DNA from: a virus
Lineage: Duplodnaviria; Heunggongvirae; Uroviricota; Caudoviricetes
Virus record (IMG/VR): IMGVR_UViG_3300027766_000002
Reading direction: 5' to 3' (one strand)
DNA: 64,000 nucleotides
Under the pieces are notes generated by a model. That model did not search any database. It saw nothing but the letters and a program-made list of their open reading frames with translations, and was not told where the DNA came from. The number at the start of each line of letters is the position of its first letter. Within the stretch, counting starts at the first letter, position 1. The translations under genes were made by a program, and so were the position numbers. This document shows, in pieces, positions 1-64,000 of this stretch.

Positions 1-387
1 TCCGAAATACAGCGTCAGGCTATGCAGATGGCCGACATTATTCTTCTTCCGTTCCGCCCAAAGCGCCGTGACATTAAATCACTGCGTAACCTCGATCCGG
101 TTCTGGATAACGTGCGTAATACCAACCACAAGGTTCGAATCATTGGGGTGATGAACCAATGTCCATCCTTGCCAAACCAGGCGCAGCGTATTATCAACGC
201 CAAAGGTGTAATTGAGTCATTTGGCATCGAGCCTGTGCCGGTTAACCTTTACACCCGCAATGTTTACGACGATGCTGAAGAGTCTGGCCGCACCATCTTC
301 GAAATGGCTGGTGCTGAACGCGATCAGAAGGCGGAAACTGAAATCATCGAGCTTGTTGATTACCTGCTGAACCTGGAGAATAAATAA
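1..387 (+). CDS. parA: ParA-family partition ATPase, C-terminal portion; the ORF is open to the window start, so it is 5'-partial
   Basis: The reading frame is open from position 1. The C-terminal sequence (…VPVNLYTRNVYDDAEESGRTIFEMAG…) resembles ParA/Soj C-termini. It is followed immediately by a small putative centromere-binding gene. Confidence 0.5.
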   Translation, partial: SEIQRQAMQMADIILLPFRPKRRDIKSLRNLDPVLDNVRNTNHKVRIIGVMNQCPSLPNQAQRIINAKGVIESFGIEPVPVNLYTRNVYDDAEESGRTIFEMAGAERDQKAETEIIELVDYLLNLENK

Positions 388-776
388 TGGCGAAGGGTAT
401 GGGTGATTTGACCAAGCGTGTAACGCCACCAGCAGCTTCAGAAGCGAAGCAGCCGGAAATGCAGCCAGCAACACCATCTGCACCATTGCGCAACCCTGTG
501 AAGCCCCAGGGGCGCCCTACGCGTGGTAAGAGCAAGATTCAGTCTCGCACCATGTCGATGGAAGATGAGTACATTGAGCTGATTGATATGCTGGCCGTCA
601 TTCCTCGCTTTGACAAGTTCACACGTTCTGACGTAATCCGCGCGGCTATTTTCCAGCTATCGGAAAAAAGTCCTGCTGAAATCGAAGAGGCTATTAAGCT
701 GAACATTGAAGCGGTGAATGCAAGTGACGTTTCATTCCGCACTGAAGAGATAAAGCGGAAGTTAATGGGAAAATAA
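387..776 (+). CDS. Small partition or centromere-binding protein (ParG/ribbon-helix-helix-like, tentative)
   Basis: ATGA overlap with the parA stop. 129 aa with a basic N-terminal tail and a C-terminal segment (TRSDVIRAAIFQL) that looks like a ribbon-helix-helix motif. Confidence 0.35.
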   Translation: MAKGMGDLTKRVTPPAASEAKQPEMQPATPSAPLRNPVKPQGRPTRGKSKIQSRTMSMEDEYIELIDMLAVIPRFDKFTRSDVIRAAIFQLSEKSPAEIEEAIKLNIEAVNASDVSFRTEEIKRKLMGK

Positions 777-828
777 CTATTCTGAAGGCCTGTAAGTCAG
801 GCCTTTACATTTCAGTTGAGATAAAAAA

Positions 829-1572
829 ATGTTTACAACTAAAAGATTCTATTTAGCAATACTATTAATAAGTATTTGCTCAGCCTTGTTTGTATTTGCC
901 TTAAATGAAATTCCCGGTGGTATAGTTTCGATAATCTGCACGGTCATAGGTGCAATGGGCGCACTTGTTGGAGGATGGTCAACGGGTCGGGCGGTTCAAG
1001 ATGCGGAAAACAAAGCAAAGAAAAACAGTTTTTTCATTTACAAAAAACTTTATTATAGGAGGGTGTTAGTAAACTCATCCTACTCTTCAACTTCATCGGT
1101 TAAATTTTTAACACATAAATTAGCATTAAAGATCGCTGTTGCAATAGTTAAACTCGTTGGGAAGCGTGAGAAGAGTAGCAAGAAATCCGAATCTATTAAA
1201 TCAAAAAAACAAACACTAACTGAATTATATTTAGTCAAAGTAAAGATCAATATTTTCAAAGGTCAGATTGTAACATTTTTTGGTATGATTGGGGCAACCA
1301 CTATGACGTTGGCAATGCAGATGTCAAGCATGCCTGTTGTTGTTCTTCTATGGTACATAATAGTCCTTGAATGCCTTGAGCAAATAATTTCCTACCGTGT
1401 TCGTAAAGGATATTTTGGAGCCAATCGTTATGAGGCGCTTCAGTTGTTGAATTTCATTAATCAAAACAAAGATGACGAAGATGTTACTGGCGGTGGTAGA
1501 CAAGTGTTTAAGGCCGTAGAGGTTATAAAACAAGAAAGTGAATATTCTGCCACAGGGGAATATGCGAAATGA
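829..1572 (+). CDS. Hypothetical multi-pass membrane protein (AT-rich accessory gene)
   Basis: 247 aa ORF with about four hydrophobic helices and a lysine-rich central segment. GC is far below the flanking sequence. Confidence 0.5.
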   Translation: MFTTKRFYLAILLISICSALFVFALNEIPGGIVSIICTVIGAMGALVGGWSTGRAVQDAENKAKKNSFFIYKKLYYRRVLVNSSYSSTSSVKFLTHKLALKIAVAIVKLVGKREKSSKKSESIKSKKQTLTELYLVKVKINIFKGQIVTFFGMIGATTMTLAMQMSSMPVVVLLWYIIVLECLEQIISYRVRKGYFGANRYEALQLLNFINQNKDDEDVTGGGRQVFKAVEVIKQESEYSATGEYAK

Positions 1573-1976
1573 TTAACTCTGAGAGCGCCTCTAAGCTACT
1601 TAGCGTTGGGCTGAATATTCTGACTTTTCACCATCCTATTCGAACGGCGATTGGGTTAATTGTGGCTGTGCTTGTTTGGTGTTTGACAGGAGCATACCCT
1701 GGAATTATCTTGGCATTAGGAATGGAGTCAAATAGCTACTCTAGGTCTACTTTGTCAATTTCTGGCTTTATGATTATTCAAATTAAAACTATATACGATG
1801 GGGTTACTGGGCGAGGGGTCAGTGAAGAAGTTCAATCTATAATTAACGTAATAGAAAAATCACCTATGACAAATGTCCAAAAAAGGCTGAAATACAGTGC
1901 GCTTATTGAGGCGCAAATCGAAAGGTACAGTAAAAGCTCAAAATCTGAACCTGAAGATACGAATGTAACGGAATAA
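1569..1976 (+). CDS. Hypothetical membrane protein (AT-rich accessory gene)
   Basis: ATGA overlap with the upstream gene. 135 aa with two N-terminal hydrophobic helices. AT-rich. Confidence 0.45.
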   Translation: MINSESASKLLSVGLNILTFHHPIRTAIGLIVAVLVWCLTGAYPGIILALGMESNSYSRSTLSISGFMIIQIKTIYDGVTGRGVSEEVQSIINVIEKSPMTNVQKRLKYSALIEAQIERYSKSSKSEPEDTNVTE

Positions 1977-2186
1977 AGTTACCTGCTTCTGTATAATTAA
2001 TATGACTAATATATAATAATATACGGAAGCAGGTTTTTTAAAGTGCCTAACATCAACTTACATCTACCCATCCTACTTTCCTGAAATTCCCAGCCCGCTG
2101 GCTTACAATATTCCCGAAATCACTGCTTTAAAAAAGATTGGTAACTAGCTATCATTCATTTACGTATAACTAACCAGCTACCTACT

Positions 2187-2924
2187 ATGAGCAATTTCTT
2201 TTACCAATGCTTAGGCAACGACGACCAGTATGGATTCATGGAAGAGTGGGATTCGGCCGTCATGGATGAGTGGGTCGCTAAGAACATAGGGCTGTCTCGC
2301 TGTAAAGGCGAAGCTGACCTCTTCGAGACTAAGTGGTTTGATTACCGCGACATGCACCCACTTCAGGCTACAGCTGTATTTACCGAAGAGTACAAACGCC
2401 AGTACGCCAACATCATGCTCACTCACGGTCGTGAAGACTTCCAGAGTGCGCCTTTCAACACCGGTTTAAAACGAGTTCCGTTTCAGGATCAGTCTGCCGC
2501 CAACAAAACCTCACTTTGGAAGGCTCGTCAGTTTGCCGATCGCTACTGCGTTAATTACGGCTACTTCATTGGCACCGTTCTATCGATCGCCGCATCTCGT
2601 CTCTGGGACAAGCTGCCACGCCCTCAACATCTTTGGCAGCCAGAGCTGATTGAGATCTTCGAAGACAGATTGAAGAAACGCGCGTTAACACGTCTGGATA
2701 GCTCTCTTTGGGGTTCTGGCTCTTCTGGGGTAATCGTGCAAGGGGACAACGTTGAAATCCAGCGAGACTACTTTGAGTGGCTTCTCACGCAGATTGAAAA
2801 TCGTGAGCCATCCCGTCGCGTTCTGATTATCTACTCCGCCGTTTGGCTGACAGAGCTTCTGCCCGAACACATAGCGCTTCAGCGCTTCCCTAACGAAATC
2901 ATGGAAGCACGGTCACTGAATTGA
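2187..2924 (+). CDS. Hypothetical protein
   Basis: 245 aa ORF with codon usage typical of the window. Preceded by palindrome-like motifs at 2141-2188. Confidence 0.5.
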   Translation: MSNFFYQCLGNDDQYGFMEEWDSAVMDEWVAKNIGLSRCKGEADLFETKWFDYRDMHPLQATAVFTEEYKRQYANIMLTHGREDFQSAPFNTGLKRVPFQDQSAANKTSLWKARQFADRYCVNYGYFIGTVLSIAASRLWDKLPRPQHLWQPELIEIFEDRLKKRALTRLDSSLWGSGSSGVIVQGDNVEIQRDYFEWLLTQIENREPSRRVLIIYSAVWLTELLPEHIALQRFPNEIMEARSLN

Positions 2925-2980
2925 TTGCCTTCGCCCACTTAGTAAACTTAGTAAACTTAATAAACAAGTTGTTTAGAACG

Positions 2981-3021
2981 ATGGAAAAGCACATGAACAT
3001 GATTAAAGAGGTGGCGCAATG
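2981..3021 (+). CDS. Leader peptide uORF (MEKHMNMIKEVAQ) translationally coupled to the helicase gene
   Basis: It carries the conserved ATGGAAAAGCACATG initiation motif. Its TGA stop overlaps the helicase ATG (ATGA). It contains the AAAGAGG Shine-Dalgarno for the downstream gene. Confidence 0.35.
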
Positions 3022-4359
3022 ACCACCATTTGCCATACCGGACGCCCATTGTCAGAAGAGTTTGATGATGACTTCCAGAACCGATTAACAGCTTACTACT
3101 GCAAGGATCAGGAGTTCCTGTTGCGCGCCGGGGATTTGGTTGATCCGAGCCAATTTGAAAACGCGGCAAACGCAATATTGGTTAACCTGGTTTCCTCTTA
3201 CTTCCGCATGTACAAGAGCGCACCTTCCAGCACGGCCATTCTCGACCAGCTGAAGCGCGCGAAGAAAGATAAGACGATCCGCGAAGAGCTGTTCCCGGAT
3301 GTGGTCGGCGCCTTCAAGCGTGTATTGGGTGAGAAATTGACAGACACCAAATACATGATTGACCGAGTGGCCACTTTTGCCCGGAGCATAGCTTTTGATG
3401 ACGCGCTGATCAAAGCGGCCGAGCTAAAAGAGAAGGGTGACTTCGAACGCGCCATGGAAGTGATGGCCAAGGTGCAGCTGGTGGGCGCGAGTGACACCAT
3501 AGGCATCTACAACTATCTGGGCGAAGCGGCCGAGCGTTTAAAGCAGCGTGAGTATGAGGCGTCTGAGGATTACGTACCAAACAGCATCACTACCGGCATA
3601 CCGCTGCTGGATCGACTGCTGTACCAGAAAGGGTGGGGGCGTCGTGAAATGGTTCTCTTCATGGGCTTCGCGAAGTCTGGTAAATCGACGGCCATGGGTG
3701 AGTTCTCCATTAACGCTACTTTAAAGGGCTTCAACGTTCTGTACGTCTCGCTGGAAGTTCACACCGCAATCTTGTCTGACCGTTTCGACGCACGTCTTTC
3801 TCAAACCGAAATGACGAAGTTGATCGAGAAGCGTGACGATGTTCATAAGAAGCTGGCCGACCTGGGCGCCAGTACCGGTGTGGGCAATTTGTGGGTTGTG
3901 GAGAGACCGTCTGGCAGCTTGTCACCTGCAGACCTCGATCGATTACTTGAAGGCATGAAGTCGAACGGGATGGTTCCTGACATGGTCGTGGTGGATTACG
4001 CCGACCTGATGAAACCAACACGACGCAGCGGCGATGAACGAGCAGATGTGAAAAGCATCTATACCGATCTCCGCGCAGTCTTCGACAAACACAATGCCGC
4101 TGGCATCACTGCATCCCAGACAAACCGAGAGGGTGGGGCGTCTGAGGTAGCCACGATGATGCACGCCGCAGATAACATTGAAAAGGTGCGTATCGCTGAC
4201 CTGGTAATCTCGATCAACAAAACGGAAGAGGAAGCAACGAAGGGTGAAGCGCGCTTGTACTTTGCAGGCTCTCGTAACCAGAAAGGCAACATCAGCATCC
4301 GAGTAAAGCAGAACCTGGAGCAGATGCGGTTTATTCAGGAAATTCTCGACGTTATCTAA
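3019..4359 (+). CDS. DnaB-like replicative DNA helicase (RecA-fold C-terminal domain)
   Basis: Walker A motif GFAKSGKST, followed by Walker B-like VVVDYADLM and a helicase C-terminal domain. 446 aa. Confidence 0.6.
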   Translation: MTTICHTGRPLSEEFDDDFQNRLTAYYCKDQEFLLRAGDLVDPSQFENAANAILVNLVSSYFRMYKSAPSSTAILDQLKRAKKDKTIREELFPDVVGAFKRVLGEKLTDTKYMIDRVATFARSIAFDDALIKAAELKEKGDFERAMEVMAKVQLVGASDTIGIYNYLGEAAERLKQREYEASEDYVPNSITTGIPLLDRLLYQKGWGRREMVLFMGFAKSGKSTAMGEFSINATLKGFNVLYVSLEVHTAILSDRFDARLSQTEMTKLIEKRDDVHKKLADLGASTGVGNLWVVERPSGSLSPADLDRLLEGMKSNGMVPDMVVVDYADLMKPTRRSGDERADVKSIYTDLRAVFDKHNAAGITASQTNREGGASEVATMMHAADNIEKVRIADLVISINKTEEEATKGEARLYFAGSRNQKGNISIRVKQNLEQMRFIQEILDVI

Positions 4360-4450
4360 AAAATAAAGGCGTGGCAAAAATCGCCACGCCTCATTTCCAA
4401 TTCGAGAAATCAAGTTTCTCGCCCTGTTAAAAACAACAAGGGAAAAACAC

Positions 4451-4531
4451 ATGAGCGGCCATCATACCCCATCTTCCCTAATACACACAAAATTGCCTTC
4501 AAATTATGACCGAAGAGGATTGCTGGCATGA
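4451..4531 (+). CDS. 26-codon leader uORF coupled to the primase gene
   Basis: It starts at the conserved GGAAAAACACATG motif. It has no internal stop, and its TGA overlaps the primase ATG (ATGA). Confidence 0.3.
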   Translation: MSGHHTPSSLIHTKLPSNYDRRGLLA

Positions 4532-5643
4532 GCGACATTAAAGAGCTTTTGACCGAGCTGGACTTTGAGCAGTGGCTCGATACAGAGGGCATCATCTATC
4601 GCCGTGGTGGTGTCAGCGCGCGCGGTCGTGAAATAAACATCAAGGAGTGCCCGGTATGCGGCAGCTCCGGTTGGAAGGTGTATTTCAATCTGACCAACAA
4701 CGTCGGCAAATGCTTTGCGGGTGATCACCCAGAAGAGATTCAATTCAACAAGCTGGTATTCCTGAAGCATTACAGCGGCAAGTCACGCCGTGCATTTGAG
4801 GAATACGTGAACAATGCGCTGCTGGAGCAGGGCTGGGCGCCGAAACGAGAAGAGGTAAAACTGACCAGCGCCGTCGAGCTGGAAGGGCCGGTTTCGTTGC
4901 CGCGTCACTATGAGCTTCCGATCGAGGGTCAACTACCCACTTATCTTGTGGAGAGAAATGTAACGCCTGAGCTGGCCAAATATTTCGACCTTAGATACTG
5001 CGTAGAGGGCAAACATGCTTATGTGGATGTCTACAACGACCAGGTTCGTGGCCAAGATTTCGGTATGCGTATTCTGATACCAATTTACGACCTCGATGGT
5101 GTGATGAAAACCTTCCAGGGGCGTGACGTTACTGGCACTGCGGAGCGCCGCTACCTCTTCCCCATGACGTTGCCGGCGTCAGGTAAGTTTCTCTATAACG
5201 GCCACAACGCAGTGGGTAAACAGACTGTCGTGGTGAGCGAGGGTGCATTTGACGTTATTGGGATCAAGCGAGCACTGTTCGATGAGCCAACGCTGCGGGA
5301 TTACGTTGAGCCAATCGGGACGTTTGGTATGCATTTATCTGGTGTAACGACGCAGGACGAAGAGGATCAGTTAGGTGCATTCCTGACGCTCAAAGCGAAG
5401 GGGCTGAAGAACGTCGTAATGATGTGGGACAGTGAGAAGCAGGCAATCCGAAACACAATGGCCGCCGCGCGTAAGCTGGTGGGGATCGGACTTAACGTGA
5501 AGATTGCCTGTTTGGGCAAAGAGGGCGTTGACCCGGGCGACGCATCTGTTGAGGAAATCATCAAAGCATACTTCCGAGCGAAGCCCTACACTCGCCAGCT
5601 TGAGTTAATGGCAAAGGTAAAAGGAATAGCGGCTTTGGTCTGA
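4528..5643 (+). CDS. DnaG-like DNA primase (zinc-ribbon + TOPRIM)
   Basis: A CPVCGSSGW…CFAGDH zinc-binding motif and a TOPRIM-like VVVSEGAFDVIGI segment. It lies adjacent to the helicase. Confidence 0.65.
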   Translation: MSDIKELLTELDFEQWLDTEGIIYRRGGVSARGREINIKECPVCGSSGWKVYFNLTNNVGKCFAGDHPEEIQFNKLVFLKHYSGKSRRAFEEYVNNALLEQGWAPKREEVKLTSAVELEGPVSLPRHYELPIEGQLPTYLVERNVTPELAKYFDLRYCVEGKHAYVDVYNDQVRGQDFGMRILIPIYDLDGVMKTFQGRDVTGTAERRYLFPMTLPASGKFLYNGHNAVGKQTVVVSEGAFDVIGIKRALFDEPTLRDYVEPIGTFGMHLSGVTTQDEEDQLGAFLTLKAKGLKNVVMMWDSEKQAIRNTMAAARKLVGIGLNVKIACLGKEGVDPGDASVEEIIKAYFRAKPYTRQLELMAKVKGIAALV

Positions 5644-5708
5644 CCTAAGAAAATAAGTAGCTAACCACCAATCATTAATTATAATGGCGACCAAAGTTTA
5701 TAAGAGAG

Positions 5709-6491
5709 ATGAAGATGCACCCGAATATCACTCATGAAATCACAAAGCTGGTTAGAGATTCAAAGCTGCCGCTGAACGAAGAAGAGTTCGACTCGGTTGT
5801 TGTCCAGGCTATTCAGGCTGGAGCTGACAGAATTGCGACCGCAGAGGCTGGCAAGTTGCTGCTGGCCGACTATCCGTATTTGACGGTCACCATGGTTGTT
5901 GGCGATGTTCGCCCCAGCGTGGGAAACGAAGCGCCTCGATGCGCTGCGATCGTCAGCTTTATCAGCCGAATGGGAGATTCACCTGTCACACATACAGCCG
6001 CTTACTACAACGGCTACATTGTCCAGACCCAGACCGTTCTTGAAGAGCTGCACCGTGACGACCTATGGAAGTTCGTTGAGTTCATGGACGAAAAATGCGA
6101 AAGCGTGGAGTCCTCTTCGGCCATAAAAGAACTATGGGCAACGAGTGTGGTTGGTGACGACAACACTGCAAATATGAGTGTCCCGGAAGGCATGGTTGAC
6201 CTGGTTCTGGAAGGGCGAGGAACCGCCACCAAAGCGGCTAATGAGAAGAACTTCCCAGCGTTAATGAAATTGACCGGTGGCGATCGTCGCAAGCAGGACA
6301 TTATCAACGCCTGCAGTTCAGCCTGCGATGGCGTTATGGGCGAGTACGAACGTCGCCTGGTGAAGATGTCTAACGAAATGCCAATGTTGATGCAGGAAGC
6401 CAAATCATACGCTCTGCACACCGCTGAAGAGCTTCTGAAGCCTTTCCGCGACCGACAACACGCCGTCATGTCTGGCTGGGGAAGCTGGTAG
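5709..6491 (+). CDS. Hypothetical protein
   Basis: 260 aa ORF followed by a hairpin + T-run terminator at 6509-6530. Confidence 0.5.
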   Translation: MKMHPNITHEITKLVRDSKLPLNEEEFDSVVVQAIQAGADRIATAEAGKLLLADYPYLTVTMVVGDVRPSVGNEAPRCAAIVSFISRMGDSPVTHTAAYYNGYIVQTQTVLEELHRDDLWKFVEFMDEKCESVESSSAIKELWATSVVGDDNTANMSVPEGMVDLVLEGRGTATKAANEKNFPALMKLTGGDRRKQDIINACSSACDGVMGEYERRLVKMSNEMPMLMQEAKSYALHTAEELLKPFRDRQHAVMSGWGSW

Positions 6492-6508
6492 CCTGACAAA
6501 AACGCTAT

Positions 6509-6530
6509 AGCCCCGTATGGGGCTTTTTTA
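6509..6530 (+). terminator. Rho-independent terminator
   Basis: agccccgtatggggct hairpin followed by a TTTTTT run. Confidence 0.6.
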
Positions 6531-6571
6531 TAATTGCGTTAATAAGTGATTAGCTATTTTGGTGATACAGA

Positions 6572-7030
6572 ATGACAGTTTCAAAAACCGACTTTTCGAA
6601 GATCCCATCCATATCGGGCAACAACATGTTCAGCCTGAAGTGCGAGGAAGTGCTGATCCGCAAGGAGCCAACAAGGGCGAGTTACACGGTCTGCCAGCAC
6701 ACGATTCTGGCGTTCAAAGAAGGTCGGCTGCCGCCCGGCTCATTTAGTGAATGTGTAACGGCTATCCGCGGCGGCAAATGCAAAGCGCTGAAAATGATGG
6801 TCGAGGAAGTTCGCGCCGGTGAATCACTCTACTTCGAAGATTACGGTGCTTTGGTTGCTGAAGTTGCAGCTCGTAACAACCAAAGCAGTTTCGGTGGCCA
6901 GCGTAAGACCAAATCCGCGATGTCACTTCTGCCGTCGCGTAAATCAAAAGCAGAAGACACAACAAAAACGGGCGAGTTTGAGGCTATTACAGACCTCCAC
7001 TCAGCCTTAGTGCAAGAGGAAAACACATGA
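6572..7030 (+). CDS. Hypothetical protein
   Basis: 152 aa ORF. ATGA overlap with the next gene. Confidence 0.45.
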   Translation: MTVSKTDFSKIPSISGNNMFSLKCEEVLIRKEPTRASYTVCQHTILAFKEGRLPPGSFSECVTAIRGGKCKALKMMVEEVRAGESLYFEDYGALVAEVAARNNQSSFGGQRKTKSAMSLLPSRKSKAEDTTKTGEFEAITDLHSALVQEENT

Positions 7031-7431
7031 AAGTTTCGGATCTCAAAGTAGGTGAGCGCGCGTATTTCATGGTCGATTTGGAGGGGCAAAGAGCGTGGGA
7101 AGAATGTCGCGTTCTTGCTGTTTCAACATACGGCTATGCGCTTGAGCACAAGGTGAATGGCAAGATTGTGCAGAAGTGGTACGACGCTATTGGAACCGGT
7201 GCAGCGCTTCGATTCCGACGCCTCATCGAGTATTGGCATCAGTGGACAAACAAAGACCACGGTGGGGTTTACGAGCTGGTGATGTTCGCTAACCAAAAAG
7301 CCACCATGGAAGGTTTTGTTCCGACCGCAATCTTCAAATCGACATCGACCGGTGACATCTATTCGCTGCCGATCGAGCAGTTTCACGCTGAATTTACACA
7401 ACACGGGCCAGTACAAGGAGTGCCGTTTTAA
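7027..7431 (+). CDS. Hypothetical protein
   Basis: 134 aa ORF. Its stop overlaps the ligase start. Confidence 0.45.
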   Translation: MKVSDLKVGERAYFMVDLEGQRAWEECRVLAVSTYGYALEHKVNGKIVQKWYDAIGTGAALRFRRLIEYWHQWTNKDHGGVYELVMFANQKATMEGFVPTAIFKSTSTGDIYSLPIEQFHAEFTQHGPVQGVPF

Positions 7432-8753
7432 TGGAAAAGCTGATTACCCTTCGAGCCAAGCTGGATGACATCAAAGCGATGGGAACCAATGCTAAGAAAG
7501 AGGCTTTGGCCAAGCTGGACGACTTCGAGCAAAAAGCCGTGTCGCTGATGCTCAATCCATTCATCCGCTTCGGCATCAAGAAGTATAACGTAGCCCAGGC
7601 GCAGCTGGTGTCCACGCCAAGTGACCAGAAGGTATTGGATGTGTTGGATCAGCTGGCAACGCGGCAGCTGACAGGTGGAGCTGCCGTAACCGCAGTTGAG
7701 TCAATCGTTGGCTCTATGTGTGAGGCTGGTCAGGACGTGTTTCGTCGTTTCCTGCTGAAAGATCCGAAGGCCGGTGTCGGCATCAGCCTTTGCAACAAAA
7801 TCTTCTCGGCGCCGATTCCAGTGTTTGAAGTCCAGCTGGCCACCGCCTACAAGCAAAAGGGTGACAAGTTCCCATTCAAGCCTAACAAACACGCCAAATG
7901 GCCAATGATTGGAAGCATTAAGCTCGATGGGATGCGCGTGATTAGCGAGGTGATTGTGGGTGAAGAAGAGGTTAACTTCCTGTCGCGCACCGGCAATCCA
8001 GTAACGTCACTCGATCACCTTAAACCGGCAATGCTGGAGCTGGCTCGTGCTACCGGTCATCAACACGTCTTCTTTGATGGTGAGGCAACGGTCGGTTCAT
8101 TCAATGGCACTGTTTCAGCGATCCGCAAAAAGAATGTGAAAGCTGTAGGCGCTCAGTTCCACATCTTCGACTTCTTCTTGCCAGAGTGGAAGGCGTTGGC
8201 TAAGACCAAAGAGTACAAAGCCAATGGCATGAAGCTGAAGGAGCGTAAGGCTGCGCTGGTGGCGTGGTTCCGCAATGAGAGAAGCGAAGAGTCAGCGGGT
8301 GATTTAGTGCTGGTTCCCTTTGAAATCTACCTTAGCCATGAAGAGTATATTGCTCGATTCATGCAGCGTTTGGACGAGAACGAAGAAGGGGAAATGGCTT
8401 ACGACCCCAACTCTGTTTATGAATTTAAGCGCTCTCGTGCCTGGTGGAAAATGAAGGATGAGAACGAGGCAGATGGTGAAATCATTGGTTTCCTGCCTGG
8501 CGACCCGGATGCCGGCTTCGCACACACCCTCGGTAAAATCGTTGTGCGTTTGGAGGACGGTACGGAAGTTCGTACTTCAGGCTTCAAACATCAATATCTC
8601 GATGAGATCTGGCTGAATCAGGATAAATACATGGGGCGCATCGTGAAGGTCAATTTCCACGAATACACGCCTGATGGAAGCCTGCGCCACCCACGCCTTA
8701 AATGGCCAAGCTGCCTTCGTGATACTGAAGACAGGATCGGAGACAAGGAATGA
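7431..8753 (+). CDS. ATP-dependent DNA ligase
   Basis: Adenylation motif I KLDGMR (…GSIKLDGMRVI…). 440 aa, a size typical of phage ATP-dependent ligases. Confidence 0.7.
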   Translation: MEKLITLRAKLDDIKAMGTNAKKEALAKLDDFEQKAVSLMLNPFIRFGIKKYNVAQAQLVSTPSDQKVLDVLDQLATRQLTGGAAVTAVESIVGSMCEAGQDVFRRFLLKDPKAGVGISLCNKIFSAPIPVFEVQLATAYKQKGDKFPFKPNKHAKWPMIGSIKLDGMRVISEVIVGEEEVNFLSRTGNPVTSLDHLKPAMLELARATGHQHVFFDGEATVGSFNGTVSAIRKKNVKAVGAQFHIFDFFLPEWKALAKTKEYKANGMKLKERKAALVAWFRNERSEESAGDLVLVPFEIYLSHEEYIARFMQRLDENEEGEMAYDPNSVYEFKRSRAWWKMKDENEADGEIIGFLPGDPDAGFAHTLGKIVVRLEDGTEVRTSGFKHQYLDEIWLNQDKYMGRIVKVNFHEYTPDGSLRHPRLKWPSCLRDTEDRIGDKE

Positions 8754-8964
8754 CATTATGACTTCAACATAATCAGGTGCATATAGTTGTCTTAAATAAA
8801 ACCTAATCTTTTTTTGACGTGCTTTGCATCTTGTCAAAAAAAATCCAGGTTACTCATAACAAATCTATATTTATAGAATGAAGATGGCTTTAAAAATCTT
8901 CTAAATAGGCGTTGTAAGGTTGTGCCTGATAAATATGAGTAATTTCGAAAATTAGAGGTTTGCC

Positions 8965-9381
8965 ATGACAATGATGCTTAAGACCCTTAATGTAAATAAA
9001 TTTGATGTTGAACTCAAGGTAAATGAAGCGGTTGAAAGCCAAGAAATGGATATAGATCTACTTGGGAAATCTTATATTATCGGCCTAGTAAATATGACAG
9101 CTAGCACTTGTGCAACAATAGCAGCAACCAGACGAGTTGGAGGTTCAGACGCTGAGTGGAAATGGACCGTTATCCCCAAGGTATGCCCAAACTGCCGTGA
9201 AGACTTCCAGACGTGTTGTAACAAAGGAAGATACAGCCCTATTATGAGCACTGAATGCGATGATTCTGCTTTTGAATTATTTGTTGGATATATGTTAGAT
9301 AGTGATACAGCTAAAGGAACAATAATCAAGATTATACCTAACTGTCAGTATGCAGGAGGGTTAGTTGGACTTGAAGATTAA
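8965..9381 (+). CDS. Hypothetical Cys-rich protein (AT-rich region)
   Basis: 138 aa ORF with an AGAGG Shine-Dalgarno and multiple Cys residues. AT-rich flanks. Confidence 0.4.
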   Translation: MTMMLKTLNVNKFDVELKVNEAVESQEMDIDLLGKSYIIGLVNMTASTCATIAATRRVGGSDAEWKWTVIPKVCPNCREDFQTCCNKGRYSPIMSTECDDSAFELFVGYMLDSDTAKGTIIKIIPNCQYAGGLVGLED

Positions 9382-9477
9382 ATTTTACCTTAATATTTAA
9401 GTATTAAATGGAAGGGGTAAGTGCTAAATATCAGTTTTCAACGGACTAATTAACACCCAACCCGTAATAAAAGCATT

Positions 9478-9500
9478 AAAGCGCCTCTCTCGGGCGCTTT
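9478..9500. terminator. Bidirectional terminator hairpin
   Basis: aaagcgcctctctcgggcgcttt lies between convergent genes. Confidence 0.5.
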
Positions 9501-9534
9501 AATGCGTTGGGGATAACTATGAAAACCTCTGTTG

Positions 9535-9867
9535 TTACTGGTTTTTTAATCGAGTGAAAGAAATATAGTTACCAAAAAGCTTAGACAAAATTTTCTTTGC
9601 AAAGTACCAACCTACAGCAGCAGTGGTGGCCCAAACGATATAGGCAAAAGTATGATTAAAACCTAAAGTTAAGGCACAGAACTTTGCCGCATACCAGCCG
9701 GCTATCAAAGGTAACAGAAAGCCCAAAAACTTAAAGATCCCTGGGGTGCCATACTTGATTTCAGCCTTACATCCTCTGCAAACATTGGCACCATGTGGAA
9801 TTTCACTTCGGCAGTGTTCACAAGTTATGAGCCTTTGCTCTCCCATCACTTTTTCCCTTATGTGCAA
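9535..9867 (-). CDS. Hypothetical zinc-ribbon membrane protein
   Basis: CxxC…CxxC motifs at the N-terminus, followed by two hydrophobic helices. 110 aa. Confidence 0.45.
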   Translation of the reverse strand: MHIREKVMGEQRLITCEHCRSEIPHGANVCRGCKAEIKYGTPGIFKFLGFLLPLIAGWYAAKFCALTLGFNHTFAYIVWATTAAVGWYFAKKILSKLFGNYISFTRLKNQ

Positions 9868-10037
9868 ATTAAGTCGTTCTTCTACTTGTTAATTTTCATT
9901 TTACCCCAAATCATACCTGAAAGCTTTATCATCAAAATTGGTAGGCTACTGTTTCTAAGAACTGCCGTAAAAATCTGCTTAGACGCCTTTCAAGTGCGGA
10001 TTATCATTTCCGCATCATCCATTTACGAGCCACGTTT

Positions 10038-10379
10038 ATGAACTTCAAACGCTTTTTGTCAGTAAAGAAGCCCTGCGCCAATTGTCCGTTCCTGAAGGAG
10101 AATGGCATTGAGATCGGGGAAGAGCGCCTTGCGGAAATCAAACAGAATTTGCTGGACGACGACATGACCCCGTTCCAGTGCCACAAGACAACGCATCCCA
10201 CTGGTGGTTATCACGACAGTGAGGGCGTTTATCACCCTTCTGGGAAGGAGAAGCATTGTGCTGGCGCAATGGGGTTCCTGTATGCAAAAGGGCGCATGAA
10301 CGTGCCAATGCGTATAGGTTTAATGTCTGGAGTGCTGACTCTTTCCGAATTAAGAGGAATAACCCCGTTGCTTGCGTAG
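10038..10379 (+). CDS. Hypothetical Cys-rich protein
   Basis: 113 aa ORF with CANCPF and CH motifs. Confidence 0.4.
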   Translation: MNFKRFLSVKKPCANCPFLKENGIEIGEERLAEIKQNLLDDDMTPFQCHKTTHPTGGYHDSEGVYHPSGKEKHCAGAMGFLYAKGRMNVPMRIGLMSGVLTLSELRGITPLLA

Positions 10380-10462
10380 GTGATCTGAAACTGATCAACC
10401 GAACCGTCAAAGTGAAAAATCTGTAAGATAGGTATTTACCTACCTACTTATATCGATTATAG

Positions 10463-10740
10463 TCACTCTCGTTTTCGGCGGTGAGCGATTGTTTTACTTT
10501 TAAAATAAATGCAAACGACACTCAGTACCTGGCAGTAGCGTAACAGCCAAACACCAGCAGGGTCAGTCTCCAGCCCTGTTATCGAAATGGAGCAGACTGA
10601 GCGAGTCTGATTACGGAACGCAGAGACGATGGCCACGGCCACCCGACCGATGGGGTAACGAGATGGGTGGGGGTAATTCCGACATGAACACCCGGGTTTA
10701 AAGGCACTTCCGCCCATCTCGTTACGTCATTCCATATTAC
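10463..10740. ncRNA. Candidate structured non-coding RNA or structured DNA element
   Basis: GC-rich. Contains several perfect hairpins, including a 14-bp stem gtaacgagatgggtggg/ccgcccatctcgttac and cagactgagcgagtctg. No convincing ORF. Confidence 0.3.
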
Positions 10741-10821
10741 TTATGTCGTTTATTCTTGGGTTGAATAATCGTAGACGTAGCCCGGCTGGCATGGTTAGCC
10801 AGCACAAATTCAGGGACCGAT

Positions 10822-11031
10822 ATGCAAGACGTTGATGAGCTTAAGCGAGCTGCCGCAACACTCTTTGTCAAAGCTATTCAGCAGAATCGTGGTGATTACG
10901 GCTCCACGAGCACTGTAGAGGCGGTAAAGCGAGGGGGTTCGACGATGACAATAAGCCACAACGGAACTATATCGGCCTACAAAGATGGTGTGCTGAGAGT
11001 GAGAATGGGTAGCATTGTCGGTGATCTGTAA
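10822..11031 (+). CDS. Hypothetical small protein
   Basis: 69 aa ORF. Confidence 0.3.
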   Translation: MQDVDELKRAAATLFVKAIQQNRGDYGSTSTVEAVKRGGSTMTISHNGTISAYKDGVLRVRMGSIVGDL

Positions 11032-11160
11032 TGATTCCATACATCTCAGAGTTTAGATCCACACCACGCACCTAACCTTGGTGCTCGTGACAAGATTTTT
11101 TTAGCTTTGCAGTATCAACGCCCCTCGAAGGGCTACATATAAAATACAAAGGAAAAACAC

Positions 11161-11772
11161 ATGTCAGAAGTCAAAAAGGTTATCACCGCGTCCGACCGTT
11201 CAGCTAAAGGCGTTGTTAAAGCTGTTGCCGATCTGAGCAAGGTTGCAGTCGAGCTGACAGCTCTGGCGCAGTCTAACGTCAACCTGGCCGAAGAAATTGA
11301 GTTCAAGCAATCCCAGCTGGCCGACCTGGATAATCAGATCAACACTAAAGAGCGTGAAGGTGCTGCCCAGCTGCGTCTGCGTGTTATCGAAAACGAAGAC
11401 CGCGTACTGGCTGACCTGATGAAAGCTCGTGGCCTGGCGACCATCTCCGTTGCTGATCTGAACCTGCTGAACACTCGTGCAGTGAACGCTGAAGCAGGCA
11501 ATGAGCAGGCAGTTGAAGAAGCGCGTACCTCTGCATTCCGTCAGGCTGACTCTGCTGCCAAAGCTCAGATTGCTCAGCTGCAGGGCGATCACCGTGTTGA
11601 AATGGCTGAGCTGAACGCAAACAGCAAAGCGAAAGACAACCGCATCGAGTTCCTCGAAGCGCAGGTGACTCAGTTGCAGGGCGAAGTGAAAGCTGAACGT
11701 GACACTCGTCTGGAAATCGCTAAAGCGGAATCTAACCGCCAGGGCGTTACCGTAAACACCGGTAAGAACTAA
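11161..11772 (+). CDS. Hypothetical coiled-coil protein
   Basis: Preceded by AAAGGAAAAACACATG. 203 aa and strongly alpha-helical/coiled-coil. Confidence 0.55.
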   Translation: MSEVKKVITASDRSAKGVVKAVADLSKVAVELTALAQSNVNLAEEIEFKQSQLADLDNQINTKEREGAAQLRLRVIENEDRVLADLMKARGLATISVADLNLLNTRAVNAEAGNEQAVEEARTSAFRQADSAAKAQIAQLQGDHRVEMAELNANSKAKDNRIEFLEAQVTQLQGEVKAERDTRLEIAKAESNRQGVTVNTGKN

Positions 11773-11780
11773 GTTGCGTG

Positions 11781-11802
11781 TCTGTTCCCCTCCGGGGGAA
11801 CA
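11781..11802 (+). terminator. Rho-independent terminator
   Basis: gttcccctccgggggaac hairpin. Confidence 0.5.
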
Positions 11803-11953
11803 GCACATCGTAGAGCGGGTTGGGTTTATTTATTCACTTAAAGACTCCGCTAACAGTCCCTCAGCCCGCTCTACGCTGTGTACGCAGCAGATTATGTCTG
11901 CAATCGGTAGCTGACATCGTCGAACTCCAAACCTTACTTATAGCGCAAATACC

Positions 11954-11976
11954 AAAGGGGCTTCGGCCCCTTTTTT
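11954..11976 (+). terminator. Rho-independent terminator
   Basis: aggggcttcggcccc hairpin followed by TTTTTT. Confidence 0.55.
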
Positions 11977-11988
11977 GTTGAGGCAAAT

Positions 11989-12582
11989 ATGGCAAATATG
12001 AACGATTGGAATGCTTTTGATAGGTACAGAGCACAATTACGGGGCTATGAAGATCACGCCAATAATCGCTTCAGCACAAGGATGCCGGCCAGCTTAACGG
12101 AGGCATTTGAAAGGTCGATGATGAACAGTGATACCTCTTTCACTTACCAGCGTATCCAATACAAGAACACCATGCCTGGCCGGTTCATTCAGGTGATCGG
12201 AGATGGTAGAGAAATTCGACCACTGAGCTGTATGCAGTTACGCACAAACTTTCTCAGCAGCCGCGAGCGCTATAACGTTGCTCAAATGCCAATGATGACT
12301 ACCTCATATGAAGAAGAGCCATCAGACCCTCTCGTAAGCAGAGCGTTTAAAACCGTTGCGCTCTCTTCTTTCGTTACCATTTCAATGTCCACGCTGGATA
12401 GCAGAAGCCGTCACTTCACGCTCTACTTTGCAGACAAATTTTTAGACGGAGCTGTTAGCTTCAGCCCGATATTCTTTGAATCTAACGGCGCACGAGTGCC
12501 GGACAACGCACCGGCTGAAGAATATCTAACCTGGCCTCGTCGCACAGGCAGAAACGAGTTTCTGGCTCGATTTACAAGCTAA
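11989..12582 (+). CDS. Hypothetical protein
   Basis: 197 aa ORF. Confidence 0.45.
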   Translation: MANMNDWNAFDRYRAQLRGYEDHANNRFSTRMPASLTEAFERSMMNSDTSFTYQRIQYKNTMPGRFIQVIGDGREIRPLSCMQLRTNFLSSRERYNVAQMPMMTTSYEEEPSDPLVSRAFKTVALSSFVTISMSTLDSRSRHFTLYFADKFLDGAVSFSPIFFESNGARVPDNAPAEEYLTWPRRTGRNEFLARFTS

Positions 12583-12677
12583 GAATAATAGGTAGTGACC
12601 TACCAAATATTATTGGCTATTCTGGTCACGAATTTATTAGGCAATGGACGCCTACATACTCACGAAGGGAATCAAAA

Positions 12678-13166
12678 ATGTCAGAAGTTAAACTGCCAGA
12701 GTACCAAAGCATCAAGGTGGTTGGCGCTGCAAAAATCGCTTCAATCACCGGCACTGCAATCGGCCTGGATCTCCACAATAGCATTGTAGAGATTGAAGTT
12801 GGCTGCGCCTGGGTTGCTCGCCACCAACCAGAAGTCGGTGGCTACTTTGTTCGCTATGAAGACGGCTATGAGTCGTATTCACCGGCAGAAGCGTTTGAGA
12901 AAGGTTATCTGGCGCTCGCAGACGCAGGTTTCGCTGCTTCATTTGGCGTCTCGTTTGGTATCGCCATCGAGCTGCTTAAAGAGGGTGATCGTGTGGCTCG
13001 CAAGGGCTGGAACGGTAAAGGGATGTGGTTTGAGCTTCAACGCCCGGACGCTGACAGTGACATGACGCTCCCATACATCTATATGCGTACTGCAGACGGG
13101 CAGAACGTACCGTGGCTGGCCAGCCAAACCGATATGCTCAGTGAAGATTGGGTGATCGTGAAATGA
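12678..13166 (+). CDS. Hypothetical protein (DUF2829-like; a paralogue of 55985..56296)
   Basis: 162 aa. The C-terminal KGWNGKG…DW segment is shared with the ORF at 55985. Confidence 0.45.
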   Translation: MSEVKLPEYQSIKVVGAAKIASITGTAIGLDLHNSIVEIEVGCAWVARHQPEVGGYFVRYEDGYESYSPAEAFEKGYLALADAGFAASFGVSFGIAIELLKEGDRVARKGWNGKGMWFELQRPDADSDMTLPYIYMRTADGQNVPWLASQTDMLSEDWVIVK

Positions 13167-13621
13167 CAGACGCAGAACTGGAACAGCAGCTGCTCGACAA
13201 AGGACTAACCGCACCGCGCGTTACGCTGGAGCACATCGAGAGCCTGATTGCTGAAGAGCATTATTTCTCAGCTTACGACGGCATTCGATCAGCTAACCAG
13301 GGCGTCGATGCAGCTTGGTGGGCTAACACGGCCGCCGACCGTCATACGTTTTGCTATTTGCTACTGACCAACGGTTACACTGTCACGGGCGAGAATGCGT
13401 GTGTTAGCAAAGAAAACTTTGATCCTGAGTTGAGCCGCCAGCTGGCGCGCCGCAACGCTATTGCAAAAATTTGGCCTCTTGAGGGCTACCTTTTAAAACA
13501 AACATTGAATGATGAACAGAATGGTAAAAGTGAAAATTTATGGCAAAGAACAGTGCGCCTACTGCAAAAACGCAAAGGAACTGGCCGAACAACTACAGAG
13601 CCAGGGCAAGCTGACGTTTGA
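13163..13621 (+). CDS. Hypothetical protein
   Basis: ATGA overlap with the upstream stop. Its 3' end overlaps the glutaredoxin gene by about 100 nt, so the true end is uncertain. Confidence 0.4.
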   Translation: MTDAELEQQLLDKGLTAPRVTLEHIESLIAEEHYFSAYDGIRSANQGVDAAWWANTAADRHTFCYLLLTNGYTVTGENACVSKENFDPELSRQLARRNAIAKIWPLEGYLLKQTLNDEQNGKSENLWQRTVRLLQKRKGTGRTTTEPGQADV

Positions 13622-13763
13622 GTACATCGACATCCAGGTCGCCGGGATCGGTGCACCAGAGCTGAGTGAACTTGTTGGCCAGCCGGTAAGACAAGTGCCC
13701 CAGATCTTCGTTGATGACAAGCCGGTGGGCGGCTACACTCAGTTTTCAGCGATTAAGTTCTAA
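13521..13763 (+). CDS. Glutaredoxin (NrdH/Grx-like)
   Basis: CAYC active-site motif near the N-terminus and a thioredoxin-fold-like sequence (…VPQIFVDDKPVGGY…). Confidence 0.7.
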   Translation: MVKVKIYGKEQCAYCKNAKELAEQLQSQGKLTFEYIDIQVAGIGAPELSELVGQPVRQVPQIFVDDKPVGGYTQFSAIKF

Positions 13764-13767
13764 GACA

Positions 13768-13793
13768 AGGCTCCGAACGGAGCCTTTTTATTA
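13768..13793 (+). terminator. Rho-independent terminator
   Basis: ggctccgaacggagcc hairpin followed by TTTTTA. Confidence 0.6.
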
Positions 13794-13809
13794 CCCTATA
13801 AAAATCGAA

Positions 13810-14859
13810 TTATGATTCGGTTTGCCGATCTTTTTTGGGATTAAATGATTGTAAGAAGCGCATAAGGAGAAAATCATCAGGGGCTTCAAAATCTACATAC
13901 CCATCAGGTTCAACAAACCCTTGCGCTATCCTTGGATGTCTCAGCGTTTCTTTTGGTAAAGCTTGAGTTGCAAACGGATTATGCAAGATGTATAGGCCAT
14001 CGGCCAGGTGCTCTACATAATCACTTTTTATTGTCTGGTTTACTCTAGGATATAGGGATCCATCAATGGGAGGCGTGAACGTAGAGTAAATGGTATGGGC
14101 AGAAGGGTTGTCAGCTAGCGCCCTCACCTTGCCCCATGTTGCAAGGCTGCTATAAATAACTGCACTTACGTCTGAGTATTCAGGAGTGCAGAAAAACCCC
14201 AAATCTATATGGGCATTTTCATTTTTTATCGCTGCATCAACATTATATGAAATCATGGTATTGGAACCCGATTCTATTGTTGCTTCTTCATCATGGTAAA
14301 GACCATATAAGGTCGCTAGTATGGGTCTGGCCGCGGCAAAATGAGCAAAAGGTCGGTCAAATGAGGCTATAGCGATTACGAATGGCCTATTTTTGCATTG
14401 GGGCAATTGTGAATAACGTGCTCGCAACTTCCTAACTTTAGCAATGAAGCTATTGCTTAATCTGATCGAGCTTTCTGAATTAAATCTATTGAAGTCTCTT
14501 GGCATATCTTCATGACTAAACCCGTAAACGCCTTGTCCTCCCTCAGCTGGAAGAGCTACAGTCGCCTCGATGCAAAACGCACTCTCACTTAAAACCACAA
14601 AATCAGGAGCATCATATGAGAAATCGTTAATTAGCCCTAACTCTTTTAAGTATGCATAAATGTATAATTCCCACAAACAAGGCTCAAATGTTGTTTGGAA
14701 CTCTTTCACGAATTTATTGTCTCTATCCTGAAATCCTTTCGCCCAACCATTTATGACATCTCTCTCAGGTTGGTATTGTTCCTTTTTCATCATAATGTAG
14801 ATAGGGTGTTGCTTTTCAAACGGAACAACATCTTCAAACAGATTTAGCATGAAGCTCAT
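13810..14859 (-). CDS. Hypothetical protein (AT-rich, minus-strand accessory gene)
   Basis: 349 aa ORF on the opposite strand to its neighbours. Low GC. No motif recognised. Confidence 0.5.
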   Translation of the reverse strand: MSFMLNLFEDVVPFEKQHPIYIMMKKEQYQPERDVINGWAKGFQDRDNKFVKEFQTTFEPCLWELYIYAYLKELGLINDFSYDAPDFVVLSESAFCIEATVALPAEGGQGVYGFSHEDMPRDFNRFNSESSIRLSNSFIAKVRKLRARYSQLPQCKNRPFVIAIASFDRPFAHFAAARPILATLYGLYHDEEATIESGSNTMISYNVDAAIKNENAHIDLGFFCTPEYSDVSAVIYSSLATWGKVRALADNPSAHTIYSTFTPPIDGSLYPRVNQTIKSDYVEHLADGLYILHNPFATQALPKETLRHPRIAQGFVEPDGYVDFEAPDDFLLMRFLQSFNPKKDRQTES

Positions 14860-14912
14860 GTTGTTAGTGACCTTAAAATCTATATTGGCGTTATTATTAA
14901 AATGCGAGAAAT

Positions 14913-14941
14913 AAAAAAGCCCCTTTAGAGGGGCTTATTTT
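14913..14941 (-). terminator. Rho-independent terminator (minus strand)
   Basis: aagcccctttagaggggctt hairpin with a T-run on the minus strand. Confidence 0.5.
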
Positions 14942-15471
14942 GCTTTGTGTGACATTCGAACGCCAGATTGACGACGCGGCGCAATAGGTCTATTGCGTTT
15001 AAGCACTCTATTCATCGGAACCATTTGCTGGGTCTGAGCATCATAAGCATACATCTGCCCGTCTGTCGGCATAATTTGAGAACCATCAATGCTTACACCA
15101 GGTGCTACGGCAACTTTAAGAGGAGGTCTGATCGTAGCCTCGATTGAAGCTGCCGCAGGGGTTTTCGTAATTCCAACCCGCACAACTAAAGTTTCACCTA
15201 CTTGAACTCTTGTGCGTTTCTGAGCGCGAAATTTTTTTTCTACCCATTTTGCTCGACCAGCAATGACTTGTCTTTGAGTGCCGACCTGTGCATTTCCAGC
15301 CTTTTCTTGGACTAAGCTGGCAGGGACGATCTTCCCCTCATGCCGAACGTACTCGCCCGAAGCAAGTTTACGCTCAGTGATTTTAGCGGAGGTTTTCTTC
15401 AATTTACGCGTCAGCGCAGCGTAAAGTTGTTCAGCTGAAGGGTTTTCAGTAGTATTTCGTGACGATTGCAT
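14935..15471 (-). CDS. Hypothetical basic protein
   Basis: 178 aa ORF on the minus strand, within the island. Confidence 0.4.
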   Translation of the reverse strand: MQSSRNTTENPSAEQLYAALTRKLKKTSAKITERKLASGEYVRHEGKIVPASLVQEKAGNAQVGTQRQVIAGRAKWVEKKFRAQKRTRVQVGETLVVRVGITKTPAAASIEATIRPPLKVAVAPGVSIDGSQIMPTDGQMYAYDAQTQQMVPMNRVLKRNRPIAPRRQSGVRMSHKAK

Positions 15472-16000
15472 AACCCCTCCTGTGACTGCCGAGTCTATTG
15501 AATTTAGACGTCATGGGGATAGACTTGAGTCTTATATCTCGGTCTACATCAAACCCCAGAGCCGTGTCGTAAATGCCTAGAAGCTCATCTCTGGCTGCTA
15601 TCCAGAAGTAAAGCCCAGCCTTGGTTACATTGTAATGGTCATAAACTGCACAAGCAACCCCGGTCACCAAATCCTTCTTAGCGCGAAAATCAATCTGGAC
15701 ATGGGCATAGTCATTTTCACCATCAGCAAGGTCAAATGCAACAATCCAAGCGCCACTTTCAGGGATGGCAAGTTGCTTGCCGCTGTATTGCGTTTCACCT
15801 AGAAAACTTTCCAGTACAGATTGCTTGTCAATTTTAGTGAACCCAACTGTATATCTGTGGCCCGTACTTAGCCTGCCCGCGAAAAATTCTCTGGCTACAG
15901 CAATTTGAGGCTCTTCTACATCACCAAACAAATAAGGATCAAGATCGTCCGGTTCAGGGACTTCCGTTTCATCCTCAAAATCATGCCACTCCCACTGCAC
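15446..16000 (-). CDS. Hypothetical acidic protein
   Basis: 184 aa ORF on the minus strand. Confidence 0.4.
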   Translation of the reverse strand: MQWEWHDFEDETEVPEPDDLDPYLFGDVEEPQIAVAREFFAGRLSTGHRYTVGFTKIDKQSVLESFLGETQYSGKQLAIPESGAWIVAFDLADGENDYAHVQIDFRAKKDLVTGVACAVYDHYNVTKAGLYFWIAARDELLGIYDTALGFDVDRDIRLKSIPMTSKFNRLGSHRRGYAIVTKYY

Positions 16001-16123
16001 AATTTACCTCGATTTCCTGAAATAATTCTTATTATTTAATCAAATCTTCTTTTTATACGCAATTCTTTCTAAAGGCGTACTCATCTTGGCAAAGGGGCAC
16101 AAATTTCAAAAAATGAAGCCTAA

Positions 16124-16156
16124 ATGATTCCATACTATGTAAGTATGGAATCATTG
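16124..16156. promoter_or_regulatory. Candidate recombinase core site: 13-14 bp perfect inverted repeats around a 5-7 bp spacer
   Basis: aatgattccatact atgta agtatggaatcatt lies immediately upstream of the tyrosine recombinase gene. Confidence 0.4.
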
Positions 16157-16169
16157 ATAAATCAGAGCT

Positions 16170-17330
16170 ATGCTGACCCTAAAAAAAGAGGTTTCGCATA
16201 TGCGTAGTGAATTTGATTTGGCCAAGGCAGCAGAAAACTGTTCCGCAGAGACGATCGCGTTTCTGCAGACCGTTATCGACTCGCCGCTTGATCAGCTGGA
16301 AGATTTCAGTGATTCCGACCCGGTTTTCAGAAAAGCATTCATGCTTTTCACCCGGCTATCTTTGCTGGTGACTCGCCGCCGTCCCGAGCTTGGCGTCCAC
16401 TGCATTTTGATACACGTTCTGCCTAAAATTGGCGATCTCCCTCTGTCAAAAATCACCAAGGTGGTCATTAACCGGCTGACAAACCCGCTGATCGTGGAAG
16501 GTAAAATTGTTCAGGGTAAACGTGTCTTTTCCGTAATGAAGCAGTTCCTCGCTTGGTGTGTGTTCCAGGGTTATCTAGAGAACTCACCAGTTGGCGACAT
16601 TCCACTGAACAAAGTTGGTGGCTCAAACCCTAAGCCCAGGGAGCGCACGCTAACAGACGCTGAAATATGGGTGTTCTGGCATGTATGGGATTACTTCGAA
16701 GTTTGCGAGGTGACGCGCTGGGCTGCCAGATTGACGCTTGCTGCTGCTCGACGCCCTGACGAGATCCTACGTGCAAAATCCGCTGAGTTTGACCTCACCA
16801 ATAACATATGGAACCAGGGTCGTCGTAACAAGTCGAATCGAGACCACCGGTTGCCCATCAGCCCGATTATGAAGCTCTGTATCGAACGGCTGCTTGCCGC
16901 GGGTGAGGGTAGCGAATGGCTATGCCCATCTAACAAGAAAGCAGGGCGGCCGATGTCAAAGGTGGCCATCAGCCAATCTTTGCGCCGAATCCTCGAAACA
17001 CCAGAAATGCTGGCGGTTGAGCCGTTCACTCCACGTGATCTACGCAGGACTGCAAGGAGCTGTCTGGCAAGTTTGGATGTACCGAGTGATGTATCAAGAA
17101 AGGTTTTAAATCAAAGCCTTGAAGGTATAGACCGTGTGTACGACAGGCACGACTATATAGATCAGATGCAAGAAGCACTGTGCAAATACTCAGTATTTTT
17201 GTTTAATATAGTCGAAAGCGAGGGGGTGGAGGATTTGAGCCACAAATACAAAGGCGACCGTCTGGATCTATCAAACAGTCGCCTTGGACTTGGGGTCGTT
17301 AACTTTGGATCGCAGCAAGTATATCCTTGA
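16170..17330 (+). CDS. Tyrosine recombinase / integrase-family protein (the start may be the internal ATG near 16199)
   Basis: C-terminal catalytic region with ARRPDE…FTPRDLRRTARS…RVYDRHDY (R-[H/R]xxR-Y). Confidence 0.6.
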   Translation: MLTLKKEVSHMRSEFDLAKAAENCSAETIAFLQTVIDSPLDQLEDFSDSDPVFRKAFMLFTRLSLLVTRRRPELGVHCILIHVLPKIGDLPLSKITKVVINRLTNPLIVEGKIVQGKRVFSVMKQFLAWCVFQGYLENSPVGDIPLNKVGGSNPKPRERTLTDAEIWVFWHVWDYFEVCEVTRWAARLTLAAARRPDEILRAKSAEFDLTNNIWNQGRRNKSNRDHRLPISPIMKLCIERLLAAGEGSEWLCPSNKKAGRPMSKVAISQSLRRILETPEMLAVEPFTPRDLRRTARSCLASLDVPSDVSRKVLNQSLEGIDRVYDRHDYIDQMQEALCKYSVFLFNIVESEGVEDLSHKYKGDRLDLSNSRLGLGVVNFGSQQVYP

Positions 17331-17679
17331 GCTTTTCATCTGTTAGAGTGCCGGATGATTTTGTTTTGTCTCGTAAGGCATTGATTATCTGGCGCTCTTC
17401 GTCACTTAGACCAGGGAGGTTTTTCTTTATGAATTGGTGGATGACCGGGTATCGTTCTTCCAAAACCAGCATCATGAAGCGAGTCTCATCTGTGCCTAAA
17501 GCTTCAGCAAGAAGGGATACTTTTTCCAATGGCATCGGCAGACGGCCGGTTTTAATATTGGAGAGATTGTTTGCGTTTTCATAGCCAATCTCAGATGCGA
17601 TCTGAGTCTGCGATTTTGGGGATGTCAAAATAAGCCCCTCAATAAATGCCGAAATACGGTTACCTTTTTTAGCGGCCAT
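17299..17679 (-). CDS. XRE-family helix-turn-helix transcriptional regulator (candidate repressor)
   Basis: HTH segment QTQIASEIGYENANNLSNIKTGRLPMPLEKVSLLAEALG. 126 aa. Convergent with, and overlapping, the recombinase 3' end. Confidence 0.6.
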   Translation of the reverse strand: MAAKKGNRISAFIEGLILTSPKSQTQIASEIGYENANNLSNIKTGRLPMPLEKVSLLAEALGTDETRFMMLVLEERYPVIHQFIKKNLPGLSDEERQIINALRDKTKSSGTLTDEKLKDILAAIQS

Positions 17680-17932
17680 AATAGTTTTTTCCTGCTTATT
17701 TATGCGAAATAATTATCAATTACGAGGTGTCATTTGCACCATTGCCCTGAGTGTATTACCGGCTAGAAAGTAAGTAAAGGGTTATCCCTCCTTAATGATA
17801 AGTAACCCACTAACTATTCATCAAAGGCCCATACACCAAGGCTTAATGAGAATTATTTTTGATATAAAACCTTTGATTTTTGTTACATAGCGTATAAGAT
17901 GCCGCCTCGATAAATAAGAACTGTCCCAAAGG

Positions 17933-18151
17933 TTGTTTATGGATGATTTAATCGCCTCCTTGAAGGCACTTGGCGTAGGCATGATTATCGCCGTTCCTTA
18001 CCATTTAGTTTCGGACATTATCCTTCGCTGCAACGGTATCGACATTGACTGCGGAGATGACGCTGTCGCATGTTTTCACATCAGCATTGCGCAAATGAAG
18101 TACACCCTTGCCTGCACTGGCGAAACCAGCCTGGTCACACGTTTTCTTTAA
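17933..18151 (+). CDS. Hypothetical small protein
   Basis: 72 aa ORF downstream of the AT-rich divergent control region. Confidence 0.3.
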   Translation: MFMDDLIASLKALGVGMIIAVPYHLVSDIILRCNGIDIDCGDDAVACFHISIAQMKYTLACTGETSLVTRFL

Positions 18152-18283
18152 ATCTCTTTAGCCTTTCTTAAAATCCAAACCTTGTTACTAGCCTGCGCGT
18201 TAATGGTCTCATTCATTGCGCGCAATGTTATTATCACCACTCAGAAAACAAATTGTTTTCATAAACAAGAGATGGAAAAGCAC

Positions 18284-20578
18284 ATGAAAAATAAACAAAA
18301 AATTAGAAAAGAGGTTCTGACATTTCGCGAAAGTGTACGTAAAGTCGTTGTCATGCTTTCTGGTAAAGATATTCCTGTGGCGGAGCGTGGTAGCCGTGCA
18401 TACGTCGAATATAACAAGGATGGTAAGCCATGCATGGTAAATCTTCCTTCACTGCCAGATGATGCGACTGATGGCCTCATGAACGCGATCCGTGGCTTCC
18501 TTGACCACGAAGTCGCTCACCTCCTTTTCACCGACTCGAAACTGGCATTTAAGCTGCTCGATAAGAAAGACAGCCCAGCTTTTCACCTCTGGAATGCCGT
18601 AGAAGATACCTTCATTGAACGACGTATGGGTGAAGTTTTCTCTGGATCTAAACGCAACCTTGTCAATACGCAACGTCATGTAATTGAAAAACTTTTCGTT
18701 CCGAAAGTGGATGATGCACTAAAGGCTTTATCTCGTAACCCGCGAGAACTCTTTCTTAAGTTCCTGTTAATGCCAGCTTTACGCGCCTGGGCAGGACAAA
18801 CGCCTTTTGTTGAGTTCATGGAGCCGTATTGGGCTTATGTTCGCGATCCTGTATCAAAACTAGATAAAGCTGGTGTGCCGGCTGCTGTGCCAATGTTGAT
18901 GAGCACCGAAGACTGCATCAAGCTGGCAGGCCGAATTTCACTGGCTTTAAAGGAAGAAATGGAGAAACCGGAAGGTAAATCTGGCCATGGTGATTCGGAA
19001 GAAAATGATAAGGAAAATGATTCGCCTGATGATGTAGGTAGTGAACAACCTACTAAATCAAATGATGAATCTAATAGTGATAAGCCTGGTAGTGTCGATG
19101 AGACGCAGGAGGAAGAAGAGCCTGCTCCTGTAATTAATAGTAATGAAGATAATATAAAAGATAAGGAAGACGGCTCTGAATCAGTTCCCGACTCCAGCAA
19201 CGCTAATGACTCCCAGCCTGAAGATGGTGACGCTCACGAAGATGACGCCCCAGCAAAATCAGGTGATGGTGATGATATACCAGAAGGTGAAGAAGAATCT
19301 GAGCAGTCTGAGGGGTTTGGTGGTTTCGAGAGCGACTCGGACGACAATGATCCAGATAATGAGCAGCCTGAAAGTGGTTCGGGCGGTGCAGACGATACTG
19401 GTTCAGCGGCCAACTCAGATGACCAGCAAAGCACACCAGGTGATCTAGAAAGTGATGGTCGTCAGGAAGCCACCCAGGGCGATCTAAACGAAGAAGATGG
19501 CGGTACTGATGACATTCCATTGGACGCAGCGTTTAAGGCGCTGGAAGGCACTGAGGTGGCTCCAGAGCAGGGCATGGAGGAAGCGCTCAACGAGGTAATG
19601 GCCAACGAGCTGATAGGTGTGCCAAAAGGCTCATATCGCCCATATCAACGCTCATATGACTTTATTGGCCCGATTGATGATGTCGAGAACCATCTCCGCA
19701 AAACTCATAAAGCTTTTGGCCGCATCCATCTTAACCGTGGTTTAAAGAACTGGCGTATCGACGACGAAGGCACCAGTTTATTTGCCTCGAATGTCGAGCG
19801 TCGTCTCGCTGATGGATCGGCCTCAACACTGGCCAAAGACCTTGAACGTGCCATTGCGAGTCGTAACAAAGTCCAGTTCGTACCTGGTCAACGTCGTGGA
19901 AAAGTGCATAGCGCCAATTTGTACCGACTGTCTATGAACGATGACCGCGTATTCCGTCGCAAGGAAGACCATAAGGCAGTAAACGCTTGTGTGCAGCAGG
20001 TTATCGACTTGTCTGGCTCGATGCAGGGTTCGAAAATTTGCCTTGCACTGGCCTGCGCCTACACAATTTCTGACGCGCTCGATCGCATAAATGTTCCGAA
20101 CATCATTACCGGGTTTACAACTGCAGGCTGTGACATCGATGCAGCAAGGAAGATGGGTCGCGGCTACAACCGCTATGAATCATTGATGCTCCCCACTATC
20201 AAGGGTTGGCACGAACGAGCAAACACGCCCACCACACGCAAACGCTTAGGCTGCTTGTCAGAGAGATTCCCCCTTGAAGACAACATAGATGGTGAATCAA
20301 TTATGGCTTTAGCTCAGCACTTTGCTGGCCGCATTGAGGATAAGAAAATCATGCTTGTCATGAGTGACGGTGCACCAGCTGGAATCGGTCATGACTTCAG
20401 CGACCATCTTAAAGCTGTGGCGGAGTCAATTGAAGGCAGTGGTCTTATTGAACTAATGGGTATCGGCATTCTTACGGATGCTCCCAGCCGGTTCTACAAG
20501 AACCACGTTGAAGTCAAAAAGGTGGAAGACCTGGGTGCCACTGTCGTGAGGAAATTGTCTCAATTGATACTTGGCTAA
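18284..20578 (+). CDS. cobT: vWA-domain protein with a long acidic low-complexity linker (CobT-like)
   Basis: Start at the GGAAAAGCACATG motif. The C-terminal von Willebrand A domain carries a MIDAS motif VIDLSGSMQGS. The central ~170 aa is D/E/S-rich. It pairs with the downstream AAA+ ATPase. Confidence 0.55.
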   Translation: MKNKQKIRKEVLTFRESVRKVVVMLSGKDIPVAERGSRAYVEYNKDGKPCMVNLPSLPDDATDGLMNAIRGFLDHEVAHLLFTDSKLAFKLLDKKDSPAFHLWNAVEDTFIERRMGEVFSGSKRNLVNTQRHVIEKLFVPKVDDALKALSRNPRELFLKFLLMPALRAWAGQTPFVEFMEPYWAYVRDPVSKLDKAGVPAAVPMLMSTEDCIKLAGRISLALKEEMEKPEGKSGHGDSEENDKENDSPDDVGSEQPTKSNDESNSDKPGSVDETQEEEEPAPVINSNEDNIKDKEDGSESVPDSSNANDSQPEDGDAHEDDAPAKSGDGDDIPEGEEESEQSEGFGGFESDSDDNDPDNEQPESGSGGADDTGSAANSDDQQSTPGDLESDGRQEATQGDLNEEDGGTDDIPLDAAFKALEGTEVAPEQGMEEALNEVMANELIGVPKGSYRPYQRSYDFIGPIDDVENHLRKTHKAFGRIHLNRGLKNWRIDDEGTSLFASNVERRLADGSASTLAKDLERAIASRNKVQFVPGQRRGKVHSANLYRLSMNDDRVFRRKEDHKAVNACVQQVIDLSGSMQGSKICLALACAYTISDALDRINVPNIITGFTTAGCDIDAARKMGRGYNRYESLMLPTIKGWHERANTPTTRKRLGCLSERFPLEDNIDGESIMALAQHFAGRIEDKKIMLVMSDGAPAGIGHDFSDHLKAVAESIEGSGLIELMGIGILTDAPSRFYKNHVEVKKVEDLGATVVRKLSQLILG

Positions 20579-20675
20579 GTCGTGCCGATAAAGATAAGTA
20601 GGCAACTACTTATCTTTTTATCTTAAAATTATTACTATAAGCACCAGATAAACAAAAACGAGAAAGGAAAAGCAC

Positions 20676-21905
20676 ATGAGCGCCGTCCAAGTCCAAGACC
20701 ATGACACCCCAGCGAAGGAAACCATTACCTGCCATTGGTGTTCTTGCGAGTTCCACCACCTTAAATCGCATCTGCAGGGCAAATGCACCGGCATTCCTGA
20801 AGAGCATAAGAGCAGTACCGTTGAAGACATCATCGCGGCATACACCACTCAGTTCCCCGATGCGCCAACGATTTCACCTTTGGCCATTAAGACAATTCAG
20901 ACTCGTAAGCAGGAAATTCAAGCTGCTGAGAGCAAAGCACCGACCGTTAAGGTTGGCTACATCGGCACTGAGGAATACAAGGTGGAGATGGTGGCCGCAC
21001 ACGAGCTGCTTGGAGTAGATCTGAAAAGCCTATCCACCGCGCTAAACCAGCCCCTCAAGGTATCAGTGAACGTGAACACGCCATTCCCAGAGTTTGTACC
21101 AGTGGCCAAAGACAACTACGTATACGGTGACTTTGAGCTTATCAAAGATGTGCTGATGATGATGGAGCTGGGCATTCCAGGCTATCTGTGGGGTCATGCT
21201 GGCACTGGCAAAACCTCTCTCCCAACTCAGCTTTGCGCCCTGATGAATCGACCGGTCATCCGCTCTCAGCACACCGCTTCGACGGAAGAGGCGCATATCT
21301 CCGGGCAGATTCTGGCACGAGACGGTTCAACTTATTTCGAGCCTGGCTTGTTGGCACTGGCAATGCGTCACGGCTGGGTATATCTGGCAGATGAATACGA
21401 CTTTGCATTCCCTCAAATTTTGGGCATCTACCAGCCAGTGCTGGAGGGTGAAGGTCTTGTCATCAAAGAAGCTACCCCAGAGTGGCGCCGCGTTGCACCG
21501 CACAAACGTTTTGCTTTCATCGCCACCGGCAACACAAACGGATCTGGAGACGAAACAGGACTGTATCAGGGTACAAACCTGCAGAACGCCGCCAACTTCT
21601 CTCGCTTTGGAATTGTCTCGAAAGTTCATTACATGAGCCAGCGCGCCGAAACCAACATGCTGGTCAAAGCAGGCGCTACAGATGATTTCGCTCAGAAGCT
21701 GGTGCGCTTCGCAACCCTCATTCGTGAAGGCTACGAAACAAGCGTGATCTCACAACCAATTGGGCCGCGAGAGCTGCTGCTGTCTCTTCAGGTTGGTATT
21801 CGCCGCGGTGACATTCCAGCTGGTCTGCAACGCGCATTCATCAACAAACTCCCTTCAGCGTCTGCCCAGGCAGCGCGCGAGATTGCGGATCGCATTTTCG
21901 TATGA
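20676..21905 (+). CDS. cobS: AAA+ ATPase of the MoxR/CbbQ/CobS family
   Basis: Walker A GHAGTGKTS and Walker B VYLADEYDF. Preceded by AAAGGAAAAGCACATG. Confidence 0.6.
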   Translation: MSAVQVQDHDTPAKETITCHWCSCEFHHLKSHLQGKCTGIPEEHKSSTVEDIIAAYTTQFPDAPTISPLAIKTIQTRKQEIQAAESKAPTVKVGYIGTEEYKVEMVAAHELLGVDLKSLSTALNQPLKVSVNVNTPFPEFVPVAKDNYVYGDFELIKDVLMMMELGIPGYLWGHAGTGKTSLPTQLCALMNRPVIRSQHTASTEEAHISGQILARDGSTYFEPGLLALAMRHGWVYLADEYDFAFPQILGIYQPVLEGEGLVIKEATPEWRRVAPHKRFAFIATGNTNGSGDETGLYQGTNLQNAANFSRFGIVSKVHYMSQRAETNMLVKAGATDDFAQKLVRFATLIREGYETSVISQPIGPRELLLSLQVGIRRGDIPAGLQRAFINKLPSASAQAAREIADRIFV

Positions 21906-22105
21906 GCAAAGGCTGCTTTGGTTCACTGATAGCAGCCTCTGAAACTAATCCCGTTTGCATGGCATGTTCCAGCAAGCGGGATTGCTTTGTTAAGGCACAA
22001 GAGACCGCTATCAAGATTTACGGGAAGTTCGCTGGCTTCCCAAACGACAAAATAAAAAAGACAAGTAAGGCAAAAGCACATGAAAGCATTAATGGTACGA
22101 ACTGA
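21902..22105 (+). CDS. Hypothetical small Cys-containing protein
   Basis: ATGA overlap with cobS. 67 aa. Confidence 0.3.
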   Translation: MSKGCFGSLIAASETNPVCMACSSKRDCFVKAQETAIKIYGKFAGFPNDKIKKTSKAKAHESINGTN

Positions 22106-24437
22106 CTTCTCCCTGGGTGAGTCGTCTTTGAAGGCAGAGCGCGCCGTAGAGAAAGCCCGCGAAATGGGTTACTCGTCGGTGATCTCCGCTGACAGCATGA
22201 ATCTGGCATCCGTAATCCCCTTGCAGATGGCGGCTGGTGACGATGTTGCGGTCATTTGTGGTGTGAAGCTTAACCTGGTTGACGATCCTACATACGAGCA
22301 CCGCGCTCGACTTGCGAAGGAGTCTAAAGGATGTATGGAATCATTAACGCGCGCGCGTAACTACAGCTTCACGGCGCTAATCAAGAACGAGCAGGGCTAT
22401 GTCGATCTCTGCGAACTGATGACGCTGGCAAACACACGCGAGCAGTTTTATCACGTTCCCCGTCTTGAGCTGGCGCAGCTGCTGGCTACGTTCGCCAAAG
22501 GCAACATCATCCTGCTGACCTCGGACATGGGAAGCGTATTCCAGCGCCCGGACTTCGCGAAGATTATCGCCCAGCTGGTTCACGCTGGCGGCCGTGAGAA
22601 CTTTTACTGCGCCGTTTATCCGATTGCTACCCCCCTCTATGACCAGCTGAATAGCAAATCGCTCAAGGTGGCCAGTGCTCTTAAGATCGAGCCGGTGGCG
22701 TTCTACCCTGCTTACTACGAGGCTCCCACTGACGCTGACATCAAAGACATCGCGCATATGGTGCTGAACAACATCAAAATAGACCAGCTGCACCGTATGC
22801 GAATCCCGTATCAACGTGACAATGGCGTTAATGATCGCCGCCACTTACTCCAGCTATTGAAGGAGTTTGCGGTGCGGATGGGTGTCAACGTCACGCCAGC
22901 AATGGTCTCAACAACTCAGGACGCGATCATTGATGCGTGTACATGGCGCTGGCACCCGCTGGAGCCCGCTTTACCAACCATGGCAGATGATGAGCCAGCC
23001 ACATTGCGTAAACTCGCTGTAGAGGGGCTGAGGAAGCGTCTTAGCACCAAAGAGTTCGGCTATGCGCCACCAGCCACAATGCACCGTGATTATGTTGAGC
23101 GTCTGAAGTACGAACTTGATGTTTTAACCCGCCTTGGCTTCTGCGGCTACTTCCTCATGGTTCACGACCTGATGAATTACGCTCGCGGCGCCGGGATTCC
23201 TGTTGGGCCTGGTCGCGGTTCATCCGCTGGCTCTCTTGTCGCCTGGTGCGTGGGGATCACAAACGTAGACCCTATTCGCCATGGATTGCTGTTCGAACGT
23301 TTCATTAACCCTGAACGTCTCGACTTGCCCGATGCTGATCTGGACTTTAGCCAGGCACGTCGCCACGAGGTCATTGAGTACCTGGGTGAGCGTTACGGGG
23401 AGGATTACGTCGCTGGCATTCCCAACTTCACATACCTCGGTGCAGCTTCAGCACTGCGCGACACCGCACGTATCTTTGGCGTGGATTCAGCGGATATGGC
23501 GGTATCGAAAGACCTGCGCTTTGTCGATGACGATTCACTGTCACTCGAAGAGATGCGCGAAGAGCTTTCCAGCCTGGACAAATACGCAGCCAAATACCCG
23601 GACGCATTTAACGCGGCCACTAAACTGCAAAGTCTCATGCGCGGATTCGGCCGCCACGCAGCAGGCATGATCGTAGCCGGTGTGAAGCTGACGGAGCGCA
23701 CACCGGTAGAGCGACGCGGGGATGCGCGTGTAATCGCTTTTGACAAGCGTTACTGCGAATCCATGGGATTGATTAAGTTGGACGTGCTCGGCCTCGCTAC
23801 GCTCGATTTGCTGGCTTATGCGCAGGAATACGTGAAAGAAGCCACGGGCAGCGTGATTGATCTCGATGCAATTCCACTAACTGACAAAAAGGTTCTTGAT
23901 GGCTTTGCCGGTGGCCACACCCAGGGCGTGTTCCAGCTTGAATCAGGTTCGATGCGTAAGCTGCTAAAGGATCTGGGCGGCGGCATTGATCCGATGAGCT
24001 TTGAAACAGTTGTCGCCACGACAGCATTATTCCGACCTGGCCCGATCGAATCTGGAATGTTGGACAGCTACGTTTCGGTGGCCAAAGGCTTCAAAGAGGC
24101 TGATTCCATCCACCAGGTGCTCGATGAGCTTACCTCTGAGACCAATGGGGTAATTCTCTATCAGGAACAAACCATGAAGGCCACGCAGCTGCTGGCCGGC
24201 TTCACGCTCGCGGAAGCTGATGGCGTCCGTAAAGCGATCGGTAAAAAAGACATGGAGAAGATGAAGAAGGTCGGTAACCAGTTTATCGAGCAAGCCCAGG
24301 CTGGCTGGATAGAGGTGAAGTTGGAAGACGGAACCAATCGCCAGTTCCACCGCGCGGAGCACTTCAAATGTGCCGATGGCAAGCTGCGAACCATCGAAGA
24401 AGCAATGCACGATGGCGCCGAAGTTCTGGGTATCTAA
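22080..24437 (+). CDS. dnaE: DNA polymerase III alpha subunit (DnaE), N-terminal about 785 aa (PHP, palm, thumb, most of the fingers)
   Basis: GFCGYFLMVHDLMNYARGAGIPVGPGRGSSAGSLVAW…LLFERFINPERLDLPDADLDF matches the E. coli DnaE catalytic core. It ends at an in-frame TAA, 24 codons before the next in-frame dnaE ORF. Confidence 0.85.
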   Translation: MKALMVRTDFSLGESSLKAERAVEKAREMGYSSVISADSMNLASVIPLQMAAGDDVAVICGVKLNLVDDPTYEHRARLAKESKGCMESLTRARNYSFTALIKNEQGYVDLCELMTLANTREQFYHVPRLELAQLLATFAKGNIILLTSDMGSVFQRPDFAKIIAQLVHAGGRENFYCAVYPIATPLYDQLNSKSLKVASALKIEPVAFYPAYYEAPTDADIKDIAHMVLNNIKIDQLHRMRIPYQRDNGVNDRRHLLQLLKEFAVRMGVNVTPAMVSTTQDAIIDACTWRWHPLEPALPTMADDEPATLRKLAVEGLRKRLSTKEFGYAPPATMHRDYVERLKYELDVLTRLGFCGYFLMVHDLMNYARGAGIPVGPGRGSSAGSLVAWCVGITNVDPIRHGLLFERFINPERLDLPDADLDFSQARRHEVIEYLGERYGEDYVAGIPNFTYLGAASALRDTARIFGVDSADMAVSKDLRFVDDDSLSLEEMREELSSLDKYAAKYPDAFNAATKLQSLMRGFGRHAAGMIVAGVKLTERTPVERRGDARVIAFDKRYCESMGLIKLDVLGLATLDLLAYAQEYVKEATGSVIDLDAIPLTDKKVLDGFAGGHTQGVFQLESGSMRKLLKDLGGGIDPMSFETVVATTALFRPGPIESGMLDSYVSVAKGFKEADSIHQVLDELTSETNGVILYQEQTMKATQLLAGFTLAEADGVRKAIGKKDMEKMKKVGNQFIEQAQAGWIEVKLEDGTNRQFHRAEHFKCADGKLRTIEEAMHDGAEVLGI

Positions 24438-24509
24438 CCGTTTAACGCAGCTTGGATGCCGTATCTGAGCTGCGAAAATTAATACATGGATTGTGATTAA
24501 GAGGCACCA

Positions 24510-25679
24510 ATGAAAGTTTTAGAGACGATTTCCACGAAGCCCGGACTAAGTGATAGCAAAGCAAAAGAGATCTGGGAAGCGTTTGAAAAAAACGGGGCGT
24601 ACCAGTTCAACAAATCTCACTCAGTGGCTTACTCGCTGATTAGCTATCAGTCGATGTTCATGAAAACGCACTACCCTGCCCAATTCTTCGCAGCAGCGCT
24701 GACTATTTTGGGTGATGACAAGCATCAGGGGCTGGTCAAGGACGCGCTGAGCTTTGGCATTCGCATCTTGCCACCAGATGTAAACATCTCAACCAACCGC
24801 ATTGAGATCCGTCAGATGGAAGATGGTACGCAAGTGCTGTATGCGCCCTTCTCAGCTGTTAAAGGATGCTCAGAGAATGGATGCCAGGCAATCATGCGCG
24901 CCCGGGCGAAAGTGGGAGGCCATTTCACAGACATCATGCAGTTTGAAGAGGCGGTTGAGAAGCGCGCCTGCAACAGCCGTGTACGTGACTCTCTCGATCG
25001 TGTCGGTGCATTTGCCAGCATCATTCCCGGCAGCGTACCAGCTACCTCAGAAGAACGACGCCGCGACCAGGCGGAGCTGATGGGTAATCTGGTGATCGAT
25101 GCGGTAAAAGCGACACGCCAGTTTGAAATGAACCCGAAACGCCAGGCTGAAGTAAACGTGCTGATGACGAATATGGCCGCTGAAATGGGGCTGGGTGATG
25201 AGCTTATCCGTCCGAGCATCGGCATCAAACCACGCTTGATGATCATCCTCGACAACGCCAACGGTAACGATGGCAAAACCGGATACTTCATGGAGAACGG
25301 TTATGACGACTTCAAGGCGAAGTTGCTGGTTGCCGGCGATCTTAAAATGGGCGATTTGTACATTACCGGCGTTTGCAAGAAGGTGAAGGACAAAGAAAAG
25401 GACTACACCAAAGACGAGTTAGGCCAGTTTAACGAGTTCATCAAAGCAGAGGTAGCTTTGGTACGACCAACGTACATTCTTACTTGCGGCGCCAAGTCCA
25501 CCAGCCTGTTTAACAACAAATCGAAGCCATCAGATCTTGTTGGCCGCAAAGAGTATCTGCCGGAGTTGGATGTCACGGTATTCTATGGCTTTAATCCCAA
25601 CATTCTCCACTTCCGCCCAGAAGAAGGCGAAAAGCTGGAGTTGATCCTCGCTGACGTTGCCGAGGCAGTAAATTCGTGA
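24510..25679 (+). CDS. dnaE: DNA polymerase III alpha subunit (DnaE), C-terminal about 389 aa, separately initiated
   Basis: …FEKNGAYQFNKSHSVAYSLISYQSMFMKTHYPAQFFAAAL matches E. coli DnaE around residue 870. It has its own AAGAGG Shine-Dalgarno 5 nt before the ATG. It is in the same frame as the upstream ORF. Confidence 0.8.
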   Translation: MKVLETISTKPGLSDSKAKEIWEAFEKNGAYQFNKSHSVAYSLISYQSMFMKTHYPAQFFAAALTILGDDKHQGLVKDALSFGIRILPPDVNISTNRIEIRQMEDGTQVLYAPFSAVKGCSENGCQAIMRARAKVGGHFTDIMQFEEAVEKRACNSRVRDSLDRVGAFASIIPGSVPATSEERRRDQAELMGNLVIDAVKATRQFEMNPKRQAEVNVLMTNMAAEMGLGDELIRPSIGIKPRLMIILDNANGNDGKTGYFMENGYDDFKAKLLVAGDLKMGDLYITGVCKKVKDKEKDYTKDELGQFNEFIKAEVALVRPTYILTCGAKSTSLFNNKSKPSDLVGRKEYLPELDVTVFYGFNPNILHFRPEEGEKLELILADVAEAVNS

Positions 25680-25936
25680 GCAAGCCTCACATCCTCTATA
25701 GGGCAGACTTGCGCTGCCCCAATTGCAAATCAGCGCCTGAAGTCATTCGAATGACGGATGAGAATACCGAGCAATTTTGGTGGGAAGAGAACGGCACGAC
25801 ATATCCCGTTTTATTGCGCCATACAGAGCTGGCAGCACGTCATTGCCCATTCAGGACTGAGATCTACCATCTGACTCTCCCGCTGGCTATTGGCGTTTGG
25901 AAAGAAGAAATTAAAAATAGGAAGCAACGAAAATGA
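25676..25936 (+). CDS. Hypothetical zinc-ribbon protein
   Basis: GTGA overlap with the dnaE stop. CPNC…C motif. 86 aa. Confidence 0.4.
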   Translation: MSKPHILYRADLRCPNCKSAPEVIRMTDENTEQFWWEENGTTYPVLLRHTELAARHCPFRTEIYHLTLPLAIGVWKEEIKNRKQRK

Positions 25937-26313
25937 CTATCGAATTGGCACCGGCGATGATTGAGAAAGCGCGCGAAGCAATTACCCGTTCTAACTTTTG
26001 GGAGTTTATCGACCGCACCATGACGCTTGAGCTGGCCGTGGCCAGCGCCAAATACGACGGCGAACGCGCTCCTAATCGTCTTCGCAAGGCGGCTAAGGCA
26101 ATGCTCAACGTCATTTACGATCCTCTTATGCGTCGATTCGTTGACGGTATCAGTAGTTCGAGCAAGGCGCTGGAAAAGCTGGATGAGCTAAAGGCATACC
26201 GAGACAGCCTGGTGACAAAGGTGGCCAACGAGTTCACCGAGGCGGAAAAGTTTGGTGACGTTGGTGAGTACCGCCGCCATCGAGCCGAGCGCATGATGCA
26301 GAACGCGGCATAG
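25933..26313 (+). CDS. Hypothetical protein
   Basis: ATGA overlap with the upstream gene. 126 aa. Confidence 0.45.
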   Translation: MTIELAPAMIEKAREAITRSNFWEFIDRTMTLELAVASAKYDGERAPNRLRKAAKAMLNVIYDPLMRRFVDGISSSSKALEKLDELKAYRDSLVTKVANEFTEAEKFGDVGEYRRHRAERMMQNAA

Positions 26314-26403
26314 ACGTTGACAGTGACACTTGACCTATTTGTATGCAATATTTGCGATGTCTAAACAAATCTTCAGTAAAGTTTCAGCTAAAAGGGAATG
26401 TAA

Positions 26404-26670
26404 ATGGCGAGTAATTTTGAACGAGTGGAAATTAGCACTTCAGAAAGTGGCAATGTTATCGTGCAGATCTTTGATTACCCAACGAAAGATAAGGGTTGGA
26501 GACGTCTATCTGGCAGAGGTTCCCATGACCGTATTAACTTACCACCTGGTGACTATTCAGAAGCAGAAATTATGGAAGTAATCAAAGAGCATTACGAAGA
26601 AACGAATAAACCATTGCCTGATTTTGATGAGGTTTACGATCACCGAAATGATACGGACGATGAAGAGTAG
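26404..26670 (+). CDS. Hypothetical acidic protein
   Basis: 88 aa ORF. Confidence 0.4.
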   Translation: MASNFERVEISTSESGNVIVQIFDYPTKDKGWRRLSGRGSHDRINLPPGDYSEAEIMEVIKEHYEETNKPLPDFDEVYDHRNDTDDEE

Positions 26671-26677
26671 TTAAGTT

Positions 26678-26710
26678 AAAACCCGCCATTGGGCGGGTTT
26701 CTGTTATTTG
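26678..26710. terminator. Bidirectional terminator
   Basis: cccgccattgggcggg hairpin between convergent genes. Confidence 0.5.
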
Positions 26711-27177
26711 TTAAATGCTCGCTTAAGGTTCGCCACTGTTGCAGGGTGCATAATGGCGTAGTTATCCTCTTTTTCATCATCCCATTCCCAATGGAACAAT
26801 TCAGCGGTCTTATCGTCGGTAACCCCTCGTGTACGACGTGTCAGCCCTGACCAAACGCCCTTAATGTCGTCCAGGTCATACCCTGCGTTTGCCGCCAGGT
26901 CAGTAGAGTAAACACCTTGAGCATCATGCTCTGAAAATTGATCACTCAGCTCAATGAAACTCAGTAGCACGTTGCGGCTTTTCTCACTAAGTCCTTTGAT
27001 AAGGCGACTGGCTTGGGACGAAGAAAGGTCTACTGCAACTCCTGACGAGAAGCCATCTTCCAATACAGCGTCCATCACCTCCCGCTTAACACCACGGACA
27101 CATAACTGGATGATTTCGTATTGGGTTGGCTCAGACAACTCTTTCAATTGCTCAGCAGAAATAAACAGGCCACTCAT
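26704..27177 (-). CDS. Hypothetical protein (minus strand)
   Basis: 157 aa ORF on the opposite strand to its neighbours. Confidence 0.45.
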   Translation of the reverse strand: MSGLFISAEQLKELSEPTQYEIIQLCVRGVKREVMDAVLEDGFSSGVAVDLSSSQASRLIKGLSEKSRNVLLSFIELSDQFSEHDAQGVYSTDLAANAGYDLDDIKGVWSGLTRRTRGVTDDKTAELFHWEWDDEKEDNYAIMHPATVANLKRAFNK

Positions 27178-27369
27178 AAAGCTTTCCTTGGGTTAATGTG
27201 TGTCAACGACCGAAACTCTACACAAGGTTAATACAGATAAGCAAGACAATTCTTTTCTTCAATCTTGCTGTTAAGGATCTTTAATTTAGAGAGTTTCAAT
27301 AAGAGCCTCAGCTGTAAATTTAAGTCTTAGGAACTTTGTGTGTTAGAATCAAATACCAAAAATAACTAA

Positions 27370-27813
27370 ATGACTATTACGCACATGAACAATATCCTTG
27401 ATCAAATTATCATCGACCTTGAGTTTAATCGCGATGACCTTGAGGCGGTCTGGCAACGACAACCAGTGCTACTCATGCAGTACGGTGCAAGACTGGCGCA
27501 AGCTGAAAGACAAGTGGCTGATGCTAAGCGCGGCCTCGATGCTATTGAGGCCAAACTTTATGACTCGCACCGTAAAGACTTGAGTATGAACGGCATCAAG
27601 TTCAACGAATCAATCCTCGATGCCAAGGTAAAGACCAGCGTCAGCTACCTATCTCATCGACAAAAGCTGGATGACGCTCGTTACCTGGCTGACATGTACA
27701 AACATGCCGTTGCGGCCTTCAACCACCGAAAAGACATGATCGTGCAGGCATCTAAGCTCGCCATTATTGAAATCGAACGCATGGATGCCGAACGTTTTAA
27801 TCGTTCCTCCTGA
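27370..27813 (+). CDS. Hypothetical alpha-helical protein
   Basis: 147 aa ORF. Confidence 0.45.
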   Translation: MTITHMNNILDQIIIDLEFNRDDLEAVWQRQPVLLMQYGARLAQAERQVADAKRGLDAIEAKLYDSHRKDLSMNGIKFNESILDAKVKTSVSYLSHRQKLDDARYLADMYKHAVAAFNHRKDMIVQASKLAIIEIERMDAERFNRSS

Positions 27814-27934
27814 TACCCTATTTTTATATCTGGATTATAGCTAGTTAACTAGCTATTATGCACTTGCTCGTTAGCGAGTCACGACTGCCCAAAGTGCAAC
27901 GCACCCTCGGCCAAAAACAATAATGGAGAAACAC

Positions 27935-28939
27935 ATGTCATCAGCATTAATGAACCTTCTGAGCAAAGCTCGCGGCGACATCGCAGCTAAACGTGGTAAC
28001 AACGTCGATATGGCTCGCCTGAAGGATGGCGATAACTACCTGCGTCTGTTCCCAAACAAAGACGATCCTGACGGCGTCTTCTATCAAACGTGGGGTATGC
28101 ACTTCGTTAAGTACCAGAACGACGAAGGCAAAGAAGCAACCACCGCTTACGTGTGTGATCAGCACACCCATGGTCGTGCTTGCCAGCTGTGCGAAATGGT
28201 GATGGAAGGTAAAGCTCGTCACAAAGGCAACAAAGCAATGGAAGACCGCATTCAGGCAATGCGCGCCACTCCACGCTATCTGGTTAACGGCGTACTTTCT
28301 GCTCGTGAAGATTTCGCTGATGCGAAAGAAACCCAGCTGATTGAACTGCCAGCAACCGTGTTCGATGACATTCTGAAAGTTATCGGCGAAGACCTTTCCG
28401 ATGAAATTGGTAACCCGCTGAGCAAAACTGAAGGCTATGCGTTCTGCATTACCCGTACCGGTTCTGGTCGCGACACCAAATACAGCGTGTCGCCTAAGCG
28501 TAAAGTCTTCAAAGGCAACATCGAAGACAAGTTCTGGAACAAGCAGCATGACCTGATTGCTTTCGCAAACCAGGCTGACGAAACCAAATTGCTGGCTACC
28601 ACGCGTCATATGAGCCGTCAGATTGGAATCGCTGCACCTTCTGCGATTGCCGCTGTTAAATCAACAACCAACTCAGCAGCAGCACTGCCAGGCTTCGGCT
28701 CCATCACCGGCCACGACGACGCCCCAGCGACTACTCACGGTGCAGCAGCTGTTGCGCGTGAAGAGACCCCGGCGCCATCGTCCATCGTTGATGAAGAGGT
28801 TGCTCGTGCGGTTGAAGCTGAGTTCGTGCCAGAAGCTGAAAAAGTTGCTGAGCCAGTGGCGGCAACGCCAGCGGCAGAAGCACCTGCAGCAGCAGACCCG
28901 GCACTGGATTCACTTCTGGCTGAGCTAGAAGGTCTGTAA
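27935..28939 (+). CDS. Putative gp32-like single-stranded DNA-binding protein with an acidic Ala/Pro/Glu-rich C-terminal tail
   Basis: Preceded by ATGGAGAAACACATG. It has a basic N-terminus and an LRLFP segment like gp32 LKLD…IRFLP. An H/C cluster YVCDQHTHGRACQLC has gp32-like Zn-ligand spacing. The C-terminal tail is acidic. Confidence 0.5.
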   Translation: MSSALMNLLSKARGDIAAKRGNNVDMARLKDGDNYLRLFPNKDDPDGVFYQTWGMHFVKYQNDEGKEATTAYVCDQHTHGRACQLCEMVMEGKARHKGNKAMEDRIQAMRATPRYLVNGVLSAREDFADAKETQLIELPATVFDDILKVIGEDLSDEIGNPLSKTEGYAFCITRTGSGRDTKYSVSPKRKVFKGNIEDKFWNKQHDLIAFANQADETKLLATTRHMSRQIGIAAPSAIAAVKSTTNSAAALPGFGSITGHDDAPATTHGAAAVAREETPAPSSIVDEEVARAVEAEFVPEAEKVAEPVAATPAAEAPAAADPALDSLLAELEGL

Positions 28940-28956
28940 TCGTCGAATAGACGGAA

Positions 28957-28987
28957 AGAAGGCGTCTTCGGACGCCTTACTTTTTGG
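28957..28987 (+). terminator. Rho-independent terminator (UUCG tetraloop)
   Basis: aaggcgtcttcggacgcctt followed by a T-run. An identical 20-mer recurs at 57667. Confidence 0.6.
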
Positions 28988-28999
28988 AAGGAGCATACC

Positions 29000-29950
29000 T
29001 TGAACTACTTATTCGTCGATGGTAACAGCCTCGGCTACTACCACCAGCAGCAGAAAGAGAAACTTCACAACGGTGAAATGGAAGTGCAGGCGATTTTCGG
29101 CTTCGTCAAAAACGTTCGTCGTTACGCCTCCATCCTTCACGCGCGGCCAATTGTCTTTTGGGACGGATTCAGCGATCGCCGCCGTTCGTTTTACCCAGAG
29201 TACAAATCCAACCGAGACGACAACCCAGAAATGCTGAAGATGAAAGAAGGCTTTTCCAAGCAAAAGCCTTACATCGTCAACATGATGAAAGTGCTGGGCG
29301 TAAACCAGTTCACGGCCAAAGATGGCGAAGCTGATGATCTGGCCGGCATGTTCGTTGAGAAGTTAGTTAATTCACCTGCAGTTGAGCACATCTATCTGCT
29401 CACTGGCGATCAGGACTGGCTTCAGCTGGTTAGCGAAAAGGTTACATGGGTGACAGTACGAGCCGACGCCCAGCATAAACAGATCAACTTCGAGCAGTTT
29501 TCGGAGCTTACTGGCTATGCAACTCCCCGCGGCTTTCTCGAAGGCAAAGCACTTCAGGGCGACAAGTCCGACAATATTGCTGCTGTAGGTGGCATTGGTG
29601 ACGGTGGCGCCAAGGAGATCATTGCAGAGTACGGCAGCGTTGTAACGATGGTGCGGGGCATTATGGACGGCAGCATTGTCATCGACAAAGGTCGCCATAA
29701 AACAGCATTCAACAACCTGGCCAAGAACGCTTTCAACGAGAAAACCAAATGTCGGATGCTCGAAGCCTTCAAGCGCAACATGTCACTGATGAACCTCATC
29801 AAAACTCAATTCCCACCGACTGTAATCGAGCCAGTAAAAGCTGAGCGCGACCAGAAAGCATTTGAGCAAATGTGCCTGGAGCTTAACTTCCGGTCGTTCC
29901 TTGAAGATATGGACGTGTTCAAGCTGCCATTCGAAAGGTACTGCGCATGA
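29000..29950 (+). CDS. 5'-3' exonuclease / flap endonuclease (RNase H-like, T4 Rnh/T5 D15 type), TTG start
   Basis: N-terminal LFVDGNSLGYY, the GEADDL acidic cluster, and the helix-3-turn-helix motif LQGDKSDNIAAVGGIG. Confidence 0.75.
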   Translation: MNYLFVDGNSLGYYHQQQKEKLHNGEMEVQAIFGFVKNVRRYASILHARPIVFWDGFSDRRRSFYPEYKSNRDDNPEMLKMKEGFSKQKPYIVNMMKVLGVNQFTAKDGEADDLAGMFVEKLVNSPAVEHIYLLTGDQDWLQLVSEKVTWVTVRADAQHKQINFEQFSELTGYATPRGFLEGKALQGDKSDNIAAVGGIGDGGAKEIIAEYGSVVTMVRGIMDGSIVIDKGRHKTAFNNLAKNAFNEKTKCRMLEAFKRNMSLMNLIKTQFPPTVIEPVKAERDQKAFEQMCLELNFRSFLEDMDVFKLPFERYCA

Positions 29951-30207
29951 TCCGCTCTTTGTTCACCGGACACCCATCAACCTACACCGCGCTGGCCAAA
30001 GAGGTCGTTTTCCTTCATGGGGAAAGCGCAGTGACCTGTCTGCCAACAATTCTGTCACGCGCCGGGATGAGCGTTACCAAACGCGAGCTGGGGAAGGTTT
30101 CAGATCAGGTTGTGAAAATGCTGTCACGCGTAAAGAAAAACCTTAATTGCGACTCGATTGAGTGGAACGAGGCGAAAGCCGCAGAACGTATAAAACCACA
30201 AGGATAA
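29947..30207 (+). CDS. Hypothetical protein
   Basis: ATGA overlap with the upstream gene. 86 aa. Confidence 0.35.
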   Translation: MIRSLFTGHPSTYTALAKEVVFLHGESAVTCLPTILSRAGMSVTKRELGKVSDQVVKMLSRVKKNLNCDSIEWNEAKAAERIKPQG

Positions 30208-30212
30208 AACAC

Positions 30213-31289
30213 ATGGCTAAATCAAAACTCGCTCAGGCGCTGAATAAAGCGATGGGCAAAAATGACACTATCCAGAAAGTCGAGCAGTGGCTCGATACCG
30301 GATATGCTCCACTGAATCGCGCCATTTCTGGCCGCTACGATGGCGGTATGCCAGCTGGTCGCATCGTTGAGATCTTCGGTCCACCTTCTGCCGGCAAAAC
30401 GTTTCTCGCCACCAGAGCGATGATTGCTGCTCAGCGTATGGGTGGCGTTGCAGCCTTCTTTGACCACGAAAACAGCTTTGATGTTGGCCTAGCGGTGGGC
30501 ATGGGATTAGATGCTGACGAAGATGAAGGCTTTTGGGTGTACAAGCAGCCAAACACCTTCGAGGACTCAGTGGAAAACATCGGCATCCTGCTTAACACCA
30601 TCCGTAGCAACGAGCTGATCCCCAAAGATGCGCCGATCGTCATCGTGACCGACTCACTGGCATCAATGGTGCCGCGCTCGAAAGCAGAGAAGTTCACCAA
30701 GATGGCTGAAGGCACTGCGAAGGATAAAGACGAGCTGAACATGAACGACAACACGGCTCTGGCGCGCGCAACTTCAGCGAACTTCCCTACCCTTGCCCAA
30801 TGGTGCCGCCAGTACAACTGTCTTCTGATCGTGCTGAACCAGGTGCGTACCAAGATTGGCGTGATGTTTGGCGATCCGACCACTTCACCCGGTGGTGATT
30901 CACCGAAGTTCTACGCTTCTGTGCGCATCCGTTTGGGTGCAAGCCAGCTGAAGGATGGCAAAGAGAAGATCGGCCAGTGCGTCGGTGCTGAAGTCGTTAA
31001 AAACAAAGTGGCGCCGCCATTCGAGAAATGCAGCTGGAATTTCTATTACGACACTAACCGCGGCCTCGATGTGGTGGAGTCACTGGTTGAGCATATGCTT
31101 GAAGAAGGCTTGCTACCAAAGAACTCTTCTGGCCGCGTTGAGATTGGCGATAAGAAATACACCAAATCTCAGATCGTCGATATGTACCGCCAAAAGCCGA
31201 TGGAAGAAATCGTTGCGGCGCTGGCCAAGATTGACAGCGATAAGCGCGCCAAAGTTGAGGCCGCGAAAGAGACCGCTGAAGTAGAGTAA
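30213..31289 (+). CDS. RecA/UvsX-family recombinase
   Basis: Walker A region GRIVEIFGPPSAGKTFLA, closely similar to RecA. Preceded by AAGGATAAAACACATG. Confidence 0.65.
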   Translation: MAKSKLAQALNKAMGKNDTIQKVEQWLDTGYAPLNRAISGRYDGGMPAGRIVEIFGPPSAGKTFLATRAMIAAQRMGGVAAFFDHENSFDVGLAVGMGLDADEDEGFWVYKQPNTFEDSVENIGILLNTIRSNELIPKDAPIVIVTDSLASMVPRSKAEKFTKMAEGTAKDKDELNMNDNTALARATSANFPTLAQWCRQYNCLLIVLNQVRTKIGVMFGDPTTSPGGDSPKFYASVRIRLGASQLKDGKEKIGQCVGAEVVKNKVAPPFEKCSWNFYYDTNRGLDVVESLVEHMLEEGLLPKNSSGRVEIGDKKYTKSQIVDMYRQKPMEEIVAALAKIDSDKRAKVEAAKETAEVE

Positions 31290-31315
31290 TGAGGCTAACA
31301 AATAGCCATTTAATC

Positions 31316-31346
31316 GAGGGGTGCTAACGCACCCCTTCTTTTTTGA
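31316..31346 (+). terminator. Rho-independent terminator
   Basis: gggtgctaacgcaccc hairpin followed by TTCTTTTTT. Confidence 0.6.
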
Positions 31347-31406
31347 TTGCAATTAGGTAGGTAACTACCTATTTTATATAAGCACTATAAAACATCGGAA
31401 AAACAC

Positions 31407-31595
31407 ATGATTAAGTTCTACACCTTCACAATTGGAGTGATTGCATCTGCCTTAGCGGTGTATCGATTCATTGTGCCAGCACTGTTCTCACTGAGTGATG
31501 ATTTCGCCATGGTTTTGGCCGTTGTTATCGCTCTTTCTTATCCGGTCGCCCTGGTGACCATCTCTAAAAAAGTATGGAAACGCAAAAAGAAATGA
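31407..31595 (+). CDS. Small membrane protein (NfeD-like partner, tentative)
   Basis: 62 aa with two hydrophobic helices. Preceded by GGAAAAACACATG. Its stop overlaps the next gene's start. Confidence 0.4.
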   Translation: MIKFYTFTIGVIASALAVYRFIVPALFSLSDDFAMVLAVVIALSYPVALVTISKKVWKRKKK

Positions 31596-32437
31596 AAAAG
31601 GTAATTGTCGCTCTGCTACTGGCAGCATCCGCATTCACGCTAACAGCGTGTGATCGTGAAACCGTCCCTGCGGGCTACGTTGGTGTGAAAGTCGATCTGT
31701 ATGGCACTGAGAAGGGCGTACAGCAGCAGGTTGTTGGTGTTGGCCGCTACTGGCTGACCATTAACGAAGAGCTGTACAAGTTCCCAACGTTTAACCAGCT
31801 GCACACGTATCATGACCCGTTCGTCTTCCAGACTTCAGACAGTATGACTATCTCCGCGCATGTTGGTGTTGAGTACGCTGTCGAATCTGACAAGGTGGCC
31901 AAAGTGTTCCAGACGTATCGCAAAGGTGTGGACGACATCACCACCAGCAACCTGCGTCAGAACATTTCAGATGCGCTGATCAAGCACTCTACTGATATGA
32001 ACATCACGCAGCTGGCTGCCGGTGGCAAAACTAAATTGCTTGATGCCGTGACCAAGGATCTACGCGCCAGTCTTGAGCCTATTGGCATCCACATCGTGAA
32101 ACTGAGCTGGACGACTGACCTGGATTATCCAAAGCAGGTTAAAGACTCCATTAACGCCAAGATCGAAGCAAACCAGAAAGCAGCGCGGGTAGAGAACGAA
32201 GTCGCTCAATCCAAAGCTGAAGCCCAAAAGGCTATCGAGTTGGCGCGAGGTGAAGCCGAATCCAATCGCATTCGTGCTGAAGCGGAGGCTAACGCTATCA
32301 CCCTGCGCGGCCAGGCGCTTCGTAGTAATCCTGAAGTGCTGCAACTGGAGGCGATCAATCGCTGGGATGGCAAGACGCCTGTTTATGTCGCTGGAGGCGG
32401 CAATAGCGCCCCACCATTCGTTCAGTTCAAGCCGTAA
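31592..32437 (+). CDS. SPFH/band-7 (stomatin/prohibitin-like) lipoprotein
   Basis: Signal peptide with a lipobox LTAC, a central SPFH-like domain, and a C-terminal coiled-coil EAQKAIELARGEAESNRIRAEAEA. Confidence 0.55.
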   Translation: MKKVIVALLLAASAFTLTACDRETVPAGYVGVKVDLYGTEKGVQQQVVGVGRYWLTINEELYKFPTFNQLHTYHDPFVFQTSDSMTISAHVGVEYAVESDKVAKVFQTYRKGVDDITTSNLRQNISDALIKHSTDMNITQLAAGGKTKLLDAVTKDLRASLEPIGIHIVKLSWTTDLDYPKQVKDSINAKIEANQKAARVENEVAQSKAEAQKAIELARGEAESNRIRAEAEANAITLRGQALRSNPEVLQLEAINRWDGKTPVYVAGGGNSAPPFVQFKP

Positions 32438-32444
32438 CAAACGC

Positions 32445-32474
32445 AAGGCGTCCAGTTGGACGCCTTTTTCTTTC
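32445..32474 (+). terminator. Rho-independent terminator
   Basis: ggcgtccagttggacgcc followed by TTTTTC. Confidence 0.55.
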
Positions 32475-32512
32475 TGTCATTATGACCCACAAGAAAACAA
32501 CTTGTTTGCTGA

Positions 32513-32755
32513 GTGAATATGAAATTCAAACACATACCACTTATTGACGTTACAACGCCCCGCTCCTTTCGGATCGCGATAGTTGACTGCTATTGGCTGA
32601 CCAAGGTAGAGAACGTTGTAACTAATGAGCGTTACGGGAACTACATGTACAACTCAGACAGACGCGTTGTGGAGCGAGTATTCGAACGTCACATTCAAGA
32701 GGATGGTTACAGTGTCACACATATCCCCCTCGCGTTTATTGAAAGGAGAGATTAA
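32513..32755 (+). CDS. Hypothetical protein
   Basis: 80 aa ORF. Confidence 0.35.
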   Translation: MNMKFKHIPLIDVTTPRSFRIAIVDCYWLTKVENVVTNERYGNYMYNSDRRVVERVFERHIQEDGYSVTHIPLAFIERRD

Positions 32756-33457
32756 GTGTCTTTTGCATTAGAACCCATTGAACCAGAAATGACCCAGGTT
32801 CGGGGCGATAACGTTTCAAACCACCCTGCTTTTGGGATGGTTTCAGTAAACCGCATCCACTCAACCGGCACTACCTTATTCGCTTCTGACCTTCGCCATG
32901 CTGAAATCATAGAGCTGGAGATCTACGAAGGCCAGATGGTTGAAAGGGATGGTGTGCAAAACCCGGCGCGCGCTACACGACGCCCTATAACATCTATCAG
33001 CCTCAGCTCATCTCAATGGGCGACTCTGGTTTGCAGCTTTGGCCTCGGCGAAGGTGTCCCATGTACGCTCAATCGCACTAAAACCGGCGATAGCGTTCGC
33101 ATTCCTCCCATCAAACGGATGGAGTCCACGCGTCAGCGATTTGACCGGAACATTGAAGAAGCAGCCCAGCGCCAGCTGGCAAACCTTGCTGAAGATCTGC
33201 AATCCCTCAGAACTTTAATGGCCAAGGGGAAAGCCGGTAAGCGCGAGCTGGAAGAGTTGTACCGTTCAATGTCTGCCCATCTGGGCAACCTGCCTAAAAA
33301 CCTATCGTTCTCAACCCAACTGATCCAAGAGTCGATGGACAGCATTGTGTCGGCCGGAAAAGCCGAATTAGAAGCGTCAGCCGTTGGCGTGGCACTTCGC
33401 CTAGGGATCAAAGAAATTGGCCGCCTGGCCGAACTGGAGAACAAAGCTGATGAGTAA
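32756..33457 (+). CDS. Hypothetical protein
   Basis: 233 aa ORF. Confidence 0.45.
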   Translation: MSFALEPIEPEMTQVRGDNVSNHPAFGMVSVNRIHSTGTTLFASDLRHAEIIELEIYEGQMVERDGVQNPARATRRPITSISLSSSQWATLVCSFGLGEGVPCTLNRTKTGDSVRIPPIKRMESTRQRFDRNIEEAAQRQLANLAEDLQSLRTLMAKGKAGKRELEELYRSMSAHLGNLPKNLSFSTQLIQESMDSIVSAGKAELEASAVGVALRLGIKEIGRLAELENKADE

Positions 33458-33806
33458 CATCGAAGGTATCAAATGGGTGGCTGATGGTGAGCCGAATTTC
33501 TACACGCTGCTTTCAGACAAGAACTGGTTCGGGAAACTCCAGATGAACGGAGAGATGCACACCGTCGCGCAGGAGAAGTTTTTAAATGGCCTGTTCCCAC
33601 ACTTGAAAGAAGAGGCGAGTAAGTCAGTAACGCCGCTCACACCTGTAAAAATAATCGAAATCATGATCGATTGGCTGGAGTGCAACGTGGATATGGGCAC
33701 ACCTATCATCTTTGACAATGATGATGACAACACTGATTCGGCAAAAGCCTTGCCAGCTATGTACGAAGCTCTGCGCATTCTTCGAGGTATAGGGGGGCAA
33801 TCTTGA
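33417..33806 (+). CDS. Hypothetical protein
   Basis: 129 aa ORF. Confidence 0.4.
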   Translation: MAAWPNWRTKLMSNIEGIKWVADGEPNFYTLLSDKNWFGKLQMNGEMHTVAQEKFLNGLFPHLKEEASKSVTPLTPVKIIEIMIDWLECNVDMGTPIIFDNDDDNTDSAKALPAMYEALRILRGIGGQS

Positions 33807-34146
33807 CTGTTGTATGCGAAAGCGTGTGGCCGGGTGTCGATTGGTTTACTCCGGGTAAGGAGTATAGCGGTGTGTCAGATTCTGATGGCCAGGCGCTGCA
33901 TACCACTGACGACTTTGGGGAAGATGCCCTGATCTTCATTGACCACTCTCATCACGGCATCTTCAAGACCAAGAAGGATTAACTGATGGTAAGCCAGCAG
34001 AAAGATGACAAGGCGGCTGAGCGCCAGAGATGGATTGCGGAAGGCGTAGAACTCGCCATAAGTCACCTTGAAAGATCTGACTTTGGTGAAGAAAACGACA
34101 TTCGCCTACTTCGCGAATTGTCTCTAAAACTCAAAAAGGAAATGCC

Positions 34147-34593
34147 ATGACCAGTAAACCAAAGGGAAGCGCTCTGACAGCGCTTTACAGCGCTTCTAAC
34201 GCTGCGCTTGATGAAGTAGACCAGTTAAGAGCGGATGGCTTCCCGCAGCCATTGTGGGCTGAATCCATGCGCACTGCGATTGGGGAAATGGGCGCCCCCG
34301 ATGTGGCTGAGAATGAGCAACCCTGGCAAAAGCTGATCCGCGTGTATGCCGAAGAGATTGGGCCGACACCAGAACCAGAGCAAGCATTGCTGCTGAAGCT
34401 GTTCAAGGAGGCAGGTGAGAACTTACCAATTTGGCCAGGCACTTGCCACGAGGTTTTTCATTCGCAATTTAGAAAGATCGACATCTTTGAAAATTCAGTA
34501 GATGGCAAAGAGGCGATCGTCTGGTTCCTCCTTCACCTGGATGATTGCTTCCCCCGAGTAGCCGCGAAGATGTGGCCTGTAGATAACAATTAA
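34147..34593 (+). CDS. Hypothetical protein
   Basis: 148 aa ORF. A 56-codon ORF at 33976..34146 ends in ATGA on its start. Confidence 0.45.
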   Translation: MTSKPKGSALTALYSASNAALDEVDQLRADGFPQPLWAESMRTAIGEMGAPDVAENEQPWQKLIRVYAEEIGPTPEPEQALLLKLFKEAGENLPIWPGTCHEVFHSQFRKIDIFENSVDGKEAIVWFLLHLDDCFPRVAAKMWPVDNN

Positions 34594-34653
34594 TCGCCTA
34601 TTTAAGTCAAATATAATTAAGTAACCAACAACTTATAATAAGGGTATAAACAC

Positions 34654-34923
34654 ATGAAAACGCTTGTCAGAATCCACTCAAGTTGTGATTTCTCAGTCTT
34701 CCCTCTGTTCATTGTTGAAGCAGGGAATGAGGAACTGATGGACGAGGCCATTGAACGCGCTATTAACAAATGCACCGGCTATGACGATGACCAGATAACC
34801 ATCGACGAGAGCAATGTACGCTGGCGCGGCAGCCAATGTTGGTATCAGGAAGATACCCAACCGCTCTCCAATGAGGATGCAGAAACACTGGTGAGGATCT
34901 TATCGTTAGAAACCTACAGCTAA
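34654..34923 (+). CDS. Hypothetical protein
   Basis: Preceded by AAGGGTATAAACACATG. 89 aa. Confidence 0.45.
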   Translation: MKTLVRIHSSCDFSVFPLFIVEAGNEELMDEAIERAINKCTGYDDDQITIDESNVRWRGSQCWYQEDTQPLSNEDAETLVRILSLETYS

Positions 34924-35124
34924 CGCTTTCCTTACATTTCAAAAATAGGTTACTATCTACCTATCTTATGGAGTTCGCATGACAGTAGCTTTGCAATTAA
35001 CCTCTCTCCTTCTGGTACTTTTATGCCGTCAGATGAAGAAAGCCTTCGAGCCAATGCCCGGGCGCGTTTATTACCCCTTCATGCTCAGCACCGCATTATT
35101 CATGTTCCTGTCGCCGGTGCTGAA

Positions 35125-35490
35125 ATGAAACGGATCTCGTTAATCGCATTATTGATGCTTCCCACTTTAGCCCAGGCTAACAGCCTGAAAACGTTGCAGT
35201 GTCACGCTGCCATCGTTCATTCAGTTGGAGAGCGAATCACTGGAGTTTCAGAGCGGATGACCGGTGTGCTGGTCGTTGACAGCGGTATGGAGTTTTACGC
35301 GCTGCTCGGCTCTACGATTTACAAGTCTCCCCCGCTGAAATCGCGGAAGAAGATGAAATTTGGTGTTGGCTCGGATGGCCAGACCTTTATTAAAAAGGAT
35401 GCCGTGTACAGCGTGTCTTCTCAGGACACTAGTATCATATTTGACGAGTGTTCCGAGGTTAGTAATGATTTACACCATGCAGAAAAGTGA
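35125..35490 (+). CDS. Hypothetical secreted protein (signal peptide MKRISLIALLMLPTLAQA)
   Basis: Internal start of the listed ORF 35023..35490, chosen because it gives a canonical signal peptide. Confidence 0.35.
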   Translation: MKRISLIALLMLPTLAQANSLKTLQCHAAIVHSVGERITGVSERMTGVLVVDSGMEFYALLGSTIYKSPPLKSRKKMKFGVGSDGQTFIKKDAVYSVSSQDTSIIFDECSEVSNDLHHAEK

Positions 35491-35677
35491 GATCCAAAAA
35501 GAGAGCGGTTACTGGCGCGCAAAGGGCTTTAAGCGTGAAGGGAACGAAGAGCTTCTGGATCGCTGGGACTGCACCATCACCTTCAAGCGCAAGCAGTGGC
35601 AGCACTTCGATAAGCTGAAAAACGAAATGACGATCACCGCACCGACACTCTTTGGGCTTCTTAAGAAAATCATCTAA
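35468..35677 (+). CDS. Hypothetical small protein
   Basis: GAGG Shine-Dalgarno before the ATG at 35468. 69 aa. Confidence 0.3.
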   Translation: MYTMQKSEIQKESGYWRAKGFKREGNEELLDRWDCTITFKRKQWQHFDKLKNEMTITAPTLFGLLKKII

Positions 35678-35711
35678 CTGGTTATCAAGAATTGACTGAG
35701 GTATGTGGCTA

Positions 35712-35952
35712 TTACATACCGCAGTCAATGGCATTTGCCGAAGTACGCAACTCTACATACCGCAGTCAAGAAATCACATATTCTGGTTGGTTCAGGGTGG
35801 TTTTCATTGACTGCGGTATGCATATTACGTATCGCAGTCAAGATGGGATGTGAGACGCATATCTCAGTGAAGATTGCATACCGCAGTCAATATCACATAC
35901 CGCAGCCAATAAACCGCATATCGCAGTCAATAAACTGCATACCTCAGTCAAT
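35712..35952. repeat. Iteron array: about 9 copies of a 14-19 bp CATACCGCAGTCAA(T) repeat, one of them inverted
   Basis: Direct repeats seen at 35714, 35754, 35808 (inverted), 35828, 35878, 35897, 35916, 35930 and 35942. They lie immediately downstream of the repA stop, since repA is on the minus strand. Confidence 0.7.
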
Positions 35953-36967
35953 TTTCGGGTTTGGATTTAGCGAGGGCTTCTGCCAGTTTGACGGGATCTA
36001 TACCTGCAGTTTTCAAAGCCTTAATGACTTCGTCGTAGTTCTCTTCTGACGGCGGCTGCTCTTCAACCTTTTGTTTAGGCAGCTTAGAAGTCTGGATCAG
36101 CTTCGGATTGCGGTAGTGAACGACGAAGAAGGTGGAGTTTCCGCGTTTGGTTTCGGTGTATTCGAGGTACCCGATTTCTTTCAGTTGCTCCATGGCCTTT
36201 CTAACAGTGTGATTTTGCGTGTAAACGCTTGAAGTCAGGTTAAGCCGGTCACGAAGGCGCTTCATCGAAATGGGAGCGTGGTTCTGGGGTAGACTTTCAA
36301 TGAAGGTGTACAGAGCCTGGGCTGATTCTTTACGTGGCAGTGCATCAATGGCTTTAAGTCGAAGCAGCACACGCCTGTCCATGTCATAGAGTTCGAAGAG
36401 CTTAGGCTCAGCTTCTATTTCAACAACGTTTTCAACGACATCGTATGAGGCTGATTTTACCAGGTGTGTCACCCACCCTTTCGTATCGTTCTGGAACTTA
36501 AGCGTTACGGATGCCAATTTAAACAGGGAGTTACTGATACGATCTCGCATCTTCTGGTTGGAACGTCGGCTATCGAACCCACACATCTTAACGAACTCGA
36601 CAAACGTGAGCTTAAGCGCACTTCCCTGCACCCCATGCTCAGCCATTGAGCGAACGATCCCCAGCCATACCTTGAAATCAGTGTCCATATCCAAACGTGA
36701 CCCTGTAATTTTCACGTCGTTGTAGCCTTCGCTCTTGGCTATGGACAACTGGACAAGTTCTTCGGTCGCATCTGTGATATTTTTACGGTTGGTCTTGCTC
36801 TTACTCGTTGATTTTAGGGTAGGAACAAACAGGCCGAGACGCATGAGAGGAACCGGCTGAACAGTGCTGGAGCTGTTAATATCCAGTGAAACGATCTCAC
36901 CTGTCGATTTGTTTGTTTCTTCCAAATTCATCGGTAAGGTTTTGGATTTCTTGACCATTTTATGCAC
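35948..36967 (-). CDS. repA: Replication initiator RepA (Rep_3/iteron-plasmid type)
   Basis: 339 aa on the minus strand, flanked on both sides by iterons. Winged-helix-like initiator sequence features. Confidence 0.55.
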   Translation of the reverse strand: MHKMVKKSKTLPMNLEETNKSTGEIVSLDINSSSTVQPVPLMRLGLFVPTLKSTSKSKTNRKNITDATEELVQLSIAKSEGYNDVKITGSRLDMDTDFKVWLGIVRSMAEHGVQGSALKLTFVEFVKMCGFDSRRSNQKMRDRISNSLFKLASVTLKFQNDTKGWVTHLVKSASYDVVENVVEIEAEPKLFELYDMDRRVLLRLKAIDALPRKESAQALYTFIESLPQNHAPISMKRLRDRLNLTSSVYTQNHTVRKAMEQLKEIGYLEYTETKRGNSTFFVVHYRNPKLIQTSKLPKQKVEEQPPSEENYDEVIKALKTAGIDPVKLAEALAKSKPEN

Positions 36968-36994
36968 CAGCAGTTGTTCACATGCCGTAAGTGT

Positions 36995-37102
36995 AACTGC
37001 ATATCTCAGTCAAGGTAAATACATACCGCAGTTAATGGATTTGCGTACCGCAGTTGGTAGGTTCACATGTCGCAGTCATGATTCTGCACACTACAGTCAA
37101 GA
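36995..37102. repeat. Second iteron array upstream of repA (about 5 degenerate copies of TACCGCAGT)
   Basis: actgcatatctcagtcaagg, acataccgcagttaatgg, gtaccgcagttgg, catgtcgcagtcatg and cactacagtcaag. Confidence 0.6.
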
Positions 37103-37300
37103 TCGATCCTGTCTCAGCCCTGTGGTGGCGTGGGTTTGCGGCGATCGGGGATCTCTTTTGGATCTCCATTGGGATCACTTTAGGATCAATTTATTGGATC
37201 GACACTGTGGAAATTGGGGATAAGCAAAACAGGCAGTTGCAGCCTAACGCCAAATTTATGCGTTACAGTCGCAAATATTTCCACCAGCAAGAGTAGACCA

Positions 37301-37945
37301 ATGGATCTTAAACGAACACGCTGGGTTCGCCGTCTCGAAGATGGCACCTATACCATTGAGCCAGACAGCAAACTTAACTCCCAGAAAGAACTATGCGACC
37401 TCTGTGGAATTGCATCAAAATGCCCAATTAACGAGGCACGGCATAAGTTCAAGGCTACAGGAGCTGACTTCCACTTAAATTCTTGTCTGCGGTATGTGCC
37501 GCTTATCGCGTTTCGTAAACCGATCATCGGATTGAATGAGCCTTACTTCAACACGCTCCGAAGCGGAGTTACCTGGGTTAGCCGTGTAGAGCCAGGCAAA
37601 ATCGTGTGTCTGGTAGACGCAGCGAACGGAGAGCGAATCAGGTTCGCAAAAGTGGATCGAGTATGTTCGGGGCCCTACGAAGAAATGCTTCGAAAACACA
37701 GCCGATTCAACCACCTTTGCATGGGTGGTGAAAGCGTCGAAAAGGTTTCTGAAGTAATCCGTAAATCCTATGGGCATTTTCTGAAGCCTGATAGTCAGCT
37801 GACGGCCATTTATCTGCGGAGCATCAGCCGTGAACATGACGTTGAATATCACACGGATCATGAACTTGAGTTAGAAGATCCTCGGGCAAAAGCACCAGTG
37901 ATAGATATGGCCTCGCTTCGCAGAAAGCACGAGAAAACGATTTGA
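37301..37945 (+). CDS. Hypothetical protein
   Basis: Internal ATG of the listed ORF 37214..37945. 214 aa. Confidence 0.4.
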   Translation: MDLKRTRWVRRLEDGTYTIEPDSKLNSQKELCDLCGIASKCPINEARHKFKATGADFHLNSCLRYVPLIAFRKPIIGLNEPYFNTLRSGVTWVSRVEPGKIVCLVDAANGERIRFAKVDRVCSGPYEEMLRKHSRFNHLCMGGESVEKVSEVIRKSYGHFLKPDSQLTAIYLRSISREHDVEYHTDHELELEDPRAKAPVIDMASLRRKHEKTI

Positions 37946-38018
37946 ACCTATAAGATGGGTGAACGCACCAGAGCTTACGTTCACCCTCTTAGAGAAGCGT
38001 ACAGCGGGCTTGTGCTAT

Positions 38019-38387
38019 CTACCGCTCAATCAAATCGCCATCCCCATTCATCCACATGCCATCAGCCAAATAAACCCACTCATCTGGATCATCGGTGACT
38101 CGCAGATCTTCATAGAGCGAAGTCAGGTCGCTACCAACAATCATTTGTTTGTATTTGTTGTAATTTCTCCGAACGTCGTAATAAGTTTCAACATCGTAAT
38201 CCTGTTCCCTCAGCTCATCATCTGAAGAGACATTTAGAGTTTTCTTTAGGCCTACTATGTTGAAGATCCATTTTAAGCCGTTTTTGACATAGTATGCCGA
38301 CGTATAGGCGTCCTCGTCTGGCACACGTTCATAACCAAGTTTTAATGCGATCTGAATTTGTTCAGTAACTGAAAGCACAATTGCCAT
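38019..38387 (-). CDS. Hypothetical acidic protein (minus strand)
   Basis: 122 aa ORF. Confidence 0.4.
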   Translation of the reverse strand: MAIVLSVTEQIQIALKLGYERVPDEDAYTSAYYVKNGLKWIFNIVGLKKTLNVSSDDELREQDYDVETYYDVRRNYNKYKQMIVGSDLTSLYEDLRVTDDPDEWVYLADGMWMNGDGDLIER

Positions 38388-38607
38388 TATGATCCCTATT
38401 ATGCTGTGTAAAACATCATCTTAGAGCGCCTTTGCTATGGAGTTAAGGAATTTAAAACTTGTCCCTCCAGATAGTAGGTAGTTAGCTACTTATAAATATT
38501 GCATAATAGCCAGCCTGCGAACCAACCCAATAGCCTATAGCTCTGAATTGATGGCCTATTCAGTGTTGGTAACATTGCGTTGAATTTATAACAAGCTGGA
38601 AGAACAC

Positions 38608-39693
38608 ATGACTATACCGTATGGCGTGATCTCTGATCCCCACTACCACAAATGGAATACTTTCGCGGTTTCTGACGCCAACGGGCTTAATTCCCGCCTG
38701 GCCATTCTGCTTGAATCGACAAAGGAAGCTGCGATTGCCATCAAAGAGGCTGGGGCAAAGCATCTGTTTGTTGCAGGTGATACGTTCCATGTACGCGGCA
38801 CTATAACGCCATCTGTACTGCACTACGTGACGGAAACCTACAAGTGGATCATCAATGAGCTTGGCCTTGAAGTGGTCATGCTGGCCGGCAACCACGACCT
38901 CGAAACCAACGATTCTGTCTACAGCGCTAACGCAGCTGCCTCACTGCAGTCGATCGGGGTGCATATCGTTTGTGGGCAGCAGCCGTTCAGCATTGAAGTT
39001 GGTGATGTGAATGTTCATTTCATCAGCTGGCGTAACTCCCACGCCGAGCTTTTGAGTGATATGAAGGCGTTGCGAAATCGTCTTGAGGGCGACAACCACG
39101 ACATCATCATTCATACCTCAGTCAATAAAGCGATCCCGACCATGCCCGATGTGGGCATCGATGCGCAGGAGCTGAAGGACATTGGCTTCCGCCTGGTTTT
39201 GTCTGGTCATTACCATAACCACAAAGAAGTCCTGCCCGGAGTCGTCAGTGTAGGTGCGTTAACGCACCAGAATTGGGGTGATGTTGGAACTTTGGCCGGC
39301 TACATGATCGTACAGCCAGATGGCAGTTTTACCCAGCATGAAACCTCCGCTCCAAAGTTCGTCAACCTCGAAGAGGGCGTTGATGACAGCGAAGTACGCG
39401 GCAATTACGTTCGTTTCTACGCGACTATTGAAGCCGACGAAGAAGGCGTAAAGATAAAAAACACCCTCAACTCCATGGGCGCCAAAGGCGTCGTGTGCAA
39501 CTTCGTTCGTAAATCCTCAATGATGACCGGCTCCGCCAGCACTTCTGCTACGTCAAAGATAGATAGCCTTGGAGAGTCAGTGAGCGCTTACTGTCAGATT
39601 ATGCACGACACTGACGGCGGTTTTGATGTGAAGGCATTGGGCGCGCTTTGCAGCGACATCCTGATTGAAGCGGAAACCGGAACTTCAGAATGA
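38608..39693 (+). CDS. sbcD: SbcD/Mre11-like nuclease (calcineurin-like phosphoesterase)
   Basis: Phosphoesterase motifs DPHYH, GDTFH, GNHD and GHYH. Preceded by GGAAGAACACATG. Confidence 0.75.
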   Translation: MTIPYGVISDPHYHKWNTFAVSDANGLNSRLAILLESTKEAAIAIKEAGAKHLFVAGDTFHVRGTITPSVLHYVTETYKWIINELGLEVVMLAGNHDLETNDSVYSANAAASLQSIGVHIVCGQQPFSIEVGDVNVHFISWRNSHAELLSDMKALRNRLEGDNHDIIIHTSVNKAIPTMPDVGIDAQELKDIGFRLVLSGHYHNHKEVLPGVVSVGALTHQNWGDVGTLAGYMIVQPDGSFTQHETSAPKFVNLEEGVDDSEVRGNYVRFYATIEADEEGVKIKNTLNSMGAKGVVCNFVRKSSMMTGSASTSATSKIDSLGESVSAYCQIMHDTDGGFDVKALGALCSDILIEAETGTSE

Positions 39694-39926
39694 TCACCGG
39701 CAAATACCAGTGGGCTGTAAATATCCTGAACAACGGAGGGACGGTCACACTCCATCGTTTTACATACCGCAGTGAACGAGTGCGCTACAAGCTCAACCGT
39801 CTTTATCGTGACGGAGTCTTAGATCGCGCTTTGTACAAAACTCACCTGGAGTTTCGTCTCAAGAAAGATCAGCCAAAGCTGACTAACCTGGCATCCAAAA
39901 TAAAACATACAGAGAAAAGCACATGA
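39690..39926 (+). CDS. Hypothetical protein
   Basis: ATGA overlaps on both sides. Contains an isolated iteron copy (39760-39776). Confidence 0.4.
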   Translation: MITGKYQWAVNILNNGGTVTLHRFTYRSERVRYKLNRLYRDGVLDRALYKTHLEFRLKKDQPKLTNLASKIKHTEKST

Positions 39927-41839
39927 AATTTTTGTCAATGAAGGTTGAGAACTTCATGGCGCTGGCCGAAGCGGAAGTTGAACTCTCCGACCGCGGGCTG
40001 GTGCTGATCCAGGGTATCAACACTGACGACTCATCAGCTTCCAGCAATGGCGCTGGCAAGTCCACTCTCATGAACAGCTTAATGTGGTGCATCTATGGCG
40101 AAACTGCCCACGGTGTGAAGGGTGAGGAAGTTCTGTCAACGGGGAACGAGAAGAACTGTCGCGTTCAAGTGACCATAGAGGACGAAGGCAAAAAGTTCGC
40201 GATCATCCGTCACCGCAACCACAAAGAGTTTAAAAACCGTCTGATTGTTCGTGGTGAAGATGGCGACATGACTAAAGGCAAAGACACGCTTACGCAGGAG
40301 CTTGTCGAACGGCTGATTGGCGCATCGAAGGAAGTGTTCACCGCATCGATTTATGCAAGCCAGGAGGCTATGCCAGACCTGCCGGGCATGACTGACAAGA
40401 ACCTTAAAGCGATAGTGGAAGAAGCTGCTGGTGTTGACCGTTTGACCCGGGCGTATTCAATTGCTCGCGAACGAGCAAATGCAGCTGCCGCGCGTGTAGA
40501 TAACGTTAAGACCAAGATGGAAGGCACTCTGTCGCTGGTGGACTCAGCTGAAACAGAGCTGAAGTCTGCAAAGGCATCCTCAGAAGAGTGGGAAAAGAGC
40601 CGCAGTCAGCGTTTGGAAAAGTCCCGCGAAGATCTGACCGGCGCTGAAGTTGAGCTGGCAGAGGCGGAGCTGGAGCTGCGAACCATTCCAGAACAGATCC
40701 GCGATAAGCAGAACGCCATTACCGCAGAGCGTGAAAAACTGGCAACTAAAGATGAACACGACAAAAAGCTGGTTCGTGTCCGGGCTGTTATTTCCGAAGC
40801 GGAAGGCAACATCCGTTCCGCAGAGACGTTAAAAGCGTCAGCGGTTAAACGTGCCCACAATAACAAAGCGCAGGCTGATGCCATTGATTCCAAGGTTGGC
40901 ACTCCGTGCCCAACATGCGGAAAGGCTTATTGCAGCGAAGATTTATCAACCGTTAAGGAGAACTATATTGGCCAGGCACGCAGTGAAATTGCAGAAGCGC
41001 AGGCATCAGCAGCGACAGTGGCTGAACAGCAAGGCCGCCTTGATAAAGCGCGCGGCATCGAGCGAGCACTTATCGACGCAACACCAGACGTCTCAGCCAT
41101 CGTTGCCCGAATCCAGCAGCTTAATGGCGAGCTAAGCACCCTAAATAAGCGCTCCGGTGAGCTGGGTTTGCTTGAGACCACCTTCCGCCGCGCTAAGGCT
41201 GAAGTGGATCGTGTCATGGCAGAAGTGAATCCGTTTCTGGCGAGCATTACGCGCCATGAAGAGAGCCTGCGCGCCAATAAATCTAAATACGCAGAACTTA
41301 AAACAGAACTTAAAAACCATCAGGATCAGGCTCAGCTGCTTGAGAAAGCGCGCCAGGTATATTCCCCAGCCGGTGTGCGTTCGCACATTCTCAGTTCAGT
41401 GACGCCGTTCCTGAACATGCGCACCGCCGAATATCTCAACACGCTATCTGACGGCAATATCGTTGCTGAATGGTCAACCATGGAGACCACTAAGAAAGGT
41501 GAGATCCGCGACAAATTCAACATCAATGTGTCGAAAGCAGGTTCCAGCAAATCATTCATGGGTTTATCCGGTGGTGAGAAACGAAAGGTGCGAATTTCTT
41601 GCTCACTGGCATTGCAGGATCTGGTGGCCAGCCGCGCCAGCAAAAACATCCAGCTGTTTATCGGTGATGAAATTGACGATGCGCTGGACTCAGCAGGGCT
41701 TGAGCGCTTGATGGGCATCCTTGAGACCAAGGCGCGCGAGCGTGGCACCGTGATGATCATCAGCCACAAAGAAATGAAATCATGGTTCCGCGAAACTATC
41801 ACCGTTGAAGTGAAGGATGGCCGCAGCTATGTCAGTTAA
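39923..41839 (+). CDS. sbcC: SbcC/Rad50-like SMC ATPase
   Basis: Walker A NGAGKSTLMN, long coiled coils, a CPTCGKAY zinc hook, the signature LSGGEKRKV and Walker B IGDEIDDALD. Confidence 0.8.
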   Translation: MKFLSMKVENFMALAEAEVELSDRGLVLIQGINTDDSSASSNGAGKSTLMNSLMWCIYGETAHGVKGEEVLSTGNEKNCRVQVTIEDEGKKFAIIRHRNHKEFKNRLIVRGEDGDMTKGKDTLTQELVERLIGASKEVFTASIYASQEAMPDLPGMTDKNLKAIVEEAAGVDRLTRAYSIARERANAAAARVDNVKTKMEGTLSLVDSAETELKSAKASSEEWEKSRSQRLEKSREDLTGAEVELAEAELELRTIPEQIRDKQNAITAEREKLATKDEHDKKLVRVRAVISEAEGNIRSAETLKASAVKRAHNNKAQADAIDSKVGTPCPTCGKAYCSEDLSTVKENYIGQARSEIAEAQASAATVAEQQGRLDKARGIERALIDATPDVSAIVARIQQLNGELSTLNKRSGELGLLETTFRRAKAEVDRVMAEVNPFLASITRHEESLRANKSKYAELKTELKNHQDQAQLLEKARQVYSPAGVRSHILSSVTPFLNMRTAEYLNTLSDGNIVAEWSTMETTKKGEIRDKFNINVSKAGSSKSFMGLSGGEKRKVRISCSLALQDLVASRASKNIQLFIGDEIDDALDSAGLERLMGILETKARERGTVMIISHKEMKSWFRETITVEVKDGRSYVS

Positions 41840-42545
41840 TGAGCTGAGTTACATCCAGTTCCGGCAAGTGGTTTCTGTACTGGCATCCATTAACCTCCTG
41901 TCGGATTACGTGGACGAGCCGGTACGGCCTAAGTGGTACTTCGAGCTAAGCGAGGTAGATGACGCGCAGCGCGCCGCGTTAACGGAGTTGCTTGACGCCA
42001 GCCCGGTCATGACGACGCTGACGCATGAAAGCAACATAAAGCCGCTTATGATCAACTTAGCAGATCCGAGCGGCTATCTGCCTCGCGAGTGCGGTCTGGT
42101 CACTCTGAGTGACATAAACACGTTGACCATGAGTATTGGCGACCCGTCACTGTATCTGGATAGCCAGCAAATCAGCGCGTTCAACACTTTTATCCGCCGT
42201 CTAAAAAACAAATCGGAGCTGGTGGCCAGCGGTGGCACTGCATTCGAAAGCGTTGCTATCAAATTCGAAGAAGGTGATGACCTCATCCGAAACACTATTG
42301 TTGAGTTTAAGGATGGCAAAGGTGAGACCATTTTTGTCGCTGACGGCGATACACATGAAAATGTTAAGCACAATCTGCCGAAGAACTACTTAAGTGAATT
42401 GTGTGAGTTCGTTGCGCAAACAATGATGACCTCAGAGGATGATGATTCATTGTTCAATGAGCTGCTGGGCGTACCATCAAGAAGCCAGCAAAAAGATGAA
42501 CCGGTTAAAACGCAGGAAGCCCACCCTCAGTGGGGAACATGGTAA
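41829..42545 (+). CDS. Hypothetical protein
   Basis: Its start overlaps the sbcC 3' end. About 238 aa. Confidence 0.45.
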   Translation: MSVNELSYIQFRQVVSVLASINLLSDYVDEPVRPKWYFELSEVDDAQRAALTELLDASPVMTTLTHESNIKPLMINLADPSGYLPRECGLVTLSDINTLTMSIGDPSLYLDSQQISAFNTFIRRLKNKSELVASGGTAFESVAIKFEEGDDLIRNTIVEFKDGKGETIFVADGDTHENVKHNLPKNYLSELCEFVAQTMMTSEDDDSLFNELLGVPSRSQQKDEPVKTQEAHPQWGTW

Positions 42546-42554
42546 GGAGACCAT

Positions 42555-43124
42555 ATGAGTAAGTTGATTAAAATCGTCGGGTTAGACCCCAGCATGAGTA
42601 ACTTTGGCATCGCTGCCGGCACACTCGATCTGGACACCAATGAAGTTAAGGTCACGCGCTTTGAGCTGGCTGAAACGAAGGCCGGTGGCAAGAAGAAAAC
42701 GGTTCGCGTGAACAGCGACGATCTGCGCCGCGCTGGTGAGATTTGGGCGAAAGCAAAGCCAATGATTGATGAGGCACATATCGTTTTTGCTGAGCTGCCG
42801 GTGGGTAGCCAATCGTCTCGTGCTCAAACCAGCTATGGCATTTGCATCGGCGTTCTGGCAAGCATTCAAAAGCCGTTAATTCAGATCACCCCTGACGAAA
42901 TCAAGAAGTATGTCGGCGGTAAAGCGAGTGTTGCTAAAGAGGACATCATTGAGTGGGCTACTCAGGAGCAACCAGACGCCCCCTGGCTTCGCCACAAGTC
43001 CAAAGGTGAAATGGTGCTGACCGGTAAGAATGAGCATCTTGCTGACGCTGTAGCGGCGATTTACGTCGGTTTAGATACTGATCAATTCAAGCAGGTGGTA
43101 AGCGTACTGAAAGCAATTTTATGA
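42555..43124 (+). CDS. RuvC-like Holliday junction resolvase
   Basis: VGLDPSMSNFGIA (first catalytic Asp), FAELPVG (Glu) and HLADAVAAIYVG (last Asp pair) align to RuvC catalytic motifs. Confidence 0.55.
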   Translation: MSKLIKIVGLDPSMSNFGIAAGTLDLDTNEVKVTRFELAETKAGGKKKTVRVNSDDLRRAGEIWAKAKPMIDEAHIVFAELPVGSQSSRAQTSYGICIGVLASIQKPLIQITPDEIKKYVGGKASVAKEDIIEWATQEQPDAPWLRHKSKGEMVLTGKNEHLADAVAAIYVGLDTDQFKQVVSVLKAIL

Positions 43125-43163
43125 TTTATCGTTGATAGGTAGTCAACTACCTACTATCATGAC

Positions 43164-43189
43164 GGCCACTATATGTAGTGGCCTTTTTA
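43164..43189 (+). terminator. Hairpin + T-run immediately upstream of the nrdA RBS (terminator or attenuator)
   Basis: ggccactatatgtagtggcc followed by TTTTTA. Confidence 0.4.
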
Positions 43190-43201
43190 TTGGGAAAACA
43201 C

Positions 43202-45526
43202 ATGATTAACATCCAGAAACGTGACGGGCGATCGGAGCCACTGAGCGAAGAAAAGTATAACCGCGTGGTAATGTGGGCGGTCGAAGGCGTTGAAAACGTC
43301 AGTGCATCAGCCATTGCCCTCGGTGCTTCTGCCAGCATTTTTGACGGCATGACCACCAGCCAGTTGCATGAGGCGCTGGTGAAAGCCGCAGCTGATTTGA
43401 TCAGCCCGGAAACTCCGAACTACTCCCAGGTTGCAGCCCGTCTTAATCTGTTCAAAATGCGCAAAGATGCGTTTGGTCAGTATGAATACCCCGACCTGTA
43501 CATGCACATCGTGAACCTCGTTAATCGTGGCATTTACGATGAAGATTTGTTGAAACGCTATCATCCAAACGAAATTAACGAGCTGGGCAAATATCTCGAT
43601 ACCGCTCGCGATGATCTGTTTGGCTACGCGGCCACCGTGCAGCTGCAGGGCAAATATCTTGTCCAGAACCGCGTCACTGGAAAAATTCACGAAGCACCGC
43701 AACACATTTATATGCTGGTGGGCATGTGTCTGTTCCAGGATTGGCAGGACGGCACCAGTGGTAAAACTCGTCTGGAAATGGTCAAAGGCTTCTATGATGT
43801 CACCAGTACATTCAAGCTCTCATTGCCAACCCCAATCATGGCAGGTGTTCGCACACCGACGCGCCAGTTCTCAAGCTGCGTACTGATTGAATCTGGCGAC
43901 AGTCTAAAAGCCATCAATGGTACAGCTGCCGCGATCGTCGATTACGTTTCTCAACGTGCCGGCATCGGCATTAGCTTTGGCCGCATCCGTGCGCTGGGAA
44001 GCGAAATCCGTGGTGGCGAAGCGACCCACACTGGCGTTATCCCGTTCCTGAAGCATTTCCAGACAGCCGTTAAATCCTGTTCTCAGGGTGGTGTCCGTGG
44101 CGGCGCAGCTACTGCGTATTATCCGTTCTGGCATCTGGAAACTGAAAGCCTGCTGGTGCTGAAAAACAACCGCGGTGTGGATGAGAACCGTGTACGTCAT
44201 CTTGACTACGGTGTGTTGCTGAACCGTCTGATGTACCGCCGTCTTATTCGTGAAGAGAACATCACTCTGTTTAGCCCGAATGATGTGCCTGGTCTTTATG
44301 ACGCTTATTTCGAAGATCAGGATCTATTCGAAGAACTTTACCTGAAATACGAAGCTGACCCGGCTATTCGCAAGAAGAGTGTTTCCGCCGTTGAGCTGTT
44401 CTCTTCCATGATGCAGGAGCGCGCTTCTACCGGTCGTATTTATATCGGCAACGCTGATCACATGAACGAGCATAGCTCCTTCATCCAGAGCATTGCGCCA
44501 GTGCGTATGTCAAACCTGTGTGCTGAGATTACGCTGCCAACCAAACCGCTGGTGAAAACTGACGATCCCAACGGCGAGATCGCTCTTTGTACACTGTCAG
44601 CGTTTAACCTCGGCGCCATCGATTCTCTGGGTGACCTGCAGGAAGTCGCATTCTTTGCAGTCGCGGCACTCGACTCACTGCTTGATTACCAAAACTACCC
44701 AATGGAAGCCGCAGAGCGTGGAGCAAAAGCGCGCCGCAGCCTGGGTATTGGTGTAACCAACTTTGCGTATTACCTGGCGAAGAATGGCTTTAAATACTCC
44801 GATCTCGAAGGCAACAAGCTGGTTCACGAAACGTTTGAAGCGATTCAGTATTACCTTCTGGACGCCAGCTGCAAATTAGCTGAAGCGAAAGGCGCGTGTG
44901 AGTGGTTCGACGAAACCAAATACTCTCTCGGCCAGCTGCCAATTGACCACTATCGCAAGTCCCTGGATGGTCAGGAGATCAATGCGAAGCATCCGCTGCT
45001 ACTCCCATGGGAACAGCTGCGCCACCGCATCAAAGTGCATGGTCTGCGTAACTCTACGCTGACAGCTCAGATGCCGTGCGAAACGTCGAGCCAGATCACC
45101 AACTCTACGAACGGCATCGAGCCGCCGCGCGGCGCTGTGTCCATCAAATCCTCTAAAGAAGGCGCCATCAAAATGGTTGTGCCTGACTATGAGAACCTGA
45201 AAGGGCAATACGAATACCTGTGGGATATGCCGAGCAACTACGGCTATCTGACCAAAGTGGCGATCATTCAGAAGTTCTTCGACCAGTCTATTTCGACCAA
45301 CACGAACTATGATCCTGAGCGCTTCCCTAATGGCAAAGTCCCAATGGAAACGCTGCTTGATGATCTGCTCACCGCCTACCAGCTGGGCATTAAAACTCTC
45401 TATTACCACAACACGCGCGACGGTGCCGGCCAAACGGAAGACACCAGCGATGTGACCAGCGCGCTCCAGGCTAATCAAGAGCCAATTCTTGACGACGAGC
45501 CTGATTGCGACACCTGCACCATCTAA
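43202..45526 (+). CDS. nrdA: Ribonucleotide reductase class Ia large subunit NrdA
   Basis: N-terminal ATP-cone. Near-identity to E. coli NrdA blocks, for example LPTPIMAGVRTPTRQFSSCVLIE. C-terminal CxxC tail. Confidence 0.95.
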   Translation: MINIQKRDGRSEPLSEEKYNRVVMWAVEGVENVSASAIALGASASIFDGMTTSQLHEALVKAAADLISPETPNYSQVAARLNLFKMRKDAFGQYEYPDLYMHIVNLVNRGIYDEDLLKRYHPNEINELGKYLDTARDDLFGYAATVQLQGKYLVQNRVTGKIHEAPQHIYMLVGMCLFQDWQDGTSGKTRLEMVKGFYDVTSTFKLSLPTPIMAGVRTPTRQFSSCVLIESGDSLKAINGTAAAIVDYVSQRAGIGISFGRIRALGSEIRGGEATHTGVIPFLKHFQTAVKSCSQGGVRGGAATAYYPFWHLETESLLVLKNNRGVDENRVRHLDYGVLLNRLMYRRLIREENITLFSPNDVPGLYDAYFEDQDLFEELYLKYEADPAIRKKSVSAVELFSSMMQERASTGRIYIGNADHMNEHSSFIQSIAPVRMSNLCAEITLPTKPLVKTDDPNGEIALCTLSAFNLGAIDSLGDLQEVAFFAVAALDSLLDYQNYPMEAAERGAKARRSLGIGVTNFAYYLAKNGFKYSDLEGNKLVHETFEAIQYYLLDASCKLAEAKGACEWFDETKYSLGQLPIDHYRKSLDGQEINAKHPLLLPWEQLRHRIKVHGLRNSTLTAQMPCETSSQITNSTNGIEPPRGAVSIKSSKEGAIKMVVPDYENLKGQYEYLWDMPSNYGYLTKVAIIQKFFDQSISTNTNYDPERFPNGKVPMETLLDDLLTAYQLGIKTLYYHNTRDGAGQTEDTSDVTSALQANQEPILDDEPDCDTCTI

Positions 45527-45617
45527 AGCGTGGGGCAGCCGCCCCACCGTCTCCAATCAATTGAACACCTGTGCCAGCGCATCACAATGCTGGCACGTAA
45601 AACAACGAGGAAAACAC

Positions 45618-46751
45618 ATGAGCCAATATTCAACGTTCCGGCTTGGGGCGAACGACGCGACAAAAGAACCTATGTTCCTTGGCCTGTCAGTAAACGTATC
45701 TCGCTATGACCAGCAAAAATATCGCCTGTTTGAGAAGCTGATCGAGAAGCAGCTCTCTTTCTTCTGGCGCCCTGAAGAAGTGGACATTTCTAAAGATCGC
45801 ATTGAGTTCAACAACAAACTGCAACCGCATGAGCGACACATCTTCCTGAGCAACCTCCGTTACCAAACTCTTCTGGACTCCGTACAGGGTCGCAGCCCGA
45901 ACGCTACATTGCTGCCGCTGGCGTCCATTCCAGAGCTGGAGACGTGGATTGAAACGTGGTCATTCTCAGAGACCATTCATAGCCGCAGCTACACGCACAT
46001 CATTCGTGGCATGGTCGATAACCCGGCTGAAATTTTCGACGGCATTGTGAGCGATGAAGAAATTGTGAGCCGCGCCGCATCGGTTACTGAGCAGTATGAC
46101 GCCCTGTATCAGCTGATCTGCGCTCGCGAGTATCTATCAGAGCAGGAAGGCCGTTTTGATGAGATTTATGGCGAACTTGCCATGGAGAAACAGGTTTACC
46201 GCACCCTGGTAGCAGTAAACGCTCTGGAGGCAATTCGCTTCTATGTCAGCTTCGCCTGCACGTTTTCTTTTGGTGAGCGTGGACTACTGGAAGGCAATAC
46301 AAAAATTATGCGCTTCATCGCGCGTGATGAGGCTCTGCATTGTCACTCTACAGAAATGATGATCAAGTACATGCGCGTCGGCAAAGAGGGTGAGCAGTGG
46401 AAGGCTGTGGCTGATGAGCTTGAGCCCTTTGTTTACCAGACCATGAAGGACGTGGCTGAGCAGGAGATGCGCTGGGCAGAACATCTTTTCAAAGATGGCT
46501 CTATGATCGGCCTCAATGCAGAAATCCTGAAGCAGTACGTGAAATATCGCACCAACGTTAGCCTGCGTCGCATGGGGCTTAAGCCAATTTTCGAAGATGC
46601 GTTAAATGACCCACTGCCGTGGATGAACAAATGGCTGCTGAGTGACCAGGTGCAAGTGGCGCCGCAAGAAGTTGAGGTTGGCTCATATCTGGTTGGGCAG
46701 ATTGACTCAACGGTGAGTTCGAAGAGCCTGAAGAAGTTCGCCGATATTTGA
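45618..46751 (+). CDS. nrdB: Ribonucleotide reductase class Ia small subunit NrdB
   Basis: KEPMF…RYDQQKY…LSFFWRPEEVD, highly similar to E. coli NrdB. Preceded by GAGGAAAACACATG. Confidence 0.95.
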   Translation: MSQYSTFRLGANDATKEPMFLGLSVNVSRYDQQKYRLFEKLIEKQLSFFWRPEEVDISKDRIEFNNKLQPHERHIFLSNLRYQTLLDSVQGRSPNATLLPLASIPELETWIETWSFSETIHSRSYTHIIRGMVDNPAEIFDGIVSDEEIVSRAASVTEQYDALYQLICAREYLSEQEGRFDEIYGELAMEKQVYRTLVAVNALEAIRFYVSFACTFSFGERGLLEGNTKIMRFIARDEALHCHSTEMMIKYMRVGKEGEQWKAVADELEPFVYQTMKDVAEQEMRWAEHLFKDGSMIGLNAEILKQYVKYRTNVSLRRMGLKPIFEDALNDPLPWMNKWLLSDQVQVAPQEVEVGSYLVGQIDSTVSSKSLKKFADI

Positions 46752-46833
46752 TGAATTTACGTGTTGGATGCCTACGTCCAACACGTTACTATGTTGAAAA
46801 TAAAGTGATTGTTTATATAAATAAGGAAACAAG

Positions 46834-47691
46834 ATGTTTACTGGCATTATGGACAAAGTGAAGCTGTTCGGTGACAAAGTTGTCGGCTTCAAGCCAGATC
46901 TTTACGAGCTGCATCCGGGTTACGGCGATCATACTCTGGACATCTATGAGATGGTTAACCAATTCCACGGGCTGTTTCAGCATCCTCAACGTATAGCTGC
47001 AACACCGGCGCTGCTTCGCTTACGTGCAAAACTTATTCGCGAAGAAGCTGTTGAAGAAGGCATCCCAGCTGCCGATAACTCAAATTTAGAGAAGATATTG
47101 GATGCGATGGCTGACTTCCTCTATGTCGGTATTGGCACTATGGTGGCGATCCGCGGCGGCGCACCTATGGGGATGAGTATCTATACCCAGGATCAAAGCG
47201 TAGGTCGATTCCATGAGACTTTGTCTATGACTTCCGCAGCGATCGATGATGTGAAGCTACCGTTTTATGAAGCTGGCAAAGTCGCTGATGAGCTTGAGGC
47301 TCTTGCGACCAAAATTGAGTCAGAGAATTTGTCAGAAGGTGCTCTTATTAACGAGCTGCGCCGAGTCCTGAACATGCTTTATGTCGCCTGCAGCATGACC
47401 TATCGCCTGGCTGATTTAATGGACATCAACATTGTAGAGCTGGTGGCGGAAGTTCACCGTTCCAACATGACGAAGCTGTGGCCGGGTGACGATGCAGAGC
47501 GGGCTGTGGCGGTGGATCGCTGCCAGTACGACCATTCAGATCTGGGCTTCCGTGCCTGTGAAGGTACTGATTTAAGAATCGGATTCCGCATCTCCGATGG
47601 CAAAATCCTCAAGTCACCAACCTACAGTGAAGCTGATCTGGTTGGCTTTGTTGCGACGGCTGAGACATCTACTATTGTGAAGGAATTATGA
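46834..47691 (+). CDS. Putative all-alpha NTP pyrophosphohydrolase (MazG-like, tandem domains), tentative
   Basis: EExxE-type motif LIREEAVEEGIPAAD in the first half and a similar helical repeat in the second half. Confidence 0.35.
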   Translation: MFTGIMDKVKLFGDKVVGFKPDLYELHPGYGDHTLDIYEMVNQFHGLFQHPQRIAATPALLRLRAKLIREEAVEEGIPAADNSNLEKILDAMADFLYVGIGTMVAIRGGAPMGMSIYTQDQSVGRFHETLSMTSAAIDDVKLPFYEAGKVADELEALATKIESENLSEGALINELRRVLNMLYVACSMTYRLADLMDINIVELVAEVHRSNMTKLWPGDDAERAVAVDRCQYDHSDLGFRACEGTDLRIGFRISDGKILKSPTYSEADLVGFVATAETSTIVKEL

Positions 47692-47772
47692 AGATGCGCC
47701 TTGTAGTTAAATGGCTATAAAGGTATATTTGATTCTTATGCGAAATAAACCTTATCAGAATATCTGATTTAT

Positions 47773-47800
47773 AGACGCCCTTATGGGCGTCTTTTTTTTT
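47773..47800 (+). terminator. Rho-independent terminator
   Basis: gacgcccttatgggcgtc followed by T9. Confidence 0.65.
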
Positions 47801-47886
47801 GCTGTTAAGTTATAGGGTTGCTTTTATGGCGCTCTTTTTTTACTTATTATAAGATAGGTAATCACCTACCTATCAAAGAAACCAAG

Positions 47887-48972
47887 ATGACAAGTTTACT
47901 CAACAAACCTTTCACTAATGGCCTGGCGACGGATTACACATACCGTTCAGTAATTAGCCGGGTTCAATCAGAAGGCATGGCCTCTGGCGACAGAACTGGA
48001 ACCGGCACAAAAGGAACCTGTTTCTTAGCAACCGATTACCTGCTGACTGGTGCATCAGTGCCACTTGTTTCCAGCAAAAAAACCAACCTCAAACCTCTTC
48101 TGGTTGAGCTGGAGTGGTATCTCAAAGGCACTGGCAATATCGGCTTCCTGAAAGAGCATGGCGTCAAAATCTGGGACGCATGGGCCGATGAGAACGATGA
48201 CCTCGGGCCGGTCTACGGAAAGCAATGGCGCAGCCTGGAAGATACCCGGATTATCCTCAGCAGCGATCTACAAAAGTATCTTGATCGTGGTTACTTGCTT
48301 GAAACTGAAATTGACGAAAAACGCTCCCTTGTCACCAGAAACGTTGACCAGCTGGCGCGTATCGTTAACACGCTTCGCACCAACCCATCCGATCGCCGAA
48401 TGCTGATGAGTGCATGGAACGTGGCTCAGCTGGAAGACATGGCACTGCCACCTTGCCACTTTGCGTTTTACGTGTGGAGTCGTGAGCTGGATTTCCCAAC
48501 CCGTTTGTCGATGGCAAGTGATGTCGGCCGGACGCACTCTCAGTACGGGCATGAAAGCATGTATAGCCGCCTGCTTGAGCTGCTGGATTCTGGCACTGAG
48601 ATTAATGACGAGCTGATGGACAGCCTGGGTATTCCAAAGCGAGTTCTTTGCTCTACGGTAATGCAGCGCAGCGTTGATGTGTTTGTCGGTATGCCTTTCA
48701 ACATTGCTGGGTACGGCATCCTGACTCACTTCATTGCCCAAATTACCGGCCACATGGCCGCGTCTCTGACTCATTACGGATGTGACGTCCATCTCTATGA
48801 CAATCACCAAGAGGCGGTTGAAGAACTTCAGGCGCGCGAGATCCCCAAAAGCTCTGACCCGGTGGTCATCCTTCCCGAAGCATGGGAAGAGATTGACGAT
48901 TTCCGCTGGGATGGCGTCGTGGTTGAAGGCTATGAACCACTGCCATGGATCAAGGTTCCGGTGGCGGTGTAG
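47887..48972 (+). CDS. thyA: Thymidylate synthase (ThyA) with two insertions relative to E. coli ThyA
   Basis: DRTGTGT, WADENDDLGPVYGKQWR, MSAWNV, LPPCHF and DVFVGMPFNIAGY. 362 aa against about 264. Confidence 0.85.
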   Translation: MTSLLNKPFTNGLATDYTYRSVISRVQSEGMASGDRTGTGTKGTCFLATDYLLTGASVPLVSSKKTNLKPLLVELEWYLKGTGNIGFLKEHGVKIWDAWADENDDLGPVYGKQWRSLEDTRIILSSDLQKYLDRGYLLETEIDEKRSLVTRNVDQLARIVNTLRTNPSDRRMLMSAWNVAQLEDMALPPCHFAFYVWSRELDFPTRLSMASDVGRTHSQYGHESMYSRLLELLDSGTEINDELMDSLGIPKRVLCSTVMQRSVDVFVGMPFNIAGYGILTHFIAQITGHMAASLTHYGCDVHLYDNHQEAVEELQAREIPKSSDPVVILPEAWEEIDDFRWDGVVVEGYEPLPWIKVPVAV

Positions 48973-48974
48973 CA

Positions 48975-49391
48975 ATGACCAGGGGAATGATTGTTTTTTG
49001 TGAGATCGACAATGTTTTGGCTGAGGTAAATCACCGCAGCTCATTGTCGGCCGAGGATGATCGTCTGGTAATGGGCGATGGTCTTATCTTCCCCACCAGC
49101 CGAATGCTCCGGGGCTTTATGCGCTCCGGGGCAGAGATTGCTTTGGTTTCAAATCGCTCAGCCAAATTGAGTGAGGCTACGAAGCAATGGCTAAAAGGGG
49201 CTGGCATTGATTACGACTGGCTTTACTTCGGCGGAATGACGCCCAAGTACGGAGCTTTTTTGAAAAAGACTTTGCAGGAGCATCGGGTCGATCGACTTAT
49301 TGCAGCGGTAGGCGCCAGCCAAGAGTTTGTCAGCGTAATGGCAAGCCACCCAAACCGCCCTGTTTGTTATGTCGTCCGAAAGGGAGAGTGA
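48975..49391 (+). CDS. Hypothetical protein (possible HAD-like hydrolase, weak)
   Basis: IVFCEIDNVL resembles HAD motif I, but the catalytic Asp is not clear. Confidence 0.3.
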   Translation: MTRGMIVFCEIDNVLAEVNHRSSLSAEDDRLVMGDGLIFPTSRMLRGFMRSGAEIALVSNRSAKLSEATKQWLKGAGIDYDWLYFGGMTPKYGAFLKKTLQEHRVDRLIAAVGASQEFVSVMASHPNRPVCYVVRKGE

Positions 49392-49393
49392 CC

Positions 49394-49897
49394 ATGTTTA
49401 TGATTGCTGCGGTGGCCAAGAACGGCGCCATCGGAAAAGGGAATCAGCTGCCATGGCGCAGCAAAGAAGATCTGCAAATTTTCAAGCGCATGACAACCGG
49501 TAAGATTGTTGTTATGGGGCGTAAAACAGCGGAAAGCCTGGGTAAGCCACTGCCTGACCGTGTCAACGTTGTTATCAGTCGCGATGCGGCCCGTGTACCG
49601 GCTGGCTTCTCCCATATGAGAGGTATGCCTGATGTGGCTAAGTTGTCTGTCTACTCAAACCAAGAGGTGGCCATTATTGGGGGAGCTGAGGTCTATCGAC
49701 TCGCCATGCCATACGTCTATCGTGTTTATCTGACGCACCTTGATGTTGAAGTGCCCGACGCAGATACCTTTTTCCCCATGGATGAAATGGCCGCCGCAAA
49801 TCTGATTTCCCTTGAGACGTTAGTGGTGCAAGAGGAAACGGAAACAACGCCAGCCTTTAAACAAGTTGTTTATGGAGATAAAGAATGGATCGCATAG
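49394..49897 (+). CDS. folA: Dihydrofolate reductase
   Basis: MIAAVAKNGAIGKGNQLPWR…DLQIFKRMTTGK…VVMGRKT matches the FolA signature. Confidence 0.8.
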   Translation: MFMIAAVAKNGAIGKGNQLPWRSKEDLQIFKRMTTGKIVVMGRKTAESLGKPLPDRVNVVISRDAARVPAGFSHMRGMPDVAKLSVYSNQEVAIIGGAEVYRLAMPYVYRVYLTHLDVEVPDADTFFPMDEMAAANLISLETLVVQEETETTPAFKQVVYGDKEWIA

Positions 49898-50520
49898 GTT
49901 TGGCTGGCGCCCAGGGAACGGGCAAAACGACTTTAGCCAAGCGTCTCGCACTTAAGTACGGTTACAAGTTTGTCGATGCTGGCGTCGGCGCGCTGATGAG
50001 TAAGCTAGGCGTTGTGGTTGGCAAAGAAATGCCTCTCTTCGAACGACTGCAGGTGCAGCTGGCCGTCGCAAACCACATTGCCGACAAATCCAATGGCTCA
50101 GGCAGTTTCGTAATGGATCGAACGCCAATTGACGTTATGGCCTACACCATCGACCTCTTCCACCAGGTTAATGATGATCGTTGTGTTTCGCTGTTTGATG
50201 AGATTCAACAGGTGTGTTCTCGAACCGCAATTGCGAACTACAACGTGATTGTTGGTTTGCGCCCGGGGATCGAGCTTTCTCAAGAGGACAAAGATCGAGA
50301 GCAGCGGGGCTCTCTCGACCCTTTGTATGTTCGCAGAATTGATGCGCTGGTGTGTGGCGAACTGAACAATCTCAACCTCTTTGAGAACAAGCTGAATCTT
50401 ACAGTCGGCTTTTTCCCGCCAACTTTAACGGATCTGGATGCGCGAATTACTTCATTTAGCCAATACATCCGAAATTCCGCAGAAGCACACAAGCGGCCAG
50501 TCGATAGCGCCTTGCACTAA
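49885..50520 (+). CDS. P-loop nucleotide/nucleoside monophosphate kinase-like protein
   Basis: Walker A GAQGTGKTT at the N-terminus. 211 aa, adjacent to thyA and folA. Confidence 0.45.
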   Translation: MDRIGLAGAQGTGKTTLAKRLALKYGYKFVDAGVGALMSKLGVVVGKEMPLFERLQVQLAVANHIADKSNGSGSFVMDRTPIDVMAYTIDLFHQVNDDRCVSLFDEIQQVCSRTAIANYNVIVGLRPGIELSQEDKDREQRGSLDPLYVRRIDALVCGELNNLNLFENKLNLTVGFFPPTLTDLDARITSFSQYIRNSAEAHKRPVDSALH

Positions 50521-50581
50521 ATGTTGAACCCCTCTCGTGGTGCGCAACAATACGCGCACCACATGATCACGGAATACAAGC

Positions 50582-51001
50582 ATGACCACCGACCTTCTCT
50601 TGCAGGATGAAATCGACCGGAAGACGGTTGAAGCGCTCGAACGAGTGGTGACCGAATTTGAGTCAAAACTTATGACTGCTCGTGAGGCAAGAATTGCCAT
50701 CCGCGCAGTGTTTGAGAGTGTCCAGGGGCTGCTGACTGAATCCATCAGCGAAATTCTAAATCAGGTGATGACTCAGTTTGCTAACGAACCAGGTAAGCCC
50801 ATTTTTCCCATGCACCTGGCAATGCCAGGCGGCAACACTATTTTCATCAGCGTTGATCTCGACGACAAAACGATGCGTGTTCTAAACGTCACCACCGGTG
50901 CTGAACTGGCCAGGGTCGTGTGTGACACGCAGACCGAGACAATCAAAAAGGCAGCTGCGTTTGCCAAAAACGCCATTGTCAAAGGAGCTAAAAAATTATG
51001 A
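50582..51001 (+). CDS. Hypothetical protein
   Basis: 139 aa ORF. Confidence 0.4.
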   Translation: MTTDLLLQDEIDRKTVEALERVVTEFESKLMTAREARIAIRAVFESVQGLLTESISEILNQVMTQFANEPGKPIFPMHLAMPGGNTIFISVDLDDKTMRVLNVTTGAELARVVCDTQTETIKKAAAFAKNAIVKGAKKL

Positions 51002-51540
51002 TCGCAACCGGGCTGGACATTGAATCAACTGGGCTGGACTTCCGCGGTGGCCATCGAGTCATCGAGATCGCCCTATCCTCCTACAACATCATCACCAAAG
51101 AGAAGATAGCAAGCCTGGAGATGCGCTTTAACCCTCGGCGAACCATCCAACCAGAAGCGCAAAAGGTGCATGGTATCTCATTAGAGATGCTGGCCACCGC
51201 CCCACTCTTTGAAGATAAAGCCCCTGAGCTTATCGCGATGTTGGACGCAAGCGACTTTTACATTGCTCACAATGGAGAAGGCTTTGATGGCCCGTTCCTG
51301 CAACATGAGTTCAATCACTCTGGTCACACCATGCCAGACAAGCCCATGTTTGACACGATGTTAGAGGGGCTGTGGGCTACAGAAGATGGGAAGCGCCCTC
51401 GCCTGCAAGAGCTGGCTTTTGCGTTGGGGCTGGTCTATGACACGGAGAAAGCGCATAGCGCCCTCTACGATGTAGATCTGATGATGGAATGCTTCTTCCT
51501 TGCTCGTGAGAAATACAACCTATTCCAGCTTACTTTTTAA
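50998..51540 (+). CDS. DnaQ-like 3'-5' exonuclease (DEDDh)
   Basis: LDIESTG (Exo I), AHNGEGFDGPFL (Exo II) and HSALYDVDL (Exo III). Confidence 0.7.
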   Translation: MIATGLDIESTGLDFRGGHRVIEIALSSYNIITKEKIASLEMRFNPRRTIQPEAQKVHGISLEMLATAPLFEDKAPELIAMLDASDFYIAHNGEGFDGPFLQHEFNHSGHTMPDKPMFDTMLEGLWATEDGKRPRLQELAFALGLVYDTEKAHSALYDVDLMMECFFLAREKYNLFQLTF

Positions 51541-51549
51541 GTTTGTATA

Positions 51550-51573
51550 AAGGCCGCGGAAAGCGGCCTATTT
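51550..51573. terminator. Bidirectional terminator
   Basis: ggccgcggaaagcggcc hairpin between convergent genes. Confidence 0.5.
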
Positions 51574-51990
51574 ACATGGATAGACAACAATGAAAGATTT
51601 AAGCGCAACAACCTCTACTGACATATCACCCATTTCTTTCATCATTTTCCTACCTTCTTCGCTGACTAAAAAACTTTGCAGCGTTAAATCCAGTAAATCC
51701 CCGTTGATAGTTAAATCAGGAGGTGAGCAAAACAATGGTTTTTTGTTTATAAGGGCGGAAAAAACATTTGAAACGTTAAAACCGTTGGCAACGCCATTCA
51801 AATAAATACTGTCAATCGATGATCTATTTGATTTTTTTCCAATGGCTTTATTTTCAACGTATTCAACGTATTCATTTAGCGTGAATTTACTTTCGCGGGC
51901 AGCAAATGCTGATAAGGAAGATACGCAGGAAAGACAAGCTATCAAGAGGAAAATTGTTTTTTTCATACTTAAACTAAATTTATTTTGCAA
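51568..51990 (-). CDS. Hypothetical secreted protein (AT-rich, minus-strand moron-like gene)
   Basis: Signal peptide MKKTIFLLIACLSCVSSLSAFA. 140 aa. Low GC. Opposite strand to its neighbours. Confidence 0.5.
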   Translation of the reverse strand: MQNKFSLSMKKTIFLLIACLSCVSSLSAFAARESKFTLNEYVEYVENKAIGKKSNRSSIDSIYLNGVANGFNVSNVFSALINKKPLFCSPPDLTINGDLLDLTLQSFLVSEEGRKMMKEMGDMSVEVVALKSFIVVYPCK

Positions 51991-52130
51991 GTGTTACCGC
52001 TATTCTAGACCAAACAATTAGTGTTACAACATATTTTTTAAGCCTAATTAAATTGCTTTTTCCCCTAACTCAGTTTGGCAAAATAGCTGTCATCAACGAA
52101 GCACATTTAAAACAACGAAAGGAAAAGCAC

Positions 52131-52934
52131 ATGTCCAACGCAGCCCAAACAAACGTTTCTGACCTCGATGCTCTGTCTGCGATCTTGGCATCCCTTGATG
52201 AAACCCCAGCCGCCGCTGACACTCAGATGAAAGGCATTGATTCTTTGCTCGATGAGCTGGAAACGAACGCAGCTGAGGCCGCCACATCGACACCAGAGAG
52301 CATCGTGGCAAAGATCGAAAACGAATTACCGGTTACGCCAGCTGCTGCTTCAGGTGATATGGAGCAGGTGATCATTGATTTAGAAGAGTCGAACACGGCC
52401 ACACCGCCAGAGAAATCAACTGAGATTTTAGCCGGTGGCGAAGAGAATATTCTCCCGGTGATTGAAGAACCGGCCGCACCTGAAGTTCAGGAGGAAAAGC
52501 AACCTGAACCTAAGCCTAAAAAAGCCAGCACACCTCGTGGCGCTCGATTCACCTTTGACGGTAAGGACGATGCCTTCTTTGAGAAAGCTGGCCTGCAGCG
52601 CGAGGATTTCATGAAGTGCTACAACGAGGCTCCAGTGAAGGCAATGGACAAAATCCAAAACATTATGCACTGGTTCAGTGGTGGCCCGGATCTGAGCGTA
52701 TATACCCGTATTTCGTTGCACTCATTAATCGCTGACAAAACGGTCAGCAGCAATAGCCTCAAACTGGCTATGATGAGCTATCCAGAGAAGCCCTATCCAG
52801 TTGGCACTGCCTCCACTCAGGCTGGCCAAATGATGGCAGTATTTCCGGCGCTGGGTATCGCTGAGAAAGATGGGAAATCCTTAACCCTTAATGCTGATTC
52901 TCCTATCGTCAAAAAGTTTATGGCGGAAGAGTAA
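52131..52934 (+). CDS. Hypothetical acidic protein
   Basis: Preceded by AAAGGAAAAGCACATG. 267 aa. Confidence 0.5.
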   Translation: MSNAAQTNVSDLDALSAILASLDETPAAADTQMKGIDSLLDELETNAAEAATSTPESIVAKIENELPVTPAAASGDMEQVIIDLEESNTATPPEKSTEILAGGEENILPVIEEPAAPEVQEEKQPEPKPKKASTPRGARFTFDGKDDAFFEKAGLQREDFMKCYNEAPVKAMDKIQNIMHWFSGGPDLSVYTRISLHSLIADKTVSSNSLKLAMMSYPEKPYPVGTASTQAGQMMAVFPALGIAEKDGKSLTLNADSPIVKKFMAEE

Positions 52935-53101
52935 AGAGACCATCTAAATTCGCCCACGGGAAGGACGCTGTGGGCTTAACGCAAATAAACAATACAAACC
53001 CATCCACTTCGCGAGAAATGCTTCCCTCGCGCTTCCCTGAACGTATTTTTCATGCTGATATAGTCAAACAAAAACAATACCACTCTGGGGTAGAGGGAAT
53101 G

Positions 53102-53494
53102 ACAACAGTAACCACTGAGAAAGAACTCGCACAAGCAATAAAATCTAACCAATCCACTATTACCATCACCGGCGATCTGTCTAAGAAAACATTAAAAATT
53201 CACGCGACAGGCTCAGTTGCATGGGCAGTCGTAGCCGCCAGTCTTATCGTGGCGGGAGGCGCAGCGTTTGTAACCATGGGATCTGGTGGTACCGCGACAC
53301 CCGTTGCAGCCCCCACCGCTGCACTGGCAGGTGCTGGCGCAACGTCGGTGCTTGGTATTGGCGCTACCACGTCAGCCATCAGTGTGATCTTGGCCTCTGG
53401 GGGCGTAGCTGCTGGCATGAAAACTCTTAAGTCCCTTAGAAAATATAAAGTCGTCGAGAAATCAGAAGGTATGCTTGTCCTAAACCGTAGATAA
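53102..53494 (+). CDS. Hypothetical membrane protein with a Gly/Ala-rich hydrophobic C-terminus
   Basis: Internal ATG with a GGAGGG-like Shine-Dalgarno. The listed ORF 52970..53494 may start earlier. Confidence 0.35.
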   Translation, partial: TTVTTEKELAQAIKSNQSTITITGDLSKKTLKIHATGSVAWAVVAASLIVAGGAAFVTMGSGGTATPVAAPTAALAGAGATSVLGIGATTSAISVILASGGVAAGMKTLKSLRKYKVVEKSEGMLVLNRR

Positions 53495-53582
53495 CATAAG
53501 GGCGCAAAGCGCCCTTATTACATTGCTAACGAAATAATAATTTGCGATCATATAGGTAGTTAGCTACCTACTAAGGGTTATC

Positions 53583-54197
53583 ATGATTGCCGCAGAGAAG
53601 ATTAAAAAGCGCGAGCGTGACAAAGAGCTGCGCGACCTGTGGCGCACTCCGCGATGGCTATTTGAGGCCATTCAGAAATACCTTGGCATCCAGTTTGACG
53701 TTGACGTGGCTTGTGATGCCGGCAATGCCCTACTGCCTAACTTTATCGGCAAGGAAAGAGACGCGCTTGTTTGTGATTGGGGTGAACCTGGCACAAATGC
53801 TTTTCTCAATCCGCCGTATTCCAAGATTAGACCCTGGATAGAGGCAGCTATGCGTGAGCAGCGTCGCGGCGTATCGACAGTAATGTTGATCCCCCAATCA
53901 CTTGATACCGCCTGGTATGAGTTCGCCACAGAATCAGCTAATGAGACGGTGGTGCTGACCGGTGGGCGTGTAGCCTTTCTGGAACCAGGCGTGGAGCTGG
54001 GGATGGTAGAAGTACGTGAAAACCCTGGTGGGAGTATGCTGGTGGTCTTCCGCGGCCACTGCCACCAGGCTGGGCACATTCTTCGCAAGGTTTCACTGCC
54101 AGTAATGAAAGAGCTGGGTGGTTATGATCCTTCAAAAGCAATCAGAAAGAAGCGCCCCTCCAAGAAGAAACAACCCACGTTGGAGGTGGCAGCTTAG
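53583..54197 (+). CDS. dam: Phage Dam-type DNA N6-adenine methyltransferase
   Basis: WRTPRWLFEAI…DVACD…NPPYS motifs typical of the small phage N6-adenine MTase family. Confidence 0.65.
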   Translation: MIAAEKIKKRERDKELRDLWRTPRWLFEAIQKYLGIQFDVDVACDAGNALLPNFIGKERDALVCDWGEPGTNAFLNPPYSKIRPWIEAAMREQRRGVSTVMLIPQSLDTAWYEFATESANETVVLTGGRVAFLEPGVELGMVEVRENPGGSMLVVFRGHCHQAGHILRKVSLPVMKELGGYDPSKAIRKKRPSKKKQPTLEVAA

Positions 54198-54380
54198 CAC
54201 CACCACAAACCCAACTTATCCAACCTGCTTCCGTATATTTATATACTGGTTAGTTATTTATTTATAGAGAAGCAGGTCGGTCGTAAGCAACCCACCAGCC
54301 CTTGTCATACCTAGGTTTTTTGGTAGATCACCTTCCCAGAAAAATTATGATCGCTGGACATTAATCAAAAGGAATTACAC

Positions 54381-54614
54381 ATGGCACACCCTACCAACGT
54401 AGTGGCACTGATCGACACTGATTTTCTCGCCAATGCACGTCAGCTACTCAAAAGCCGCGATCAGTCATTCACGCTTTATGAGTGGGCGCTTAAGGCGATC
54501 CGCGGTGGACAGCATACCAATGAAGTTGAGCAGCTGATCGGCGAGTTAATCAACGAAGTTCATGGGCTGAATGTTCAACTTCACGGCCGCACTGAGCAGA
54601 AAGCCACCGCTTAA
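54381..54614 (+). CDS. Hypothetical protein
   Basis: Preceded by AAAGGAATTACACATG. 77 aa. Confidence 0.4.
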   Translation: MAHPTNVVALIDTDFLANARQLLKSRDQSFTLYEWALKAIRGGQHTNEVEQLIGELINEVHGLNVQLHGRTEQKATA

Positions 54615-54649
54615 AATAGTAACCTTATTAAATAGTCATTTAGCTATTT

Positions 54650-55150
54650 ACCGTCTGATCTGCCAGTGCTAACATCCCGCCGTCATTTCTCGGAATGGCT
54701 CGGCAGATGGGTGGAGGATTATGGCGCTGGCGTCTGCTTAAAGGAACCTGTTACCAGCGATCGAACCGGGACGCGAAAGCCGCTCGGGGAGAGGGAGAAT
54801 CAAAGCAGGAGAGAAAAGGAGTCACTGTAGGTTGTCGAAACCAGACGAGTTCCAAGAGGTTGGTGTCTGGTGTTCCCCTCCTACAGTGAGGAAGGATCTT
54901 GATTCTGGGGTATTGCTGCCCACAACCTTCCTAACCGGGACTGGCATTGGATCTCGGTCATAGTTTCTGGCTATGATTTGCTCAGGTTAGCGTGGGATTT
55001 TCAACCCTGCTTCCCTGGGTGAATTATATCCAGAACACACAACCTCTCACTCCGTTCGAGGGAAACCTCACATTCGTTCGGTTTCTCACTTCTAAACCCA
55101 TTCTGGGTATTATCTTATATTTTCAAATAGATACTAATTGCGCGCGAGAA
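54650..55150. ncRNA. Candidate structured non-coding RNA region (about 450 nt, GC-rich, multiple hairpins)
   Basis: There is no credible ORF. Stems include ggagtcactgtagg/cctacagtga, ccagac…gtctgg, ggaagg/ccttcc and atctgcc/ggcagat. Confidence 0.3.
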
Positions 55151-55220
55151 ATTTGCGAATTTCATTGATCTATACCATTAATCATATATGATTTGGTTAA
55201 TGGAGATTATGGAGGTTTGC

Positions 55221-55811
55221 ATGAAAAAGTTAGATATTAGTGATCACATCTATACCAGACTGGCTAAGCACGCAGTCGGCTTTGAAACCCCTGAAAGCGT
55301 AATCGAACGACTGCTAGATGCTTATGAGATTGTTCCGGGGCAGAAACCCAAATTGACTTTCATACCTGAAAATGAAGAAGAATTTAAAGCAAGACTAGTT
55401 GAATCTCGTCATGCTTACGTCGAACTCAGAATGGAAGATGGCACGATTCAGGCCGGTGAATGGAGCGCTCATTCATTCAAAGATAGCTCTAACTTAAGAG
55501 CGAATATCTGGTCAGGTTATCTTCGAAATTGGTCGAAGAGGGGAATTGTTGCAGCAACTTTTGAGGTCGTAATGTCCCCGAACAGTGAAGACCAAATTGT
55601 ACAATCCGCCAAATTCGAAAAGTACGTAATTAACCAACACGCCAGTGGCTCCATTTCCGTTAAGGTAAATGATATGGATGCAAGACCAGTTAAACCAGTG
55701 CTGAGGAAGATAGCTGAGGCACTTGATGTCAGCATTGTCAATTCAAACAACAATGATCTTAATACACGCCAGCTTGGGGCATCGATTATCAAAGCTCTTA
55801 ACCCCTTATAA
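55221..55811 (+). CDS. Hypothetical protein (AT-rich)
   Basis: GGAGG Shine-Dalgarno before the ATG at 55221. Low GC. Followed by a terminator at 55801-55822. Confidence 0.45.
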   Translation: MKKLDISDHIYTRLAKHAVGFETPESVIERLLDAYEIVPGQKPKLTFIPENEEEFKARLVESRHAYVELRMEDGTIQAGEWSAHSFKDSSNLRANIWSGYLRNWSKRGIVAATFEVVMSPNSEDQIVQSAKFEKYVINQHASGSISVKVNDMDARPVKPVLRKIAEALDVSIVNSNNNDLNTRQLGASIIKALNPL

Positions 55812-55984
55812 TGGGGTTTTTTAACAATCAATAAATAAGTAGTTGACTACCTACAATCAAAATATTAAATTGACCGTGTCAGGACGACGACGGCGCTGGT
55901 TTAGCGCTTGCTCCATGGACGGAGCACAAACACGGCTGGGTTCGCCCAGCCGTAACTCTCTGTGTCTCAAGAAGGGATTCGTTT

Positions 55985-56296
55985 GTGAACATGTTGTTGT
56001 CTTACGCAGACGTTTTGACCGGCATTAAAACCGGCGCCTCCTTCGCTCGTCAGAAATGGCCTGCCGACACATCCATACGACTCCGCACCGGGGTGATCAG
56101 CTCAAGCGAATACCAGAAAACTGAAGGCAAAGTGTTCTTCGGCCTTCCGCTCAACCTTTTTGAAGTCCACCAGCCAGATGGTTACACCGTATTTCCTGGT
56201 TTAGAGATGGTTCTTCCAAATGGCAAGGTGGTTGATTACCTGGCTTCGATGATTGACCAGCTCGCCTGCGATTGGAAACGAGTGGAAACTAAATGA
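55985..56296 (+). CDS. Hypothetical protein (DUF2829-like; a paralogue of 12678..13166)
   Basis: 103 aa. Shares an ARxKW…DW pattern with the 12678 ORF. Confidence 0.4.
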   Translation: MNMLLSYADVLTGIKTGASFARQKWPADTSIRLRTGVISSSEYQKTEGKVFFGLPLNLFEVHQPDGYTVFPGLEMVLPNGKVVDYLASMIDQLACDWKRVETK

Positions 56297-56811
56297 TCAG
56301 CTATTTGTTCTTCAAGCGCTGCTACGAGCGCCAGCTTCGGCTGATGGAAATCCGCATCCGTGAACTTGAGTTACGTTGCGATCGCCTGTCCGATGCTTTG
56401 GTTACGTTCGGCACCGCAGCCGGTGTAAAGCATGTCGAGAAGCAACGTGGCCGTTCTGAAGTGGAGTTGTGGGGGTTGTCCGATCCGCCAGTTTTTCTAG
56501 GGAAGGAAAAATCTCATGCAGCAGTACCAGCTTCAACGACTTCGGCGCGCAGCGCAGCCCCTGTTAGTGATGTTAACCATGTGCCTTTTGTGTACATCGA
56601 TAACGACGATGTTCCAGCTCGCGCCAGCGTCTCTCAGAGTGCCAGCAGTTCGCACCATAGCAGCCCCGCAAGCTGTTGCTCCGTCAGCAGCAGTTCCAGC
56701 CACACCAGCCACTATTCTTCCCACGCGAGCCATAGTGGATTCGACCATGGCGGTGGAAGCTATGACACAGGCAGTTCCTTCGATTCAGGTGGATCGTTCG
56801 GCTGCGATTAA
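56293..56811 (+). CDS. Hypothetical protein with a Ser/His-rich low-complexity C-terminus
   Basis: ATGA overlap with the upstream gene. The C-terminal 70 aa are dominated by Ser and His. Confidence 0.4.
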   Translation: MISYLFFKRCYERQLRLMEIRIRELELRCDRLSDALVTFGTAAGVKHVEKQRGRSEVELWGLSDPPVFLGKEKSHAAVPASTTSARSAAPVSDVNHVPFVYIDNDDVPARASVSQSASSSHHSSPASCCSVSSSSSHTSHYSSHASHSGFDHGGGSYDTGSSFDSGGSFGCD

Positions 56812-56823
56812 AGGAGATGCCTA

Positions 56824-56997
56824 ATGTGGTTCAAAGGCATAGTGCTTTTTGGTTTTGTGGTGATTGTTTCGTGGATCATCAATCTCGTGAAGGTTTTCAC
56901 GACTGACATCCCGGTGCCCCTCTGGGGAGGCAAAGAGATTGCCAGAGTAATCGGCATTTTCATTCCGCCCCTGGGTGCAGCGCTCGGATTCTTTTAG
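56824..56997 (+). CDS. Small membrane protein (57 aa, two hydrophobic helices)
   Basis: AGGAG Shine-Dalgarno 7 nt upstream of the ATG. Not in the ORF track because it is shorter than 60 aa. Confidence 0.35.
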   Translation: MWFKGIVLFGFVVIVSWIINLVKVFTTDIPVPLWGGKEIARVIGIFIPPLGAALGFF

Positions 56998-57086
56998 CCC
57001 GTAACGTAGTGCTTTTACCCCGTTTTGGGCGCGCTACGATATGACCACTTAGAAAACAAGTTGTTAAATAAACAAAGGAAAAACGC

Positions 57087-57512
57087 ATGTTTGGTTTGCT
57101 GAAAAAGAAAACCCGTAAAGCAGTAATCGAAGTTAAAAAAATGGAGAACCGCGACGCGGTTGAAGCGACTGTCTGGGGCGGTTACTACATTTCATATTTC
57201 GATGGCGACTGCTCACCAGCAGAAGTCGCTGTGCTTGAAAAGACCATGGCCGCAACTCCTTCATTTGCGCCTTTCGCTGGTGAGATCGCTCAGCTCAGCT
57301 CTAACGTGCGTCAGCAGTTCGAAGCAAGCGCACGCCGCGCAGCTGCCCAGGCTCTTCGTGAGTTAGAAGATATTGCAGGCACCACTGATGCAGTGGACGT
57401 TCTGTGCCTGTGTATCGACATTGCTGACAACGATGGCATTGGCGAAGACGAAATGAAAGCCCTTAAGAAGATTGCTCAGGCACTTCAACTTTCACTCGAT
57501 CCGTACATCTGA
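57087..57512 (+). CDS. TerB-like domain protein (tentative)
   Basis: Preceded by AAAGGAAAAACGCATG. The C-terminal DIADNDGIGEDEMKALKKIAQAL resembles a TerB motif. Confidence 0.35.
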   Translation: MFGLLKKKTRKAVIEVKKMENRDAVEATVWGGYYISYFDGDCSPAEVAVLEKTMAATPSFAPFAGEIAQLSSNVRQQFEASARRAAAQALRELEDIAGTTDAVDVLCLCIDIADNDGIGEDEMKALKKIAQALQLSLDPYI

Positions 57513-57664
57513 TGATCCGAAACCTTCGCCTCGGCGCTGCCGGGTTCTTTGCACTGCTTGCAGTCATGGTGGATTTTGCCAGCCGGTTGATGTCAGTGCT
57601 CACCGATGGCGCATTGCTTGCGGTCGCAGTTGTCATTCTTCTACCACTACTGAAAAAGCAGTAA
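57512..57664 (+). CDS. Small membrane protein (50 aa)
   Basis: TGATG overlap with the upstream stop. Hydrophobic throughout. Followed by a terminator. Confidence 0.3.
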   Translation: MIRNLRLGAAGFFALLAVMVDFASRLMSVLTDGALLAVAVVILLPLLKKQ

Positions 57665-57666
57665 CC

Positions 57667-57693
57667 AAAGGCGTCTTCGGACGCCTTTTTATT
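57667..57693 (+). terminator. Rho-independent terminator (identical hairpin to 28957)
   Basis: aaggcgtcttcggacgcctt followed by TTTTATT. Confidence 0.6.
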
Positions 57694-57811
57694 CGCTCCA
57701 CTCCCCTGCCCAAGCCGAACCAAATTGCTTAGTGGCCTTTTCCGATGGTGGCAATATACACCCATCGAGAAAACAAGTTGTTATCACAAATAAGAAAACA
57801 AGGAAAAGCAC

Positions 57812-58345
57812 ATGTGTATTTTATGCGAATTGAAAAAAGCTGCCGCCAAGCAATCTAAAGAGCGCACCTCTGAAGTCAGCCTCTCAGAAGTGGCCAAACA
57901 TGCTCGTGCGATCGTCGGCAAAGAGAATCTGCATCCAGTGCAAGCTATTGCAGCACTGCAATTCCTGATGCCGGTAATGAAAGACCCAGAGATGATGCTG
58001 GAGTTGCTTATTAAGGCTGACGATGAAGCCCTGGCAAACAAAGCCCCTCGCACTAGTGATAGCACTGTAGGCTCGATCCAACGTGTAGAAGAGCTGGAAA
58101 AAGAAGTCGCACGCCTTAATTCCCAGATCAATCTGCAGGCCACCAATGGAAAGGCAATGGGTGACGCTCTGGCATCGTTAAGCGCGAGCATGAATATCGA
58201 GCTGCCGGTTCTGGATGGGGCAAACCCGCGCTCTACCGTAAAAGCCTTGTCTGCTGTGGCAGACAAACTCGAAAGCCATAAAGCAGGTATTGAGTTCTGG
58301 ATGCGTGAAATTACCAACCGCCACGATCTAAACAAAGTCGCTTAA
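57812..58345 (+). CDS. Hypothetical coiled-coil protein
   Basis: Preceded by AAGGAAAAGCACATG. 177 aa. Confidence 0.5.
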   Translation: MCILCELKKAAAKQSKERTSEVSLSEVAKHARAIVGKENLHPVQAIAALQFLMPVMKDPEMMLELLIKADDEALANKAPRTSDSTVGSIQRVEELEKEVARLNSQINLQATNGKAMGDALASLSASMNIELPVLDGANPRSTVKALSAVADKLESHKAGIEFWMREITNRHDLNKVA

Positions 58346-58399
58346 CCTTTTCTATGGCGCTGCAAAGCGCCTAAACAAATTGTTTATTGAGATAATTAA

Positions 58400-58735
58400 A
58401 TGTCTAAGTTACGCGTTTGGCACGTTCCTCAAGTGCCTATGAAGTCGTTCAAAGTTGAAGTTTCAAGCGTTGAAGAAGCCGTCAAGCTAATGGATACCTT
58501 GGCTCAGTATGATCTCTTTCAGTATGAGAATCAGATCAAGCCAGACTACTGCAACGCTTCGGGCCTGCAGCTGTATGACGAAACCCTCTCCGATGAGGAC
58601 GTCCTTGAAATGGAACTGGATGACAAATGGATCGACTGGTATCACGAGTCAGACCAAGGTTATTGGGATAACCCCCGGCAGTACCTGGAAGAGTACAAAC
58701 AGCCCAGCACCCCAGCAGAACACTCGAAGGTTTAA
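58400..58735 (+). CDS. Hypothetical acidic protein
   Basis: 111 aa ORF. Confidence 0.45.
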   Translation: MSKLRVWHVPQVPMKSFKVEVSSVEEAVKLMDTLAQYDLFQYENQIKPDYCNASGLQLYDETLSDEDVLEMELDDKWIDWYHESDQGYWDNPRQYLEEYKQPSTPAEHSKV

Positions 58736-58737
58736 AT

Positions 58738-59340
58738 ATGGACATCATCATCGACAAAGCTCGCACTTATGCGACCGCTGCTCACGGCGCTGTTGGTCAA
58801 CGCCGCAAGTACACTAACGAGCCGTACATCACCCACCCAACCGCTGTTGCCGAGCTGGTTCGTGCGCATGGCGGAACCAGAGACATGATTGCGGCCGCGT
58901 ATCTTCACGATGTCATTGAAGACACTCAGTTGACCTTTGACGATCTGAAAGAGGCGTTTGGCGAGAGTATTGCCTGGAAGGTTGACGCGTTGACCAATAA
59001 AGCCGGCAAAGAAGATGGCAACCGCGTACAGCGTTTCGTTATCAACTGCCGCGGGCTGATTAATAGCCTCGATGAAGAAACGATGGTGATTAAGCTGTGC
59101 GATCTGCTGCATAACACCTCTTCCATCGTTGAGCATGACCATGGATTCGCTGCGATCTACCTCGCTGAAAAAGAGTTCATGATGGATGAAATCTTCGGCC
59201 TGATGGAAGGCGGTCTGGCCGACATTGTCCGCGCAAAATTAGTCTGGGGCTATGAACAGTTGAGCACCAGCTTCAAGGCGCGCCATTTGAAGCATCTGCG
59301 CACCATCCAGACTGCGTGGAGTGAACAAGATGCAGCATGA
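58738..59340 (+). CDS. SpoT/RelA-like HD-domain hydrolase (small alarmone hydrolase-like)
   Basis: YTNEPYITHPTAVAELV…AAAYLHDVIEDT matches the (p)ppGpp-hydrolase HD signature (…GEPYI.HP..VA…LHDvVEDT). 200 aa, with no synthetase domain. Confidence 0.55.
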   Translation: MDIIIDKARTYATAAHGAVGQRRKYTNEPYITHPTAVAELVRAHGGTRDMIAAAYLHDVIEDTQLTFDDLKEAFGESIAWKVDALTNKAGKEDGNRVQRFVINCRGLINSLDEETMVIKLCDLLHNTSSIVEHDHGFAAIYLAEKEFMMDEIFGLMEGGLADIVRAKLVWGYEQLSTSFKARHLKHLRTIQTAWSEQDAA

Positions 59341-60070
59341 GACCACCAGCACCCTCGATCGCCAGGCATTGATGGAGACGTTTCTAAAGGGTGTTCCAAC
59401 CGAAGAGCTTCTCAACTACGACATTAACAGTTGGTATGCGCACAAAGCGCAAGAGCAAGCCGAGGAAATGCGCGATGAAATGGACTCACCCGCTGGTGGA
59501 CTTTTGAAATTCCTCAGTAGTGGGCCGATGTCAGGTATGGCAGCAATGATGTTCGCCAGGGAGTTTAAGGACACACCGGCCACTAACTATTATGAGCTGG
59601 TGTATCAATTGCCTGAATTGGGGGTTTTCACGGTCACTATCCAACGTAATGATGGAGAGACGCCGGCTCTTCAATTGGCCGCAGCTAAAGACCGTATTGC
59701 CATGCTCGAAGAATCTCAAGCACAGGTGATTCAGGCGCGTGATTTGTACAAGCAGAGCTGGCAGCAGTCATCTCTACAATCGATGTCACGATCATTCCGC
59801 GAGGCAGTAAGAGCTGCGCGCAAGCTGTGGCTGGATGAGAATGATCCAAAGGACGGCACTGACTGCGTCACTCCATTCGACCAGTTTCTATACACGGAAG
59901 TTGTTTCTGGTGAGGGTGTCGATTTGCCAGACCTCTTCGAGCTGATGGAGTGGGCGAAATACCCAGCCTATGGGCGCGATCTCAACTCAGTGGCCAAGGG
60001 TAAGATGTCACGTCTTATTCTGGCCGCAACCGGTTTGGGGGAGGCGTCACTTACAGTAAGCGATCGGTAA
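59330..60070 (+). CDS. Hypothetical protein
   Basis: Its ATG overlaps the upstream TGA. 246 aa. Confidence 0.45.
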   Translation: MQHETTSTLDRQALMETFLKGVPTEELLNYDINSWYAHKAQEQAEEMRDEMDSPAGGLLKFLSSGPMSGMAAMMFAREFKDTPATNYYELVYQLPELGVFTVTIQRNDGETPALQLAAAKDRIAMLEESQAQVIQARDLYKQSWQQSSLQSMSRSFREAVRAARKLWLDENDPKDGTDCVTPFDQFLYTEVVSGEGVDLPDLFELMEWAKYPAYGRDLNSVAKGKMSRLILAATGLGEASLTVSDR

Positions 60071-61378
60071 TTCTTTCAGACATGTGGTGTAGCGCGGGGA
60101 AAGCATCTCGCGCTTCATCTGCCATTGGTTATCAACCCCCTGCCCTGCGAACCAAACCTTTCCCAACCCTGTTTTATTAATCTTGTCGATGACACCCATC
60201 AGCTCATCTGCTTTGGCGCGCGGCTGATGTTCGCTAAACATATCGAGCTGAGCGACACCGCTCTGGAAGAAGTCGCCGAGCATTATCCCTGCGCGCGCGT
60301 AGCGATAGCCGTCACGCCAGATACCTTTCAGACACTGCATGGCAAACGCTACAATGTCACGCGTGTCGGCGGTCGGATATTCGCAGGTAATCGAAGCACT
60401 GTTGCCATATTGAAGCTCATTGGCGTAGCGGCTTGTTGCTATGAACACGGTGACAAGCCGGCAACGTGATTTTTGCTCTCTCAACTTCTCCGACGCGCGT
60501 ACGGCATAAGTGCAAACGGCATGTTCCATGTCCTCCAGCTTTTCAACGCGTTGCCCAAAGGATTTGGAGGTGACGATCTGCTGCTTTGGTGGCGGCTGCT
60601 CTTCAAGTGGGATGCACGATTCACCATTCAGCTCACGCACGGTGCGTTCAAGCACTACACCAAAATTTTTGCGGATCATTGTCGTGTTGGCCTGTGCCAG
60701 CTGAAGTGCTGTTTCAATACCCATCTGGTTTAGCCTCTTAGTTAATCGGCCCCCAACACCCCAGACATCACTTACACCGACCAGAGCCATCAGTTTGCGC
60801 TGTCGCACCGGGCTGGATAAGTCCAGCACCCCGTTTGTTTTTGACCATTTTTTGGCAGCGTGATTTGCCAGTTTTGCCAAAGTTTTACTTTGCGCAAACC
60901 CTACACCTACGGTGAGAAATGTCTCCTGTTTTATTCGATTTCGAAGCTGGTGGCCGAACTCTTCAAGGGGCATGTAACCAGAAATTCCCGATACATCGAG
61001 GAAACTTTCGTCAATGCTGTAAATTTCTTGGCCTGGCGCCATCTCCCCCATGATAGTCATCATTCGCTTGCTCATGTCAGCATAGAGGGCATAATTACTT
61101 GAAAAGACCACTACGCCCTTCTCTTCAAAGAAACGCTCGTTTTTGAATAGTGGATCGCCCATTTTTATGCCTAATTTCTTTGCTTCAGCAGATCTAGCAA
61201 CGATGCAGCCGTCGTTGTTAGAACAGACGATGACTGGTTTTCCTCGCAGATCAGGTCGGAAAATTGTCTCACAAGAGGCGTAAAATGAATTAGCATCGAC
61301 GAGGGCAAACATCTGGCTACTCTCTAAAATTACTGTACGCATATACAGTATAATAGATCGGCCTTTTCGATTAGCCAA
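60047..61378 (-). CDS. umuC: Y-family translesion DNA polymerase UmuC
   Basis: MFALVDANSFYASCETIFRPDLRGKPVIVCSNNDGCIVARSAEAKKLGIKMGDP is near-identical to the E. coli UmuC N-terminus. Confidence 0.85.
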   Translation of the reverse strand: MANRKGRSIILYMRTVILESSQMFALVDANSFYASCETIFRPDLRGKPVIVCSNNDGCIVARSAEAKKLGIKMGDPLFKNERFFEEKGVVVFSSNYALYADMSKRMMTIMGEMAPGQEIYSIDESFLDVSGISGYMPLEEFGHQLRNRIKQETFLTVGVGFAQSKTLAKLANHAAKKWSKTNGVLDLSSPVRQRKLMALVGVSDVWGVGGRLTKRLNQMGIETALQLAQANTTMIRKNFGVVLERTVRELNGESCIPLEEQPPPKQQIVTSKSFGQRVEKLEDMEHAVCTYAVRASEKLREQKSRCRLVTVFIATSRYANELQYGNSASITCEYPTADTRDIVAFAMQCLKGIWRDGYRYARAGIMLGDFFQSGVAQLDMFSEHQPRAKADELMGVIDKINKTGLGKVWFAGQGVDNQWQMKREMLSPRYTTCLKELPIAYCK

Positions 61379-61404
61379 ATGGAAAGGGGCGATCCGCCCC
61401 TTTG

Positions 61405-62055
61405 TTAGTAGTTGGTAAATTGAGCATATGGAACCCTAAGCCCACCGCGAACGCCAAATGACTGCGCATATGTTGGCTGCTTTTTGCTGACGTATCGGCA
61501 TTGGATTTGAGTCCCTGTCCACTTGGTAATAAGCCCAGAGTAACCCACAACCGCGCCATCGTCAGATATGTTCCCAGGCAACGCATTCATTAAAATCCAT
61601 GGGTTAAAGTTGACATTAAAGGACACGGTGGATGAATCCACCGGTGAGTTGGCAGGAAGGTCAATAAAGCCTCTGATGCGCGGCGCAAGCTCTGCGCTTT
61701 TTGCACTCCATACCAGTTGTCCTCTAGCGTTCAAAACATCCAGATAACCACTCTGGATCGCAACGTTTCGGCTGGTTCTAATAATGCGACCACTATTGTT
61801 CTGAAAGCACCAGCCGCCAGGCATCGCGAACGCACCGGGATTTAACTGATACCAATAGAGATACCCAGGTTGTGGCCAACTGTTATTTGGTAAAAAGCCA
61901 AAAGGATAGTCACCGCCAAATGGGTTTTTGACTTGGTAATAGCCTATGTCAGTTAGGCCAGTAATATTTCTGATGTCTGAAAAAAGTGTGGTTCTATTGT
62001 CAGAATCGACCATGACCGCGCCAGCATCGTTGAATAACTCAAATCCATATGACAT
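61405..62055 (-). CDS. Hypothetical protein (paralogue of the next ORF)
   Basis: AGGAGA Shine-Dalgarno. 216 aa. Its N-terminus MSYGFELFNDAGAVMVDSDN parallels MAFGLQCWDGSGRLVVDLSD of the next ORF. Confidence 0.45.
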   Translation of the reverse strand: MSYGFELFNDAGAVMVDSDNRTTLFSDIRNITGLTDIGYYQVKNPFGGDYPFGFLPNNSWPQPGYLYWYQLNPGAFAMPGGWCFQNNSGRIIRTSRNVAIQSGYLDVLNARGQLVWSAKSAELAPRIRGFIDLPANSPVDSSTVSFNVNFNPWILMNALPGNISDDGAVVGYSGLITKWTGTQIQCRYVSKKQPTYAQSFGVRGGLRVPYAQFTNY

Positions 62056-62064
62056 GTGATCTCC

Positions 62065-62361
62065 TTATGCGTACCGGTACACTTCAACCGTGAACGTCTC
62101 AGGCGAGTTGTAGCCATTCATCTGGTACAAAGTGAAACTGTTTGTGCCTGTGACGCAATAACAATCTACGAACCCTCCGAACGAGTTGTGCGTGATGATA
62201 GCGAATGAATTTGAAGCATTGATCCCTGGTACAGATTGGGTAAATGATCTAGCCCCTGATGCCATTTTTGCAGTGTATGTGCCAATAAAACGGCAATTGT
62301 AATCGCTAAGATCGACGACAAGCCTGCCGCTCCCATCCCAGCACTGAAGCCCGAAAGCCAT
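62065..62361 (-). CDS. Hypothetical protein (98 aa; internal start of the listed ORF 62065..62466)
   Basis: AAGGA Shine-Dalgarno 8 nt before the ATG at 62361. Its N-terminus is paralogous to that of 61405..62055. Confidence 0.4.
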   Translation of the reverse strand: MAFGLQCWDGSGRLVVDLSDYNCRFIGTYTAKMASGARSFTQSVPGINASNSFAIITHNSFGGFVDCYCVTGTNSFTLYQMNGYNSPETFTVEVYRYA

Positions 62362-62496
62362 GGTTAAAATCCTTTTCAACCGTTGAAAGTGTTGACATTT
62401 TACAATTAGCATAACGCCGTAAACAAATTGTTTTATGCCGTGTCTTATATGGAATAATAACACCAATAAGAAAACAAATTGTTTAATGGTGGAATT

Positions 62497-64000
62497 ATGA
62501 CTACAGCGCTTTCAATTATCGAAGCTACATCCCCTGGAAGTGACATCGCATTCCGCAAGGAATTAGCGATCATCAATAACATTGTGGCCGAGTGCGACAA
62601 AGAGATCGCTCTGATGCACGAGGTTCATGATTACGTGTATGGGGATGACCGGTATCAGATGATTAATCGACTGTTAGAGCTGAACCACCAGCCAGATTGC
62701 AGCGCGCGCCCCGGCAGCACCCTTTCCAAAGTTAACTTGCAGCATGTGAAGGAAAACATTCACGCCCGTTATTGGCAGCGAGTGACGGAAATGACGAACG
62801 TTCTGATGATCATGCCAGCTGCGCGCCGCGAGGAATGGCGTGAGCAATTCATCTACGGGAAGATGGAGGTGTCCGAGGAACGTAAAACGGGAATGTTCAA
62901 GGACACTTACCGTGTTAAGAAATATGTGGGCGTTCCAGAGTTCACCCTTAACACTGTTGTGCCAACCATGGTGTCGTTGCTCAACGACCGGCACAAATAT
63001 CTGGTTGAGCGTGTGCATGGGCTATTCAAGGCGCTGAGTCCGAACCACAAAACGAACAAGGTCTTTGGCTTCTCGGAAAAGATGATCATCTCCTATGTTT
63101 TTACCGACTACTGGAATGACAGCGTTTCAATCAACCACCGTAAAGAAGATGTGCTCGACGACCTGCGAGTGATGCTTCACTTCTTCGCGCATCAGGAAAT
63201 TACTGAGGTGGCGCCGTCACGTCATGTCTTCAGCGCGCTTTACCGTGACAATAAAGAAATGAACACTTGGTACAGCATCGATGGCAATCTGATGCGCGTG
63301 AAGATGTTCAAAAATGGGAACCTACACATTCAGGTACACCCAGACGTGGCCTGGAAACTCAATGAAGTTCTGGCGGTGGCCATGCCAGCCTCAATCCCAT
63401 CTGAATTGCGTAAGCCACCTGCCAAGAGCGCCCCGCCCAAAGAGTTTGGGCATGTTCATACGGAAGTTAGCAGCCAGGCCAGAAGAGCGTTATCAACGAT
63501 GAGTAATCGTTACGGCAGTTGGTCGTACAGTCATCATGGCTTGTCAAAATCAGAGATAGAGAAGGCTGATGCTGTCATCAAGCGGATCGGCGGCGTCCAG
63601 ACCAGCAGTCATTGCTTTAAATTTCCATATGAGCCTGGCAACATCATTAGCATGATCATGGCCACCGGTCAGATACCGGATGTAGTTGCCCACCAGTTCT
63701 ACCCTACCCCAAAAACAATCGCGGATTATGTTGCGGCGGCGCTCAATATGAAGCCAGGCGAGACACTGCTTGAGCCTTCAGCTGGTCGAGGTGATTTGTT
63801 GGCGTCCGTTCCGTTGGCAAGCGAGTTCGCGACCTGCGTCGAAGTGGCTACGTTGTTTGCTGAAATCTTAAAAGAGAAAGGCTACCAAGATGTGCATAAC
63901 GCCGACTTCATTGACTGGTCGAAAGACTATGCCCAGATGAAGTTCGACAAGATCGCCATGAATCCGCCGTACTCCGAAGGCCGTGCCAAAACTCACACAC
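62497..64000 (+). CDS. Large protein with a C-terminal N6-adenine methyltransferase-like domain; 3'-partial, runs off the window
   Basis: Open frame from the ATG at 62497 to the window end, which is why it is absent from the complete-ORF track. HQFYPTP…EPSAGRGDL…IAMNPPYS motifs. Confidence 0.5.
   Translation, partial: MTTALSIIEATSPGSDIAFRKELAIINNIVAECDKEIALMHEVHDYVYGDDRYQMINRLLELNHQPDCSARPGSTLSKVNLQHVKENIHARYWQRVTEMTNVLMIMPAARREEWREQFIYGKMEVSEERKTGMFKDTYRVKKYVGVPEFTLNTVVPTMVSLLNDRHKYLVERVHGLFKALSPNHKTNKVFGFSEKMIISYVFTDYWNDSVSINHRKEDVLDDLRVMLHFFAHQEITEVAPSRHVFSALYRDNKEMNTWYSIDGNLMRVKMFKNGNLHIQVHPDVAWKLNEVLAVAMPASIPSELRKPPAKSAPPKEFGHVHTEVSSQARRALSTMSNRYGSWSYSHHGLSKSEIEKADAVIKRIGGVQTSSHCFKFPYEPGNIISMIMATGQIPDVVAHQFYPTPKTIADYVAAALNMKPGETLLEPSAGRGDLLASVPLASEFATCVEVATLFAEILKEKGYQDVHNADFIDWSKDYAQMKFDKIAMNPPYSEGRAKTHT

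Follow-up and report, generated by a model that had tools for sequence, protein, structure and literature searches.

Dispersed palindromic sites in an SSU5/pHCM2-family phage-plasmid, predicted operators of a Cro/CI-type repressor

The stretch of viral DNA analysed here (64,000 nucleotides, hereafter the window) carries a short palindrome that recurs ahead of many genes, which raises the question of what these copies do and which protein recognizes them. A preliminary description had counted at least 12 intergenic copies and regarded them either as operators of a dimeric DNA-binding protein that the element itself encodes, for instance by its XRE gene (17299..17679), or as a specialised promoter class. 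The window is part of a phage-plasmid of the SSU5/pHCM2 family, and is about 94% identical to the plasmid of Cronobacter sp. JZ38 (109 kb). From sequence comparisons and a structural model, we propose that the palindromes are probably operators for a symmetric dimer of a Cro/CI-type repressor of the element, most likely the XRE protein.

A site family conserved among relatives

The repeated palindrome constitutes a real site family, described by a 20-bp dyad (ATAGGTAG-NNNN-CTACCTAY) with 15 good sites in the window. Rather than being as common in coding DNA, 14 of the 15 are intergenic, the intergenic share of the window being only 10.6%; a scripted location count gave 13 of 15 (p = 2e-11), because the greedy thyA ORF begins too early. 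A strict search for TAGGTA-N4-8-TACCTA, the pattern suggested in the preliminary description, returned 5 matches versus 0.00 in 100 shuffles, and a position weight matrix (PWM) built from 11 sites yielded 39 strand matches at a threshold of >=12 bits, versus a shuffle mean of 0.67 (maximum 4). These 11 main sites were all found where they had been placed before, in a common 20-nt register starting at 10428, 12588, 20594, 27837, 31353, 34945, 38474, 43135, 47854, 53552 and 55835. From the copies previously listed as degenerate, 2141-2188 and 5651-5673 contain good sites (2166-2185, with a weaker one at 2133-2152, and 5653-5672), 6541-6562 and 54615-54652 score only about 11-12 bits and count as weak, and 27350-27372 does not match the motif; further sites were detected at 17798-17817, 19034-19053 and 34617-34636. 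The gap from site to next start codon ranges from 1 to 130 nt, wider than the 10-60 nt initially described, and the described placement right after a terminator applies at 31353, 47854 and 55835 but not at 43135, whose hairpin is downstream of the motif.

About 25 copies are present in the JZ38 plasmid, in early and structural regions alike; those outside the window include sites at packaging, head and tail-fibre genes, one of them directly after the capsid gene and itself immediately followed by a terminator, and no site was found ahead of parA, repB, umuC or the minus-strand cluster. The same gene junctions carry sites in SSU5, in Cyrano and in 80 IMG/VR contigs with SbcD proteins just 70-78% identical, and in cross-lineage alignments conservation starts at or peaks on the motif. 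The family consensus across relatives is ATARGTAnnT|AnnTACYTAT.

In the left part of the window, the predicted operator ATAACTAACCAGCTACCTAC (2166..2185; PWM 19.6 bits, left arm degenerate) is followed 1 nt downstream by the ATG of gene 2187..2924 and preceded by a promoter-like TTTAAA-N17-TATCAT (2127-2155), with orthologous sites in JZ38 (6242) and SSU5 (33600). Another, ATAAGTAGCTAACCACCAAT (5653..5672; PWM 19.4/19.7 bits; JZ38 orthologue at 9719), has the primase stop codon 9 nt before it and a TATAAT (-10) after it, at motif positions 28-33. The predicted operator ATAGGTATTTACCTACCTAC (10428..10447), recovered by both pattern search and PWM, overlaps a promoter-like TTTACC-N17-TATAGT (10435-10463), and DNA homology to SSU5 begins at 10425, where the motif has its left edge. 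Adjoining this site is a structured RNA candidate, conserved and unclassified, and as judged by sequence the promoter-like element at 10435-10463 would drive it. The PWM also places ATAGGTAGTGACCTACCAAA (12588..12607) 5 nt past a stop codon and 70 nt ahead of gene 12678.

The only clearly coding site is GTAGGTAGTGAACAACCTAC (19034..19053; PWM 21.3 bits), located within a CobT-like ORF and kept in JZ38 (23647) and SSU5 (43661). The next predicted operators, both from the PWM, are ATAAGTAGGCAACTACTTAT (20594..20613), between the CobT-like and CobS-like genes, and ATAGCTAGTTAACTAGCTAT (27837..27856), upstream of a gp32-like SSB gene that matches Pfam gp32. Past a terminator (31316-31337) lies TTAGGTAGGTAACTACCTAT (31353..31372), with gene 31407 34 nt further on. 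A weak site, TTAAGTAACCAACAACTTAT (34617..34636; PWM 14.8 bits), is conserved in four close relatives (L126, L128, L129 and L197), and is followed by ATAGGTTACTATCTACCTAT (34945..34964), a predicted operator from PWM and IMG/VR loci whose footprint alignment in SSU5-type relatives displays TTTACA-N17-TAGTAT and an ATG 1 nt past the motif.

A SbcD-like gene begins 114 nt downstream of GTAGGTAGTTAGCTACTTAT (38474..38493), this site being found about 134 nt upstream of SbcD in 80/80 IMG/VR loci; there, cross-lineage conservation begins at about the motif and runs on into TTTTGyCATAAT. The predicted operator ATAGGTAGTCAACTACCTAC (43135..43154) fills the spacer of a predicted nrdA promoter (TTGATA-N17-TATCAT, 43132..43160, plus strand, 10/12 hexamer matches), and a hairpin lies downstream (43164-43183). 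In the right part, ATAGGTAATCACCTACCTAT (47854..47873), with a -10-like TATAAG directly upstream, lies 13 nt ahead of the thyA ATG (47887, start taken from the JZ38 annotation); ATAGGTAGTTAGCTACCTAC (53552..53571), with a promoter-like TTGCTA-N17-GATCAT upstream, lies 11 nt ahead of the ATG of a N6-adenine methyltransferase; and ATAAGTAGTTGACTACCTAC (55835..55854), identified by PWM past a terminator, overlaps a promoter-like TTGACT-N17-TAAATT (55843-55871).

Arm symmetry and relation to promoters

The palindromes could in principle work as RNA or single-strand hairpins, i.e., as terminators, processing sites, start-codon translational operators or targets of a FljA-like RNA-binding protein. 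Several sites abut a Shine-Dalgarno sequence or an ATG, three were flagged by a terminator scan, and the SSU5/pHCM2 family encodes a PF03614 FljA-like protein, FljA being known to block translation of fliC mRNA (PMC2652032). We nonetheless consider such a role very improbable: Watson-Crick pairs between arms are as frequent as shuffling predicts (p = 0.59 and 0.25), mismatches between the arms are about equally often G·T and A·C, and compensatory changes between half-sites were looked for and none were found, the halves being conserved independently. What is conserved across sites is the sequence and not the pairing; the logo of 173 sites displays two-fold symmetry about a central TA and no conserved T-tract, and at some sites the predicted transcription start falls inside or downstream of the motif, so that a hairpin would not be transcribed whole. 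By contrast, the structured RNA candidate next to 10428 shows clear covariation in the same kind of test. The arms without covariation therefore argue for a double-stranded site bound by a symmetric dimer, not a hairpin.

Based on sequence and cross-lineage conservation, the sites are predicted to overlap sigma-70-like promoters directed at the downstream genes. A promoter score of >=9.5 was reached by 44% of sites versus 1.8% of random positions, and promoter hexamers were on the gene strand at 31 sites versus 7 on the opposite one (p = 1.4e-4), a test whose outcome the palindrome itself cannot bias. Furthermore, the nrdA site is enclosed by TTGATA-N17-TAnnAT in 21 diverged lineages. Elsewhere than at the sites, sigma-70-like matches are if anything depleted. 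Some sites, for example 20594, 27837 and the one after the capsid gene, have no convincing promoter, which counts against the operator reading.

An association with promoters would also be expected if the sites bound a phage-encoded activator or defined a phage-specific promoter class resembling the Lpa promoters of P1, the dimer recruiting RNA polymerase to promoters with a poor -35 during lytic growth. In favor of this, a -10-like hexamer is the only flanking promoter element at many sites, a good -35 being absent; canonical sigma-70 matches are scarce within 20-60 kb (11 vs 19.9 expected, and 13 vs 19.6); and in P1, which is likewise a phage-plasmid, Lpa binds a 9-bp inverted repeat at 11 late promoters (PMC10695390). 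Against it, the distance from motif to -10 element is not fixed (relative to the motif, the best -10 hexamer starts anywhere between -19 and +40), the nrdA motif occupies, as a repressor would, the 17-bp spacer that separates two good hexamers, and early and late genes are served alike. As the sites vary in position with respect to the -35, the spacer, the -10 and the start site, an operator fits better than an activator site, and we regard activation as unlikely. Thus, the specialised promoter class of the preliminary description is less well supported than its operators for an element-encoded dimeric protein, a reading supported by the independently conserved half-sites and the location of the sites over sigma-70-like promoters.

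The candidate repressor and its module

The example chosen in that description turned out to be our best candidate binder on account of its fold, conserved module, own-promoter motif, helix/core pairing and expression in lysogens. The XRE gene (17299..17679, minus strand) encodes a 126-aa protein that is not recognised as a helix-turn-helix protein by Pfam, NCBIfam or PDB sequences; this assignment comes only from an AlphaFold2 model (pLDDT 81) with a Cro/CI-type helix-turn-helix domain, and the Foldseek E-values are weak (0.02-0.1). In the model, ~65 residues at the N terminus can be superposed on 434 Cro with an rmsd of 1.9 Å and on C.AhdI with one of 1.5 Å, and the comparison with C.AhdI, 434 Cro and 434 repressor gives TM-scores to target of 0.7-0.8 with rmsd of 1.5-1.9 Å.

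The module formed by int-XRE and a divergent ORF was found in nearly every lineage with enough flank. The divergent ORF (17939..18151, plus strand, 70 aa), placed in the "cro position" beside the XRE gene in almost all lineages, had no family match in profile searches. Between both genes lies the predicted operator ATAAGTAACCCACTAACTAT (17798..17817; one mismatch to the family pattern), within the spacer of a minus-strand promoter-like TTGATG-N18-TATCAT (17824-17795), which is only tentative because its -35 is not conserved in JZ38 or in the related lineage L256; in the lineage of the window the site lies 119 nt from the XRE start codon. In at least 9 XRE types, the motif, or else its core GGTAAGTRCTTACC, comes immediately after a TTTACA-N16-TAATAT ahead of the XRE gene. 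Three sites (<=1 mismatch) were found in 18.6 kb of a distant Photorhabdus element whose XRE protein is 46% identical, and its XRE intergenic region contains one of the three. The orthologue in Cyrano is CYRAN_45, annotated as "putative repressor", and in lysogens it is expressed ~10-fold over the prophage background while the flanking genes are silent (PMC9928086); this, together with the same motif in the start region of the XRE promoter, also speaks against activation.

Three or four variants of the recognition helix were observed, each paired with a different motif core: ENANNLSNIKTGR with G8...A12 C13, KNANNLSLIKSGK with A8...C12 T13, and EKANNLSMIKSGK with AAT..ATT. Shared phylogeny could explain this pairing, since its three or four lineages are the most diverged overall.

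The sites could alternatively be bound, in a similar dispersed role, by another protein of the element or host. The divergent 70-aa ORF, or a core protein that has no annotation, might bind them alone or alongside XRE; further candidates are a conserved 217-aa minus-strand protein (phrog_1513), a ParB-like protein and a host factor. Sequence profiles do not recognise XRE, several conserved core proteins have no annotation, and the SSU5/pHCM2 family encodes two ParB-N domain proteins. In addition, SSU5, described as virulent in one published account (PMC5427195), lacks exactly the int-XRE module, yet the sites are retained; the absence of this module from a phage described as virulent also counts in favor of XRE as the repressor. 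Conversely, the XRE promoter bears the motif or its core in every lineage examined, the core shifts together with the XRE recognition helix, a host factor would not account for cores that differ by lineage among phages of the same host genera, and a DNA-binding domain was not seen in any other candidate. Hence, we judge a binder other than XRE to be improbable.

Beyond what was computed directly (the site family, its symmetry without covariation, orthologous conservation, promoter association, and the fold and conservation of XRE), we infer that XRE is the binder, that repression is the effect and that the sites function in lysogeny. Each operator would consist of two 10-bp half-sites, ATARGTAnnT, overlapping or abutting a sigma-70 core (-35, spacer, -10 or start site) where rightward lytic transcription units begin; in the window these units would comprise replication genes, nrdAB, thyA, the methylase and SbcCD-like genes. 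As long as the phage persists as a plasmid prophage, repressor bound at about 25 scattered promoters would obstruct RNA polymerase there and keep viral genes silent, and it may serve as a roadblock at the few sites with no evident promoter; plasmid maintenance genes, having no site, would stay on, and the repressor would limit its own promoter too. XRE has no recognisable cleavage domain, no S24 having been found, which does not readily account for the ciprofloxacin induction reported for Cyrano and counts against this reading.

Comparison with known repressor and activator systems

Features of the CI-Cro systems of lambda, 434 and P22 found here are the Cro/CI helix-turn-helix fold (as modelled), a two-fold symmetric operator overlapping predicted promoters, and a putative repressor gene facing a divergent small ORF, with an operator over its own promoter. 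In lambdoid phages the operators cluster at OL and OR, and antitermination controls the remaining genome; unlike those operators, the ones predicted here are dispersed over about 100 kb, and the S24 cleavage domain was not found.

Shared with the Lpa late promoters of P1 are inverted repeats near the -10, in a phage-plasmid whose transcription units are small and numerous. The Lpa repeat has a fixed position and serves late genes only (PMC10695390), neither of which is true here: the sites precede not only structural genes but also genes of replication and nucleotide metabolism. Furthermore, Lpa-type promoters have no -35, unlike the predicted nrdA promoter, which has a good one. The KorA-KorB system of RK2/IncP also has palindromic operators at many plasmid promoters, in varying promoter-relative positions; KorB is a ParB homologue that acts also at a distance, and no link to the motif was found for the ParB-like proteins of the family.

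The stoperators bound by gp71 of L5 and other Cluster A mycobacteriophages are 13-bp, asymmetric, and in one orientation relative to transcription. Like the present sites, they occur in two to three dozen copies genome-wide, in short intergenic gaps near starts and stops of both early and late regions, and those sites here with no obvious promoter could likewise act as roadblocks; unlike stoperators, our sites are symmetric and most overlap a predicted promoter.

As for C1 of P1, it is a larger protein outside the Cro/CI type and has an asymmetric 17-mer as its operator, so that, compared by operator form and fold, this system differs from our 20-bp palindrome and 126-aa Cro/CI-like candidate. 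The shared traits are a plasmid prophage in which one repressor is thought to silence many dispersed lytic promoters, one operator sequence present in copies, and plasmid functions that would stay on; P1 comprises about 45 transcription units (PMC10695390), and here the JZ38 plasmid (109 kb) carries about 25 dispersed sites and the window 15. Taken together, the predicted system resembles in kind the dispersed operators of P1 C1 or of L5.

Palindromic sites across the SSU5/pHCM2 family

By megablast, the window falls within the SSU5/pHCM2 phage-plasmid family, its closest record being the 109-kb plasmid of Cronobacter sp. JZ38 (93.7% identity over 92% of a 20-kb probe); 611 further plasmid records from Klebsiella, Enterobacter, Yersinia, Escherichia and Salmonella match it at lower identity, and SSU5 shows a protein identity of typically 40-80%. 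Phage-plasmids of this type are common in Salmonella, Klebsiella, E. coli, Enterobacter, Cronobacter and Yersinia, and some carry resistance genes. The window represents the half of the element that serves plasmid maintenance, replication and nucleotide metabolism, including parA, helicase, primase, ligase, integrase (int), an XRE-like candidate repressor (XRE), CobT/CobS-like, Pol III alpha, gp32-like SSB, repB, SbcCD-like, nrdAB, thyA, methylase and umuC genes. Pol III alpha, one ORF of ~1172 aa in SSU5 and L336, is represented here by two ORFs of 785 aa (22080-24437) and 389 aa (24510-25679), and the JZ38 gene table shows a gap where the split falls; this could stem from a frameshift or stop, from an element lying in between, or from the gene being a pseudogene.

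All 11 main palindromes listed in the preliminary description were present, in a single 20-nt register, ATAGGTAG-NNNN-CTACCTAY, and a search of the window for TAGGTA-N4-8-TACCTA, the pattern put forward there, returned 5 matches versus 0 in 100 shuffles. With a PWM built from the 11 sites, 39 strand hits of at least 12 bits were obtained in the window, against 0.67 in shuffled sequence. In total, 15 good sites were recognized, each named here by the window start of its 20-bp palindrome; two of them had been overlooked, namely 17798, in the gap between XRE and a divergent small ORF, and 19034, within the CobT-like ORF. Among the copies regarded as degenerate, 2166 and 5653 proved to be good sites and 6542 and 54628 weak ones, and nothing at 27350 matched the motif. 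The sites are not equally frequent in coding DNA, since 14 of the 15 are intergenic and intergenic DNA makes up 10.6% of the window. An IMG/VR scan for ATAGGTA-N6-TACCTAT returned mostly single chance matches on unrelated contigs.

The complete JZ38 plasmid carries ~25 sites, in the early region and beyond; outside the early region, copies lie over the terminase stop codon, inside the portal gene at its 3' end, 8 nt past the major capsid gene and ahead of the tail-fibre gene. No copy was found on this plasmid ahead of parA, repB, umuC or the minus-strand gene cluster, and the genes downstream of sites all point rightward, 17798 being the sole exception. In SSU5 the same junctions carry the same element, as ATARGTAAGTACTTACYTAT, and the related phage Cyrano also has this element. 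Furthermore, sites ahead of SbcD, nrdA, thyA and a small ORF were present throughout 80 IMG/VR contigs collected via the SbcD-like protein (70-99% identity). SSU5 additionally contains 11 copies of an unrelated palindrome, AAACAA-N-TTGTTT, which could mark iterons or a partition site.

Dyad architecture and promoter context

The logo of 173 semi-independent sites from the family, ATARGTAnnT|AnnTACYTAT, is symmetric about a central TA with A/T-rich flanks, and displays no T-tract 3' of the motif. Such a dyad could be read as an RNA or DNA hairpin, and selection for pairing would then be expected to make the arms covary. Arm complementarity, however, equalled the expectation from shuffled right arms (158 vs 158.7, p = 0.59; 152 vs 149.1, p = 0.25), and A·C mismatches between arms were as frequent as G·T, and the hairpin reading was rejected for the missing covariation. 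The element therefore consists of two half-sites, each conserved on its own, which is the mark of duplex DNA bound by a symmetric protein dimer, and these sequence patterns support the dimeric DNA-binding protein proposed in the preliminary description as the probable ligand.

By contrast, the analogous covariation test was clearly passed by an adjoining RNA candidate (window 10448-10815, plus strand), a region of ~370 nt directly downstream of the operator/promoter site 10428 and conserved across the family. JZ38, SSU5 and Cyrano have no annotated gene at this place, and no codon periodicity is apparent in the substitutions of the region. The consensus fold comprises 71 pairs, with 98.5% of cells paired; 20 pairs changed on both sides, compared with 9.1 ± 2.0 in shuffles (0/500 reach 20) and at most 4 in slid controls, and the plus strand has invariant G·U pairs, which point to it as the structured strand. 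A comparison with Rfam 15 gave no family match. SSU5 and Cyrano carry tRNA genes directly after the region, which could encode a new ncRNA of phage-plasmids or belong to an R-loop-type origin.

Promoter-like sequences accompany the palindromes. A promoter score of at least 9.5 was reached at 44% of 41 sites versus 1.8% of random positions, and the flanking hexamers were better on the gene strand at 31 sites versus 7 (p = 1.4e-4), a comparison that the palindrome is unable to bias, being equal on both strands. Site 17798, which faces the XRE gene, is the only one in the window with a better predicted promoter on the minus strand. Upstream of nrdA (site 43135), TTGATA-N17-TAnnAT is kept in 21 diverged lineages, its spacer filled by the palindrome. 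Upstream of thyA, the motif has a TAAAAT/TATAAT/TATAAG hexamer directly to its left and is followed by the Shine-Dalgarno sequence and the start codon; therefore, the operator would cover the start site. SbcD has a conserved extended -10, TTTTGyCATAAT, 3' of the motif, and 34945-type sites of SSU5-like lineages have TTTACA-N17-TAGTAT, with the -10 at the motif centre and an ATG 1 nt past the motif, an arrangement that hints at a leaderless message in those lineages. The distance from motif to -10 is not fixed, which speaks for an operator and against both an activator site and a special promoter element. This variability disfavours the specialised promoter class raised as an alternative in the preliminary description, and a fixed promoter element like that of the Lpa-dependent promoters of phage P1 was rejected for the variable spacing and for the service of more than one gene class. 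Across window positions 20001-60000, canonical sigma-70-like matches were below those in shuffled sequence (11 vs 19.9 ± 5.1; 13 vs 19.6 ± 4.1), and the plausible promoters were mostly those at palindromes.

Downstream of the nrdA promoter and ahead of the ATG of nrdA, all lineages keep a hairpin, GGCCACTATATGTAGTGGCC, with a T-run (window 43164-43183), which reads as a terminator. The predicted nrdA start lies within its 5' arm; thus, the hairpin would terminate upstream read-through, yet would not form in transcripts begun at the nrdA promoter. Its core, CACTATATGTAGTG, is also similar to an NrdR box, in which case the phage nrdAB genes would also be under host NrdR control.

The XRE-like protein as candidate binder

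The XRE gene (window 17299..17679, minus strand; 126 aa), offered in the preliminary description as an example of a binder, is the counterpart of CYRAN_45 of Cyrano, annotated as 'putative repressor, HTH DNA binding domain protein' and found in the same order, int-XRE / divergent 70-aa ORF (window 17939..18151, plus strand) / CobT. CYRAN_45 is among the prophage genes expressed in lysogens, 10-fold over background, and Cyrano is induced by ciprofloxacin (PMC9928086). Of 80 loci collected via the CobS-like protein, nearly all those with enough flank contain the module. Exactly these two genes (cf. window 16170-17679) are absent from SSU5 (L004/L005) and from the near-identical IMG/VR contig L332; SSU5 is described as virulent (PMC5427195), and the absence of int-XRE may explain this behaviour.

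Sequence profile searches did not recognise the XRE protein, and no relatives were found by peptide patterns in species-representative genomes. An AlphaFold2 model (29 homologues, pLDDT 81) predicts an N-terminal five-helix domain that superposes on 434 Cro, 434 repressor, C.AhdI, C.Esp1396I and lambda repressor, with TM-scores to target of 0.6-0.8. At least 9 XRE sequence types have TTTACA-N16-TAATAT ahead of the XRE gene; directly after it comes GGTAAGTRCTTACC, which corresponds to the central 14 bp of the dispersed motif and lies over the predicted start. The P0049 lineage has the full 20-mer there. A Photorhabdus element with a different gene order and an XRE protein 46% identical carries three sites (at most 1 mismatch) in 18.6 kb, including one next to XRE in the intergenic region.

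The recognition helix also varies jointly with the motif core: in the window lineage, ENANNLSNIKTGR goes with G8...A12 C13, whereas KN(A/P)NNLSLIKSGK goes with A8...C12 T13 and EKANNLSMIKSGK with AAT..ATT. Since these contrasts are few and phylogenetically confounded, we take them as consistent with XRE as the binder rather than decisive. In the P0049 lineage, whose helix is unusual, the sites seem shifted to TATGTA half-sites, but with six sites the sample was too small to draw on. Taken together, the lysogen expression of CYRAN_45, the Cro-like model and the motif core at its own promoter favour XRE as the candidate.

Other proteins were also considered. Pfam and PHROGs searches of conserved minus-strand proteins as alternative regulators gave nothing useful, and the product of window 27923-28939, a RefSeq 'regulator' in JZ38, matches Pfam gp32 (E = 4e-61); it is a single-strand DNA-binding protein like gp32 of T4 and no candidate for a transcription factor. 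The family also encodes, outside the window (JZ38 plasmid 76638-77165, L002:26638-27165, minus strand), a conserved protein resembling FljA ('repressor of phase-1 flagellin', PF03614, E = 1e-61) with two repeats, Sm-like by eye. It came into question as a binder since FljA represses translation and some sites lie directly at start codons; it was dropped, as the sites have the properties of dimer sites in double-stranded DNA and showed no link to its gene. This plasmid protein may silence host flagellin translation.

A predicted immunity circuit and its known counterparts

In the circuit we propose, a dimer of the XRE-like repressor would occupy ~25 operators overlapping the promoters of rightward lytic units, keeping the ~100-kb viral programme off while the element lives as a plasmid and limiting its own synthesis. 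Maintenance genes carry no operator. Sites with no evident promoter (after the capsid gene, 20594, 27837) may act as roadblocks. No cleavage domain was seen in the XRE protein, and an antirepressor-family gene is annotated in SSU5.

In the SbcD upstream alignment, lineages are unrelated left of the motif and conservation starts at about the motif; in several alignments inter-lineage homology begins at it or within a few nt. Homology breakpoints between the window and SSU5 are suggestive at 10428, 2166, 53552 and 38474, although inseparable from the general loss of intergenic homology. In a further reading, which seems to us unlikely, the ~25 identical repressor-bound sites, lying at the borders of nearly all transcription units, would not merely switch promoters off but serve genome-wide as stoperator-like roadblocks or insulators; being 20-bp sequences shared between module edges, they could likewise be recombination points shuffling cassettes among SSU5-type phage-plasmids. 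Were the roadblock or insulator role true, plasmid genes and morons could be expressed between silenced viral modules.

In the literature searched, which did not cover the main 2018 comparative paper, we found no description of the motif, the operators or a lysis-lysogeny/immunity circuit for the SSU5/pHCM2 family. The proposed circuit is testable, consisting of one small repressor gene, a defined 20-bp operator and a predicted regulon of ~25 promoters, and it offers an explanation of virulence in SSU5, which lacks the int-XRE module. It would help to design immunity or induction experiments and to annotate promoters in this family, and would allow hetero-immunity classes to be predicted from recognition helix and motif core.

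The sites are not members of the Lpa-promoter or hairpin classes. The dispersed-operator strategy is alike in kind to those of P1 C1 and the L5 stoperators, and lambdoid phages likewise combine a Cro/CI-type protein with a palindromic operator, the protein here being a candidate recognized by its predicted fold.

Follow-up and report, generated by a model that had tools for sequence, protein, structure and literature searches.

The stretch of DNA considered here (64,000 nt in length, hereafter the window) corresponds to an SSU5/pHCM2/pMT1-type phage-plasmid whose nearest record is Enterobacter pCP102. Its positions 16124-16154 are laid out like a simple core site of a tyrosine recombinase and are followed by a tyrosine recombinase gene (int) to which the site is exclusively linked across relatives. 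Gene and site probably constitute a self-contained, single-recombinase module for the resolution of plasmid multimers, similar to Cre/loxP or XerS/difSL. In addition, the existence of one-armed copies of the site suggests that the recombinase has a second job. The coordinates of the features are given in Table 1.

Table 1. Position of the site, of the neighboring genes and of the associated features in the window.
Feature	Coordinates	Strand	Remarks
Isolated 15-nt half-site ATGATTCCATACATC, intergenic	11031..11045	+	Points at palindrome; kept in close relatives
Hypervariable cargo slot, glutaredoxin terminator to left arm	13793..16122	-	Three minus-strand ORFs
Left recombinase-binding arm (presumed) ATGATTCCATAC	16124..16135	+	Invariant across relatives
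Spacer TATGTAA, presumed strand-exchange/overlap region	16136..16142	+	Asymmetric, 7 nt
Right recombinase-binding arm (presumed) GTATGGAATCAT	16143..16154	+	Perfect complement of left arm
-10-like hexamer TATGCT, candidate int promoter	16169..16174	+	14 nt after right arm
Tyrosine recombinase, 376 aa, core-binding and catalytic domains	16200..17330	+	Pfam PF00589
Convergent 126-aa HTH (XRE-like) regulator gene	17299..17679	-	PHROG; sub-threshold Pfam
Intergenic region, HTH gene to small ORF/cobT operon, candidate divergent promoters	17680..17938	.	90-94% conserved in subclade
Isolated half-site ATGATTCCATACATC, antisense within dnaE 5' region	22330..22344	-	Points at palindrome

Anatomy and Conservation of the Core Site

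A first-pass annotation of the window had reported a perfect inverted repeat, aatgattccatact-atgta-agtatggaatcatt, at 16124-16156. The repeat does exist, with arms complementary at 14/14 positions and a 5-nt spacer, but its true position is 16123-16155, that is, one base off. No other perfect short-range inverted repeat of the 64-kb window is as long; in first-order Markov shuffles (n = 30), the longest inverted repeat did not exceed 11 bp. As single-stranded DNA, the palindrome folds with -13.1 kcal/mol (z = -7.3). The comparison with relatives led to a redefinition of the unit as a 31-bp, 12-7-12 site (16124-16154): only the 12-nt arms are invariant among them, and the spacer measures 7 nt every time.

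The conservation of the arms is strict. Across 99 viral contigs and 7 genome contigs retrieved by pattern, the left arm does not vary, and both arms remain unchanged between close relatives although their int genes differ by a dS of 0.3-1.8. As for the spacers, 14 different AT-rich sequences occur among relatives, all of them of 7 nt and none able to be palindromic. That of the nearest relatives, TTATATA, is the reverse complement of TATATAA, so that in inverted orientation it is one base from TATGTAA, the spacer of the window. Symmetric 12-bp arms together with a short, asymmetric spacer bear out the lox/dif-like architecture proposed at first.

Other functions for this palindrome were tried and rejected: (i) a transcription terminator, since the flanking genes are divergent, the loop varies at fixed length and no T-run follows the stem; and (ii) a replication origin or terminus, since the GC skew tracks gene orientation and does not switch at the palindrome. 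Iteron-like repeats and a RepA region are located some 20 kb from it. No known RNA family was matched at gathering scores, and within 10.8-18.4 kb the matches obtained were at chance level only. The arms presumably bear a partial likeness at best to Ter, Fur, DnaA, IHF or XerD sites. The searchable literature makes no mention of the site sequences or of the role of the enzyme, and holds nothing relevant on the SSU5 recombinase or on resolution in SSU5.

Linkage of the Site to the Recombinase Gene

The site is present at all the loci with an int 5' end (178/178), in 177 of them within 260 nt of the gene; at one locus, a 2-kb insertion lies between both. That the site belongs to the adjacent recombinase, as had been proposed, is supported by this co-occurrence, by the joint deletion of both in one relative, and by the persistence of the site where int is the only thing shared. 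In the relative in question (L186), site, int and HTH gene are gone in one clean 2.2-kb deletion; the flanks match those of an int-bearing relative at 99% identity, and the deletion is therefore recent. Due to this recency, L186 is uninformative as a natural int knockout retaining half-sites. L186 persists as a 106-kb contig without the site-int module, a point against the resolution reading.

Regarding plasmids other than phage-plasmids, two groups can be distinguished: (i) Chimaeribacter-type plasmids (Int 75%); and (ii) megaplasmids of Rahnella, Pantoea, Erwinia and Ewingella (Int 47-50%). In both of them the 12-7-12 palindrome is kept, 46-150 nt upstream of int, and there are neither phage genes nor an HTH neighbor; int is, in fact, the only gene that they have in common with the window, and the site is still present. 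In the distant clade (Int 47-50%), the arms read (A/G)TGACTCCAGAC, with two positions changed and mostly matched in both arms: the right arm is GTCTGGAGTCA(T/C), and the left arm has changed to match it in most cases. The HTH gene adjoins int in all phage-plasmid relatives and is not beside int in the non-phage plasmids; it is dispensable for the pairing of site and recombinase.

The Recombinase

The recombinase ORF matches Pfam Phage_integrase (PF00589; 33.0 bits, cutoff 27.1) and a PHROG integrase family (E = 3e-39). Its likely start is the ATG at 16200, which has an AGAGG ribosome-binding site and from which homologues align from residue 1. With this start, the palindrome lies 44 nt upstream of the gene, in agreement with the initial estimate of about 40 nt. 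In the AF2 model of the protein (pLDDT 90.3, pTM 0.83), residues 1-58 are helical, and the structures best matched by Foldseek are those of lambda Int (residues 75-356, on core DNA), Tn1549 Int, XerH, XerA and IntI, all with probability 1.0 and a TM of about 0.5-0.58. A tyrosine-recombinase fold with core-binding and catalytic domains can be confidently predicted from this model.

The motifs of the protein are R185, K211, R279-x-x-R282 and Y314, of which R185, K211, R282 and Y314 are kept across homologues with 47-100% identity. The first catalytic His is replaced by Arg (R279) in every aligned sequence. Position 305, where His or Trp is expected, is occupied by His in 109 relatives and by Gln in the subclade of the window (11 loci); Y314 lies 9 residues past it, and the Tyr is likewise found 9 residues after the His/Trp position in lambda Int, XerD and Cre. 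Given R279 and Q305, the catalytic competence of the window's own protein is not assured. The int gene is under strong purifying selection (dN/dS 0.02-0.07).

The nearest sequence relatives of this family are P4-type integrases, with an identity of at most 33%. All these nearest relatives possess the PF13356 arm-binding domain, which is absent from the family itself, consistent with a simple site free of arm-type sites. A phmmer search of the recombinase against PDB chains, Cre included, returned nothing at E <= 1. The recombinase seems to function like the Cre/Xer systems while not being, by descent, a member of their protein families.

Proposed Multimer Resolution and Probable Control of int

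The following steps, from binding and catalysis to the physiological role of the module, are those that we infer for multimer resolution: (i) one recombinase monomer would bind each 12-bp arm of 16124-16154; (ii) two sites would synapse as a tetramer; (iii) strand exchange would take place at the edges of the 7-bp spacer, whose asymmetry would set the direction of the site; and (iv) plasmid multimers generated by homologous recombination would be converted into monomers, letting partition work, comparable to the part played by Cre/loxP in P1 and by XerS/difSL on streptococcal chromosomes. In known single-recombinase resolution systems, a site of about 31 bp is located beside the gene, both forming one module (PMC5357621). 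No accessory sequences imposing resolution selectivity were found adjoining the core.

The hexamer TATGCT may act as the -10 of the int promoter, which would place the -35 within the right arm. Of 59 distinct leaders, 55 have a TAnnnT hexamer beginning 12-16 nt past this arm, the megaplasmid clade included. The recombinase is probably autoregulated, in that its binding to the right arm would switch off its own promoter. A LexA box precedes int in 43/44 distinct leaders of the main phage-plasmid clades and is absent in the window. The presence of this box on the int promoter of most relatives makes a link with induction somewhat more plausible; it is not the obvious control for a housekeeping resolvase.

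Isolated Half-Sites

Neither the isolated half-sites nor the variable slot next to the site figured in the first-pass annotation. The half-sites, each with 15 frozen bases, occur at the start of a gene, ahead of tRNA genes, and in antisense inside int and dnaE. They lie 2-6 kb away from the palindrome, on both sides, and are always oriented toward it. As regards the dnaE copy, the same codons (..CMESL..) are used in every examined relative having this part of dnaE: the synonymous positions are frozen, while the flanking codons vary. In a few relatives, the final ATC is replaced by ACC.

The interpretation of these half-sites as the terminal inverted repeats of an 11.3-kb element was rejected because the right copy is inside a continuous, conserved dnaE frame. 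As promoters, their orientation would match that of the downstream genes on the left, but it is antisense inside int and dnaE; moreover, no -35 was found at a workable distance.

The position of half-sites up to 6 kb away from the core, even inside dnaE, suggests DNA-binding roles for the recombinase beyond recombination. It is conceivable, if somewhat doubtful, that in SSU5-type phage-plasmids a recombinase monomer binds the 15-bp half-sites ATGATTCCATACATC as a second, non-recombination job. The half-sites would have been introduced into the 12 kb around the site (gene start codon, upstream of the tRNA cluster, int, dnaE), where they could serve as directional roadblocks, unloading sites or repressor sites. 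Their targets might be transcription, replication forks or SMC/FtsK-type motors nearing the resolution site. Such an arrangement would resemble XerD/XDS or Tus/Ter, here on a plasmid and with a recombinase which is SOS-controlled in most lineages. In any case, the inward half-sites frozen in dnaE codons offer a testable lead, and may reveal a recombinase that does more than recombining.

A related but different explanation, in our opinion an unlikely one, regards the site mainly as a DNA-binding target, so that the recombinase-fold protein would be a sequence-specific regulator or roadblock with little or no strand exchange in the subclade. A dimer on the palindrome would control the divergent promoters, and a monomer would sit on the isolated 15-nt half-sites. 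The location of the palindrome between divergent genes agrees with this explanation, and so do the constant spacing of 12-16 nt between the right arm and a -10-like hexamer (55/59 leaders), the frozen half-sites themselves (gene start, before tRNA genes, antisense in int/dnaE), the change of His305 to Gln in the subclade and that of the first catalytic His to Arg in the whole family. There is also a precedent in XerD, which binds dif-like sites without recombination (PMC11840125). Nevertheless, Tyr314, both Arg and the Lys have been kept across 47-100% identity, and a 12-7-12 site with a fixed, asymmetric spacer is what strand exchange needs and exceeds the needs of a dimeric repressor. Furthermore, the reassortment of flanks at the site, described below, suggests real crossovers. 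Finally, no isolated half-sites were found in the non-phage plasmids that keep int and palindrome and, hence, the core module works without them.

A Hypervariable Slot at the Left Arm

The cargo slot that ends at the left arm contains a PD-T7-5-like defence gene (13810-14859; PADLOC PD-T7-5, E = 1.4e-100). The content of the slot is wholly different in all five closest relatives, with homology resuming at 16100-16124. Among close relatives, homology breaks off where the left arm ends on its outer side, a boundary that is also the exact starting point of many E. coli plasmid alignments. The flanks of the site form 44 clusters on the left and 18 on the right, and left and right flanks reassort, including one four-gamete quartet. 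From these patterns, the site appears to be a recombination junction in evolution. The break at the arm could instead reflect selection keeping the site while the cargo turns over; with 31 identical bases, RecA recombination would be working close to its lower limit. It is also conceivable, if somewhat doubtful, that the resolution site serves as the point of entry through which the defence-gene slot is kept turning over.

It could also be argued that recombinase and site form an integron- or IMEX-like cargo-capture point, at which circles carrying compatible sites are inserted into the palindrome, thereby explaining the left slot. We regard this as very unlikely. The 44 left versus 18 right flanks, the divergence of the five closest relatives from the arm outward, and the nature of the cargo (a defence gene here; a very highly expressed gene in the slot of Cyrano; PMC9928086) speak for it, but the other border of the slot, which is the end of the glutaredoxin terminator, carries no second or hybrid site, and no cassette-borne sites were seen.

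Restriction to Plasmids

Homologues of the recombinase are present on 962 PLSDB plasmids, and the same module was found on 300-700-kb megaplasmids (Pantoea, Rahnella). The 5426 complete E. coli genomes contain 254 copies of the recombinase, all of them on plasmids (254/254), with 0 chromosomal copies in 252 E. coli genomes. When 185,579 species representatives were scanned for exact arms (a search whose reach does not extend to a degenerate attB), the exact site was found in 7 plasmid-sized contigs and on no chromosome. It is this plasmid-restricted distribution that points to multimer resolution in vivo.

The first-pass annotation had left two options for the site, dimer resolution and integration, and had recommended looking for it in host genomes. 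The former option fits the distribution: 0/254 E. coli copies are chromosomal, and the species-wide exact scan retrieved contigs of plasmid size and no chromosomal contig. The latter is not supported, in view of the lack of an arm-binding domain, of integrated copies and of a tRNA-like target; a tRNA or tmRNA as integration target was sought and rejected, none being present within the 64-kb window. In consequence, an attP-like core for the chromosomal integration and excision of the phage-plasmid is highly improbable. The annotation of the protein as an integrase, its closeness in sequence to P4-type integrases and the SOS box on int in most relatives, as befits an induction-linked function, would go with such a role; however, apart from the distribution and the missing domain and target, the perfect symmetry of the arms and the 300-700-kb megaplasmid carriers fit resolution better.

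The Convergent HTH Gene and Its Upstream Region

The recombinase gene (stop at 17330) and the convergent ORF overlap at their 3' ends by 32 nt, close to the 30 nt or so first proposed. This ORF encodes a putative XRE-family HTH regulator: the 126-aa protein matches PHROG transcriptional-regulator families (E = 1e-7 to 1e-5), and RefSeq names its pCP102 homologue XRE family. Pfam, by contrast, provides weak matches, both below cutoff, to HTH_19 (15.2 bits, E = 0.02) and HTH_3 (13.6 bits, E = 0.07). The Cyrano homologue, CYRAN_45, is transcribed in lysogens 10-fold above the prophage background, and has been called a putative repressor (PMC9928086).

Upstream of the HTH gene, in the region 17680-17938, the matches to consensus promoters are weak and do not outnumber those of shuffled sequence, and a sigma-70 promoter scan of 15.9-18.3 kb likewise gave sites no commoner than in shuffles. 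Neither the site nor the half-site has a copy in 17680-17938. A different, dispersed palindrome, AAACAANTTGTTT, has one copy at 18246 and would be a better operator candidate than the site for the HTH gene region. These observations, and the fact that site and recombinase remain paired where the HTH gene is missing, weaken the lysogeny or plasmid-state switch put forward in the first-pass annotation. It is also highly improbable that the 16124-16154 palindrome serves the convergent XRE-like repressor as its operator and has nothing to do with the recombinase. Such a reading can appeal to the palindrome being perfect and lying in a promoter region not far from an HTH gene that is transcribed in a relative's lysogens, but plasmids without the HTH gene retain the palindrome beside int, no copy of it lies upstream of the HTH gene itself, 12 frozen bases in each arm and a centre-to-centre distance of 19 bp are atypical for a small HTH dimer, and AAACAANTTGTTT fits the operator role better.

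Implications

If the assignment to multimer resolution is right, (i) a major group of phage-plasmids gains a named system for multimer resolution; (ii) this system consists of a compact 31-bp site and a 376-aa enzyme with no sequence kinship to Cre; (iii) the ATGACTCCAGAC arms represent a natural second specificity, and the two systems would be candidate orthogonal tools for genome engineering; and (iv) the exact border of a defence-gene cargo slot is marked. The module is a common one, as it is carried by Yersinia pestis pMT1-type, Salmonella pHCM2/SSU5-type, and Klebsiella and E. coli phage-plasmids, as well as by Pantoea/Rahnella megaplasmids.

Comparison With Known Systems

Cre/loxP of P1, whose role is multimer resolution (PMC7969092), shares with the system described here a tyrosine recombinase on a plasmid prophage and a simple site next to its gene, made of two inverted 12-13-bp arms and a short asymmetric spacer, with no arm-binding domain or accessory sites. 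The differences are that no sequence similarity to Cre is detectable and structural matches to it are weak (E about 0.03-0.2), that the protein of the window descends from P4/lambda-type integrases, and that isolated half-sites are foreign to Cre/lox. The loxP spacer, with 8 nt, is also longer than the 7 nt of the window site.

Among integrases, those of the P4 type are the closest in sequence (<=33%), and lambda Int (residues 75-356 on the COC' core) is the closest structure. The overlap region of lambda att has 7 bp, a length shared by the window site. Nevertheless, the N-terminal arm-binding domain, the arm-type sites and the chromosomal integration of lambda/P4 integrases are missing here, and the core arms of the window site are perfectly symmetric.

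XerS/difSL and XerH/difH also rely on one recombinase and a near-palindromic site of about 31 bp beside its gene (PMC5357621), and XerH is among the structural matches of the recombinase model. But those systems are chromosomal and FtsK-dependent, and the central region of difSL has 11 bp, whereas the window site has perfectly symmetric arms and belongs to a plasmid replicon.

With respect to the half-sites, TnpI of Tn4430 binds inverted core motifs plus extra single copies of the same motif that regulate the reaction (PMC2847244), a layout to which the present one is similar. The accessory motifs of TnpI, however, adjoin the core on one side, while the extra motifs of the present system flank the core at a distance of 2-6 kb, those of one side mirroring those of the other, and in some cases fall within coding sequence; moreover, the non-phage plasmids with this module lack them. 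In the case of XerD, dispersed single sites around the resolution site (XDS; Bacillus terminus, SMC unloading) are used without recombination (PMC11840125). The likeness to the half-sites of the window, putative binding sites, is one of layout. The distances here are of kilobases within a plasmid of 110 kb, and the strict orientation toward the palindrome is specific to the system of the window.

Recombinase gene and inverted repeat

The first-pass annotation had described a tyrosine recombinase beside an inverted-repeat core site, with a convergent gene overlapping the 3' end of the recombinase. This arrangement of repeat, recombinase and convergent ORF is confirmed, although the repeat had been placed at 16124-16156, that is, one base too high (Table). 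It is the longest of the short-range perfect inverted repeats of the window, and arms never exceeded 11 bp in 30 Markov shuffles. The repeat sits in the 200-nt stretch that separates a minus-strand ORF starting at 16000 from the plus-strand ORF of the recombinase gene (int), which matches the Pfam phage-integrase family above threshold. The likely start of int is its first tabulated base (an ATG), since a ribosome-binding site lies 8 nt upstream and homologue alignments begin at residue 1; in consequence, the repeat lies 44 nt upstream of the gene. At the other end, the 126-codon XRE-like ORF (hereafter, HTH gene) overlaps the int stop codon by 32 nt.

The int region is 64-65% identical to that of Klebsiella phage pJN2-26 and Escherichia phage Cyrano, both of which share the gene order glutaredoxin, variable gene, int, convergent small gene, small ORF, cobT, cobS, and dnaE. 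All of them belong to the SSU5-type phage-plasmids, and the closest record is pCP102, a 109.9-kb plasmid from a soil Enterobacter (Int 97% identical).

Other features were observed in the window: (i) dnaE is present as two ORFs 72 nt apart, the second preceded by a ribosome-binding site of its own, and is a single protein of about 1170 aa in pJN2-26 and Cyrano; (ii) some 20 kb away from the recombination site, a 17-nt iteron-like repeat marks the probable origin and control region of plasmid replication; and (iii) both an 18-nt dispersed palindrome and a translation-start context, the latter before many plus-strand genes, recur along the sequence.

Features of the window and of related loci (coordinates refer to the window unless a locus is named)
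Feature	Coordinates	Strand	Remarks
Inverted repeat AATGATTCCATACT-ATGTA-AGTATGGAATCATT	16123-16155
int	16200-17330	+	376 aa
int codon 305	17112-17114	+
TAnnnT hexamer TATGCT	16169		14 nt past right arm
HTH gene	17299-17679	-	126 aa
Half-site ATGATTCCATACATC	11031-11045	+	exact match
Half-site ATGATTCCATACATC	22330-22344	-	exact match, inside dnaE
Half-sites in Cyrano (L101)	8581, 9593, 17786		perfect; three in 104 kb
Hypervariable slot	13793-16122		far border: glutaredoxin terminator end, 13792
PD-T7-5-like anti-phage defence gene	13810-14859	-	PADLOC E = 1.4e-100
AAACAANTTGTTT palindromes	2962, 18246, 32495, 46827, 49859, 57054, 57771, 58373, 62421, 62472		10 copies
dnaE, first ORF	22080-24437		785 aa
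dnaE, second ORF	24510-25679		389 aa
Iteron-like repeat TTACATACCGCAGTCAA	35712-39776		nine copies, six inside 240 nt
Dispersed palindromes, form TAGGTAGTTAGCTACCTA	10429, 31354, 38475, 43136, 53553		five copies
Start context AAAGGAAAA(A/G)CACATG	4428, 11138, 20653, 27912, 30190, others		at least nine copies
LexA box of window	61331-61350		precedes umuC-like gene
umuC-like gene	60047-61378	-
LexA box CTGTATATAAACACAG in pJN2-26 (L001)	4824-4839		equivalent position in L006, L008, L020, L038, L101, L194
Deletion in L186	4818-7017 of reference L150		2.2 kb

Conservation of the site and its association with the recombinase

In pJN2-26, the counterpart of the site is ATGATTCCATAC-TTGGTAG-GTATGGAATCAT, ~100 nt upstream of int, within a spacer region that is otherwise unalignable. 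A pattern scan found both 12-mers, at a constant 7-nt separation, in 99 viral contigs and, in a one-genome-per-species collection, in 7 contigs, all of them plasmid-sized (Yersinia pestis, Kluyvera, Chimaeribacter, Buttiauxella); no chromosomal contig in this species-wide scan carried the site. The 7-nt spacer takes 14 different sequences, all AT-rich, and each arm of the window has two further complementary bases that are not conserved elsewhere. The conserved unit is thus 12-7-12. Within the window's subclade (six members), the 24 arm bases are identical despite int dS values of 0.3 to 1.8.

Among the 178 loci with the int 5' end and enough upstream sequence, this palindrome lies within 260 nt of int in 177; in the remaining locus it is 2 kb away, beyond an insertion. 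In a 106-kb relative (L186), a clean deletion, with flanks 99% identical, takes palindrome, int and HTH gene together. The decisive evidence for assigning the site to the recombinase and not to the HTH gene comes from non-phage plasmids: Chimaeribacter-type plasmids (Int 75% identical) and megaplasmids of Rahnella, Pantoea, Erwinia, and Ewingella (Int 47-50% identical) carry int among metabolic genes, with neither an HTH neighbour nor cobT, and all of them retain the 12-7-12 palindrome, at a distance of 46-150 nt upstream of int. The arms of the distant clade (Int 47-50%) read (A/G)TGACTCCAGAC, with two positions changed, the changes matching between the arms in most cases, and with spacers of like kind (CTATTAA, TTATTAG, TTAATAG). 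A protein that has diverged while the two arms of the adjacent site changed in matching fashion is the signature expected of a recombinase-site pair. The comparative evidence gives good support to the earlier reading of a recombinase with its own lox/dif-like site.

In every phage-plasmid relative, the HTH gene accompanies int, in convergent orientation and with an overlap of 6-32 nt; its product is plausibly a transcriptional regulator. Together, int, the site and the HTH gene would make up a hypothetical lysogeny or plasmid-state switch. The region upstream of it is conserved and contains no copies of the recombinase site. As operator of a dimeric HTH protein, a better candidate than the recombinase site is the palindrome AAACAANTTGTTT, which is far more frequent in the window than expected (0.25 copies) and typically lies directly upstream of plus-strand genes, once immediately before cobT; a dimeric regulator may use it as an operator or as a site associated with promoters.

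Recombinase protein

The AlphaFold model of Int is confident (pLDDT 90) and consists of 58 helical N-terminal residues followed by core-binding and catalytic domains. In structure, it comes closest to lambda Int residues 75-356 on core DNA, Tn1549 Int, XerH, XerA, and IntI. The next relatives, P4-type integrases with at most 33% identity, all have the PF13356 arm-binding domain, whereas it is absent from Int family members down to 47% identity. The Int family is an integrase lineage that has lost this domain, a loss expected if the enzyme acts on a simple site. The gene is under strong purifying selection (dN/dS 0.02-0.07), and residues R185, K211, R282, and Y314 are conserved. Nevertheless, the first catalytic His position is Arg279 throughout the family, and at position 305, where the active site has a conserved His/Trp, 109 relatives carry His but all 11 subclade loci carry Gln, which lowers confidence in full activity of the window's enzyme.

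Expression of int

In 55 of 59 distinct leaders, among them those of the megaplasmids, a TAnnnT hexamer begins 12-16 nt past the right arm. A matching -35 element would fall within that arm, and recombinase bound there should therefore shut off its own promoter; judged from this spacing only, autoregulation of int is probable. A generic promoter scan of 15.9-18.3 kb gave no more sites than shuffled sequence. In the main SSU5/pKpn/pMT1-type phage-plasmid clades (Int 54-65% identical to the window's), the int leader of ~98 nt contains a TTGATC-17 nt-TAATAT promoter and, just beyond it, a strong LexA box (CTGT-N8-ACAG), an arrangement present in 43 of 44 distinct leaders, and int is probably SOS-inducible there. 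The 44-nt leader of the window's subclade lacks a LexA box, and the only one in the window precedes the umuC-like gene.

Hypervariable slot

To the right of the left arm, the window is about 85-94% identical to its five closest relatives (homology resumes at 16100-16124), and to the left of it the sequences of all five differ from the window and from one another. The slot lies between the glutaredoxin terminator and the palindrome and holds three minus-strand ORFs in the window: a PD-T7-5 homologue and two without family match. In Cyrano, transcription of the slot gene was 723-fold over prophage background (PMC9928086). Over all loci, 44 left versus 18 right flank clusters were counted, with one strict four-gamete quartet, and more than half of the matches listed between E. 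coli plasmids and Cyrano start exactly at the arm. Crossovers at the site would be a natural explanation; alternatively, selection may retain the site while the adjoining cargo turns over. The glutaredoxin-terminator border has no second site.

Isolated half-sites

Two isolated 15-nt half-sites, each a recombinase arm (first 12 bases) plus ATC, occur in the window, with no further copies elsewhere in its 64 kb. Relatives have two to four, all within ~6 kb of the palindrome, at about five homologous positions: (i) the start codon of a small hydrophobic ORF that follows the ligase region; (ii) ~200 nt upstream of a tRNA cluster; (iii) the equivalent of the window's copy at 11031; (iv) antisense inside int, with one mismatch, in other clades and absent in the window; and (v) antisense inside dnaE, ~250 nt from the start, where synonymous positions of ..CMESL.. 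are fixed while nearby codons drift. In Cyrano, pJN2-26 and similar relatives, the tRNA cluster is flanked by the ligase region and the glutaredoxin gene and lies directly downstream of one half-site. Without exception, the 108 distinct copies are oriented toward the palindrome, a count of modest statistical weight given only ~5 independent positions. No half-sites occur in the non-phage plasmids that share the recombinase and its site. Given the identity of the first 12 bases with the arm, the simplest assumption would be binding by Int monomers; candidate effects are (i) repression; (ii) a barrier that stops transcription or replication from one direction; or (iii) shielding of the resolution site from DNA motors. 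Partial precedents are the accessory motifs of TnpI (PMC2847244) and XerD at XDS sites (PMC11840125).

Multimer resolution versus integration

The site had been proposed to serve dimer resolution or integration. The latter is disfavoured: the Cyrano version of int occurs in 254 copies in 5426 complete E. coli genomes, none of them chromosomal, Int homologues are found in 962 PLSDB plasmids, and no tRNA genes are present within the 64-kb window. What adds to the interest of the system is how widely it is distributed, the clean variant of its specificity found in nature, the bordering defence-gene slot, and the inward-pointing half-sites.

We infer that int and its site would form a multimer-resolution module rather than an integration system, from the plasmid-only distribution, the lack of a tRNA gene and the likeness to known systems. 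As in the window, XerS/difSL and XerH/difH consist of a lone recombinase with a ~31-bp site next to its own gene (PMC5357621), and in the phage-plasmid P1 this role is filled by Cre/loxP (PMC7969092).

Follow-up and report, generated by a model that had tools for sequence, protein, structure and literature searches.

The fracture of genes by mobile endonucleases has several described precedents. In 'fractured genes', split inteins have a free-standing homing endonuclease gene (HEG) between the two halves of the host gene; the known cases include three metagenomic DnaE loci, and it was predicted that HNH endonucleases could fracture genes likewise (Dassa et al., 2009, PMC2677866). The nrdA gene of Aeromonas phage Aeh1 is split by the HEG mobE, and the enzyme assembles via tails brought by the mobile element, as a non-covalent complex that involves neither RNA nor protein splicing (Crona et al., 2011, PMC3045599). 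In the T4-related Aeromonas phages 25 and 44RR the PolB gene is split into 43A and 43B, the products of which co-purify and are active; a seg HEG lies in the gap of one phage, and a short untranslated intercistronic sequence in that of its relative (Petrov et al., 2010, reviewed in PMC2988022).

Here we analyse a 64,000-nucleotide stretch of viral DNA (IMG/VR record IMGVR_UViG_3300027766_000002; hereafter the window). It derives from an SSU5-like phage-plasmid with a two-gene DnaE, broken at the site where relatives carry a HEG, and we consider it likely that the residues at the junction are a non-splicing leftover half of a Hint (intein) domain. The split appears to represent a previously unknown form of 'fractured genes', or 'genes in pieces'.

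The HEG-bearing relatives of the window have the same order as the fractured genes, namely the host N-terminal part with the intein N part, a free-standing HEG, and the intein C part with the host C-terminal part; as there, the element is of phage type and the host is a replication enzyme, DnaE also in this case (PMC2677866). The locus differs in that the putative intein parts have shrunk to about 44 and 10 residues that include none of the catalytic ones and allow no trans-splicing, in that the HEG is of the NUMOD4/HNH type rather than GIY-YIG or Vsr-like, and in that the HEG is wholly lost in the window and in-frame re-fused alleles also exist. Like Aeh1 nrdA, an essential enzyme gene has become two cistrons at a HEG insertion site, with extra C- and N-terminal tails that are missing in unsplit homologues; by analogy with NrdA, a non-covalent complex would be expected for DnaE (PMC3045599). 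The enzyme and the endonuclease family are different, however, and the DnaE tails appear traceable to the Hint fold and would make up a single small domain, broken within a loop. The parallel with 43A/43B is a replicative DNA polymerase in two cistrons, and the two kinds of gap seen there recall the HEG-bearing relative L005 and the window; that polymerase belongs to the B family and to lytic T4-like phages, whereas ours is a C-family enzyme of phage-plasmids, and an intein-derived junction was not reported there (PMC2988022).

The cyanobacterial split DnaE inteins (Ssp, Npu; PDB 1zd7, 2keq, 4kl5) reside in the same host protein family and are the family most similar to the window's tails in sequence and predicted fold, and the gene break matches the intein break at residues 102/103. 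Those inteins directly precede CFNKSH. The remnant here is not at this cyanobacterial site, which a preceding sequence-only reading of the window had mentioned; its end lies 22 residues upstream of FNKSH. Their halves are encoded at distant loci and trans-spliced; the halves here are adjacent and cannot splice.

Architecture of the two-gene polymerase

The sequence-only reading had described two DnaE open reading frames in the same frame, separated by three in-frame TAA codons, the second with a Shine-Dalgarno sequence of its own. The sequence and the list of open reading frames confirm this arrangement (Table 1).

Table 1. Features of the split dnaE locus, with positions in the window.
Feature	Position	Strand	Description
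dnaE-N gene	22080..24437	+	785 aa; PHP, palm/thumb and first part of fingers; putative Hint-derived tail at end
N-tail	24303..24434	+	44 codons, GWIEVKLEDGTNRQFHRAEHFKCADGKLRTIEEAMHDGAEVLGI; larger portion of the putative Hint-derived mini-domain; counterpart of the C-terminal ~45 residues of the split-intein N fragment
dnaE-N stop TAA	24435..24437	+	kept in 13/13 close copies
Spacer, untranslated, 72 nt	24438..24509	+	in-frame TAA at 24480 and 24498; sequence constrained
RNA hairpin, 13-bp	24446..24474	+	CGCAGCUUGGAUG-CCG-UAUCUGAGCUGCG; from RNA folding
Shine-Dalgarno AAGAGG of dnaE-C	24499..24504	+	5 nt before ATG at 24510
dnaE-C gene	24510..25679	+	389 aa; remaining fingers, HhH/beta-binding, C-terminal UDG-family-4-like domain
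C-head MKVLETISTK	24510..24539	+	last beta-strand of the putative Hint-derived mini-domain; counterpart of the first strand of the split-intein C fragment

Pfam identifies PHP (PF02811), DNA_pol3_alpha (PF07733) and DNA_pol3_finger (PF17657) on dnaE-N and HHH_6 on dnaE-C. The NCBIfam DnaE model NF004226 is covered from positions 9 to 726 by dnaE-N and from 725 to 884 by dnaE-C, and therefore no part of DnaE is missing. The N piece also scores above the cut-off of TIGR00594, the C piece matches TIGR00758 below threshold, and there are PDB matches to the Pol III alpha of Taq, E. coli and Mtb. The polymerase is thus a C-family Pol III alpha of the DnaE type, with the PHP, palm/thumb, fingers and HhH beta-binding regions all present; the UDG-family-4-like domain takes the place of the OB and tau-binding C-terminus. 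Annotation of this replicase is inconsistent: two RefSeq plasmids list no CDS over dnaE, and the C piece is named 'uracil-DNA glycosylase' and falls into a PHROG family of unknown function.

Compared with cellular DnaE, the two products carry an extra segment of about 54 residues, 44 closing dnaE-N and 10 opening dnaE-C, inserted between residues 788 and 791 of Taq Pol III alpha; PGLSD, which follows the C-head, aligns to Taq DnaE from 791 onward. The earlier count of about 80 extra codons had included 24 codons of the spacer, and the remnant that had been placed in this spacer consists instead of the two protein tails. The FNKSHS motif occupies residues 33-38 of dnaE-C, which puts the break 32 residues upstream of it rather than about 25.

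Similarity of the junction segment to Hint domains

A profile of the mini-domain formed by the two tails was compared with 177,635 PDB sequences using hmmsearch. The best natural proteins were DnaE inteins (7qil, E=1.2e-5; Npu 2keq, E=1.6e-4), in alignments that span intein residues 63-112 and cross the 102/103 split; the reversed-profile control gave a best E of 1.6. Alignment of the mini-domain to the intein with hhalign, for which the intein sequence was checked against 2keq, gave P=1e-6 and a probability of 91%. AF2 predicts the mini-domain with a pLDDT of 86 when modelled alone and of 83-92 inside a full-length continuous homologue, and the top 8 Foldseek matches are all DnaE inteins. The window's break maps to loop 779-785 of the continuous homologue model, and the equivalent of the C-head is the strand 786-793 that follows this loop.

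The alignments reach intein residues ~58-112 only, and the break in dnaE coincides with the position at which the intein itself is split and carries its endonuclease. The similarity is remote (19-29% identity), and some stretches of the profile match ankyrin-like and designed TIM-barrel repeats as well. Single-sequence Pfam scans found no Hint family, and a search of 1.84 billion representative proteins yielded no 'donor' intein more complete than this. Taken together, the similarities in sequence and predicted fold indicate that the mini-domain is Hint-derived. It is found clade-wide, is predicted to be folded, and is also present in continuous alleles. The sequence-only reading had likened the insertion to Hint block B of split DnaE inteins and had proposed comparing it with Hint profiles; the resemblance holds up, in the statistics and in the predicted fold. 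A degraded intein remains the favoured origin, jointly with the naturally two-piece polymerase that had been offered as a separate option, and the idea of a scar peculiar to this genome has to be given up.

The break site across the family

A survey of dnaE in relatives, likewise proposed in the sequence-only reading, recovered the same split, continuous alleles and HEG-filled gaps. The split falls at the same residue in relatives that share 33-85% identity with the C piece. The stand-alone C-piece homologues are 385-421 aa long, from 99% down to 33% identity, and all begin MK[IV]; the N pieces of the family have 756-792 aa. The same break site is used family-wide, with the HEG intact, decayed or absent. 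Among relatives the gap contains an intact NUMOD4/HNH HEG, a decayed HEG, an unrelated ORF, or a hairpin spacer of 70-84 nt. Intact predicted HEGs, which are mutually homologous, occur in L005/L006, L015 and L016, a decayed one in Acinetobacter L010/L011, and hairpin spacers in L007, L009, L012 and L013. The cassette in relatives is a free-standing NUMOD4/HNH/HTH homing endonuclease gene; its position exactly in the gap is key context that lay outside the view of the sequence-only reading.

Continuous dnaE alleles, encoding 1118-1210 aa, exist both with and without the mini-domain. On the tree, alleles that are split, continuous or insertion-less occur intermixed. The dnaE genes of L005 and L001 are 96-100% identical outside a graded tract of 53-85% identity around the HEG, which extends from ~470 nt upstream to ~550 nt downstream of it; the HEG allele of dnaE is mosaic. 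The graded tract and the interleaving of alleles suggest that the HEG cassette is mobile. The link between the window itself and a HEG would lie in the common position of the break.

Free-standing homing endonucleases usually settle in intergenic gaps. It is conceivable, though in our view unlikely, that the split is real and functional but that the mini-domain is not intein-derived and the HEG is a secondary invader of the gap; another small insertion, the hairpin spacer, would then have made the first break, and the HNH genes would have settled afterwards. The window's spacer holds no HEG remnant, and short hairpin spacers are common to several related lineages and may be old, both of which speak for a late arrival of the HEG. 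By analogy with gene 43 of Aeromonas phages 25 and 44RR, for which the same ambiguity has been discussed (PMC2988022), the HEG could have invaded a gene already split. Against this order of events, the deepest branches (L016, L010, L015) carry a HEG or its remnant, and alleles without the entire mini-domain sit beside a HEG-bearing sister lineage. As to the mini-domain, the matches to repeat proteins would favour an origin other than an intein, but are set against the difference between the forward and the reversed profile and the coincidence of the break with the intein split and endonuclease site.

Conservation and selection

The same split layout is present on 2 complete plasmids from different genera and on at least 19 contigs from independent samples; a 99%-identical dnaE-N protein of 785 aa is encoded on 19 contigs. 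The dN/dS ratio is 0.04-0.07 for dnaE-N (against L003 and L004) and 0.01-0.03 for dnaE-C, and both reading frames are uninterrupted relative to L007 despite synonymous saturation; each piece is under strong purifying selection. The split of dnaE is real, conserved and selected, and is neither an artefact nor a pseudogene.

A pseudogene had been among the options of the sequence-only reading. On that view a small insertion would have inactivated dnaE and the element would use the polymerase of its host. The three in-frame stops agree with such a loss, as do the PLSDB gene tables of two RefSeq plasmids: they show no CDS over dnaE, as would be expected under a pseudogene flag, pseudogenes being left out of the table. 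The ratios of 0.01-0.07 across both pieces and the conservation in many assemblies lead us to reject it as very improbable, since the reading frames stay intact not only in L007 but in lineages down to 33% identity, the Shine-Dalgarno sequence and ATG are kept in every lineage, and the spacer is itself constrained.

The spacer and its hairpin

The 72-nt spacer is confined to the window's sub-lineage; the 73-nt spacer of L007 is its homologue. Compared with the HEG cassettes it has no detectable HEG similarity; an Rfam search gave no match, and no promoter or terminator pattern was found in it, the hairpin having no U-tract on its 3' side. In 12 sequences, two of its 72 positions vary, which is about five times less variation than at third codon positions (15.4%). 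RNA folds of five spacers place a hairpin at the equivalent site in all short-spacer lineages. The stem differences between the window and L007 are one-sided, with pairing that survives only via G.U on the sense strand, and L009 and L012 differ by a compensatory change of G-C to A-U. The hairpin may act as an mRNA stabiliser or processing site, or as an insulator between the two cistrons. A purine run resembling a Shine-Dalgarno sequence precedes the ATG of the C piece in every split lineage examined.

The sequence-only reading had also allowed for recoding. Ribosomes would then skip the 72 nt or read through them and yield a single fused DnaE, comparable to the hopping in T4 gene 60. The common frame of the two pieces in the window and the stable hairpin that begins 8 nt past the dnaE-N stop could be taken as signs of it. 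Of 10 split lineages, however, just 3 have their pieces in a common frame (offset 0); the frame relation is not conserved, and its occurrence in the window is therefore incidental. Ribosomes would have to pass three TAA codons, matched take-off and landing codons are absent in the window, L007 and L012, and gaps of 535-724 nt at the same site in some relatives contain a whole gene. With a Shine-Dalgarno sequence and ATG on every C piece in addition, recoding was rejected, and we regard it as even less probable than inactivation of the gene.

Splicing competence

The tails are homologous to the C-terminal end of IntN and the N-terminal end of IntC of DnaE inteins, and the host gene is dnaE, both of which would suit an active split intein that trans-splices the pieces into one chain, as in cyanobacterial DnaE. 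The chemistry of splicing is nevertheless missing. About 54 residues (44 + 10) are present where a Hint domain needs about 135, the complete fold having at least ~125 residues with blocks A, B, F and G. The insertion opens with GW directly behind the extein-homologous AQA, with no Cys or Ser nucleophile, and block A with Cys1 is absent. The TxxH of block B is lacking and its His is not conserved in the alignment, the conserved His of the profile lying opposite an intein Thr and the intein His opposite a variable E/K column. Blocks F and G with the terminal Asn are also missing, and the C-head is followed by Pro rather than a +1 nucleophile (Cys, Ser or Thr). As all of the catalytic elements are absent, the pieces cannot be spliced. 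Moreover, continuous alleles retain the segment as a permanent part, confidently folded in the prediction, of a 1172-aa protein. Active trans-splicing was rejected and is scarcely credible.

An error of sequencing or assembly in a single record, for which nothing speaks beyond the oddity of stops within an essential-looking gene, deserves virtually no credence, as 13 aligned copies, which come from independent projects and technologies, share the 72-nt spacer, and no more than 2 of its sites vary.

Proposed origin and assembly

The preferred reading is that of a DnaE-type Pol III alpha replicase made as two polypeptides from adjacent, probably co-transcribed cistrons; the break falls in a loop of the mini-domain, an insertion of ~54 residues in the fingers domain. 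This mini-domain would correspond to the part of Hint that flanks the canonical endonuclease site, which is also the split site of split inteins. The HEG cassette would spread by recombination with co-conversion of its flanks; in the window's lineage the HEG would since have gone, leaving a stop codon, a constrained hairpin spacer, and a Shine-Dalgarno sequence with ATG. The order of events may have been a single-step arrival of the cassette, in which the HEG brought the adjoining intein ends, or the decay of an intein at this very site.

With no splicing residues left, we therefore infer that the two subunits assemble non-covalently. The split fingers domain would be re-formed, and the N-terminal strand of the second piece would complete the beta-sheet of the first piece's tail, like the zipper of a split intein but with none of its chemistry. 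Tentatively, and with slightly less than even confidence, we propose that the half-Hint mini-domain is a domesticated, chemistry-free split-intein zipper by which the two subunits of the replicative polymerase are kept together, and that [IntN end + stop]-HNH-[SD + ATG + IntC start] is a self-sufficient gene-fracturing cassette. If so, the cassette homes into intact dnaE alleles and leaves them viable in a single step; loss of the HEG then has two outcomes, a gene that remains split and has a selected hairpin spacer, the state of the window, or a gene fused again in frame, in which the intein piece persists as a permanent domain.

Significance

These observations may point to a route by which an essential gene survives breakage by a selfish element, in which intein fragments beside the endonuclease would supply the stop, the restart and possibly the glue between the proteins. 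A single gene family preserves every stage of the HEG life cycle, from the empty site and the occupied site to the decaying endonuclease, the spacer only and the re-fused gene. The locus would also offer a natural setting in which to test how split-intein fragments assemble non-covalently, with a bearing on intein engineering and on the origin of split inteins. The SSU5-like phage-plasmids were found here in Klebsiella, E. coli, Enterobacter, Cronobacter, Xenorhabdus and Acinetobacter, and their typing and functional inference would gain from recognition of the two-gene polymerase.

Organization of the split polymerase gene

The dnaE gene of the window is carried by two ORFs, referred to here as the N piece and the C piece. 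The sequence-only reading had described these ORFs, the spacer with its stops and the Shine-Dalgarno (SD) sequence ahead of the second ATG, and its description agrees exactly with the sequence. Pfam assigns PHP, DNA_pol3_alpha and DNA_pol3_finger to the first ORF and HHH_6 to the second, and the NCBIfam DnaE model NF004226 covers positions 9-726 on the first and 725-884 on the second; the ORFs therefore abut within the polymerase, with nothing missing. The window represents an SSU5-like phage-plasmid, with the gene order CobT / AAA_5 / DnaE / ... / gp32 / exonuclease / RecA.

Features of the split dnaE gene and its surroundings in the window
Feature	Position	Remarks
67-aa ORF	21902-22105	26-nt overlap with the start of dnaE-N
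dnaE-N ORF, 785 aa	22080-24437	Ends ...HDGAEVLGI-TAA
Spacer, 72 nt		Between the ORFs; extra in-frame TAA at 24480 and 24498
Spacer hairpin	24446-24474
Tiny spacer ORF	24486-24500	ATG GAT TGT GAT TAA; ends 9 nt 5' of the C-piece ATG
Shine-Dalgarno AAGAGG	24499-24504
dnaE-C ORF, 389 aa	24510-25679	ATG at 24510
UDG-family-4-like region	25320-25676	C-terminal third of dnaE-C; Pfam UDG E=0.009; TIGR00758 E=3e-7, below cut-off

Gene calls in several close relatives include the 67-aa ORF (at 1323-1526 of locus L018, for instance), and no family match is on record for it. The coding of the tiny spacer ORF is not conserved; in the relative L007 an upstream ATG in frame with the C piece would extend that piece by 8 residues. 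The UDG-like domain occupies the place of the OB and tau-binding C-terminus in cellular DnaE. A Cys-rich CDGC motif in this region is kept by distant family members and is missing from the window protein, and some stand-alone C pieces carry the NCBI name 'uracil-DNA glycosylase'.

The break is common to the family and its gap hosts mobile genes in some relatives

The whole family shares the break in dnaE. All of the stand-alone C pieces found (385-421 aa), with identities from 99% down to 33%, start MK[IV]... at the same alignment position, and one common C-terminal tail motif is found in all of the N pieces (756-792 aa).

Split dnaE genes of relatives, with the contents of the gap
Locus	C-piece identity to window	N piece	Gap	C piece
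L007	85%	784 aa	73 nt, homologue of the window spacer	389 aa
L005/L006 (Klebsiella)	~81%	787 aa	233-aa ORF	389 aa
L012	65%	787 aa	73 nt	390 aa
L009	63%	790 aa	70 nt	386 aa
L013	58%	789 aa	84 nt	389 aa
L014	55%	790 aa	unrelated 184-aa ORF	385 aa
L015	47%	785 aa	238-aa ORF	391 aa
L016	38%	761 aa	176-aa ORF	388 aa
L010/L011 (Acinetobacter baumannii)	35%	785 aa	229 nt	421 aa

The gap ORFs of L005, L015 and L016 encode NUMOD4 + HNH_3 + HTH homing endonucleases (PHROG 59) with 33-42% mutual identity. Two endonuclease fragments lie in different frames of the Acinetobacter gap (E=9e-8 and 4e-9), which marks this gap as a decayed copy of the homing endonuclease gene (HEG). A tblastn search found no HEG elsewhere in the window. 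At L014 (2932-3486) the same gap holds a different gene, whose product has no Pfam or PHROG match and is not similar to HNH endonucleases.

Several homologues carry fusions or deletions: an HEG fused to a truncated C piece (L017 3501-4676, protein P0019), an internal deletion from PHP to HhH (P0011), a C piece joined to gp32 (P0024) and fusions of DnaE with RecA (P0111 and P0128). They probably represent either defective elements or chimeras of assembly. Downstream of dnaE in L010/L011 (9050-10266), a RecA-like recombinase gene with a 732-aa product contains an intein, with PF14890 between two RecA_N matches; bona fide inteins thus circulate in the replication module of this family.

The split is genuine

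A sequencing artefact is ruled out by the recurrence of the layout. The stop, spacer, SD and ATG of the window recur in its closest records, two 109-kb plasmids, one from Cronobacter sp. JZ38 (97% identity) and the other from Enterobacter sp. CP102 (95.5%). Protein P0036, named by NCBI for Enterobacter kobei, is an N piece with 99% identity found on 19 contigs from unrelated sequencing projects; the 785-aa ORF with its 72-nt spacer is present in all ten of its retrieved places, and every contig that extends as far as the 389-aa gene has it called, apart from the NCBI record L023.

The pseudogene reading is likewise ruled out. Comparison of the window with the sister plasmids L003 and L004 gives dN/dS of 0.04-0.07 for the N piece and 0.01-0.03 for the C piece, and against L007, where synonymous sites are saturated, the two ORFs are still retained, together with the stop, SD and ATG.

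The sequence-only reading had noted that the two ORFs share a reading frame and had listed recoding among its explanations. The frame is common to both pieces in only three of ten lineages, so its occurrence in the window is due to chance. Matched codons for translational bypass, sought by eye in three lineages, were not found.

The two-gene polymerase is annotated inconsistently across records. In L003 and L004 (NZ_CP017663 and NZ_CP104015) the PLSDB gene tables have no CDS over dnaE, which was probably flagged as a pseudogene, because the PLSDB table leaves out pseudogenes. In L023, an NCBI assembly, the N piece alone is called, and in PHROGs the stand-alone C piece is phrog_4335, of 'unknown function'.

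The junction is a Hint-derived segment

Relative to Taq Pol III alpha, the family carries an insertion of ~54 residues between positions 788 and 791, ending 22 residues before FNKSH; it comprises the tail of the N piece and the ten-residue head of the C piece, and we call it the mini-domain. A profile of 25 sequences (11 in an earlier version) was searched against every PDB sequence. The best natural matches are split DnaE inteins (7qil, E=1.2e-5; Npu 2keq, 1.6e-4; Ssp 1zd7, 0.07), and these cover one stretch, intein residues ~63-112, from the C-terminal end of IntN past the natural 102/103 break into IntC. Better or comparable scores came only from designed TIM-barrel repeats, in which a 20-residue helix-strand unit is matched four times with a per-domain E of ~8; these and DARPins were discounted, as their similarity is confined to the helix-strand half of the profile. 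The best E for a reversed-sequence control profile was 1.6, and hhalign against the Npu intein, with the sequence verified against 2keq, gave P=1e-6.

AlphaFold2 predicts the segment with a pLDDT of 86 alone and 83-92 within the full-length continuous homologue. The elements predicted in the latter are strands 743-748 and 753-757, helix 772-778, loop 779-785 and strand 786-793, and the break of the window maps to this loop. The top eight Foldseek matches are DnaE inteins. Taken together, these profile and structural comparisons bear out in substance the likeness to split-DnaE inteins that the sequence-only reading had pointed out. The relationship is detected only by profile-based and structure-based searches, whereas Pfam searches with single sequences (the N piece, the C piece and the 100-aa junction of a continuous homologue) returned no Hint or intein family.

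From its sequence, the mini-domain cannot splice. It makes up less than half of the Hint fold and starts with G-W, with no nucleophile; it lacks a conserved His in block B, blocks F and G altogether and the terminal Asn; and Pro directly follows the C-head. In continuous alleles, as judged from the models, the segment would stay folded within the mature protein.

Continuous alleles and mobility

In Klebsiella pJN2-26 and ST13-OXA48phi12.3 the extra segment runs uninterrupted through a single DnaE of 1172 aa, which retains Met or Ile at the position of the window's C-piece start. Protein searches recovered continuous forms of 1168-1210 aa at many levels of divergence, as well as 1118-aa forms and a fragment (P0027) that have no trace of the segment (...FVEGCEK/VNGIPE...). 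When the polymerase core is placed on a neighbour-joining tree, split alleles interleave with continuous and insertion-less ones, and the deepest branches are split with an HEG. Judged by its junction, the 1168-aa type of E. coli appears to be an HEG-type allele re-fused in frame: ...DGIDYVE/IVSEQEGLS, compared with ...DNADIVDFGV, stop, HEG and MKIAKVISEQEGLS in the HEG type.

The HEG allele L005 and the continuous allele L001 are 96-100% identical over dnaE outside a tract flanking the HEG; within it, from ~470 nt upstream to ~550 nt downstream, identity falls in a gradient to 53-85%. This is the pattern expected of homing with co-conversion of the flanks from a divergent donor.

No more complete intein donor was found: against 1.84 billion representative proteins, the mini-domain profile matched nothing beyond pieces or fragments of DnaE and a small number of repeat proteins.

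The spacer is constrained and contains a hairpin

An alignment of 12 copies shows variation at 15.4% of third codon positions but at only two of the 72 spacer positions, of which the first is in the loop of the hairpin and the second immediately 5' of the SD (Poisson test, P ~0.001-0.005); the spacer itself is therefore constrained. The hairpin has counterparts in all short-spacer lineages. Between the window and L007 the stem changes are one-sided, with pairing kept only via G.U on the sense strand, and between L009 and L012 there is a G-C to A-U double change. These changes and the low variability of the spacer suggest a role at the RNA level; the hairpin might stabilise the mRNA, act as a site of processing or insulate one cistron from the other.

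To trace the origin of the spacer, it was compared by blastn-short with the window, with the HEG cassettes and with every locus, which returned only close relatives and a 15-nt block in common with L007; BLAST against phage and plasmid collections had no matches beyond the two sister plasmids. Rfam gave no credible match for 24300-24650, and a promoter and terminator scan placed no site within the spacer. In L010 (4304-4319) a palindrome, AAACA(A)GGTGTTT, lies just 5' of the start codon of the decayed HEG and resembles the hairpin cores of the HEG-less L009, L012 and L013 spacers (blastn-short, E ~0.02-0.13); from this likeness, spacer hairpins may descend from the 5' regulatory region of the endonuclease.

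A model for the two-piece polymerase and its origin

The dnaE gene consists of two cistrons under selection. The break between them falls in a loop of the mini-domain derived from Hint, at the position that houses the endonuclease in inteins, and in relatives a mobile HNH gene fills the equivalent place. We propose that both cistrons are co-transcribed, given the absence of a promoter or terminator pattern between them, and that the C piece is initiated independently from its own SD. The two polypeptides would assemble non-covalently and re-form the fingers domain, with the C-piece strand MKVLETIS completing the sheet of the N-tail. Such an assembly has parallels in the tails of the split Aeh1 NrdA (PMC3045599) and in the 43A/43B polymerase of T4-related phages, which is active (PMC2988022).

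Two routes to this arrangement fit the data. An HEG located between split-intein halves may have moved to a new dnaE site together with the adjacent intein ends, delivering stop, SD, ATG and tails in one step; this route would explain why only the endonuclease-proximal part of Hint is present. Alternatively, a full intein at the dnaE site may have decayed in place through two deletions.

The arrangement belongs with the 'fractured genes' (PMC2677866) and the HEG-generated 'genes in pieces' (PMC3045599, PMC2988022). In the literature searched, no earlier account was found either of SSU5-like phage-plasmids with a split DnaE or of junctions made from intein remnants, which does not prove that none exists. 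What appears to be new is a non-splicing half-Hint remnant serving as the junction, the C-family replicase of phage-plasmids as the case, and the persistence within one family of every state of the life cycle, including spacer-only and re-fused alleles.
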